From Candidatus Omnitrophota bacterium (GTDB lineage: Bacteria; Ratteibacteria; UBA8468; MWAK01), in the NCBI GenBank assembly GCA_043797665.1, contig JAZDPL010000074.1, forward strand, positions 1-24,885: a stretch of DNA of 24,885 bases, written 5' to 3'. Positions 1 through 24,885 of this stretch are shown in pieces. Under the pieces are notes generated by a model, which saw nothing but the letters and a program-made list of their open reading frames with translations, had not been told where the DNA came from and ran no database searches. How positions within the stretch are numbered: position 1 is the stretch's first letter; every line of letters starts with the position of its first letter. Both the position numbers and the translations under genes were made by a program.

Positions 1-17
1 AATCCCAGAAGGTCTTC

Positions 18-46
18 TTGACAGACGGCAGGTTTTTTGTTATAAT
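18..46 (+). promoter_or_regulatory. Consensus sigma70 promoter for the IS genes
   Basis: TTGACA (18-23), 17-bp spacer, TGn extended -10, TATAAT (41-46). Confidence 0.85.
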
Positions 47-76
47 CTGTATAGTTAATAAATATTAACCATACAG
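47..76. promoter_or_regulatory. Palindrome over the transcription start (possible operator or leader hairpin)
   Basis: CTGTATAGTTAATA-AA-TATTAACCATACAG, 13/14 inverted match, between the -10 box and ATG 81. Confidence 0.6.
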
Positions 77-80
77 TAAG

Positions 81-470
81 ATGGATACCAGCCGATTAAG
101 ACAGAATTTCTGGGGCTATTTTAAGGAACTGACAGGGCTTAAGGACAAACTTCTCACCAGAAGACCTATGGCCAGAGGCACCGTATATGAGTTAAAGAGG
201 AAGTGCGGAAGGAAAAAATGCCGCTGCACAAAAGGGCAACTACACAAACAGATGTGTATTGCTATTACCAGGAAAGGGAAGAAGACACTACGGCCTTTGA
301 AAGGGGAGGAGTTAATCACACTGCAGAAGTTTACCGGATTCCATCGTCAGTTCCGGAAAGCCAGGTCCTCTTTTATTAAGACTTCCCAGGAAATAGTTCG
401 TCTGGCCAATCAATTAGAAGAAGAGATGCTAAAGGAAGGAGAAGGATGTCTGAAGAAAGAAAAGAGATAA
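81..470 (+). CDS. DUF6788-like small basic Cys/His protein (IS accessory ORF)
   Basis: RGT...KCGRKKCRCTKGQLH motif; overlaps the transposase start. Confidence 0.75.
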   Translation: MDTSRLRQNFWGYFKELTGLKDKLLTRRPMARGTVYELKRKCGRKKCRCTKGQLHKQMCIAITRKGKKTLRPLKGEELITLQKFTGFHRQFRKARSSFIKTSQEIVRLANQLEEEMLKEGEGCLKKEKR

Positions 471-2152
471 AGGGGCAGACCTACCAGGAAATTGAAGAGA
501 ATACCATTCGGAAACTTTCCTGGAGGATGGCCCAGCGTGATGATAAGAAAGTAGCCAGAGATATCTATGAAAAAAGGGAAATTGATGGGATTTACAATTT
601 GGAAGACAGTGGTCTTTTAGATGGATTTTACGAGTGGCTACAGGAATGGAAGATTATTGAGACACTAAAAAAGTTCCGTCCTTCAGAAATAGAAAGGGTA
701 ATGGTTCCCTTCTTTCAATTTGTCCTTCTTTATTTTTTGAAGACTCTCTTTGGAATAGAGTCAATGAACAGTCTGCCCCATCTTCTTTTTTCCAATCAGG
801 CGGCTATGAATCTGGTGGGTTTCAATGCATACCAGATAGAAGAAGGGGTATGTCGCAGGGGAGAGTCTCGGCGTAAACATAAACCAAAAAGCGGTCCTAT
901 CTGTGATGATACCCTGGCCCGCAATATGATAAAGATACCCCTAAAGATTATCGAACAATTTTTCAATCAGGTAGTAAAGATTTTAGCCCGGGGGGGATTC
1001 TTCCCAAAGACTATCTCAGTAATTATTGATCCCACAGACATTCAAACCACTGCTGAATGGAAGGGATGTGGGAAGGTTATTCGGAAGAAAAGGATTAAGG
1101 ATAAACGGGGGCAATGGAAAGAGATAGAGATATATGTTTATGGCTGGAAATTAATCGTGGTATTTTATGCACCCTTAAAGATTCCCCTGGCCGCTAAGTT
1201 AGTAAAGATAGAAGAAAGTGAGAAAAACTATACCATGGAATTAATCAAGAAGGCCCAAGAGAATTTAGGTTCCGAAACCAAGATAATAAGAGTAAAGATG
1301 GACCGGGGCCACTTAGATGGTAAGACATTGTGGCAGATGAATAAAGAAGGGCTGGAGTTTGTCATTCCTGGCCGGTCTGATATGCAGGTGACCAAACATG
1401 CCAGAAGGTTAGCCAAAGTTATTATGGAAGAGGCTGGTGGGATACCTAATAGCCCCGGGATAAAGAAGGTAGGAGGTGGCGGATATATTCAGGTAAGAAA
1501 AAATCTGGTAAGAAGAGGAATTGGTGAGAATCAGAAAACAGAGAAACTACGCACGGTAGTAATAGGGATAAAGGGAGTGGTTTCCTATGACCAATATGGA
1601 GCAGATGGATTTTCTAAGGATAGATACAAGAAGAGTTTCCAACCACACAAGATCAATGCGGTGGTAGTGGTGGAATGGGAAGGTAAAAATTATGGAAGGG
1701 ACAAGTGGGTAGTCTATCTTACCAATATGAGAGTCTATAAGCCCATTAAAGTTTTTGATGAGTATGATGAACGTAGCATCATAGAAAACTCTTTATTCAA
1801 AGAAGCCAAACAGGGCTGGTTCATAAAACATGCACCCCAGAAAACAGAAAAAGCCCTTCATATCCATACCTTCTTCACCTTAGCAGTCTTTGCCCTAACC
1901 AATGCTTACCGGAGGTGGAGTGAGGAAAGAGAAAAAGAGGAAAGTCAAGATTTCCTGCTGGGTATTCGTAGGTGGCGGGAAAAGGTGAATATGAAATCCA
2001 AGGATAAGAGTCTGGTATTTATGGGAAATTGGTATGGGATTTTCTGGATGGCAGAGATTATGGTGCTTCTGGGTGTAAAGGTGAGAGACATACCACCTAA
2101 AGCAGGCACAGCAAAAGAGATCTTGGCCAGATATGGTATAAGACCACCATAG
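446..2152 (+). CDS. DDE transposase (IS4-superfamily-like; subfamily uncertain)
   Basis: 568 aa; IIDPT, MDRG and Y..R..IENSLFKEAKQGW catalytic motifs; purine-rich RBS. Confidence 0.85.
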   Translation: MSEERKEIKGQTYQEIEENTIRKLSWRMAQRDDKKVARDIYEKREIDGIYNLEDSGLLDGFYEWLQEWKIIETLKKFRPSEIERVMVPFFQFVLLYFLKTLFGIESMNSLPHLLFSNQAAMNLVGFNAYQIEEGVCRRGESRRKHKPKSGPICDDTLARNMIKIPLKIIEQFFNQVVKILARGGFFPKTISVIIDPTDIQTTAEWKGCGKVIRKKRIKDKRGQWKEIEIYVYGWKLIVVFYAPLKIPLAAKLVKIEESEKNYTMELIKKAQENLGSETKIIRVKMDRGHLDGKTLWQMNKEGLEFVIPGRSDMQVTKHARRLAKVIMEEAGGIPNSPGIKKVGGGGYIQVRKNLVRRGIGENQKTEKLRTVVIGIKGVVSYDQYGADGFSKDRYKKSFQPHKINAVVVVEWEGKNYGRDKWVVYLTNMRVYKPIKVFDEYDERSIIENSLFKEAKQGWFIKHAPQKTEKALHIHTFFTLAVFALTNAYRRWSEEREKEESQDFLLGIRRWREKVNMKSKDKSLVFMGNWYGIFWMAEIMVLLGVKVRDIPPKAGTAKEILARYGIRPP

Positions 2153-2173
2153 GTTTTGTCGCAGCCGGTTACC

Positions 2174-2196
2174 CGCAGGCTAAAGCCTGCGCCTAC
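2174..2196 (-). repeat. GTAG-type REP-like palindrome
   Basis: Minus strand GTAGG-CGCAGGC-TTTA-GCCTGCG, perfect 7-bp stem. Confidence 0.6.
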
Positions 2197-2349
2197 CAAA
2201 GCCTGCATGGGTCCCCTACCATCAAGGTAGGGCCACCTTTTGCCCGGGGTTCACTGAACATTTACGATTATTTACCCGGAATTGAATTTTCCTCACCCCT
2301 TATTTGAGTAATCATCTACCTTTTATGTTACCCGGGTATTTTCCTCAGG

Positions 2350-2402
2350 GGAACCACCGATTCCGGTAAAGTAGCCACCCGTTCCGGTCATGGTAGCCAC
2401 CT
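2350..2402. repeat. Tandem 21-22 bp repeats resembling an IS21-family terminal array (remnant)
   Basis: Minus strand GGTGGCTAC-CATG-ACCGGAA-CG / GGTGGCTAC-TTT-ACCGGAA-TC / GGTGGTTCC; no istAB nearby. Confidence 0.5.
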
Positions 2403-2477
2403 CCTGTTTTAATCCTCCCCCGTCCGGCGGAATTGACTTGTGTCCCACGCCGGCGTGTGCAGCACAGGCTTTAACCC

Positions 2478-2506
2478 TAAAAAACTTCTTATGTCGGAAT
2501 TTCAGT
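2478..2506 (-). repeat. 29-bp repeat, copy 1 (dif-like)
   Basis: Reverse complement ACTGAAATTCCGACATAAGAAGTTTTTTA is identical to 24663-24691. Confidence 0.85.
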
Positions 2507-2520
2507 TTATATTTATGCGG

Positions 2521-2550
2521 TTGACACTGAGATACCGGAGACAATATAAT
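2521..2550 (+). promoter_or_regulatory. sigma70 promoter of the deacetylase gene
   Basis: TTGACA-N18-TATAAT, 12 bp before ATG 2563. Confidence 0.75.
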
Positions 2551-2562
2551 TTGAAGGGTAAA

Positions 2563-3408
2563 ATGGAGATAATTTTTTCCCCGGAGTGTTTAAATTATAA
2601 GGTGCCGGGCCATCCGGAGAGGCCTAATCGGGTGAGGCGCGCTTATGAATATCTTCAGGAAAAGGGGTTCCGGTTCATCCCGGCCACACCGGCTTCGGAA
2701 GAGGATATTTTGCAGGTCCATTCCGGAAGCCTGCTGGATAAAATTAAAACCGGGGACTTTTCCGACCCGGATACTCCGAACGTTCCGGATATTTTCAGGT
2801 ACGCCTGTCTCTCCGCCGGCGCAGCTATCCAGGCTCAGGAACTATCTTCAGGGAAGGGGGAAAAGGTTCTGTCATTGATGAGACCGCCCGGGCACCATGC
2901 CACCAGAAATATCCCGGGAGGGTTTTGTTATTTTAACAATATTGCCATCGCCATGAAGAAGTCTTTAGAAAGAGTAAAGAGGGCGGCAATTTTAGATTTA
3001 GACTGCCACCACGGCAATGGTACCCAGGATATATTTCTGGGTGAAGAACGGGTTCTTTTTGTTTCCCTGCACCAGAGTCCCTTATACCCCGGTACCGGCT
3101 TATGTTCAGAAAGGAACTGTTTAAACTATCCCTTACCACCGTTCAGCGACGAGAAGAGATATCTTGTTGCTTTAGTGACCGGTTTAGAAAAGATATCTGA
3201 ATTTAAGCCGGAGATTTTAGGGATTTCGTTAGGGTTTGACACCTATAAGGATGACCCTTTAGGGCAGTTGCTCCTGGAAGAAGATTCCTACCGGAAGATT
3301 GGATTGATGATTAAGGAACTTCCAGTTCCCTCTTTTGCGGTTTTGGAAGGGGGATACAGCCGGTCCATCGGTCCTTGTCTTTACCAATTTATTCTGGGCT
3401 GGGCTTGA
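2563..3408 (+). CDS. Histone deacetylase / AcuC-AphA family Zn-dependent deacetylase
   Basis: HPERP, RPPGHHA, GFCYFNN, DLDCHHGNGTQ, SLHQ, GFD and LEGGY motifs; start moved from 2440 to 2563 because a promoter lies at 2521-2550. Confidence 0.92.
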   Translation: MEIIFSPECLNYKVPGHPERPNRVRRAYEYLQEKGFRFIPATPASEEDILQVHSGSLLDKIKTGDFSDPDTPNVPDIFRYACLSAGAAIQAQELSSGKGEKVLSLMRPPGHHATRNIPGGFCYFNNIAIAMKKSLERVKRAAILDLDCHHGNGTQDIFLGEERVLFVSLHQSPLYPGTGLCSERNCLNYPLPPFSDEKRYLVALVTGLEKISEFKPEILGISLGFDTYKDDPLGQLLLEEDSYRKIGLMIKELPVPSFAVLEGGYSRSIGPCLYQFILGWA

Positions 3409-4819
3409 TTAGTTTCTCGGCAATCCGCCTGGGAATACCTAATTCCACTAATTTTTCCAAAGGGGCTGATTTAATCGCTTCCAGGGAAGGGAAGAGGCGC
3501 CAGAGAATCTCTTTCCGTTTTGGTCCGATGCCCGGGACAGAATCAAGGGAAGAAGCAACTGCCTTGCGGTTTCGTAGTTTCCGGTGGTAGGATATGGCAA
3601 AGCGGTGCGCTTCATCCCTTACCCGGCGCAGGTACAGACCTTCCGGAGAGTTGGGTGCAATCGGTAGGGGCACAGGATTACCCGGGACAAAGAATTGTTC
3701 CTCCTTTTTTGCTAAACCCACCACGGGGATTTTGATTCCTGAAGCCGCCAGGGTACGGTAGGCGGTCTCCGCCTGTCCCCGACCGCCGTCGACCAAAATA
3801 AGGTCAGGCAGTGACCAGGCTTTTTCCGTCAGGCGCCTCCTTAAGACCTCACTTAGCATTCCGCAGTCATCAATTCCGGTTACTGACTTTATCCGGAACC
3901 GGCGATAGCCTTTTCGGTAGGGTTCGCCAGCCAGAAACGTTACCATACTTCCCACCGCTTCTTCGCCGAACAGGTTTGAAATGTCATAAGCCTCAATACG
4001 TACCGGTTCTTTTCCAAGATGCATCTGCTTTTTAAGATTAAGGACGGTCTTCTGCGTCGGGGTTTCTTTTCCGAGCGCTTTGGGATGCCGTTGGACCCTT
4101 TGAAGAACCTCAATTTCATCCCGGAGCAAAGCGGCTTTTTCAAAATCTAATTCTTCCGCCGATTTTTCCATTTCGTTCCGGAGTTCATTGATGACAGCGA
4201 TATTCTTACCCTGGAAAAAAGCCAGCATCGCCCGGGCAACACGGTTATAATCCTCCCGGGAAATCTTTCCGGTACAGGGAGCCAGACACCGTTTCAGTCG
4301 GTAGTCAAGGCAGGGACGGCCGGGCTTATTCACGTTAATCTTACGCCGGCAGCCGACTAAAGGAAAGATTCTTCGCAGGTTTCGGACCGCCCGGCGAAGT
4401 GCCCAGACCTGGGTGAAGGGACCAAAATAATAGGCGTCTTTTTCTTTTTGACCGCGGACGATGGTTATTCCGGGGAAAGGTTCTTTGGTAATCCGGACAA
4501 AAGGGAAGGTCTTGTCGTCCCGTTGTTCAACATTGTAGCGCGGTTGATAGGCTTTAATGAACCTGCTTTCCAGAAAGAAGGCTTCCGCTTCGCTGCCGGT
4601 GACAAAATACTCAATATCCGCTATCTCTCCGGTGAGGAAAGAAATCTTGGGGTCAGGATGGTAATTTTCCTGAAAGTATGACCGTACCCGGTTGCGCAGG
4701 TTGACGGCTTTGCCGACATAAATTATGTGGCCGGCCTTATCGCGGAATAGATAGATTCCGGGTGAAGAAGGGAGGTTAGGGAGTTGGTTCTGGAGTTTTC
4801 TCTTTTTCTTTGCCGGCAT
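3389..4819 (-). CDS. uvrC: Excinuclease ABC subunit C (compact form, ~476 aa)
   Basis: GIY..YVGKA.NLR.RV.SYF nuclease, UVR coil (FEKAA.LRD), RIEAYDIS, PDLILVDGG.GQ, RDEAHRFA, HhH (PGIGPK). Confidence 0.95.
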   Translation of the reverse strand: MPAKKKRKLQNQLPNLPSSPGIYLFRDKAGHIIYVGKAVNLRNRVRSYFQENYHPDPKISFLTGEIADIEYFVTGSEAEAFFLESRFIKAYQPRYNVEQRDDKTFPFVRITKEPFPGITIVRGQKEKDAYYFGPFTQVWALRRAVRNLRRIFPLVGCRRKINVNKPGRPCLDYRLKRCLAPCTGKISREDYNRVARAMLAFFQGKNIAVINELRNEMEKSAEELDFEKAALLRDEIEVLQRVQRHPKALGKETPTQKTVLNLKKQMHLGKEPVRIEAYDISNLFGEEAVGSMVTFLAGEPYRKGYRRFRIKSVTGIDDCGMLSEVLRRRLTEKAWSLPDLILVDGGRGQAETAYRTLAASGIKIPVVGLAKKEEQFFVPGNPVPLPIAPNSPEGLYLRRVRDEAHRFAISYHRKLRNRKAVASSLDSVPGIGPKRKEILWRLFPSLEAIKSAPLEKLVELGIPRRIAEKLIKPSPE

Positions 4820-5066
4820 CACTCTTAGTCTTTTCAACCTCGTTGGTATAGTTAATCTGGAGGTTGGCAATGGTACCAGCCAATTGCCGTTCTTCCTCCG
4901 GCGTGAGGTTGTTTTTAGACTTTTCGCGCAGAATCAGGAGAATGTCAATGGTGTTTCGCGCCGCATCCAGATTCACTTCGGTCTTTCCGGTCAATGGATT
5001 AGGGATTTTCCCCAGAGCCTGCCAGCCGGAGAGTTCAAAAATTCCGATCAGTTCTTTGAATTCCAT
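4776..5066 (-). CDS. DUF1844-like protein
   Basis: ALGKIPNP.TGK...NL..A...IDIL..L.EK...NL..EE motif; AGGAGG RBS before ATG 5066. Confidence 0.8.
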   Translation of the reverse strand: MEFKELIGIFELSGWQALGKIPNPLTGKTEVNLDAARNTIDILLILREKSKNNLTPEEERQLAGTIANLQINYTNEVEKTKSDAGKEKEKTPEPTP

Positions 5067-5099
5067 AGTCCTCCTATTTACCATTCGGTTTCGCAACTC

Positions 5100-5741
5100 C
5101 TAAAGGAGTACGGAAGTTCCGATTGCCAATTGCACTAAACGTTCAATAAGCGGGAGCAGCCGGTCAAAAGCGCCGAAGAAAAGTAAACCGAAAATGATAA
5201 GGATTCCGTACCTTTCTATCCGGTGATAACGCTGCTGCATTTCGTAGGGAAGGAGGCTGCTTACTATTCTTGACCCGTCCAGCGGTGGAATGGGAATCAT
5301 GTTAAAGGCGGCTAAGAGGAAGTTGATGAAGATGCCGTAATAAAGGAGAACAACGGCTCCGGAAGGATTAGTGCCGGTAGTCATCCGGAAAAGGAAGGCA
5401 AAGAAGAGACCCAGAATGATGTTGGCTAAAGGTCCGGCTGCACCCACTTCCAGCATTCCCCGGCGATAATTATGGAACCGGTAAGAGTTTACCGGCACCG
5501 GTTTTGCCCAGCCCAGAACAAATGGTTGTCCACCGGAAACCCTTGAAATCAGCAGGAGCAAAAGTGGCAGCATGATGGTACCCATCGGGTCTATGTGCGG
5601 GAGAGGGTTAAAGGTAATTCTTCCCATAACCTTTGCGGTATCGTCGCCGTTCCGCAAGGCAGCCAGGCCGTGGCACACTTCGTGGAAGATTACCGAAAAG
5701 AAGAGTATGACTAACAATCCAAAAAATATGACTATCTGCAT
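5100..5741 (-). CDS. Site-2 protease family (M50) membrane metalloprotease
   Basis: HEVCH, AGPLAN and FNMIPIPPLDG motifs; hydrophobic segments. Confidence 0.93.
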   Translation of the reverse strand: MQIVIFFGLLVILFFSVIFHEVCHGLAALRNGDDTAKVMGRITFNPLPHIDPMGTIMLPLLLLLISRVSGGQPFVLGWAKPVPVNSYRFHNYRRGMLEVGAAGPLANIILGLFFAFLFRMTTGTNPSGAVVLLYYGIFINFLLAAFNMIPIPPLDGSRIVSSLLPYEMQQRYHRIERYGILIIFGLLFFGAFDRLLPLIERLVQLAIGTSVLL

Positions 5742-5768
5742 AATCTATGTGATATTATAACACAGTTT

Positions 5769-5798
5769 TTGAATTAAAACGAAGTGCTGGGGTATAAT
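5769..5798 (+). promoter_or_regulatory. Putative promoter of tRNA-Arg
   Basis: TTGAAT-N18-TATAAT, 8 bp before the tRNA. Confidence 0.55.
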
Positions 5799-5806
5799 AG
5801 AAAAAA

Positions 5807-5880
5807 GCGCTTGTAGCTCAATTGGATAGAGTGTTGGCCTCCGAAGCCAAAGGTTGAGGGTTCGACCCCCTCCAAGCGCG
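5807..5880 (+). tRNA. tRNA-Arg(CCG)
   Basis: Acceptor GCGCTTG/CAAGCGC, anticodon arm TTGGC-CTCCGAA-GCCAA, T arm GAGGG-TTCGACC-CCCTC; CCA not encoded. Confidence 0.95.
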
Positions 5881-5897
5881 CTTCCTGAATATACGCG

Positions 5898-7403
5898 TTA
5901 CGATAGGGTAAATTCGCTGCGCAGGTAGGTGATTCCAAAGTAGCAGAGGCTGCCGGAGGCAAAGGCGGAAAGTAGCGCCCAGAGAGAACCAGAACAGGGT
6001 TCAAGTGCCTGAAAATAGATAAAGGCAACCAGCGTTGCCAGACCGGAAAGGATTACAAATTCCACGCCGCTGCGGAGTAAATGTCTGCCTCCCAATAAGC
6101 CAACCTTCCGGCGCAAGAAAAAGAAGAGCAGAGTGAAATTGCACAGTCCCACCAGAGAAGTAGCCAGAGCGATGCCGCCCTGTTTCATCGGTACCATAAG
6201 GATAAGGTCTAAAACCAGGTTTAGACCGATACTCAGGACACCGATTTTGACCGGGGTTCTGGTATCTTTCAGGGCGTAAAAAGCACGAGTCAATACAATT
6301 CCGCCGCTGTAAGCAAAGAGGCCAAGGGAGTAAAAAAGGAGCGCGGTACCGGTTGCCCGGGTGGAAAGGCTGGTAAAAAGTCCGTGTTGAAAAAGAATTC
6401 TGATAATCGGTTCCCGGAAGAATATCAGGCCAAAACTGGCCGGGATAACCAACAGGAAAGTTAATTTCAAGGAAAATGCAAGTGTTTTTTTCATCTCTGC
6501 CCAGTTTTTACCTACCGCTAAGCGGGAAAGGGAAGGAAGGGCAATCGTACCCATGGTGACACCAAAGACACCGATGGGTAACTGCATCAGACGGGTGGCA
6601 TACCAGAGGGAACTGACCATGCCGGGTGCAATGGTGCTGGCTAAAAAGAAATCCACCAGAATATTGATTGGCGCTACCGCCACACCGATAGTGACCGGAA
6701 GGAGTAACTTTCCCATTTTAATGAGCGCCGGGTTTTTGAAATTGAAACCCGGTTTCAGGGAGAAGCCGCGACGCCGGAGAGCCGGTAGCGGAATGAGGAA
6801 TTGGAATATTCCGCCGATTAGGAGACCGATAATGAGACCATAAGTTCGTCCGACCGGACCGGTTCCGATGAGAGGGGTAATAAATACCAGGCTGGCGATC
6901 CAGAACAGGTCAAGTCCAAGAGGTGCCAGGGCCGGACTGGCAAAATGTCCCACGGAATTGAGTATACCCATTACCAGTGCGGATAGAGAGACGAAGACTA
7001 AGTAAAAGATGGTAAAACGGAGGAAAGAAAGAGTGAGAATGGCTTTCTGACTCAAGGGGAAAAAGATGGCGATACTGGAAACAAACAAGAATAGGACTGA
7101 AAGCGATAGGGTTAGAAAGAGGCTGATACCCATTGTATCGTTGATTACTTTTTGCGCCTCTTCTTTCTTTTCCGGCGCAAGGTAATCGGCAAAAACCGGA
7201 ATGAAGGCACTGTTCAGACCACCCTCCGCCAATATTCCCCGGAAGAAATTGGGAATCATAAAGGCGAGGAGAAAGGCGTCGTAGACTAAGGTGGTACCAA
7301 AAAAATAGGCGCTGACCATTTCCCGAAAAAGGCCAGCCAGGCGGACTATTACCGTGGCGATACCCACCACCCCGGCTGCCTGGACGATTCGTTTTTTATC
7401 CAC
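5898..7403 (-). CDS. murJ: Lipid II flippase MurJ (MviN)
   Basis: R..G..RE...A..FG, DAF..AF.IPNFFR..LAEG, RLMQLP.G, RAFYA.KDT.TP; probable GTG start at 7403. Confidence 0.93.
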   Translation of the reverse strand: MDKKRIVQAAGVVGIATVIVRLAGLFREMVSAYFFGTTLVYDAFLLAFMIPNFFRGILAEGGLNSAFIPVFADYLAPEKKEEAQKVINDTMGISLFLTLSLSVLFLFVSSIAIFFPLSQKAILTLSFLRFTIFYLVFVSLSALVMGILNSVGHFASPALAPLGLDLFWIASLVFITPLIGTGPVGRTYGLIIGLLIGGIFQFLIPLPALRRRGFSLKPGFNFKNPALIKMGKLLLPVTIGVAVAPINILVDFFLASTIAPGMVSSLWYATRLMQLPIGVFGVTMGTIALPSLSRLAVGKNWAEMKKTLAFSLKLTFLLVIPASFGLIFFREPIIRILFQHGLFTSLSTRATGTALLFYSLGLFAYSGGIVLTRAFYALKDTRTPVKIGVLSIGLNLVLDLILMVPMKQGGIALATSLVGLCNFTLLFFFLRRKVGLLGGRHLLRSGVEFVILSGLATLVAFIYFQALEPCSGSLWALLSAFASGSLCYFGITYLRSEFTLS

Positions 7404-7517
7404 CCCTTTATTATACTTTTTCCCTTGGTAAGTCTGCAATCACCAGAGCCACCGGTGAAGGACACATCAAATTGGGTAAGGTAGGGGACTGTCCCCCGCG
7501 GCGACTTGGAATCTTTT

Positions 7518-7588
7518 TGGGAGGTCGCCTAACGGTAGGACTTCAGACTCTGGATCTGAGTATGGTGGTTCGAATCCACTTGTCCCAG
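7518..7588 (+). tRNA. tRNA-Gln(CTG) with an imperfect 3' acceptor strand; probable integration site
   Basis: Anticodon arm TCAGA-CTCTGGA-TCTGA, T arm GGTGG-TTCGAAT-CCACT; acceptor TGGGAGG/TGTCCCA has one G-G mismatch and one G-T pair. Confidence 0.9.
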
Positions 7589-7738
7589 CTATCAGAGTTG
7601 GACAAACAGTATCAATAATCCCTTTTTTGCCTTACCCTGCTTGCGTCGAAGAATTCTTGGAAGGTTTTCAACACTAGCAATGATTGACTCAGTTTTCGGA
7701 GAAAGGTAAAGAACAACTATTATTTGAGGTGACCACGG

Positions 7739-8839
7739 TTATTGATTTTCCGCAAATATCCGGGCAAACTCTTGGGCTGATTTTCTGAAGACTTCCATTA
7801 CAACCGGGGCAAAATGTCCGGGCCTGGTCCTCTGGTCACCCTCAATAATAATCCGGTAAGCCGTCTCGTGGTCAAAGCCGGGTTTATACGGTCGTTTACT
7901 TCTTAAGGCGTCATACACATCTGTGATATTTACGATGCGTCCTTCCATAGGAATGGCTTCTTCTTTCAATCCCGACGGATACCCGGAGCCGTCCCATTTT
8001 TCGTGGTGGGTAAGAGCAATTATCTCCGCAGCTTTCAGATATTCTGAAGAGGACCCTTTAAGGATGCTTGCGCCAATTTTAGCGTGGGTCTTCATAATCT
8101 CGAATTCTTCCGGCGTGAGGGAAGCCGGTTTTAGCAGGATATTGTCCGGTATGCCAACCTTGCCCAGGTCATGCATGGGGCTTCCGTGGAATATCACTTC
8201 CACTTTTTCCGGAGCAAGTCCTAATTCCCTTGCCAGGAACTGAGAGTAATGGCCGATCCTTCTAATGTGGGAACCGGTCTCTTCGTCCCGGTACTCGGCG
8301 GTTACGGTCAGGCGATAGATAGTTTCAATATAGCCGGCTTTTATCTTCTGGTTTGCGCCATCAAGTTCGTGCAGAGATTTACGCAGTTCTTCGGTTCGCA
8401 TCTGTACTTTTTCTTCCAGACCCTTCTGATACTCCCTGTTTTCCAGGACTAACCGACGTTTCTCCAGAACATTCCTTACCGCATGTTGAACTTCATCAAT
8501 ATTGAGCGGCTTCAACACGTACCGGTCTGCACCCTGGTTGAGGGAGGAGACGGCATCACCCAGGTCATCGCTGGCAGTAATAATAATGAAACCGGTATCA
8601 GGCAGGCATTTTTTCGCCTTTTCCAGAAATTCCAAACCGCTTTCCCCAGGCATGTGAATATCGGTTATCACCAGGGACGGTTTTGCTCTCTGGAGAGTTT
8701 CAAAACCTTCCTCGGCATTGCTTGCCTCCTCCACATCGTTGTAACCCAGGTGTTTCAGCGAATGGCTCAAGAAACGCCTTGCTACTTCCTCGTCATCTAT
8801 TATTAATATTTTTTCGTGCTGTTTTTTTTCATTAGTCAT
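7739..8839 (-). CDS. REC + HD-GYP cyclic-dinucleotide phosphodiesterase (RpfG family)
   Basis: N-terminal receiver; ETGSHI.R, MHDLGKVG, HHEKWDGSGYP, DVYDAL...RPYK. Confidence 0.93.
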   Translation of the reverse strand: MTNEKKQHEKILIIDDEEVARRFLSHSLKHLGYNDVEEASNAEEGFETLQRAKPSLVITDIHMPGESGLEFLEKAKKCLPDTGFIIITASDDLGDAVSSLNQGADRYVLKPLNIDEVQHAVRNVLEKRRLVLENREYQKGLEEKVQMRTEELRKSLHELDGANQKIKAGYIETIYRLTVTAEYRDEETGSHIRRIGHYSQFLARELGLAPEKVEVIFHGSPMHDLGKVGIPDNILLKPASLTPEEFEIMKTHAKIGASILKGSSSEYLKAAEIIALTHHEKWDGSGYPSGLKEEAIPMEGRIVNITDVYDALRSKRPYKPGFDHETAYRIIIEGDQRTRPGHFAPVVMEVFRKSAQEFARIFAENQ

Positions 8840-8845
8840 TTATTA

Positions 8846-9859
8846 CTACTCCCATCCTTTTATTTCGCCTATTTCAAAAAAGACCGATTTGGAGTCGGTA
8901 TTGGATACTTTAAAATCTCTTGTTTCCCCTGGAGCCAAATCAGGAATATAATCTACACCGGTGGTTGTCACATGTTCATCGGCATCATAAAACCGAATTG
9001 TAACCGGAACCTTAACATATCTTTTCTTGGAAATATTTTTGATCTTGCCGGCTACATATTGGCCAACAACTTCAAACCGGGATGTGATATCCGGATTAGT
9101 TATAACCTTGTCTCCCGTGGTTATTTCTAAAAAACTAAATTCACCGGTAGAATTCGTGGTGGGGTTACTTTTTTTCGAGGTTCTGGTATGGTATAGATAA
9201 CTACCAACGATGCCAACGATTAAAATCAGAAATAAAGAAACAATTATTGCTCCAAATATTGCATTTTTTCTGCTTTGTGGTTTTTCTTCTTTATCTCCCT
9301 GCCTTTCCCCCTGTTTTTGCAGAAGAGATTCAATAGCTTTATAACAATCCGTACAGATTCCCTGTCTCCGATACTTTCTGTCTAATCTTCTACCGCACTT
9401 CTGGCAGTAATATGTTCCTCCAAATTGCATCCGTAATTTGACTACTAAAGCAGAAAAAGGCCAGGTCTTACGTTGGAACTTATCCGTTCCGAGAAGCATC
9501 CGGATTCCGGACAGGACGGTCTCGAGTTCAAACGGTTTGGTTACGTAGTAATCAGCTCCGAACCCGTAACCTTTCAGCAGATCTTCGTCCTGTGATTTGG
9601 AGGTAAGCATGATTACCGGTAGATTTCGTGTCCGGGGGGTAGCCCTGAGATATTGTAGGACTTGAATACCATCCAGTTTGGGCATCATGATATCCAGAAT
9701 TACCAAGTCCGGTTTTTCGGTATCAATTTTTTTTAAAGCTTCCTGGCCGTCAACCGCCAGAAAAACAGTATGGCCTTCTGCGGTTAATCCTTTTTCCAGT
9801 ATAGTCTGTACTACAAGGTCATCATCAGCTACTACAATTTTAAGGCGTATTTCGGACAT
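8846..9859 (-). CDS. Receiver domain fused to a zinc ribbon, TM helix and FxLYD-like C-terminal domain
   Basis: REC (DD, LDIMMP, TKPF); CQKC...CTDC; hydrophobic AIFGAIIVSLFLILIVGIVG; G.IKN...V.IRFYD...DLAPGET..F. Confidence 0.8.
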   Translation of the reverse strand: MSEIRLKIVVADDDLVVQTILEKGLTAEGHTVFLAVDGQEALKKIDTEKPDLVILDIMMPKLDGIQVLQYLRATPRTRNLPVIMLTSKSQDEDLLKGYGFGADYYVTKPFELETVLSGIRMLLGTDKFQRKTWPFSALVVKLRMQFGGTYYCQKCGRRLDRKYRRQGICTDCYKAIESLLQKQGERQGDKEEKPQSRKNAIFGAIIVSLFLILIVGIVGSYLYHTRTSKKSNPTTNSTGEFSFLEITTGDKVITNPDITSRFEVVGQYVAGKIKNISKKRYVKVPVTIRFYDADEHVTTTGVDYIPDLAPGETRDFKVSNTDSKSVFFEIGEIKGWE

Positions 9860-9862
9860 AAA

Positions 9863-10294
9863 TTAAATTGTATATTTCTCAGGCTGGTTTTTACTCGGGC
9901 CAAAGAGCGTCTGGATTGCAAACAGAACACTGCTTATTTTGAACGGTTTAGTGATGTAATAGTTCGCTCCGAATTCGTAACCGTTTAATAAGTCTTTATC
10001 CTCTGATTTGGAGGTAAGTATGATTACCGGCAGGTTTCTTGTCTGAGGTGTGGCTTTGATGGATTGAAGAACCAGAATGCCGTCTCTTTTGGGCATCATA
10101 ATGTCCAGAATTGCCAAATCCGGTTTTTCATCCGAGATTTTTTTAAACGCCTCTTCTCCGTCACCGGCCAGGAAAACGGTGTGGCCTTCTGCGGTTAACC
10201 CTTTTTCCAGGATGGTCCGTACTACAGGGTCATCATCGGCGACTACGACTTTAAGGCGTATTCCGGATACGGGTTGGTTTTTACGGAACCACAT
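9863..10294 (-). CDS. Single-domain response regulator
   Basis: DDD, LDIMMP, LTSK, ITKPF; close paralog of the adjacent REC. Confidence 0.9.
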   Translation of the reverse strand: MWFRKNQPVSGIRLKVVVADDDPVVRTILEKGLTAEGHTVFLAGDGEEAFKKISDEKPDLAILDIMMPKRDGILVLQSIKATPQTRNLPVIILTSKSEDKDLLNGYEFGANYYITKPFKISSVLFAIQTLFGPSKNQPEKYTI

Positions 10295-10306
10295 TGTTTT
10301 TCCTCC

Positions 10307-11047
10307 TTATTTATTGGTCTTTAAAAAAATCTCCATCTCTTCTTTCAATTGAATGATTTCCCGGTTTAACCTCTGCCAGCTTTTTTCCGGGTCAACCAGA
10401 TTTTTATTGCGGCCCATCGTTTCCAACTCCAGCGCTGCGTCCATAACCTTTTTTGCCCGGAAATTGCCGGCCGAACCTCGAAGACGGTGTGCGGAAAATT
10501 CGAGTTCTTCCGAATTACGATTGTTAATCGCTGCTTCAATGCCGGCAATATATTCCGGGAGTATTTTCAGGAATGACCGAACCAGTTCCGCAGCGAAATC
10601 TGAATCTCCCTGCGCATAATCAGAAAAAACCTTCTTATCGAATGCCGGTTCTTTTTCCGGGGACAAACGTCTGCTGGAAAGTACTCTCTCTATTTTTGAC
10701 TTTAAAGCTTCTATATCGACTGGTTTAACTATGTAACCTTCGGACAAATCAGTTGCCTGCAACATGGATTCATCGGCTTCTTTGGCCGTCAACATAATGA
10801 CCGGGATAGATTTTGTTTGCCGGTTTTCTTTAAGTGTTTTTAATACTTCAGTTCCGTTTAAATCCGGCAGCATTAAATCAAGAAAGATTAAGTCCGGCTG
10901 ATGTCTTTGAGCATCCGCAATTCCCTGTTTACCTTCTGTGGCGGTAATAACTTCGTAATTACCGGATAATTCCAATACTTTTTTTACCAGGCGGCAGAAA
11001 ATCTCTTCATCATCTATCACCAGAATCTTAATTTTTTCTGAAGGCAT
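10307..11047 (-). CDS. REC-Hpt phosphorelay protein
   Basis: Receiver followed by Hpt motif AHRLRGSAGN. Confidence 0.9.
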   Translation of the reverse strand: MPSEKIKILVIDDEEIFCRLVKKVLELSGNYEVITATEGKQGIADAQRHQPDLIFLDLMLPDLNGTEVLKTLKENRQTKSIPVIMLTAKEADESMLQATDLSEGYIVKPVDIEALKSKIERVLSSRRLSPEKEPAFDKKVFSDYAQGDSDFAAELVRSFLKILPEYIAGIEAAINNRNSEELEFSAHRLRGSAGNFRAKKVMDAALELETMGRNKNLVDPEKSWQRLNREIIQLKEEMEIFLKTNK

Positions 11048-11073
11048 CTTAAACTTGATTTATTAAACTCCTA

Positions 11074-11457
11074 CTATGCAGTATTTTTTTCGATACAGGC
11101 GATAAGTTCCTCTATGTTTACCGGTTTGGCTAGAGCCGCGCAGTATGTTTCTCCGACTTTAATTCCGCCCAGCGAATCGGATTCTTCCTTCCTCATAATC
11201 GCGGTTAAGAACACGATTGGAATATGCCTGGTTTGCGCGTCGCTCTTTATCTGAAAAGCCACATCGGAACCTTCCATATCCGGCATCACGATATCAAGCA
11301 GTATCAGGTCGGGTTGGAATACCCGGGCAGCATTAAGACCCTGGGCGCCTTTGTTTTCGGTTTTAACTTCGTATTTGTCGGTCTCCTCAAGATTCAACTT
11401 TACCAGTTGCGTAAAATTTTTTTCATCATCAATAACTAAAATTTTTTTCTTAGCCAT
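11074..11457 (-). CDS. Single-domain response regulator
   Basis: KKILVIDDE, LLDIVMP, FLTA, AKP. Confidence 0.9.
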   Translation of the reverse strand: MAKKKILVIDDEKNFTQLVKLNLEETDKYEVKTENKGAQGLNAARVFQPDLILLDIVMPDMEGSDVAFQIKSDAQTRHIPIVFLTAIMRKEESDSLGGIKVGETYCAALAKPVNIEELIACIEKNTA

Positions 11458-13399
11458 TTTCTTCTCCTTTTATTTCTAAGGTAATAATTACCCGGGTCCC
11501 TTTCCCGGGGTGACTCTTGATATCTATCAGTCCTTTATGGGAATTGATTATATTCTGGGTTACCGATAAACCCAGTCCGGTTCCCCCGGATGTGCTTTTG
11601 GTGGTGAAAAAAGGTTCGAAGATTTTTTTCAGGTGTTCTTCCGGAATTCCAATTCCGGTATCTTCAATTTCCACCGATACCGCCTTTTCTCCGGGTTTAA
11701 AAAAAACTTCGTTGACGCTTTCCTGGGGCTTTTCTATTTGAACATCATTACTGCGGATAATAAGTTTTCCCCCATTAGGCATGGCTTGAATCGCATTTAA
11801 AAATATATTTACAAATACCTGTTCCATTTTATTCCGGTCAATTAAAACCTGCGGCATATCTTTTTTCATTTCCTTGACGATTTCAATATTCGAGAGTTTG
11901 GATTTACTTATTAAACTTAAAGAAACATCCAGGACCTGATTTATATCTTCGGGAAGTAAAGTCAACTTGCTGGCCCTGGAGAAATCAAGAAGCGCGGATA
12001 TGATTTTGTCAGCTCTCTGGACACCGCTTTTAATCATTTCTAAAACTTCCAGGATATTCTTCGGGTCCGAAGAGAGCTTTTTTTCCAGATAATTAACACC
12101 CATAATTATTATTCCCAGGGGATTTCTTACTTCGTGGGCTACACCACTTGCTATATAACCTATGGCGTTTAGCTTGGTACTCTGAATAAGCTGTCCTTGA
12201 GTTTCCTTGAGCTGGGTATAGGCATTTTGGAGTTCTCTTTCGGTTTTTTTCCGGGCAGTGACATTTTTGATTGTGAAACGCATACCGGCAAGGTTTCCTT
12301 GGACATCATATATTGCCAATACGTGATTTTCAATGTTCAATATTTCATTGGTTTTCGTAATTAATTCTCCGTCATCGATGGAAATGGACCCTTCCCGTGG
12401 TAACTGTTCAATCCTTTTTTCAATTTTTTCCCATGTTTCCGGCGGACATATTTTGTGGAAATGTTTCCCGATAAGTTCTTCTTTTTCGTAACCCGAAAGT
12501 TCACCGGCCTGTCTATTTAGAGAAACGATAAAGCCATTTTTATCGAGGGAATAAATCATATCGAAGGCATTTTCAAAAATTTCCCGGTATCTTTGTTCGG
12601 ATTCCTCCAGCTGTCCTTCCAGTCTTTTCTGAGCTTCCAGAAGATGGGTTGTCGTTTCCCAGTTAAAAATTTGCAGCATTCCAACCAGTGCTCCGGTAGA
12701 AATCAGGGTACAAATGGCACGGAATACCTGAACGGGAATTTTTATTATCCACAGGAACGAATCCGCATTGAGCCAGGGAGAAAGAAATATATTGCTTTTG
12801 TTGACAAACAAACCGCCTAAAATGGCATAGATTATAAAAGATAAGCTGGCCGCGACAAAACACTTCTTTACTTTTAATAATCCCGGTTTTTTTTCTTCAG
12901 ATACGTAATATAAATAGAATCCAAGACCGGTTAAAAAACTACCGGGAAAACCTAAAAGGTATCTTGTCCAGATAGTTCCTGTAAGGTGGAAATCAGAAGA
13001 TATAAAACTTAAAATACATACCAGAAGTACCAATGCCGGTGATAACCACCAGCAAAAAAGGTTAATAGGTCTATTCTTTGGTTCCGGAGTTTTTGTTTTG
13101 ATTAAACATAAGATTCGCCGGCCGAATTCCAACAAGAAAAAGTACGAAAGGGTAAGCGTGAACCAGTGGATTTCGTGTGGGAAAAATTCTTCTCCTTTGA
13201 TAAATTCCCACATATCTAAAAATTCGTTTATCCCGTGGATTATGCCAAAAACGGCCAGAAGCCATAAAATATCCGCAAGTTTGAATTGACTTCCTTTTTT
13301 GGGTTGGACAAAAATGGCAATCCCCATTACTATAAATGAAAGGCCGTAAAAGAAGAATACGATATCCAAATGCCCCTGAAACCATTGAACTAAACCCAT
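11450..13399 (-). CDS. Membrane-bound PAS sensor histidine kinase (NtrB-like kinase core)
   Basis: Multi-TM N-terminus, PAS, H-box AHEVRNPL, N-box QVFVNIFLNA, DTGIG, FEPFFTTK, GTGLGL. Confidence 0.93.
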   Translation of the reverse strand: MGLVQWFQGHLDIVFFFYGLSFIVMGIAIFVQPKKGSQFKLADILWLLAVFGIIHGINEFLDMWEFIKGEEFFPHEIHWFTLTLSYFFLLEFGRRILCLIKTKTPEPKNRPINLFCWWLSPALVLLVCILSFISSDFHLTGTIWTRYLLGFPGSFLTGLGFYLYYVSEEKKPGLLKVKKCFVAASLSFIIYAILGGLFVNKSNIFLSPWLNADSFLWIIKIPVQVFRAICTLISTGALVGMLQIFNWETTTHLLEAQKRLEGQLEESEQRYREIFENAFDMIYSLDKNGFIVSLNRQAGELSGYEKEELIGKHFHKICPPETWEKIEKRIEQLPREGSISIDDGELITKTNEILNIENHVLAIYDVQGNLAGMRFTIKNVTARKKTERELQNAYTQLKETQGQLIQSTKLNAIGYIASGVAHEVRNPLGIIIMGVNYLEKKLSSDPKNILEVLEMIKSGVQRADKIISALLDFSRASKLTLLPEDINQVLDVSLSLISKSKLSNIEIVKEMKKDMPQVLIDRNKMEQVFVNIFLNAIQAMPNGGKLIIRSNDVQIEKPQESVNEVFFKPGEKAVSVEIEDTGIGIPEEHLKKIFEPFFTTKSTSGGTGLGLSVTQNIINSHKGLIDIKSHPGKGTRVIITLEIKGEENG

Positions 13400-13472
13400 A
13401 TAGTTTTTATTATGTATTATCGTATCTTAATTGCTTTAAAAAAGTCAAATATTTGCATGGCTTCCTAAAACC

Positions 13473-13500
13473 AAACTAATTGTAACTGGATGGTGGGGTA
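13473..13500 (+). repeat. 28-bp cargo-boundary repeat, copy 1
   Basis: AAACTAATTGTAACTGGATGGTGGGGTA, 26/28 identical to 21498-21525. Confidence 0.8.
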
Positions 13501-13585
13501 GGGGAAGGTAACAAGGGAAGGGGGGGAAGCCTGTTTCCAATTCGAATCTGTCCAACTCTCCCTCCCCGCCAAAAAAAAGAGGGAA

Positions 13586-13765
13586 ACCCAAGTCTATGGC
13601 TCAAGTTCGGGCTATTTAGCCCCTAAAACCCGGTTCGAACCCAACTCTCCTTTTTAACCTGACTGAAAAAACGTGGAAACCTAAGCTGGTAGGCTCAATT
13701 TGGAGATATAAACGTACTTATTTAGTCTCTGGAATCCGGTTCGGATAGCGTCCAATCCTCCCAGC
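13586..13765 (+). repeat. Module-end/att repeat, copy 1 (180 bp)
   Basis: Aligns end to end with 22824-23003 and with 23961-24094; ends GTCCAATCCTCCCAGC. Confidence 0.92.
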
Positions 13766-13965
13766 ATTGATGGAATCAGTGCCTTTTCAGCCAGTATCTG
13801 GAAGGCTGGATGATAGACAGGGCTTAGGTTTTCGTCTTTCAGGTAAAGGTTCGAAAATACTAATACTAATTTGAGTAATTGCCTCTTTTCCTCGCCAGAC
13901 CGGGAAAGGTAAATGTCCTTAGCTTGGATAGTGTACCTCATCATTGGGGAATTATAATTGTCGCA
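13681..13965 (-). pseudogene. C-terminal remnant of a probable large serine recombinase, reading into the repeat
   Basis: AKDIY....EEKRQLLKLV(LV)FSNLYL....L...Y.PAFQIL resembles recombinase-family C-termini; continues in frame as LGGLDAIRT...; 6-bp internal duplication; no catalytic domain. Confidence 0.6.
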
Positions 13966-13967
13966 CA

Positions 13968-14024
13968 TCACCCGTTAATGTCCAGGATGCCAAAAACGCT
14001 GCAGCCGCTGATATCTTTTTCCAT
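13968..14024 (-). pseudogene. 5' stub of a class II glutamine amidotransferase (glutamate synthase domain-1-like)
   Basis: GGGAGA RBS, then MEKDISGCSVFGILDING*, resembling the Ntn SG-C start; ends where the recombinase remnant begins. Confidence 0.55.
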
Positions 14025-14035
14025 GTTCTCCCAAT

Positions 14036-14130
14036 AAAAAAGCCTCCACCGGCAACTCTGCTTCATTGAGTCGGAGCAACTTTGCTTTTGGAGGCTTCTT
14101 CGCCTTCTCTTTATTACTTCCGCTTTGAAA
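14036..14130 (-). promoter_or_regulatory. ANTAR dual-hairpin attenuator
   Basis: P1 TTC-AAAGCG-GAA, 13-nt linker, P2 GGC-GAAGAA-GCC overlapping terminator AAGCCTCCA...TGGAGGCTT-TTTT. Confidence 0.7.
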
Positions 14131-14283
14131 CTACCTACGTCTTTGCCTTATTTTCTTAACTCTTCCCTTCATCTGTTTTGGTCCATAATCAACGAATTCT
14201 TCGCACTGAAAGACGGGAAATATTCTGGGAAAGGTGCATCCTTTATCATGGACGCAAGTAACGCACAATCCTTTTTTCGCCAT
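14131..14283 (-). CDS. Small 4-Cys protein, 50 aa (absent from ORF track)
   Basis: GGGGGTG RBS; MAKKGLCVTCVHDKGCTFPRIFPVFQCEEFVDYGPKQMKGRVKKIRQRRR; starts 13 bp after the upstream stop. Confidence 0.75.
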   Translation of the reverse strand: MAKKGLCVTCVHDKGCTFPRIFPVFQCEEFVDYGPKQMKGRVKKIRQRRR

Positions 14284-14296
14284 AATTGTCACCCCC

Positions 14297-15862
14297 TTAA
14301 CCCAAAATCCGTTCTATTTCCTCCCGGTCGCAATCCATAACGTAGGGAATGCCGGAAACCTCGGCGGCTTCACGGGTCAGAGCAACAATATCCTCTCTGG
14401 AAATATACCTTAAGGCGAATTTCCGTTCACCCGCCATAAGTTGTCTCAAGCCCGTAACCAGCCGGTCGTAGTAGGTGTACATTCCGATGGCACCCACCGG
14501 AATATCTTTGAACTCTTTTCCGTACTTTGCTTTTAGCGTCTCGGCGGAAATGAATATCTGTTCTATCGTATCACCGTATTTCTTATACTCCTCGGGTACC
14601 TTACCCTTTTTTACCAGGTTTCCCACGGTCTTGGCCGCCATCGCCGCCGCAAAAGTGGCTCTGCCCATACAGATAGCTTTAACATAGGGTGCAGCCAGAG
14701 CCAATCCTTTAAAGACCTGGTCTTCCAGAGCAAACCCTCCGGCCATCCCTACCGGCGGTACGTATCCACCCTTTTGCTCAATCTTCTTTAACATCTGGTA
14801 CAGAAAAGACTCCAGTTCCACGGTGGGAATTCCCCACTCGTTCATCATCCTCCAGGGACTCATTCCCGTACCACCGCCGGCTCCATCCACGGTAAGAAGG
14901 TCCATTTTAGATTGAGAAGCACACTTCACCGCTCTGGCCAAATCCGCCGGCCGGTAAGCGCCGGTTTTCAGGGTAACGTACTTAAATCCGAGGTTCCTTA
15001 ACCGTTCCACCTCCTTACAAAACTCTTCCTCCTCAACCATACCCAGCCTTGAGTGGCGTTCAAACTCTTTGATGGCTCCCTCCTGATAAGCCTTCTTCGT
15101 TACCGGGTCCTCCGGGTCAGGATAGACTAAATAACCCCGCTTTTTAAGTTCCCGCGCTCTTTCTAACGTGGGTAACTTCACCTCCCCACCTATATCTTTG
15201 GCACCCTGGCCCCATTTGGGTTCAATCGCTTCCACGCCTAATTCCAGAACGTACTCCGGAACACCTAACCTTCCGTCTTCCACGTTGTACTGGACCACAA
15301 TCGTTCCGTGTCCGCTGTGCCATCTTTTATAACTGGTGACCCGGCGTTCCATTTCCGGAGATTTTATTACCCGTCCATTCTTAATCTCGGCATTGTGGTC
15401 CATACCGCAGACATTCTCACCCACTACCACTATCGTTCCGCAGAGGGATGCGCCGACCGCATTTTCCTCCCAGTTTATTCTTGCCACGTCGGTTGAGCCT
15501 AAAGCGCCGGTAAAGAAGGGGACATCCAATTTGATTTTGTTCTTTCCGCCAATCTCAGTGGAGACATCCACCGCGGGGAAAATTGCGCGGTCAGGGTCTG
15601 CCTCTATTCCTACTGCACCCACGCAGGTACCCTGGATGTTAAAATGAGAAAAGTCTAATGGGTAATCCTTCTCCGCCCCGGCAACAATCCTGCCGAAGGG
15701 TTGCGGGTAAATCAATTCCCTGCCCCGGATACCCGATTTGGCAACTTCACAAAACCCGATACATCCGTCCAAACAAGTAACGCAAAGCCCAGAAACCGGT
15801 GATGGAGTCACCCGGTTTCTGGTATTCGTAGCCGGACTGGCATTTGGCTTACTGTACGACAT
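14297..15862 (-). CDS. Stand-alone FMN-binding glutamate synthase family protein
   Basis: E.KWGQGAK.IGGE, TVDGAGGGTG.SP, AGG, MGRA; N-terminal CxxCxxxCxxxC; GGAGG RBS. Confidence 0.88.
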   Translation of the reverse strand: MSYSKPNASPATNTRNRVTPSPVSGLCVTCLDGCIGFCEVAKSGIRGRELIYPQPFGRIVAGAEKDYPLDFSHFNIQGTCVGAVGIEADPDRAIFPAVDVSTEIGGKNKIKLDVPFFTGALGSTDVARINWEENAVGASLCGTIVVVGENVCGMDHNAEIKNGRVIKSPEMERRVTSYKRWHSGHGTIVVQYNVEDGRLGVPEYVLELGVEAIEPKWGQGAKDIGGEVKLPTLERARELKKRGYLVYPDPEDPVTKKAYQEGAIKEFERHSRLGMVEEEEFCKEVERLRNLGFKYVTLKTGAYRPADLARAVKCASQSKMDLLTVDGAGGGTGMSPWRMMNEWGIPTVELESFLYQMLKKIEQKGGYVPPVGMAGGFALEDQVFKGLALAAPYVKAICMGRATFAAAMAAKTVGNLVKKGKVPEEYKKYGDTIEQIFISAETLKAKYGKEFKDIPVGAIGMYTYYDRLVTGLRQLMAGERKFALRYISREDIVALTREAAEVSGIPYVMDCDREEIERILG

Positions 15863-15877
15863 TTTTCCTCCTTTTCC

Positions 15878-16573
15878 CTACATAATATCCGCTGCCAAAA
15901 TAATGGCTTCCGCTATTTCACGCATAGTTTTGCGTCTATCCATACTGTACTTACGCAGTTGGAGGTATGCCTCTTCTTCTGTCAACCCCTCCTTTCTCAT
16001 CAAAATTCCTTTAGCCCGTTCAATTATTTTCCTTGCCTCTAATTCTTCCTGAATTACCTTACTTTTCACCATCAGTTCCGTGTTTTCAATCGCCACCGCA
16101 GCCTGGTTTGCGATAGCGGTTAAAACATTAATCTCGGTTTCCGTAAAATCATGCGGGTTGGAGGTATAACAATTAATCACCCCGATTACTTTGTTTTTAA
16201 CCGCCAAAGGTACGCAAAGAAGGGAACGTAACCCCTCCCTTTTCGCAATATCCTGGTATTTATACTCTTTTTCTTTGGTTACATCCTTAACCACCATAGG
16301 CTTATTCTCTTTTGCCACTTTCCCGGCAATACCCTCCCCTACTTTTAGAGGCGGTTTCTTGTTATACTCCTCACTTACGCTCTGGGTAGCCCTGATTACC
16401 AGTTCGTTTTTCTTTTCGTCAATGAGCATCAGGGAACAGATGTTTGACTCCATCAATTCCGCGATTACCACCACAACCAGACGCAGGATGTCTTCCAGAT
16501 ACAGGTCTGAGGCTATGGCTTTACTTATCTTTGACAGAGCCTTAATTCGTTCTTCATAAGGCGTCTCTTCCAC
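15878..16573 (-). CDS. GAF-ANTAR RNA-binding antiterminator
   Basis: GAF domain (GEGIAG.VA, SLLCVPL, IANQAAVAIEN) then ANTAR (RKIIERAKGILM......EEEAY..LR..SM); GTG start at 16573 after GAGGTG. Confidence 0.93.
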   Translation of the reverse strand: MEETPYEERIKALSKISKAIASDLYLEDILRLVVVVIAELMESNICSLMLIDEKKNELVIRATQSVSEEYNKKPPLKVGEGIAGKVAKENKPMVVKDVTKEKEYKYQDIAKREGLRSLLCVPLAVKNKVIGVINCYTSNPHDFTETEINVLTAIANQAAVAIENTELMVKSKVIQEELEARKIIERAKGILMRKEGLTEEEAYLQLRKYSMDRRKTMREIAEAIILAADIM

Positions 16574-16611
16574 ATTCACCTCACTAAGGGGTTGTCGCAG
16601 ACAACCCCAAC

Positions 16612-16775
16612 AAAAAAAGGGCGTTATACCCCGACAATGGGAAAGAACGCCCTTGTTCCGGAATAAAAAAGTCCTCTCCGGCATTCTTTGCCGAAAAGGA
16701 CGTCGTTATCCGAGTTTCTGACGTTGAAAAGGAGAATCCTGAGTTAAAGATTCTCCGTCCGCACTAACCTTGTGC
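16612..16775 (-). promoter_or_regulatory. Leader with tandem ANTAR hairpins and terminators
   Basis: GCAC-AAGGTTA-GTGC; TTTC-AACGTCA-GAAA; GGAT-AACGAC-GTCC overlapping terminator 16665-16701; GAAC-AAGGGC-GTTC overlapping terminator 16612-16654. Confidence 0.78.
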
Positions 16776-16798
16776 GCTATGTTTTATTTTACGTTATA

Positions 16799-16828
16799 AT
16801 TATACCTTAAGAATTTGTGTTTTGTCAA
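16799..16828 (-). promoter_or_regulatory. sigma70 promoter of the ANTAR / glutamate synthase operon
   Basis: TTGACA-N18-TATAAT on the minus strand. Confidence 0.8.
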
Positions 16829-16836
16829 ATTTCGTG

Positions 16837-19800
16837 TCAAGTGATGGTTGTTTTTGCTAAGGTGTGATAATAAGTTTGAAGACTGGTAACAGAAAAATGG
16901 CCTTGTCTCAGTTTGCTGATGGCACTGACTGCAGCCTGGGCGCCAGGAATGGTGGTAATAAGAGGGATATTATGGGCTACTGCTACAGCTCGGATGGAGA
17001 CAGTATCTTTCCTGGGTTTTACTCCGGAAGGTGTATTGATAATTAATTGAACTTCTCCGTTTTTAACATAGTCCATAATATTGAGACGGCCTTCGGAGAT
17101 TTTCAAAACTTCTTTTACCGGTATGCCGGCAGCAGCAATCAGAGCAGATGCGGTTCCGCGAGTAGCCAGAATGTCAAATCCTAAGTTTTTCAATTTCCGG
17201 CCGATAGCAGCCGCCGCTGGCTTGTCTTTATTTTTGACACTGATGAAGACATTCCCTTTTAACGGAAGTTTCGTGCCGGCTGCTAACTGGCTTTTAGCAT
17301 AGGCTAAGCCAAATTCCGTATCAATACCCATCACCTCTCCAGTGGAACGCATCTCCGGTCCTAAGACAGCATCAACTCCCAGGAACCGGTTAAAAGGGAA
17401 GACCGACTCTTTTACTGCGGTATACGGAGGCCAGATTTCTTTGGCGAACCCGAGTTTTTCTAACTTCTCGCCCAGCATTATCCGGGTAGCTAACTTAGCC
17501 AGGGGAATGCCGATAGTTTTGCTGACAAAAGGAATGGTACGGCTGGCGCGAGGATTGACCTCTAAGATATAGAGTTCATCATCCTTTACCGCAAACTGAA
17601 TATTCATTAAACCAACGACTTCAAGTTCAGCCGCCAGGGAGTAAGTTGCCTCTCGGATTTGAGTAATAGTTTTGTAGGATAAGGAATGGGGTGGCAAAAC
17701 CATGGCGCTATCCCCGGAATGGATGCCAGCCTCTTCAATATGTTCCATTATCCCGGCCAGGAGAGTAGTCTTACCGTCAGAGATAGCGTCCACATCAACC
17801 TCAGTGGCATCCTCTAAAAATCTATCTATGAGAACCGGCCGTTCTGAAGATGCCGCCACTGCGTACTTAAGGTATTCAGAGAGTTGCTCTTCGTTATAGG
17901 CTATTTCCATTGCCCTGCCGCCCAGAACATAAGAAGGTCGGACCAGAATCGGGTAGCCAATTCTTTTGGCGATGCCGGCAGCTTCTTCAAAGGAAGAGGC
18001 GGTATCGCTGGGTGGTTGTTTAAGACCCAATTTGTCAAGCAGTATCTTGAATAGTTTCCGGTTCTCTGCCTGGTCAATCTTTTCTGGTTTAGTGCCCAGG
18101 ATAGGGACGCCGTTATCTTCTAAATCAAGAGCCAGATTTAAAGGGGTCTGTCCCCCTAACTGGACGATAACTCCCTTTGGTTTTTCTGTGGCTACTATCT
18201 CCAGGATATCTTCTAAGGTGAGAGGTTCAAAATAGAGGCGGTCAGAGATGTCGTAATCAGTAGAGACTGTCTCCGGATTACAATTAATCATAATGCTCTC
18301 GTATCCAGCCTCGCGAAGCGCCAGGGAGGCGTGGACACAGGCATAGTCAAATTCAATCCCCTGACCGATGCGGTTGGGTCCGGCACCCAGGATGATTACC
18401 TTTTCTTTATTGCTTTTGGGTCTGTCTGCCACCTCATTCTCTCTTTCGTAGGTAGAGTAAAAATAGGGGGTGGCAGCAGCAAATTCCGCCGCACAGGTAT
18501 CAACTAATTTATAAGCAGGTCTGAGACCAAGGGTATGACGCAAATTGCGTATCTCTGCCTCTCTCTTGCCGGAGATACAGGCTAATTGATAATCAGAGAA
18601 TCCCAATCGTTTTGCCTCTTCCAGGATATTCTTTAGAGTTTCAATCTCTTTCTTCCCATCAGGCAGGAAAAATTTGTTGATCTCCGGGACAAACCTTTCT
18701 TTAAGATTCTTTTCCTCAGCAACAATTTCCGCAAGGTTGGAGAGAAACCAGGGGTCAATACCGGTGGTTTCATAAGCTTCTTCAATTGAAAGGAAAGTCT
18801 TCAGCCCGGTGTAAAGATAAAAGATACGGTCTGCGGTTGGCCGCCTTATGTATTCAATCAGTTCTTTCTTATCTCTAATGGCCGGTTCCTTATTATCAGC
18901 ACCCGGACCAAAGCGGTTAATCTCCAGAGAACGCAGACCTTTTCCCAGCGCTTCTTTGAATGTCCGGCCAATCGCCATTATTTCACCCACCGATTTCATT
19001 GAGGTGGTAAGAATTGAGTCAGCGAAGGGAAACTTTTCAAAGGTAAAACGGGGAATCTTGACGACACAATAGTCAATAGTTGGTTCAAAGGAGGCAGGAG
19101 TTTTTTGCGTAATATCGTTTGGTATTTCGTCCAGGGTATAACCCACCGCCAGTTTAGCCGCAATCCTGGCTATCGGGAAACCAGTGGCTTTGGAAGCTAA
19201 AGCAGAAGAACGACTTACCCTGGGGTTCATCTCAATAATTACCATCTGTCCGTCCCTGGGGTTAACGGCAAACTGGATGTTACTGCCGCCGGTATCCACG
19301 CCAATGGCTCTGATACAGGTTATGGCAGCATCGCGCATCTTCTGGTATTCCCGGTCGGTAAGGGTCTGGATGGGGGCTACCGTAATACTGTCACCGGTAT
19401 GAATCCCCATCGGGTCAAGGTTTTCTATAGAACAGATTATGACCACATTGTCTTTGCGGTCGCGCATCACCTCAAGTTCAAACTCCTTCCAGCCGATTAC
19501 GGATTCTTCAATCAGGACTTCACTGACCGGTGAAAGGGTTAAACCACGTTCTACCATGGTTTCAAACTCTACTTTGTTATATGCTATTCCACCGCCGGTG
19601 CCACCCAGAGTAAAACTTGGCCGGATGATTAAGGGAAATCCTATCCGGTCGGCAATCTGCCGGGTTTCTTTCAAGGTGTGTGCCCAGCCGCTTTCTGGAA
19701 GGTCAATTCCCGCCTTAAGCATTGTTTCCTTAAAGAGTTTCCGGTCCTCTCCGCGGTTGATAGCCTCTACTGTTGCTCCGATACATTCTACGTGAAATTT

Positions 19801-20127
19801 ATCCAGAACCTTATTTTCCGCAAGTTGCATTGTCAGGTTAAGTCCGGTCTGTCCGCCCAGGGTTGGTAGAAGGGCATCCGGTCGCTCTTTTTCAATAATC
19901 CGGGCTAAAATTTCCGGGGTGAGAGGTTCAACATAAGTGGCGTCAGCCATCTGCGGGTCAGTCATAATAGTAGCCGGGTTACTGTTGACCAGAACCACCT
20001 GATAGCCTTCTTCTTTGAGGGCTTTACAGGCTTGAGAACCAGAATAGTCAAACTCACAGGCCTGGCTGATGACAATCGGACCGGAGCCGATAATTAAAAT
20101 TTTCCTGATGTCAGTTCTCTTACCCAT
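16837..20127 (-). CDS. carB: Carbamoyl-phosphate synthase large subunit
   Basis: 1096 aa; [50 protein letters not shown], two ATP-grasp domains, MGS domain. Confidence 0.98.
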
Positions 20128-20129
20128 TT

Positions 20130-21200
20130 CTAAAGGAATCGCTCAAAGATGCTCAGAGCATCGTTTGGACCCGGACCAGCCTCCGGATGAAACTGAATAG
20201 AGAAGAAACGGTTCTTTTTGCTCTCCATCCCTTCTAAACTGCCATCGTTCAGGTTTATGTGGGTAGGCTCAACTTCACCCGGTAGTGTCTGCGGGTCTAC
20301 ACAGAACCCATGGTTCTGGGCAGTAATGAGTACTCTCCCGGTAGATATATCCTTTACCGGGTGGTTAGCGCCGTGGTGGCCAAACTTTAGTTTGTAAGTC
20401 TTTCCTCCTGATGCCAAACCTAAAATCTGATGTCCTAAACAGATACCTAAAATAGGGATACGACCCAGAATCTTCTGTACCTCCCGGACAATGGAATTGA
20501 GAGCCGCCGGGTCCCCGGGCCCATTGGATAGTACCAGGCAATCAGGTTTTTCGGTTATTATCTCCTCAGATGGTGTCTCCGCAGGCATTACCATAACCTG
20601 AAAGCCAACCCGAGTTAAGTTGCGCAGGATACTGTACTTGACCCCACAATCTAAAACGACCGTCTTGCGGGAGCCTTCCCGGTGCCACCAGTAAGCCTTT
20701 TGGGCAGTCACTCTGGCAACCAAATTCTGACCTACTACACCAGATGCTGCCTGGGCTTTGGCAACCAGTGTGTCCGGATTAGAATCTATGGTGGAGATAA
20801 CTGCCTTCATACTTCCTTTTTCCCGGACATGGATAGTCAGCATCCGGGTATCAACTTCTTCAATTCCTAAAATATTGGCTTCGCAAAAATAGTCATTGAG
20901 GGATTTTTTCGCCCGCCAGTTACTGAAGAATCTGGCTACTTCCCTGACCACAAACCCTTCTACCTGAATGCCGGAAGACTCTACATCTTCATTATTTATC
21001 CCGTAGTTGCCGATTAAAGGGTAGGTCATCATTACAATCTGGCCGCGGTAGGAGGGGTCGGTTAAGATTTCCTGGTAGCCGGTGATGCTGGTATTAAAGA
21101 CTAACTCCCCGGTAGTTTCTATTCCTTTTCCGAAAGCAATACCTTCTACCACCAAGCCGTCTTCTAATGCCAGATAAGCCCTGGTGGTTTTGGCAGGCAT
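20130..21200 (-). CDS. carA: Carbamoyl-phosphate synthase small subunit
   Basis: [41 protein letters not shown]. Confidence 0.98.
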
Positions 21201-21216
21201 AAGAGTTTGAGTGGAT

Positions 21217-21293
21217 AAAAAAACGTCCTTCTCAGCAGATTGCTAAAAAGGACGTCGTTGTCCCATCTCTAAAACAAAACACTAACGTTGTGT
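21217..21293 (-). promoter_or_regulatory. ANTAR dual-hairpin attenuator in the carAB leader
   Basis: P1 ACAC-AACGTTA-GTGT, P2 GGAC-AACGAC-GTCC overlapping terminator CGTCCTTTTTAGCA-ATC-TGCTGAGAAGGACG-T7. Confidence 0.8.
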
Positions 21294-21304
21294 CTTACTC
21301 AAAA

Positions 21305-21333
21305 AGTATATCTTAGGAATTTATATTTGTCAA
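21305..21333 (-). promoter_or_regulatory. sigma70 promoter of carAB
   Basis: TTGACA-N17-TATACT on the minus strand. Confidence 0.8.
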
Positions 21334-21382
21334 GAATTTCAATTCGGTATCAGTTATGCATTAGTTCTGCATAGATTATTGC

Positions 21383-21411
21383 GAGTTGCTGTTTAGGCTA
21401 AACAGCAACTC
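21383..21411. repeat. Perfect 14-bp palindrome with 1-nt centre
   Basis: GAGTTGCTGTTTAG-G-CTAAACAGCAACTC. Confidence 0.85.
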
Positions 21412-21497
21412 AGGGGAGAGTCGGTATGGTGGATGGGACCTGCCCACAAGGAAGGGATTCTGGGAGCCAGCAGAATCCGGTCAAGGAATATTGGAAG

Positions 21498-21525
21498 AAA
21501 CTAATTGCGACTGGATGGTGGGGTA
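21498..21525 (+). repeat. 28-bp cargo-boundary repeat, copy 2
   Basis: AAACTAATTGCGACTGGATGGTGGGGTA. Confidence 0.8.
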
Positions 21526-21537
21526 AATAGGAATTAT

Positions 21538-21862
21538 GGGGGTATCCACTTGACTCCCGTACCACAAGATGTGGTATATATAGGTAAATACTCAGTGAAC
21601 ACCGTCTGATGGTAGTGTAGGGCCTTGTGCCCGTAAAGATTACGCCCATAAAGAGCTACACTACCTCTATACATTACGGTGTTTACCGAATATTTACATA
21701 TATAGGGAATGGAAGAGCTTCGCGATCCCGCGGGAAACTTTTCTATCGTCTTGTCCAACAAGCCGTAGCAATTGACGCTTTGAGGGGCCGAGATATCAGA
21801 GGTTAACATTTCTATGCATAAACCACTATATGTAGGGGTACGTGAGTCAAGTGGATACCCCC
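21538..21862 (+). mobile_element. Internally deleted IS1595-family (ISSod11-like) element / MITE
   Basis: TIRs GGGGGTATCCACTTGACTC(C/A)CGTACC (25/26); ATTAT on both flanks; 21711-21806 encodes RASRSRGKLFYRLVQQAVAID..., an IS1595-type transposase C-terminus. Confidence 0.8.
21584..21697. mobile_element. 114-bp MITE nested in the IS1595 remnant
   Basis: TIRs GTAAATACTCAGTGAACACCGT / GTAAATATTCGGTAAACACCGT; exact 8-bp TSD ATATATAG at 21576-21583 and 21698-21705. Confidence 0.85.
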
Positions 21863-21987
21863 ATTATAAGAATATCTACCTGGTATGGTATCTAAAGATT
21901 GGGCTGGAATTGCAGAAAGTCCTTGATTTTCAATAGCATCTGTTGAGGGCATGGGATGGTTTCAAGCCACTTAAAAGTTCCAAAGTC

Positions 21988-22004
21988 ATCCACCTCTCCC
22001 AGCT
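21988..22004 (+). repeat. tRNA-Gln 3'-end copy (att-like)
   Basis: ATCCACCTCTCCCAGCT versus tRNA 7574-7590 ATCCACTTGTCCCAGCT, 15/17. Confidence 0.7.
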
Positions 22005-22077
22005 CAGCCCCACTTTCAAATCCAACCTGTTTTCTGCGAATACTTTCTCTTAGAACAAATGTAAGACAAAAAAAGAC

Positions 22078-22106
22078 TTGACATACTTTTAGATGTATGG
22101 TATACT
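22078..22106 (+). promoter_or_regulatory. vapBC promoter with operator-like palindrome
   Basis: TTGACA-N17-TATACT; CATAC-N8-GTATG within the spacer. Confidence 0.8.
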
Positions 22107-22125
22107 TTTGTAAAAAAGGAGGAAT

Positions 22126-22362
22126 ATGACTACGGCAATCGTAACCACAAAAGGACAGATTGTCATACCTTCAAGGATTCGCCGGAGATTTAACATTAAA
22201 AGAGGGACAAAGATATATATTGAAGAAAGACGCGACGAATTAGTTCTTAAAGCTGTTACTCCGGAATATTTTGAAAAAATAGCAGGAGTTTTACAAACCA
22301 GAGGAAAATTATCAAAAACGATACTTGAAGAACGTTCTAAAGATAAAGAAAGAGAGGCTTAA
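22126..22362 (+). CDS. AbrB/MazE/SpoVT-type antitoxin
   Basis: VTTKGQIVIP..IR....I..G motif; AGGAGG RBS; upstream of a PIN toxin. Confidence 0.9.
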   Translation: MTTAIVTTKGQIVIPSRIRRRFNIKRGTKIYIEERRDELVLKAVTPEYFEKIAGVLQTRGKLSKTILEERSKDKEREA

Positions 22363-22366
22363 AAAG

Positions 22367-22765
22367 ATGAAAAAAATTCTTGATGCGCACGGTCTTATGG
22401 TATTTCTTGAAAAAGAGGCCGGTTTTGACAAAGTTGAATCTTTTTTTGTTACCGCCGTAGAAAAAGATAATTATTTGTTGATGACCACGGTGAACTTTGG
22501 TGAGGTTTACTACATTGTTTTGCGCGAATGCGGACAAGATAAAGCACACGAAATTGAGAAGATAATCAGAACTCTCCCCATAGAAATAATTGATGTGAAT
22601 TTGGAACTCGCCCGGGAAGCCGGTCGTTTCAAAGCCACCAGGAAAATTTCCTACGCTGACTGTTTTGCTGCTGCTTTAACAAAACTTTACAAAGGAGAGT
22701 TGGTAACCGGGGATAAAGAATTTAAGGTGTTGGAAGATGAGATAAAAATTTCGTGGCTAATATAA
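22367..22765 (+). CDS. vapC: PIN-domain toxin
   Basis: ILDA, N.GEVYY, SYADCFAAA and LVTGD.EF acidic PIN residues; start at ATG 22367. Confidence 0.9.
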   Translation: MKKILDAHGLMVFLEKEAGFDKVESFFVTAVEKDNYLLMTTVNFGEVYYIVLRECGQDKAHEIEKIIRTLPIEIIDVNLELAREAGRFKATRKISYADCFAAALTKLYKGELVTGDKEFKVLEDEIKISWLI

Positions 22766-22823
22766 TTTTTAGAGAAATTGACTAAAATGTATTGAGGAGT
22801 AATTTATGGATAAGGATGAATTG

Positions 22824-23003
22824 ACCCAAGCCTGTGGCTCAAGTTCGGGCTATTTTGCCCCTAAACCCTGGTTCGAATCCAACTCTCCCTCTTACCTGAC
22901 CGGAAAAACGGCGGAAACCTAAGCTGGCAGGCTCAATTTGGGGATATAAATGTACTTATTCAATCTCCGGAAGACGGTTCGGATAGCGTCCAATCCTCCC
23001 AGC
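22824..23003 (+). repeat. Module-end/att repeat, copy 2 (180 bp)
   Basis: Aligns with 13586-13765; internal TGGTTCGAATCCAACTCTCCC; ends GTCCAATCCTCCCAGC. Confidence 0.92.
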
Positions 23004-23100
23004 TGCAAAGGTCATAAATTAAAAAAGAACCCCCGGTTTATCTATTCGTTACTGAAAACGCACAAGGAATTGCTCCGGGGTACACCATCCTGATATAACA

Positions 23101-23724
23101 CTACTTTAGATTATCCGCTGCGAAACTCCAATTGATCAATTTTTCGAGAACAGCGTTGAGGTAATCCGCGCGTCGGTTCTGATAGTCCAAATAGTAGGCA
23201 TGTTCCCACACGTCGATGGTCAATATCGGCTTCATCCCCTTGGTCAAAGGCACATCGGCATTACTGGTCTTGACCACCTTGAGCTTGCCACCATCCAGCA
23301 CAAGCCACGCCCAGCCGCTGCCGAACTGACTCATTGCTGTAGCCGCCAACTCCTTCCTGCATATGTCTAAGGTTCCAAAGGAAGCCTCAATCTTTATTTT
23401 TAATACTGCAGGTGGTTCACCACCGCCCTTCGGAGTCAAACTGTTCCAGTAAAATGCGTGGTTCCACGCTTGCGCGGCATTATTGAAAATCGCAGTCTTA
23501 TCCACTTTACCGGATGTTGCGGTTATGATTTTTTCCAACGGCAAGGGCGCAAACTCAGTTCCTGCTATCAGCTTATTCAGGTTATCGACATATGTTTTGT
23601 GATGCTTGTCATAATGGAAAGAAATCGTATTTGCGGTTATTACTGGGTCCAGCGCGTTATTTGCGTAGGGCAGTGATGGTAGAACATGCGGAACGGCACT
23701 TTCAATCTTGTCATCGCTCATCAT
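23101..23724 (-). CDS. sodB: Superoxide dismutase, probably Fe-type
   Basis: [34 protein letters not shown]. Confidence 0.93.
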
Positions 23725-23823
23725 TTTTCCTCCAATGTGGTGAAATAAAAGCCGCTAACGCTATTTTTTAGCGGCACACCGCTTGCGGCCTATTTGCTGC
23801 AAGGGCTTATTGGAAAACCGACT

Positions 23824-23961
23824 TCAGGTCTTAAGGAATGCCAGCAGGTCGGCGTTGAGCTGGTCTTTGTGCGTGTCCGCAAGGCCGTGAGGTGCGCCCG
23901 CGTAGATCTTTAGGGTCGTGTTCCTGACCAGTTTCGCTGAACGGAGAGCCGCGGCACCGAT
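23824..23961 (-). pseudogene. C-terminal 45 aa of a non-heme haloperoxidase-like alpha/beta hydrolase
   Basis: [45 protein letters not shown]; cut where repeat copy 3 begins. Confidence 0.8.
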
Positions 23962-24094
23962 TCGAATCCACCTTTTCCTCATCAACCTGACCGGAAAAAC
24001 AGCGGAAACCTAAGCTGGCAGGCTCATCTTGGGGATATAGACGTACTTATTCAGTCCTTGGAAGGCGGTTCGGATAACGTCCAATCCTCCCAGC
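23961..24094 (+). repeat. Module-end/att repeat, copy 3 (134 bp, 5'-truncated at TTCGAATCCACC)
   Basis: Aligns with the 3' part of copies 1 and 2; ends GTCCAATCCTCCCAGC. Confidence 0.9.
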
Positions 24095-24106
24095 TAAAAA
24101 TTTACT

Positions 24107-24373
24107 TTAAGGGAAAAATCGATAAATATCTTTTCGGTGGAGACACCGGACGAAGAGAATAACGTTATCCTGCTGAACAATTCCTAACCGATAATCACCC
24201 ACTCTAAGGCGAAAATGGTCTTTTACGCTTTGAATTTTCACTACACCCGAAATTTCTTTTAAGGAATGGGATTGTTCAATTTGGGCAATCAAATACTCTA
24301 TTCTTTTTCTGATGCTTTTTTCGGTTATCTTTTTAATATCCTTTGCAAAAGAGCCGGTGAACTCAATCTGCAT
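24107..24373 (-). CDS. RelE/ParE-family toxin
   Basis: IEFT.SF.KDIKK, FRLRVGDYRLG, HRKDIYR.FP. Confidence 0.9.
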   Translation of the reverse strand: MQIEFTGSFAKDIKKITEKSIRKRIEYLIAQIEQSHSLKEISGVVKIQSVKDHFRLRVGDYRLGIVQQDNVILFVRCLHRKDIYRFFP

Positions 24374-24566
24374 GGAGAATATCTATTATCTCTTGTTTAT
24401 TTGCTCGTCCTGTATGTAGTCCCTTTTCAATCGCTTTGTTGAGTCCAATGTCTTCAAATACTTCTAAAAAAGTCTGGTAGAAAAAATCCTTTTTTTCTTC
24501 TATTGCCTGCTCTACCACATTTTTTAAGGTTTTTTCTAAACCAACCACTCCAGATTCTGTTCTCAT
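24363..24566 (-). CDS. Putative cognate antitoxin
   Basis: Small ORF with E..EDIGL..AIE.G motif overlapping the toxin start; GGAGG RBS before ATG 24566. Confidence 0.75.
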   Translation of the reverse strand: MRTESGVVGLEKTLKNVVEQAIEEKKDFFYQTFLEVFEDIGLNKAIEKGLHTGRANKQEIIDILHAD

Positions 24567-24614
24567 CGGGACCTCCGTATATCTTTTTTTCTGCAAGGAA
24601 TTTAAACTTCCACT

Positions 24615-24643
24615 ATTTTAATCTTTTTTCCGCGTCAAGTCAA
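24615..24643 (-). promoter_or_regulatory. Putative promoter of the RelE-type TA operon
   Basis: TTGACT-N17-TAAAAT on the minus strand. Confidence 0.6.
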
Positions 24644-24662
24644 TTGGAAGAGATCAAGAACT

Positions 24663-24691
24663 ACTGAAATTCCGACATAAGAAGTTTTTTA
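24663..24691 (+). repeat. 29-bp repeat, copy 2 (dif-like)
   Basis: Exact inverted copy of 2478-2506; continues as CATAA-N8-TTATG. Confidence 0.85.
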
Positions 24692-24811
24692 TGCTGAAAC
24701 CCGCATCCTGATTGCCATCCGGTAGTTTTTTGTGTAATCCCAGACAATAATTTCTGATTAAGCCGAAAGGCTAATCCCTGTCTTATATTATATCGCATCC
24801 TCCCTCCAAAC

Positions 24812-24840
24812 TTGACACAGGTTTTTATTTATGTTAAAAT
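24812..24840 (+). promoter_or_regulatory. sigma70 promoter for a gene starting at or beyond the window edge
   Basis: TTGACA-N17-TAAAAT with TGn; an ATG lies at 24877. Confidence 0.65.
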
Positions 24841-24885
24841 CCTAATAGTAAATAAAATAGTATACAAGCGGAATATATGGAGTCC

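Follow-up and report, generated by a model that had tools for sequence, protein, structure and literature searches.

The window, the whole 24,885-nucleotide stretch that was analysed, carries a tandem array of gene modules behind tRNA-Gln(CTG). With a probability of about two in three, this array was built by large serine recombinases (LSRs) that are specific for tRNA 3' ends and whose attP lies in their own last codons, and its units would since have decayed to integrase-less, CIME-like islets. Attachment arms within the array code for LSR tails, and the modules of different genomes differ exactly at the cores. Serial addition at one tRNA target by a serine recombinase, with module turnover at the cores, had been proposed in a first-pass annotation and was supported. 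Its headline of an integron-like platform of mobile cassettes did not hold up; its caveat, that the modules may be decayed full-size islands, fits better in view of the tail-coding arms, the constraint on one arm type, the two stub-bearing modules and the relocated host cargo. The surprise is limited, as the architecture has already been described for the ssrA islands of Dehalococcoides, according to the accessible part of that report (PMC3146451). Below, this genome is G000, a same-genus genome is G001, and C61, C75 and C90 are other contigs of this genome.

Target, core and attachment arms

The tRNA-Gln(CTG) gene serving as target and attL was located at 7518..7589 (plus strand), as claimed for the anchor, and its T-loop motif directly abuts the core (B spacing). 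The core was present in five copies in the window, all on the plus strand and ending at 7589, 13765, 22003, 23003 and 24094; five matches were reached in 0 of 100 shuffles of the window (shuffle mean 0.01). The last of these had been taken as the end of the array, which in fact goes on beyond 24094 onto C90, with a total of seven junctions between tRNA-Gln(CTG) and hisF. The contig is interrupted by the left end of an insertion sequence (24664..24885, plus strand), whose 12-bp target duplication is common to the start of C90 and whose site was empty in G001 and in contigs of two sequencing runs. The array units are tandem and bounded by repeats of the 3' end of the target tRNA gene; their integration and transfer genes are gone and their att sites retained, the combination that defines a CIME. 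Neither an intact recombinase element nor a transfer gene was found within the array, and no array module retains its recombinase. An Rfam scan for structured RNA matched the two tRNAs only, and a structured-RNA reading was dropped for this reason.

Three cores had been described as closing a conserved repeat. This was correct for the type A arms with core at 13586..13765, 22824..23003 (88%, 180-bp repeat) and, in shortened form, 23957..24094 (83%, 180-bp repeat), but the core at 22003 also closes an arm, of a second type (type B, 21894..22003); all four lie on the plus strand. Two further copies of the type B arm are on C90 (92% and 84%). Read in the frame of the core, the type A arm matches the end of P0001 (89% over 27 aa); the minus strand of 13681-13764 codes for the C-terminal tail of an LSR, and that of the type B arm for a second LSR tail. 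Every repeat is the predicted phage-side half of an LSR attachment site, with the tail of that recombinase encoded on its minus strand. A MITE-like element of 335 bp with 43-bp terminal inverted repeats (21533..21867, no strand assigned) sits within the type B arm and is missing from the remaining type B arms. By eye, the type B tail at 21894..22003 was similar to the tails of P0127 and P0137.

Compared with the tRNA, the arms have their T-loop-like motif exactly 5 bp farther out. This held at 7/7 sites in this genome, 6/6 in G001 and 0 in controls, counted with a pattern that itself demands the shift, which was first noticed at four window junctions located by the core alone. In phage serine integrases, the attP half-site motif sits 5 bp further out than that of attB (PMC3783163, in the part available), and the predicted sites of the array have this P- versus B-half-site spacing of LSR elements. 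Among the variant codons of type B arms, 24/51 were synonymous against 0.25 expected (p ~4e-4; copies not independent), suggesting that these arms diverged under protein-level constraint; type A arms had no synonymous bias (15/44, p 0.22).

In a pattern search of the genome, all 7 of its 7 P-form sites fell inside the tRNA-Gln array, and C61 had no more than partial arm pieces, which ruled out a genome-wide scatter of the att arms unconnected with tRNA-Gln. The same pattern had 0 matches in viral contigs. Such scatter is true of a 28-bp box, a genome-wide family beside outward-facing -35 elements, which occurs in the window at 13473..13500 and 21498..21525 (both plus strand). The genome has 45 sites at <=6 mismatches, 34 of which adjoin a -35-like pentamer, against a background of 3.3%. 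Matches were found in six stretches of genome contigs (Ratteibacteria, Omnitrophota and G001 records) and in no viral contigs. A reading of the box as an oriT, dif or cos site, suggested by resemblance, was not adopted.

Recombinase stubs, intact relatives and a proposed mechanism

Only one module had been thought to retain a recombinase remnant; two do, at about 7590-7680 and 13766-13950. The first (7590..~7680, minus strand, right limit approximate) is the decayed 3' end of a C75-type LSR gene at the left end of module 1. It was undetected by protein HMM alone and was identified by DNA alignment with the C75 LSR, G006:C3, L072 and L083; identity to L072 was 84% over 57 bp, and the L072 stub matched P0002 at 63% over 35 aa. 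The second (13766..13950, minus strand) is a 3' stub of the P0001/P0259 family (65% to P0001 over 89 aa; HMM iE 4e-13), which shares its reading frame with the type A tail and reconstitutes an attP-like junction. Its full-length relatives have Resolvase, Recombinase and Zn-ribbon domains. P0259 is 60% identical to P0001 and has its C-terminus in antisense tRNA-Gln; in run X1, one contig connects 7589 with 13782 via codons that read like the last ones of P0259. LSRs of both stub families occur in a form that reads through tRNA-Gln. By protein HMM, a gene stub was found at 1/8 junctions in the array of this genome (plus one by DNA alignment) and at 0/8 in G001-type loci. Stub lengths differ among this genome, G006, L072 and L083, which points to repeated decay.

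The second tRNA-Gln(CTG) of the genome, on C75, is read through by an intact 555-aa LSR neighboured by ThiF, E2-like and M48 genes. This protein has Resolvase, Recombinase (PF07508, E 1e-3) and zinc-ribbon domains; the window contains stubs only. An intact LSR with a type A or B tail turned up neither in this genome nor at tRNA-Gln in the class. The ends of LSR homologues were sorted by a crude regular expression into 64 tRNA-form, 14 P-form, 2 of both forms and 41 unclassified (n=121); a set of 150 gave 39 tRNA-form, 16 P-form and 95 remaining. The attR of the C75 element was absent from its contig. Since a search of 50 intact-LSR loci found no attR copies, the crossover position given below is one that we infer. 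A symmetric short-spaced motif was seen to the right of the core in C75 and G006; it was absent in other loci and was therefore given no weight.

In the mechanism that we propose, an element circle would recombine with the tRNA end, the crossover falling within the final 7 core bases, after which the LSR gene body would read into the tRNA and its tail would be stranded at the far end. The enzyme would recognize the T-loop of the tRNA, so that the regenerated tRNA end would remain a target and newer elements would displace older ones outward. Each resident would then shed the recombinase along with the bulk of its DNA and persist as an islet of arm, core and 0-200 bp of gene end. Rearrangements, some of them at the dispersed 28-bp box, may have refilled the interiors and brought in host genes such as carAB. 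Any movement still left would depend on an LSR acting in trans, for example the intact C75 enzyme, and would probably strip stacks from the tRNA side, not single inner modules.

Some observations were counted against this scenario of accretion and decay. Most junctions have no detectable stub, and random decay should leave more stubs; the missing synonymous bias of type A arms, the closeness of G001-shared modules relative to their flanks, the lack of an intact LSR with a type A or B tail and the position of the C75 attR off its contig were entered likewise.

Modules, cargo and the same locus in relatives

Modules in the array range from 0.6 to 8 kb. The earlier cargo calls (signalling, nitrogen/carAB, VapBC, SOD and a RelE-type pair) stand; carA and carB were named from sequence, and the other cargo by domain scan. 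Module 1 (cargo at 7739..13399, minus strand) encodes an RR-HD-GYP protein, four response regulators, one with Hpt, and a PAS histidine kinase. Module 2 (13993..21357, minus strand) holds a host nitrogen cluster of glutamate-synthase-like, GAF-ANTAR, carB and carA genes, and its carA is the only full copy in the genome. Module 3 (22126..22765, plus strand) carries an AbrB/MazE antitoxin and a PIN toxin (VapBC), module 4 (23101..23724, minus strand) an Fe/Mn superoxide dismutase, and module 5 (24107..24596, minus strand) a ParE/RelE toxin with a RelB-like antitoxin. Junction genes had been called truncated; one is visibly cut, a 3' fragment of a non-heme chloroperoxidase (23827..23961, minus strand; E 4e-16 to chloroperoxidase F) that is interrupted within the arm by an att-like motif, and the other junction-side genes appear full length. 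A pattern scan placed promoter-like sites at 13448 (module 1), 21333, 22078 (module 3) and 24643; three of the four have scores in the top five. Among the run-contig pieces listed, no long piece covering module 1 or module 4 was seen, which carries no weight as evidence.

G001 has the same flanks (murJ-tRNA and hisF) and the same architecture with other modules between them, and gene order is not kept across the cores: its modules differ and break exactly at the core, the first at 7590. A recombinase-free 2.1-kb module stands in G001 in place of the intact LSR island of this genome. The module 2 cargo is 94-98% identical in G001, but other DNA comes next there, and three groundwater populations break at 21350-21354 (relatives overall at 21350-21357). 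VapBC in G001 follows another operon and is not preceded by a core, and both VapBC and carAB are outside any att-bounded unit. The RelE pair of module 5 is 97% identical in G001, where it follows a type B arm. The left ends of modules had been considered not conserved; the first 200 bp of module 5 are 99% identical in G001, and two metagenome loci likewise contain the left end of module 1. Modules common to both genomes have 94-98% identity against 88-90% in flanking core DNA, which suggests recent exchange.

Alternative explanations and known systems

A genuine cassette system, in which an LSR acting in trans makes, excises and inserts short recombinase-free units with the tRNA 3' end as attI, is unlikely. 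In its favour, small stub-less modules (0.6-2 kb) rich in toxin-antitoxin (TA) genes occur in this genome and in G001, and the RelE module follows different arms in the two; plain accretion, however, also puts a module behind different arms. In 29 Thermoanaerobaculia-type loci all 77 sites were on one strand and 0 on the other, and LSR sequence was present in 1/62 modules (median 1.18 kb). Two arrays with unlike neighbours share a VanZ module that begins at the core (94% over 571 bp), and several genomes repeatedly have TA modules at module starts. Against this, the right arms of the VanZ modules differ, VapBC and carAB are not att-bounded in G001, the type B tail codons evolved under constraint, and, as a weak point, no excised circle or core-to-core joint was among the joints listed from contigs of four runs, the runs being used as contigs only. 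An alignment search found LSRs in 36/201 Thermoanaerobaculia genomes; 0/30 LSR loci examined there end in tRNA-Gln(CTG), and a frameshifted one in L104 does. PF07508 was found in 1/5, a result that says little because this profile is insensitive for the family, as its score for the C75 LSR shows. A wider proposal, doubtful and put forward tentatively, is that tRNA-end LSRs reading the universal T-loop power an integron counterpart in Ratteibacteria and Thermoanaerobaculia: recombinase-free 0.1-3 kb P-arm units would be captured, swapped between species and stacked in trans, the promoter box would feed host genes in, and captured essential carAB would lock the stack against excision.

Integrons and CALINs have an IntI tyrosine integrase, hairpin attC sites and mostly promoterless cassettes that are excised singly as circles. 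The array shares with them co-oriented repeats around variable, TA-rich gene units and differs in its serine chemistry and in genes with their own promoter-like sites. The best TIGR02249 score in this genome (86% complete) was 85.5 bits against a cut-off of 265, with 0/2 genomes over the cut-off, and none of five arm strands folded into an attC-like hairpin (z-scores +1.06, +0.31, +1.32, +1.15 and -1.26). Membership was rejected on the missing IntI and hairpin and on the promoter-like sites before genes in the pattern scan.

One or two true integrations, with the array then expanded and shuffled as arms and 28-bp boxes underwent homologous recombination or gene conversion and no recombinase acted any further, would account for the switch of the carAB upstream neighbour at a degenerate box between G001 and this genome, for arms truncated at internal att-like motifs and for the near-identical tandem copies of ~110-bp units in Thermoanaerobaculia. 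This is improbable: breaks fall exactly at the core end, P-form sites occur within tRNA-Gln arrays, most of the 45 boxes having none beside them, and several donors are needed to explain two types of arm and two families of LSR stub. An assembly artefact in the module order, with the metagenome-assembled genome wrongly joined at its repeats, is scarcely credible, since repeat copies are 12-17% divergent from one another and G001 has the same architecture between murJ-tRNA and hisF, even though the best sequencing run contains 0.34 of the words and relatives break at 21350-21357.

For accretion followed by decay, the closest known system in the accessible text is that of the Dehalococcoides ssrA islands with DsiB (McMurdie et al. 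2011, PMC3146451): islands arrayed in tandem behind a single RNA gene and delimited by repeats of the 3' end of that gene, with a conserved motif upstream of the repeat and a reverse-strand CcrB-like LSR of variable C-terminus that overlaps attL, a likeness borne here by the C75 LSR, P0259 and the stub at 13766. Fifteen of those islands are without integration module and were interpreted as cis-mobilizable accreted elements, and 16 keep a recombinase, unlike any module here. The target here is tRNA-Gln and not tmRNA, modules are 0.6-8 kb and the cargo includes relocated host core genes. The six-gene module with DsiA has no counterpart; the genome has only two Resolvase-domain matches, both in long frames, and no second small serine recombinase. 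The stranded tail and the 5-bp half-site shift are absent from the Dehalococcoides description as far as its available part extends, and no account of tRNA-end LSR arrays with stranded tails was found in the open-access literature. One genome supplies a testable enzyme-site set of an intact LSR, a tRNA target and seven candidate partner sites, which can settle whether integrase-less tRNA-end islets are fossils or live cassettes, a question open for Dehalococcoides since 2011. Serial gene stacking would become possible with an LSR that is directed to tRNA 3' ends and able to use its own attL again. Such arrays now extend to Ratteibacteria-like and Thermoanaerobaculia genomes, and core genes can land inside them.

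The remaining systems were compared through partial texts. Site-specific accretion of CIMEs has the same order of events, namely integration, decay with attL and attR kept, and integration of a newcomer beside the target gene end (PMC5704250), but concerns conjugative or mobilizable elements, and the array has no transfer genes. Phage large serine integrases (A118/LI; PMC3783163) share the resolvase and zinc-ribbon domains and the 5-bp P versus B motif shift; here, in contrast, attP lies in the last codons of the gene, integration is directed at a tRNA end and the right half-site varies from junction to junction. SCC/ECC composite islands (PMC6222049) are LSR-driven, with several attR in a row and att-keeping remnants, but have a CcrAB pair and an rlmH target, and P0002 falls far below the Ccr cut-offs (70 bits against 900 for CcrB). 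Tycheposons (bioRxiv 10.1101/2020.12.28.424599) and the additive flexible islands of Alteromonas (PMC4898812) differ in their ~40-nt partial tRNAs, compared with ~11-15 shared bases plus an element-borne arm and no replication module here; in them too, repeated tRNA-gene integration displaces older elements inward and leaves behind partial tRNA repeats, fragments of integrases and cassettes that vary between strains.

Extent of the tRNA-Gln array

The G000 assembly comprises 2.69 Mb and is 86% complete, and the window covers the whole of its contig C44. The core TCCA-N4-TCCCAGC was found five times in the window, always in direct orientation, at the end of tRNA-Gln(CTG) and ending at 13765, 22003, 23003 and 24094, as the first-pass annotation had claimed; shuffled sequence averaged 0.01. 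Three of these cores close the conserved repeat described there, here termed type A (copies 83–88% alike), but the core at 22003 also ends a conserved arm, the distinct type B. C44 stops within an insertion sequence of which it has the left end, and the reversed contig C90 opens with the right end; a 12-bp duplication is identical on both sides, and the same-genus genome G001 has an empty site at this position. The array runs beyond the window; that C44 joins C90 across the insertion sequence we can only infer, because this element is present in several copies. C90 carries cores at 597 (type A), 2599 and 3915 (both type B), the last followed by hisF, and its cargo comprises an FGE-sulfatase-domain protein, a prepilin-type protein, ParE and HicA toxins and a PD40 protein. 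The junction-form pattern occurred at seven sites in G000, every one in the array, so that the repeat is tied to tRNA-Gln and not scattered, and at six in G001; it was absent from 63 other genomes of the class, and reversed controls gave 0.

The junction pattern was further found in 20 metagenome and 26 genome rows, many from Thermoanaerobaculia, where it was present in 25 of 201 genomes (49 matches versus 3 in controls). The 25 include the unpublished G243, G204 and G247, on which no claim is based, and the unpublished G073 was counted in the alignment tally of large serine recombinases (LSRs) over the 201. In 29 pattern-selected loci, some closely related to one another, 77 sites lay on one strand and 0 on the other, with tRNA-Gln(CTG) upstream in 14. 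The cargo of their 62 modules (median 1.18 kb) included TA pairs, VanZ, P450, DapB and a redoxin, with LSR sequence in a single case, a frameshifted gene running into the tRNA. 'Empty' Thermoanaerobaculia modules (loci L088, L089, L096, L098, L104 and L183) were 105–112-bp units between two att sites, with a hairpin directly after the core and, in some, tandem copies.

The repeat as recombinase tail and att half-site

Translated from the core on the minus strand, type A encodes a 27-residue tail 74–89% identical to the end of P0001, a 202-aa LSR fragment whose full-length relatives contain Resolvase, Recombinase and zinc-ribbon domains and which shares 65% identity with the LSR gene stub at 13766–13950. 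Another relative, P0259, terminates in antisense tRNA-Gln, and an intact 555-aa LSR on contig C75 of the same genome reads through the second tRNA-Gln(CTG). Among 121 homologues of the latter, sorted by a crude regular expression with some calls wrong, 64 had an antisense-tRNA end, 14 a D-x-x-R-T tail and two both, with 41 unclassified; 26 of 50 LSR loci stop at a tRNA or tmRNA of the opposite strand. A contig from sequencing run X1, which may be another organism's, links 7589 to 13782 via codons of the antisense-tRNA-Gln kind. Judging from the tail-coding arms and tRNA-reading LSR ends at sequence level, the att site sits within the end of the LSR gene, and integration would leave the tail stranded at the far side.

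At every junction a T-loop-like 8-mer is displaced outward from the core by 5 bp relative to its place in the tRNA, a shift equivalent to the P-versus-B half-site shift of phage serine integrases (PMC3783163). The four variable core bases track arm type (those of the RelE module differ between G000 and G001), and the crossover therefore probably falls within the last 7 core bases. Inside the type A arm the att motif recurs in degenerate form (13540–13562, 13634–13651 and 22868–22889; one copy P-spaced, one tRNA-spaced), and in several loci arms are truncated at these inner copies, which may be fossil junctions.

Module turnover and probable decay

Module content behind murJ–tRNA-Gln, which the first-pass annotation had proposed comparing with relatives, differs in G001: the region is 90% identical until 7590 and then enters an unrelated module. 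At the second tRNA-Gln, the place of the intact LSR of G000 is taken in G001 by a recombinase-free module of 2.1 kb ending in a 28-bp box, type B arm and core, and in another genome, G006, by no more than a 45-aa LSR stub. The distal array of G001 has four B cores ahead of hisF, and the RelE module (97%) is the sole one it has in common with the window.

Accretion of LSR elements with subsequent decay is the reading we favour, at a probability of about 0.68. Stubs of differing length, at 7590 and 13766 (where a recombinase remnant had been credited to just one module) and in G006, L072 and L083, argue for decay. In ten related copies of the type B arm, 24 of 51 variant codons were synonymous versus 0.25 expected (p ~4e-4), and these arms therefore diverged while still coding. 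Counting against decay, type A arms lacked this bias (15 of 44, p 0.22), a stub is missing at most junctions, and modules common to G000 and G001 are 94–98% identical versus 88–90% for core DNA. That the modules are live cassettes instead of decayed elements is rather unlikely; the best support comes from outside the window, from a Thermoanaerobaculia VanZ module whose start coincides with the core in arrays where its neighbours differ, yet these VanZ modules end in different arms. No excised circle was seen among joints listed from the contigs of four runs, which are weak data. The integron likeness first proposed was rejected, as integron features fail.

The array is real, and operates in the manner of the Dehalococcoides ssrA arrays and of accretion among CIMEs, islets keeping att sites without integration genes. 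According to PMC3146451, Dehalococcoides has tandem islands behind ssrA, an LSR whose variable end overlaps attL, and 15 islands without an integration module, taken as cis-mobilizable and accreted; the CIME accretion cycle is defined in PMC5704250. Tycheposons, additive islands and ECC have tRNA or LSR stacking in common with the array. The tRNA-end variant of LSR arrays was not found described in an open-access literature search.

Cargo, boxes and neighbouring elements

The cargo is only partly foreign. The window carA is the only full copy in G000, and the carB beside it shares 71% identity with that of a family member, against 53% for the second G000 carB. In G001 the carAB cluster continues through a degenerate box into DNA found on G000 contig C22, contigs of three runs likewise break at 21350–21354, and VapBC in G001 stands behind another operon with no core in front. 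The box occurs at 45 sites in G000, 34 of them beside a −35-like pentamer, and also in Ca. Ratteibacteria and Omnitrophota records. Boxes cluster on one strand at C61:56000-81900 (downstream of tRNA-Asn) and C52:36000-58500; on C79 and C40 they flank 5' fragments of tRNAs. G000 also has a divergent carB (52%) without carA (C89:39787-42999) and a carA 3' fragment (C63:2388-2594).

Similar strong terminators, each preceded by paired small hairpins, close the leaders of two genes, GAF-ANTAR and carA (16671–16740 and 21222–21300, minus strand); the nitrogen cluster is likely, as a prediction, to be under ANTAR antitermination. A 50-aa cysteine-rich ORF (14134–14283) downstream of the glutamate-synthase-like gene had no NCBIfam match.

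Positions 1–2505 and 24664–24885 belong to a DDE insertion sequence (DUF6788 gene, 568-aa transposase, 40-bp inverted ends). Further ends of it occur on C25, C38 and C90, and related but shorter ones on C38 and C69; the insertion at 24664 hit the edge of a box. Both tRNA-Gln(CTG) genes of G000 serve as targets, and that of the window has an acceptor-stem mismatch (7583–7586) not present in the C75 copy. Pieces of the tRNA-Gln 3' end at ectopic sites (G000:C15:215-244 and G001:C198) both have a pair of small genes behind them and are possible secondary landing sites. At G000:C75:26669-28535 (L007:4670-6536) the intact LSR element encodes a prokaryotic ubiquitin-like pair, made up of a ThiF-domain protein and an E2 family E-like protein, and after it come genes for a large ATPase-like protein and an M48 peptidase.

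Follow-up and report, generated by a model that had tools for sequence, protein, structure and literature searches.

What becomes of a recombinase gene when the site at which it recombines lies within its own last codons? This question is raised by a contig of a Candidatus Omnitrophota bacterium (JAZDPL010000074.1; the window, that is, the whole stretch of 24,885 nt analysed here), in which the original prediction placed attP inside a recombinase gene and proposed that integration into a tRNA gene exchanges one C-terminal tail for another. Our reading, in which we have considerable confidence, is that the window carries a decayed tandem array downstream of a tRNA-Gln gene, left by elements whose large serine integrase (LSI) crosses over at the tRNA 3΄ end, in the last codons of the integrase, a tail being joined or removed by recombination. 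The window itself is a graveyard of such elements and nothing more: it contains decayed elements only and no intact integrase, arm 1 alone remains joined to a short remnant, and a full enzyme could be made from none of the copies present.

The tRNA-Gln(CTG) gene (7518..7589, + strand) forms the attB/attL arm, and its T-loop motif GTTCGA (7568-7573) lies 15 nt from the junction. It is preceded by a leuB 3΄-end fragment (7433..7470, + strand; 89% over 38 nt to contig C75), and the two together duplicate the native leuB-tRNA-Gln locus of C75, a gene order found in locus L019 too. Cargo A follows (7590..13473, - strand), with an HD-GYP response regulator, more response regulators (one with Hpt) and a PAS histidine kinase; it holds no integrase, and there are in-frame stops at the tRNA junction. 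A 27-nt motif, present twice in the window (13474..13500 and 21499..21525, both + strand) and in 26 copies in the genome, is distal to most arms. Arm 1 (13681..13764, - strand) is an attP-type left arm that encodes a 27-aa tail (YIPK class); its primary motif (13739-13744) lies 20 nt from the junction, and an accessory GTTCGA motif (13633..13638, + strand) is found 126 nt from the junction, at a distance of 106 nt from the primary motif. In frame with this arm is an LSI C-terminal remnant (13765..13971, - strand), in which homology begins at about ORF residue 10, the 16 nt adjoining the core are unlike those of relatives, and a further accessory motif (13849-13854) lies within SN codons. The next block (14297..21200, - strand: a glutamate-synthase-domain gene, a GAF-ANTAR regulator, carB and carA) is conserved in relatives, there with different flanks, and is probably host-type DNA within the array.

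The prediction had counted three repeats, which are real, and had missed a fourth arm with a different tail class. This arm, arm x (21892..22002, - strand), is new in this analysis and combines the tRNA-Gln core with a 36-aa tail of a second (FRTxKW) class and a mutated primary motif. Beyond it lie cargo C (22126..22765, + strand), an AbrB/MazE-type antitoxin with a PIN-domain toxin; arm 2 (22919..23002, - strand; accessory motif 22871-22876); cargo D (23101..23724, - strand), an Fe/Mn superoxide dismutase; arm 3 (24010..24093, - strand; accessory motif variant 23960-23965); cargo E (24107..24596, - strand), a ParE/RelE-type toxin with a RelB-like antitoxin, a pair that in genome G001 adjoins an arm of the other tail class; and an insertion sequence (IS) end (24663..24885). 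Because the 12 nt preceding this IS end recur behind an IS end on contig C90, which bears three more arms, the array probably continues there; contig C61 bears five arms, against four in the window. These are tandem islands, many of them without an integration module.

All four translations given in the prediction, those of the three repeats and of the tRNA antisense strand (LGQVDSN...), agree with ours, and the shared register is real, the core TCCCAGC being common to all arms and the tRNA. Copy 1 does read in frame into the recombinase-like remnant, as a 96-aa ORF at 13681-13971. What precedes copies 2 and 3 in the same frame is unrelated sequence or, as in arm 3, a stop, so their 27-aa tails are orphans. 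It also holds that indels fall only past the stop: the 84 coding nt of the DAIRT-type copies (four in all, three of them in the window and one on C90) contain no gaps, the nearest lying about 110 nt from the junction, a pattern weak in itself given that there are two indel events and that homology extends only about 55 nt further.

Pfam gave no match for the remnant on its own, and its assignment to a recombinase came from its homologues. It matches P0001 at 65% (E 4.7e-24, one match among 133 candidates) and the 515-aa LSI P0014 at 59% over 66 aa, and 11 of 13 longer homologues carry Resolvase and Recombinase domains. The complete set of Resolvase, Recombinase and zinc-ribbon/coiled-coil regions is found in the full-length homologues, the window retaining the C-terminal remnant only, and predicted structures of homologues match the integrases of Bxb1, SPbeta, phiC31 and LI from residue 1 to about residue 480. 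The three repeats are confirmed as attachment-site arms (attR/attP side) of tRNA-Gln-targeting LSI elements, and each encodes a C-terminal tail of the enzyme that the gene reaches only across the crossover. Plasmid and phage matches are distant (25–30%), DNA and back-translated tail patterns gave no match in viral contigs, and of 61 related genomes 3 matched the repeat DNA, G001 alone to a substantial extent. The ESM Atlas returned unnamed clusters and one weak zinc-ribbon lead.

Both tail states predicted for a crossover inside the recombinase 3΄ end occur in close relatives. P0001 ends in WLG-GLDAIRT... (the DAIRT tail), and the integrases of L019 (61% to P0001) and C75 end in WLG-EVDSN... 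inside tRNA-Gln(CTG), W-L-G at the crossover being the antisense of the tRNA acceptor end. In a contig from run X1 the tRNA end (7589) is joined to 13782, 16 letters for 16, so the reading frame is kept; other arm-arm joints, as possible hybrids of repeat copies, were excluded from the count of excisions. The DSN tail expected of the tRNA-integrated form was found at other loci; at the tRNA-Gln of the window, two in-frame stops precede the junction. Nor is DSN a conserved alternative, what follows the junction ranging from an immediate stop up to 34 residues. Among the 123 homologues of at least 400 aa, 46 have DSN-type ends, 43 stop 3–4 residues past the junction (a class inferred from the proteins), 27 have DxxRT tails and seven end otherwise; 89 of them carry tRNA-type scraps at the C-terminus. 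In the 50 loci examined, 25 were anchored to an RNA gene (two of them mis-anchored), and in 23 of these 25 the ORF crosses a tRNA or tmRNA 3΄ end, the recombinase gene overlapping attL with its stop outside the island, as also in C75 and L019. The targets of the family comprise at least seven tRNA types plus tmRNA. Our results show that the catalytic and DNA-binding core is intact in both states.

The split arrangement was seen within one element in one of three prophages tested: in G067 the integrase lies at tRNA-Leu and a matching orphan tail, 57–59% identical to the tails of tRNA-free relatives, lies at the far end, and in the other two no far-end tail was found. For two full-length genes with a tail, no tRNA was found in the 24 and 28 kb that lie between the gene and the contig end downstream. 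P0001 was matched at six loci in metagenome contigs and one in genome contigs, none of these seven with a demonstrated DAIRT tail. One could ask whether the tail belongs to an integrase at all, given that among 401 genomes our tail profile matched, in one, the C-terminus of a type I restriction R subunit (EcoEI_R_C; L098, E 1.3e-4). That the tail is a C-terminal scrap of such a subunit is extremely unlikely: in P0001, P0060, P0081 and L094 the integrase runs on without a break into the tail, the LG with which it starts is tRNA core, and a Pfam scan of the tails gave nothing at E up to 10. In all, the tail profile had matches in nine of the 401 genomes, one of them a profile member and several of them chance matches in ordinary genes, the restriction R subunit included.

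How much of the tail is protein, and how much is attachment site? The distance between junction and outer motif is 15 nt in the tRNA and 20 nt in the arms, a 5-nt shift, and in LSIs the outer motif is 5 bp nearer the centre in attB than in attP (PMC3783163). The first nine tail codons (27 nt) are nearly invariant as DNA, synonymous sites included, and are fixed by DNA in keeping with this shift; the DAIRT motif itself is best explained as the DNA-binding motif of the integrase. In addition we found TCGAAC direct repeats within the integrase gene, about 105 bp from the site, which are new in this analysis. LSI sites are quasi-symmetric, with an inverted motif on the other arm; by eye, a 6-nt inverted pair flanks the tRNA junction of the window, and the gene-side arm showed no TTCG motif in inverted orientation. 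This near-invariance would fit a tail that is incidental, the arms being conserved as DNA (att plus hitch-hiking flank) and the ORF running on to the next stop behind an enzyme complete at about residue 485, an option also noted, as 'trivial', for the DsiB recombinase (PMC3146451). The canonical LSI fold does stop near residue 480, there are at least four unrelated tail classes, and 89 of the 123 full-length genes lack such a tail.

Beyond the binding site, the codon positions tell otherwise. Between the Gln-type and Asn-type consensus sequences, codons 10–23 differ at 2 of 14 second positions against 18 of 28 first and third positions (P=0.003), synonymous sites being saturated in this comparison and the Asn-type tails having first been found by a protein profile, which favours a coding signal. 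Among ten DNA-retrieved copies of the FRTxKW class, 21 of 45 alleles are synonymous against 10.9 expected (P=1e-5), and the tails in the window agree in register with those of P0060 and P0081 (0–10 of 200,000 shuffles). Selection on the tail frame stands at family level, across tail classes, and not in the four DAIRT copies alone, where 8 of 19 changes are synonymous over all codons (P=0.32) and 8 of 17 over codons 10–27 (P=0.13), a non-significance that would suit an incidental tail; five C61 copies gave P=0.064. The same tail peptides occur on integrases with different junction sequences, and tail length is 27–37 residues in 23 of 27. Together with the modelled fold and docking of one class described below, these observations argue against an incidental tail, which we consider improbable, and sequence comparison supports protein-level selection on the tail at family level.

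What might such a tail do? The prediction saw a protease degron in the ...LPA end, and mycobacteriophages with attP in the repressor gene offer a precedent for a stability switch, here one in which the circle-encoded form would be short-lived. Terminal Ala is found in 8 and AA in 4 of the 27 DxxRT tails, against 3.8% and 0.25% of 1,612 long ORFs of this genome, although the tail sequences are not independent and the background is that of a different organism; Ala is also the last residue of several DNA-derived tails. The LPA end, on the other hand, is not supported (0 of 27; P0001 ends LPS, P0060 VSP and P0081 EVV), and the conserved residues are internal rather than terminal. A tail acting mainly on stability is, in our view, unlikely.

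We favour a role in directionality, which is plausible and for which structure prediction offers a site. In the model of P0020 (FRTxKW class) the tail forms helices at 518–549 (pLDDT 70–82) after a disordered linker, and the tail-core complex scores 0.70, against 0.00 for the best of three controls; the mark for docking was reached by 116 of 157 solved pairs and 2 of 215 mismatched pairs. Contact agreement between runs was at least 88%, with partner pLDDT of at least 72, and the predicted contacts fall at 343–350 and 418–483, on either side of the coiled coil (352–416), residues 424–431 facing 541–548 of the tail at the predicted interface. This modelled docking of the FRTxKW class at the coiled-coil base, the site of directionality factors (RDFs), is new here; it concerns FRTxKW rather than YIPK tails, used its own alignment and joins two pieces of one chain, and so expresses model confidence, not binding. 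The YIPK-class tail has pLDDT below 50 in the AlphaFold model, with few tail-bearing rows.

In our reading of the array, the integrase gene reads antisense toward the site, the crossover falling within its final codons. On the circle, or in an element behind another in a tandem array, the gene would run into the attP arm and acquire a conserved tail of 25–40 aa, whereas at the tRNA it would gain only a stop or an antisense scrap, the tail being stranded at the far end. The tail may fold back by way of a flexible linker to reach the base of the coiled coil in the zinc-ribbon domain, the RDF site, and there hold the integration-competent state or exclude an RDF. The circle would then make the integrase, and the integrated copy a tail-less form, weaker or excision-permissive. 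This fold-back has in our estimate somewhat less than an even chance of being correct.

The polarity could also be the reverse, the tail being a fused RDF that favours excision, with tail-bearing tandem copies mobilising the array. The predicted contact site coincides with the RDF site (mapped onto that of SPbeta by topology only), integrase-RDF fusions of SPbeta are excisive (PMC11722253), and tail-bearing full-length genes are common (27 of 123, and all 13 full-length members listed in cluster P0020). Yet an incoming circle makes the tail-bearing form only and must nevertheless integrate, and the arm that carries the tail has attP-type motif spacing; we regard an excisive tail as rather improbable. 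A broader proposal, possible but doubtful, is that these integrases are a widespread tRNA-targeting LSI clade whose directionality factor is a detachable tail, encoded in the integrase itself, occupying the RDF site and gained or lost through recombination, with unrelated tail classes interchangeable at one tRNA site and with in-phase T-loop-like motifs about 10 helical turns away, embedded in the integrase codons, as accessory sites. That the family reads the universal tRNA T-loop as outer motif explains its retargeting among tRNAs.

Serine integrases are in wide use for genome engineering, and their directionality is attributed to a separate RDF. If our proposal is true, natural gain and loss of a tail at the RDF site would be a second solution to this problem, self-editing and RDF-independent. 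Since 89 of the 123 database copies lack the tail, integrase-mining pipelines may be testing a truncated form. A tRNA-targeting LSI family contradicts a statement of 2015 by which tRNA genes are targets of tyrosine integrases only (PMC4383910). Our literature search, in sources accessible in part, returned no paper that describes conserved tails or accessory motifs for LSIs targeting tRNA genes, and the TIGER and LSR-mining supplements could list such elements; the word 'tRNA' is absent from the main text of PMC10083194, and the accessible parts of PMC12884075 and PMC12424338 hold nothing on conserved LSI tails.

The concept of an att site within the integrase gene is already in print, in the accessible text on DsiB (2011) and Mx8. 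The Dehalococcoides ssrA islands with DsiB (McMurdie et al. 2011, PMC3146451) resemble ours in being tandem, many without an integration module, with a recombinase gene that overlaps attL and has its stop outside the island; their authors considered that the gene might be functional only in the circular form or when placed behind a neighbouring island. Their target is tmRNA (ssrA) instead of tRNA-Gln, although some relatives here use tmRNA, and DsiB has divergent C-termini with no conserved tail described in the accessible text, whereas the tails here form conserved classes under selection. None of the DsiB six-gene module (DsiA, RecF-like, ParB, Mom-like) was found among the window ORFs scanned. 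In myxophage Mx8 (IntP/IntX) attP likewise lies in the integrase gene, and integration creates a new 3΄ end with altered activity while the enzyme is kept (reviewed in PMC6070905); the Mx8 enzyme is a tyrosine recombinase without a zinc-ribbon or coiled-coil directionality module, that of our family a serine one. The LI/A118, SPbeta, Bxb1 and phiC31 integrases share the catalytic, recombinase and zinc-ribbon/coiled-coil architecture and the 5-bp attB/attP shift, and, in the accessible text, take their direction from a separate RDF, not from a state-dependent tail (PMC3783163, PMC11722253). Here, unlike in these canonical LSIs, the outer motif is the tRNA T-loop, no inverted copy was seen by eye on the other arm, and direct repeats lie about 105 bp off. 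The SSV-type 'suicidal' archaeal tyrosine integrases named in the prediction share the att site within the gene and the tRNA targets (PMC8371274), and are a poorer analogue than Mx8 or DsiB: there, integration splits off the catalytic domain and inactivates the gene, while in the serine integrases described here the catalytic and DNA-binding domains stay intact, the core ending at about residue 480, before the crossover, and only an appended tail is removed.

The minus-strand remnant at 13765-13971, which runs in frame into the first repeat arm (13681-13764), is the C-terminus of a recombinase, as had been predicted. A Pfam search of the remnant itself gave no match, and its identity comes through homologues: it shares 65% identity with P0001 and 59% over 66 aa with P0014, which is 515 aa long and has Resolvase, Recombinase and zinc-ribbon domains. 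Two homologues were modelled, and from residue 1 to ~480 both models match large serine integrases of solved structure; in these models everything further on, linker and tail, is an appended extension. At one locus of another genome, a type I restriction R subunit has a C-terminus closely resembling the window tail, a likeness that we take as coincidence.

The original prediction held that recombination occurs within the integrase gene, whose C-terminus would be exchanged on integration, and the homologues bear this out. P0001 reads through WLG into a DAIRT tail near-identical to that of the window; the protein of locus L019, 61% identical to P0001, reads through WLG into antisense tRNA-Gln(CTG), and so does the intact integrase on contig C75 of the window's own genome, which belongs to a more distant subfamily (27% identity to P0014). 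A contig from the public run X1, which at 85% likeness may represent a related strain, fuses the tRNA end (7589) in frame to the remnant at 13782, a stretch of 16 letters being replaced by another of equal length. In the record of prophage G067, whose integrase ends in tRNA-Leu, the far end codes for a tail with 57-59% identity to tails fused to tRNA-free relatives; two other prophages gave no match for such a far-end tail. Classified by regular expression on protein sequence only, the 123 homologues of at least 400 aa include both predicted ends, with 46 DSN-type antisense ends and 27 DxxRT tails, besides 43 that stop 3-4 residues past the junction and 7 unclassified. A tRNA or tmRNA lies at the gene end in 25 of the 50 loci with DNA, and the ORF crosses the RNA 3' end in 23 of these. 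It is very probable that this architecture, a crossover inside the integrase gene with a state-dependent end, is real. The C75 element (24610-31427) is an intact tRNA-Gln element: behind its full-length integrase come genes for ThiF (E1) and prokaryotic E2, which make up a ubiquitin-like module and possibly a defence system. Elsewhere in the genome, an integrase remnant ending in tRNA-like antisense faces a carA 3'-end fragment (C63, 2144-2600), and another serine recombinase, in a frame of 674 codons, runs on at its C-terminus into a long stretch of low complexity (C37, 3112-4371).

The four translations originally reported match the sequence exactly. Copy 1 is indeed in frame with upstream coding, continuing a 96-aa ORF; copies 2 and 3 (22919-23002 and 24010-24093, minus strand) are orphan tails that lie behind either unrelated codons or a stop, and a fourth DAIRT-type copy was found on contig C90. 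The tail frame is free of indels, with no gap in 84 coding nt in all four copies and the first gaps ~110 nt from the junction, which by itself is weak evidence. The core TCCCAGC is common to all arms and to the 3' end of tRNA-Gln(CTG) (7518-7589). The three arms first noted stand, but the count was incomplete, a further arm of the FRTxKW tail class with the same core lying at 21892-22002. Older nested att-like arms are seen inside longer repeats (window 13551-13575 region, L128 near 6211, C61 61597-63000), one still reading GELDDVRT. In several integrase-less segments (window 7590 and 24095, C90 14661, C61 69943) TAG replaces the TGG (Trp) codon found in intact genes just before the junction, which may mark non-autonomous cassettes. 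A 27-nt motif (window 13474-13500 and 21499-21525) is present in 26 places genome-wide, many of them other intergenic sites, and had no match in 1.3 Mb of shuffled sequence. Of the 12 arms checked, 7 have it 134-266 nt past the junction, an eighth has it at 479 nt and 4 lack it; these elements may share it as a cis site.

The window array thus has four arms, between which lie two-component genes, the remnant with a glutamate-synthase/ANTAR/carBA block, two toxin-antitoxin pairs and a superoxide dismutase. In another genome, G001, the same RelE-type pair adjoins an arm of the other tail class and different DNA follows the tRNA; segments have therefore been shuffled. The carBA block has different flanks in relatives and may be host DNA; the second carB of the genome (C89, 39805-42999) is only 52% identical to that of the window block (16837-21200). 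The contig ends in an IS, and a 12-nt sequence common to the window end and C90, which has three more arms, suggests that the array continues there. The genome has two tRNA-Gln(CTG) genes, both present in G001 too: the window copy (7433-7589), preceded by a leuB 3'-end scrap, seems to have arisen by duplication of the native locus, and the other is on C75 near 24340-24672. The window also carries a REP-like palindromic hairpin repeated on several contigs (21383-21411), a 335-nt MITE-like element with 43-nt inverted ends (21533-21867) and an IS (81-2506; DUF6788 ORF and DDE transposase) with an end inverted-complementary to 24663-24702.

Is the tail conserved as DNA or as protein? In the tRNA, the T-loop motif read as DSN is 15 nt away from the junction; in the arms, the motif read as RT is 20 nt away. 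Judged from sequence, this difference is the 5-bp motif shift by which serine integrases tell attB from attP, as described in PMC3783163. Because the first nine tail codons are nearly invariant in DNA, DAIRT is mostly a putative binding site. Past these codons, synonymous changes are not significantly in excess among the four DAIRT copies alone (P=0.32 and 0.13), and the predicted selection on the frame emerged in wider comparisons. Five related orphan tails lie on C61 downstream of tRNA-Asn; between these and the Gln-type tails synonymous sites are saturated and pN is 0.33, and second codon positions differ at 2/14 against 18/28 for other positions (P=0.003), the Asn-type tails having first been retrieved by protein profile, which is a bias. 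Among themselves the five gave P=0.064. Ten FRTxKW copies from three genomes, retrieved by DNA similarity, have 21/45 synonymous alleles where 10.9 would be expected (P=1e-5), and in one of them decay has produced a stop. In register, the tails of the window likewise match those of full-length P0060 and P0081. We consider the tail probably functional. The C61 array (57173-78656) also contains what is left of an integrase with a third tail class, now frameshifted (63802-63975), and a further class, SGRLDAIRT...PTELENQLD, occurs in L112, L116 and L122 (the related genomes G007, G005 and G006), one adjoining an antisense tRNA-like frame.

Within the gene, the SN motif of the family has a conserved Ser that is encoded by TCG in 35 of 38 loci (47 aligned); of other serines, 185 of 1,338 use this codon, the loci not being independent. 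Four phage loci keep TCGAAC at this position in another reading frame. At 14 of 25 anchored loci, TCGAA(C/T) stands at a distance of exactly 105 nt from the T-loop motif. It occurs 42 times between 80 and 240 nt (4,025 nt in all) and 8 times between 300 and 1,400 nt (27,500 nt). In the window remnant its distance to the junction is 90 nt, and each of arms 1-3 carries one, 126-128 nt out on the opposite side. Lying in direct orientation about ten helical turns off, these motifs are candidate accessory binding sites.

The FRTxKW tail of P0020 is predicted to be helical at 518-549 (pLDDT 70-82), after a disordered linker and outside the region aligned to solved structures. Modelled as a separate chain, it docks on two stretches that flank the coiled coil, 343-350 and 418-483, with a score of 0.70 (best of three controls, 0.00); the pass mark was reached by 116/157 solved pairs and 2/215 mismatched pairs, and runs agree in at least 88% of contacts, with partner pLDDT at least 72. 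These being two pieces of one chain under our own alignment, the result is supportive rather than a demonstration of binding. By topology, the modelled tail would take the same place as a recombination directionality factor (RDF). The DAIRT/YIPK-class tail came out without resolved structure in its model, so that docking of the window tail is a further inference. Since the incoming circle would make only tail-bearing integrase and must integrate, the tail could hold the integrative state or block an RDF, and the tail-less form at attL could be weaker or open to excision, a scheme that we put forward tentatively. The original prediction also saw a likeness to a protease degron in the LPA end; 8 of the 27 DxxRT tails do end in Ala, but none ends in LPA, and a degron is the weaker explanation.

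Among the papers covered by our searches, we found no description of conserved tail classes, their docking site or the accessory motifs. The analogy first drawn with SSV-type integrases is poor, since according to PMC8371274 these lose their catalytic domain by splitting, unlike this family. Closer is DsiB, the Dehalococcoides ssrA-island recombinase, for which a 2011 report (PMC3146451) already describes the same gene arrangement and proposes that the C-terminus depends on the integration state. In myxophage Mx8 such a C-terminus was shown, as summarized in a review (PMC6070905), although the Mx8 enzyme is a tyrosine integrase. The finding is real, and its design, already known in kind from DsiB and Mx8, appears here as a variant.

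Follow-up and report, generated by a model that had tools for sequence, protein, structure and literature searches.

Inner tRNA-Gln look-alikes in the recombinase-less cassette ends of a large serine recombinase family

Cassette ends and their inner tRNA-end motifs

The window, a stretch of 24,885 nucleotides that corresponds to contig C44 of a Candidatus Omnitrophota genome (G000), contains three copies of a 180-bp repeat together with the genes and remnants collected in Table 1. These repeats form the right-hand ends of cassettes that have no recombinase and belong to a large serine recombinase (LSR) family whose target is tRNA-Gln(CTG). Copy 1 lies in an island behind a spare copy of the tRNA gene, and copies 2 and 3 lie between carA and hisF with no tRNA gene. 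The repeat is modular, its parts following one another as D box, D arm, core, unit A, core, unit B and terminal core; in other copies D is joined directly to B (contigs C90 and C61, and genome G001) or directly to A (C61 and C90). The cassette at 23004-24094 has AGC-ending cores on both sides and no recombinase, as in a CIME, where att ends are kept and integration genes are absent.

Several other features were recorded in these surroundings. A second, altered tRNA-Gln(CTG) stands beside murJ in both genomes of the genus, together with a piece of the gene that lies before the true copy (window 7433-7589; locus L036 of G001), and in G000 this second copy served as an integration site. Within the cargo, a response-regulator gene is duplicated at a spacing of 411 bp (9466-9856 and 9877-10267). 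The D box is also found at 21498-21525 and forms same-strand runs on C52, C61 and C90, with promoter-like sequence to its left and many different element ends to its right; it gave 0 matches in a shuffled genome, and the pattern occurs in 5 of 65 genomes of the phylum, all from one family. Between D box and E arm lies a 325-bp MITE (21538-21862) with GGGGG termini, whose 5-bp target duplication, ATTAT, is seen at 21533-21537 and 21863-21867. An IS with a 12-bp duplication closes the contig (24652-24885, plus the start of the C90 minus strand); the cassette array continues on C90 to hisF, and an IS-free allele is present in G001 and in contigs of runs X2-X4.

Table 1. Coordinates of the features in the window, and of short units at other loci
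Feature	Position	Strand	Remarks
Second, altered tRNA-Gln(CTG), with a piece of the gene preceding the true C75 copy	7518..7589	+	left end of the 7.5-13.8 kb island
Recombinase gene-end remnant	7590..7646	-	83% to L044 arm
D box (28-bp motif)	13473..13500	+	53 genome copies; adjoins cargo promoters
D arm	13501..13540	+	usual left partner of A/B units (6/10 inner cores)
D-A core	13541..13562	+	recombinase-arm spacing (6 nt); without AGC
Unit A (89 bp)	13563..13651	+	shortened, diverged paralog of B; right arm equals B arm minus 5-nt spacer
Inner mimic, copy 1 (A-B joint)	13632..13651	+	17/21; then TTT
Unit B, copy 1	13652..13765	+	minus strand encodes attP-form recombinase tail; terminal core 13740-13765, ends in AGC
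C-terminal LSR fragment without catalytic domain	13766..13926	-	65% to P0001 and P0002; in frame with B tail
E-type cassette end (different recombinase arm)	21868..22003	+	core with 7-nt spacing, ends in AGC
PIN-domain (VapC-like) gene	22367..22765	+	cargo of cassette ending at copy 2
Unit A remnant, copy 2	22824..22868	+	cut 48 nt upstream of TTCG
Inner mimic, copy 2 (A-B joint)	22869..22889	+	TTCG + 2 nt + 12-mer, then TCT in place of AGC
Unit B, copy 2	22890..23003	+	terminal core 22978-23003
Fe/Mn superoxide dismutase gene	23101..23724	-	cargo of cassette ending at copy 3
Non-haem chloroperoxidase-type hydrolase, C-terminal fragment (~46 codons)	23824..23960	-	
Inner mimic, copy 3	23961..23978	+	17/21; fused to hydrolase fragment; then TCA
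Unit B, copy 3	23979..24094	+	terminal core 24069-24094
ParE/RelE-family gene	24107..24373	-	cargo of next cassette; in G001 after E-type core instead of B
Cargo-less units of 96-112 bp (double-hairpin left end + attP-type core)	L114:4653-5410, 7104-7450; L115; L116:4850-5079; L051:6149-6258; L055; L142		behind tRNA-Ser/tRNA-Gln

The first-pass annotation had described a motif resembling a tRNA 3' end inside each of the three repeats, plus a degenerate fourth version, and all four are present at the positions it gave. The 21-nt tRNA end that it had reconstructed belongs to a real gene of the genome, the intact tRNA-Gln(CTG) on contig C75, whose 3' end it forms. Identity to this 21-mer is 17/21 in copy 1, 20/21 in copy 2 (the value reported earlier, confirmed by count) and 17/21 in copy 3; the window's own, altered tRNA-Gln matches it at 19/21. 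At up to 3 mismatches we found 2 matches in the window versus 0 in 100 shuffles, and at up to 4 mismatches 6 in the genome versus 0 in one shuffled genome. The resemblance of the inner motifs to the tRNA end is not due to chance. In all three window copies TTCG is followed by 2 nt and the 12-mer, as in the tRNA, which is the attB-type spacing of the distal (ZD) motif. The degenerate motif (13541-13564) has the 6-nt spacing of a recombinase arm instead, so that its presence held up and its tRNA-type geometry did not. The inter-core segment, put earlier at ~125 bp, measures 111, 111 and 113 bp from 12-mer to 12-mer in copies 1-3 (106, 106 and 108 bp from TTCG to TTCG). A tRNA gene or structured RNA at the repeats was rejected as ARAGORN and Rfam gave no match there; folding z-scores ranged from -0.5 to 1.3 over both strands of the three copies, and inspection by eye of 46 ARAGORN calls gave no other cognate tRNA for the inner core.

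Terminal cores, the recombinase family and its crossover

In the LI integrase system, the distal motif is described as moved by 5 bp between attP and attB (PMC3783163). All 14 terminal cores from G000, G001 and the metagenome locus L044 read TTC(G/C)-7 nt-TCCA, compared to TTCG-2 nt-TCCA in the tRNA, and so have the motif 5 bp outward relative to the target. Since the difference between the 7-nt and 2-nt spacings equals the attP/attB shift of that system, the terminal core is the element-side (attP-type) arm of an LSR attachment site. The same assignment follows from three natural junctions: the natural LSR piece P0001 ends in the B tail, P0002 ends in a tail read through the tRNA-Gln antisense, and in a contig from run X1 position 7589, at the tRNA end, is joined to position 13782 in the recombinase fragment. 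On contig C75 the tRNA is followed by a convergent LSR of 550 aa whose frame exits through the tRNA antisense; this gene, the X1 joint and the tails of P0001, P0002 and P0151 place the family at tRNA-Gln. The attP arm encodes the last ~27 codons of the recombinase gene. Among 164 family proteins, 40 had tRNA-read-through tails and 30 had attP-type tails, as counted with a loose regular expression that admits some false matches, and no D- or A-type tail was found among the 164 except for one 4-letter LGAK match.

The terminal cores share their sequence up to AGC and diverge beyond it. AGC follows the 12-mer in 13 of 14 terminal cores (AG in 14/14) and in none of the 10 inner cores, all of which continue with T and eight with TC. 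The ParE cassette follows B in the window and an E-type arm in G001, and the swap is located at that core. Dyad symmetry peaks at the G-C step in three of the five recombinase-arm junctions (strongest in L044, 11 of 17), and prefers other centres in copy 1 and G006. We consider the crossover likely to fall at G-C of ...CCCAGC, while the family's own junctions bracket it only to CTCCCAGC; with a cut inside CCC instead, the recombinase itself could have made the inner joints. In Thermoanaerobaculia, where the Gln core of locus L051 is identical to the window core at 25 of 26 positions, G-C occupies the inferred crossover positions in 24/26 unit-bearing tRNA ends versus 11/21 others, a count biased by the tRNA-Ser query. 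For Bxb1, a mismatch in the central dinucleotide is described as blocking recombination (PMC5062993). With AGC in 0/10, the inner mimics would lack a central dinucleotide that fits the partner attP, assuming the GC crossover.

Origin of the inner half-site and alternative readings

We regard it as probable that a duplication in the cassette ends of a tRNA-targeting LSR system of known kind left the mimic as a dead half-site at its joint. The LSR family integrates at the tRNA-Gln(CTG) 3' end, probably with the cut at G-C of ...CCCAGC, and its attP arm is the tRNA end with TTCG moved 5 bp outward. The ancestral cassette end would have consisted of D box, D arm, inner half-site, B and terminal core, and this arrangement, with an inner half-site that has no crossover bases, is seen in G000, G001 and one metagenome contig. 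A second unit, A, would have been stacked before B by recombination or slippage between the 12-mers of the inner and terminal cores. A aligns with B over its full length (interior scores 27.5-39.5, versus a shuffled mean of about -14 and maximum of 7), and because the two units begin with the same AGC-less sequence, their joint is most simply derived from the shared 12-mers and not from recombinase. The right arm of A is the attP arm of B with a 5-nt gap at the spacer; loss of this spacer would make an attP arm revert to a tRNA look-alike. The mimic would then be a frozen joint that may still bind recombinase and presumably cannot complete an exchange with the family attP, and the start of copy 3 would be a short-homology deletion joint. 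Across the 10 inner cores the spacing is 7 nt in two, 6 nt in five and 2 nt in three, the last being the window mimics; the short left arm of L044 may be an A-type allele of intermediate spacing (6-7 nt). In contigs of runs X2 and X3, 13575 is joined to 22824, which points to related strains with an A of full length that resembles copy 2. Against a dead joint stand the better preservation of the inner motifs than of their flanks across the family, and the small target that a deletion restoring exact tRNA spacing presents (a few percent, by rough estimate).

Conservation gives a different answer at the two scales. The first-pass annotation had staked its reading on the inner motif being better conserved than the flanking sequence, and among the three window copies no such excess was seen: identity is 44/54 in the inner motif, 75/92 in the linker, 150/177 in the tail and 76/78 in the terminal core, that is, 81.5% in the inner motif versus 81.5-84.7% in its flanks and 97% in the terminal core. 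When all 10 inner cores are compared, identity in the 12-mer reaches 87% (92% in the six joints of D to a unit) versus 69-72% for the flanks, and TTCGAA is exact in nine, figures inflated by the relatedness of the copies and by the partial use of the motif in finding them; this suggests constraint on the inner motifs. Such constraint would be expected if recombinase bound the half-site, ~110 bp inward of the cassette end, as an accessory or decoy site that tunes excision or blocks re-integration while remaining uncut, a proposal that we judge unlikely. An internal tRNA-like locus described in a Dehalococcoides LSR island (PMC3146451) is in keeping with it, and so are E-type ends, four of nine of which have an inverted 12-mer-like match 100 bp from the core (G000 C90:14775-14786; G001 C20, C46). 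That match, however, coincides with the last codons of the E tail and may merely encode its final residues (STPP). An accessory role is also opposed by the window copies, by a spacing that drifts among 2, 6 and 7 nt, and by Bxb1, which is described as working without regulatory sites (PMC5062993).

Two uses of the mimic had been proposed earlier, and neither fared well. As a built-in secondary attB, the mimic would receive incoming elements and the D-B joints would be the products. The attB geometry does hold on its left half, D-B joints have the same right half behind an attP-type left arm, and the crossover position is inferred. Yet the crossover bases are absent in 10/10 inner cores, and no A end stands before another arm in G000 or the loci examined; A ends are followed only by B (only two A ends, both in the window, are available in sequence), and D-B cassettes start at other cores and never at an A end. 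Since D-A joints exist too, the joint of D to a unit looks ancestral, and we find use as an attB very improbable. The other proposal, excision of B between its two cores with a switch of the recombinase tail, deserves hardly any credence. Read in the recombinase frame, the A end does give a different short tail, tail exchange at attachment sites is real in the LSR family (the same loosely matched 40 and 30 of 164), and units of similar size are tandemly duplicated elsewhere. A tail switch would nevertheless be without a substrate, as copy 1 is adjoined only by a C-terminal recombinase fragment without a catalytic domain, and copies 2 and 3 are adjoined by no recombinase. The left joint of B also has no crossover bases, and the terminal joint of copy 1 is attP-like rather than attR. 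No joint deleting B was found among those listed (15 of 140 and 12 of 16) from four groundwater runs, whose contigs drop rare variants. What survives of the proposal is the segment as a unit, given that modules are present or absent exactly between cores (D-A-B in the window versus D-B on C90, C61 and in G001).

Breakpoints did not cluster at TTCGAA as had been predicted. Only 1 of 6 truncations of A/B units (all six read by eye), that of copy 3, falls at the inner motif; the remainder comprise one 2 nt before a terminal TTCG (G001), three in mid-unit and one made by an IS. Counting both TTCG sites together gives 2/6, for which P=0.23 if the prior is 15%. The motif is indeed where copy 3 starts, next to the truncated hydrolase, but the exact cut described there could be placed only within 23961-23967, because native codons of the hydrolase may themselves supply TT.GAA. 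A Nostoc homologue has GTA CCA ATC GGT GCC at this position, and our search gave no close hydrolase relative that fixes the break, which may have used short homology with the hydrolase codons.

The exact tRNA spacing might instead have been copied from a tRNA-Gln end, either the spare gene or a displaced 3' fragment, with no deletion involved. Such donors with tRNA spacing occur in both G000 and G001, at locus L049 a tRNA 3' fragment stands directly before a unit left end, and the tRNA shares TGG with copy 2 and TCCACC with copy 3. Upstream of TTCG, however, the A arm aligns to the attP arm of B and not to the tRNA, copy 2 retains the element-type A at 12-mer position 5, and displaced fragments retain AGC or GGC, which the mimics do not. 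We therefore hold copying to be improbable. Reading the mimic as the by-product of a dead joint has a wider meaning: an attP arm of a tRNA-targeting LSR is only five bases from looking like the tRNA, so an internal tRNA end is not necessarily a landing pad. With their 7-, 6- and 2-nt spacings, the naturally occurring arms also lend themselves to testing the attP/attB spacing rule in a recombinase family that is uncharacterised.

Short att-only units and comparison with known systems

A GTDB scan for attP-type Gln cores returned 23 stretches, of which four repeat G001 loci and one overlaps another. Ten of the 18 independent matches were dropped, being judged by eye as chance matches in reading frames, and eight were credible. 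Three of the eight (L051, L055, L048) have a second core 96-112 bp upstream with 7-nt spacing and AGC kept; L055 has two units that differ at 2 bases, and L048 is degenerate (by eye). In G066, tRNA-Ser genes are followed directly by tandem stacks of short units, in one case 7.4 copies of 108 bp, and the cores of the stacked units resemble the host tRNA end. The left end of these Thermoanaerobaculia units matched 37 of 201 genomes of the class, a tally that includes the unpublished G243 and G247, mostly behind tRNAs and also elsewhere, and has no Rfam match. By a strict script, a core follows this left end in only 3/26 tRNA-adjacent cases. An LSR domain was found in 1 of 5 such genomes. Homology of B to the units was not detected (pairwise z at most 3.1). 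Short inter-core units are a recurring architecture, as the first-pass annotation had guessed. At L049, a displaced tRNA-Gln 3' fragment with AGC kept (reversed position 8443) lies ~5 kb downstream of the tRNA and is followed by a unit left end.

Both joints are intact in the Thermoanaerobaculia units, which come from a different phylum, and the left joint of B is not. Judging from their sequences, the Thermoanaerobaculia units may be either mobile or deletion remnants that were later amplified. A bolder idea, which we offer tentatively and rate as more doubtful than not, is that cargo-less att-only units of ~90-113 bp are minimal mobile DNA, moved in trans by tRNA-targeting serine recombinases and tandemly amplified at tRNA 3' ends; the Thermoanaerobaculia stacks would be live, and A and B would belong, as frozen members, to a separate family in which the recombinase still binds the inner half-site. 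If mobile, such units would rank with the smallest site-specific mobile elements, and they would account for the cargo-less joints gained by tRNA-linked cassette arrays. Beyond these loci, the terminal core and the D box each had 0 matches in viral contigs. A metagenome scan for B gave 2 matches, of which L045 was dropped as it repeats G001 sequence, and among relatives B matched 3 of 61 genomes, with a match that went further than the tRNA end in G001 alone. Another 20 matches to the 12-mer in genomes of the family yielded two tRNA genes and one E-type core, and no new inner core.

The comparisons that follow draw on part of each published account. There is a likeness in several respects to the ssrA islands of Dehalococcoides, integrated by the serine recombinase DsiB, in which the LSR gene overlaps attL and its stop depends on the neighbour (McMurdie et al. 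2011, PMC3146451). As described there, those islands too stand in tandem at the 3' end of an RNA gene, show the overlap of LSR gene and att site and include many islands without an integration module; they have TTCAG-N-KCCA with 7-nt spacing before the direct repeat, and an internal tRNA-like locus. In contrast, the cores here match tRNA-Gln(CTG) and not ssrA, the mimic, a half-site of 21 bp, lies ~110 bp from the end where theirs is a 76-bp tRNA 4.4 kb inside, and one array here sits between carA and hisF, away from any tRNA. None of the six-gene module of the ssrA islands was seen beside the repeats (C75 from ORF lists only). Phage serine integrases share the 5-bp shift of the distal motif and the need for a matching central dinucleotide (LI/A118, PMC3783163; Bxb1, PMC5062993); as described, these have single sites with the enzyme alongside, whereas the arms here are stacked and overlap the recombinase gene end, with an inner arm that has no crossover bases. 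Decayed elements that keep their att ends and pile up in tandem are described for CIMEs and for ICE-IME accretion (PMC5704250). Unlike the CIMEs of that account, units here go down to 89-113 bp without cargo, and the A-B joint seemingly arose by 12-mer homology, not by recombinase. In tycheposons, partial tRNA copies in islands likewise record older integrations (bioRxiv 10.1101/2020.12.28.424599); there the enzymes are mostly tyrosine recombinases and the copies true tRNA fragments, whereas the mimic here would derive from an attP arm. In the literature searched, which left most subscription papers, supplements and figures outside, we found no description of an inner half-site or of att-only units of such kind.

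Displaced pieces of tRNA ends are also found at other places in the genus. Further tRNA-Gln 3' fragments with tRNA spacing lie away from the gene in G000 (C15:219-244) and in G001 (L007, L005), one of them ~370 bp behind tRNA-Leu(CAA). In G000, the tRNA-Leu(CAA) at C7:570-653 has a 3' acceptor strand that is unpaired with its 5' end and resembles a tRNA-Ser end.
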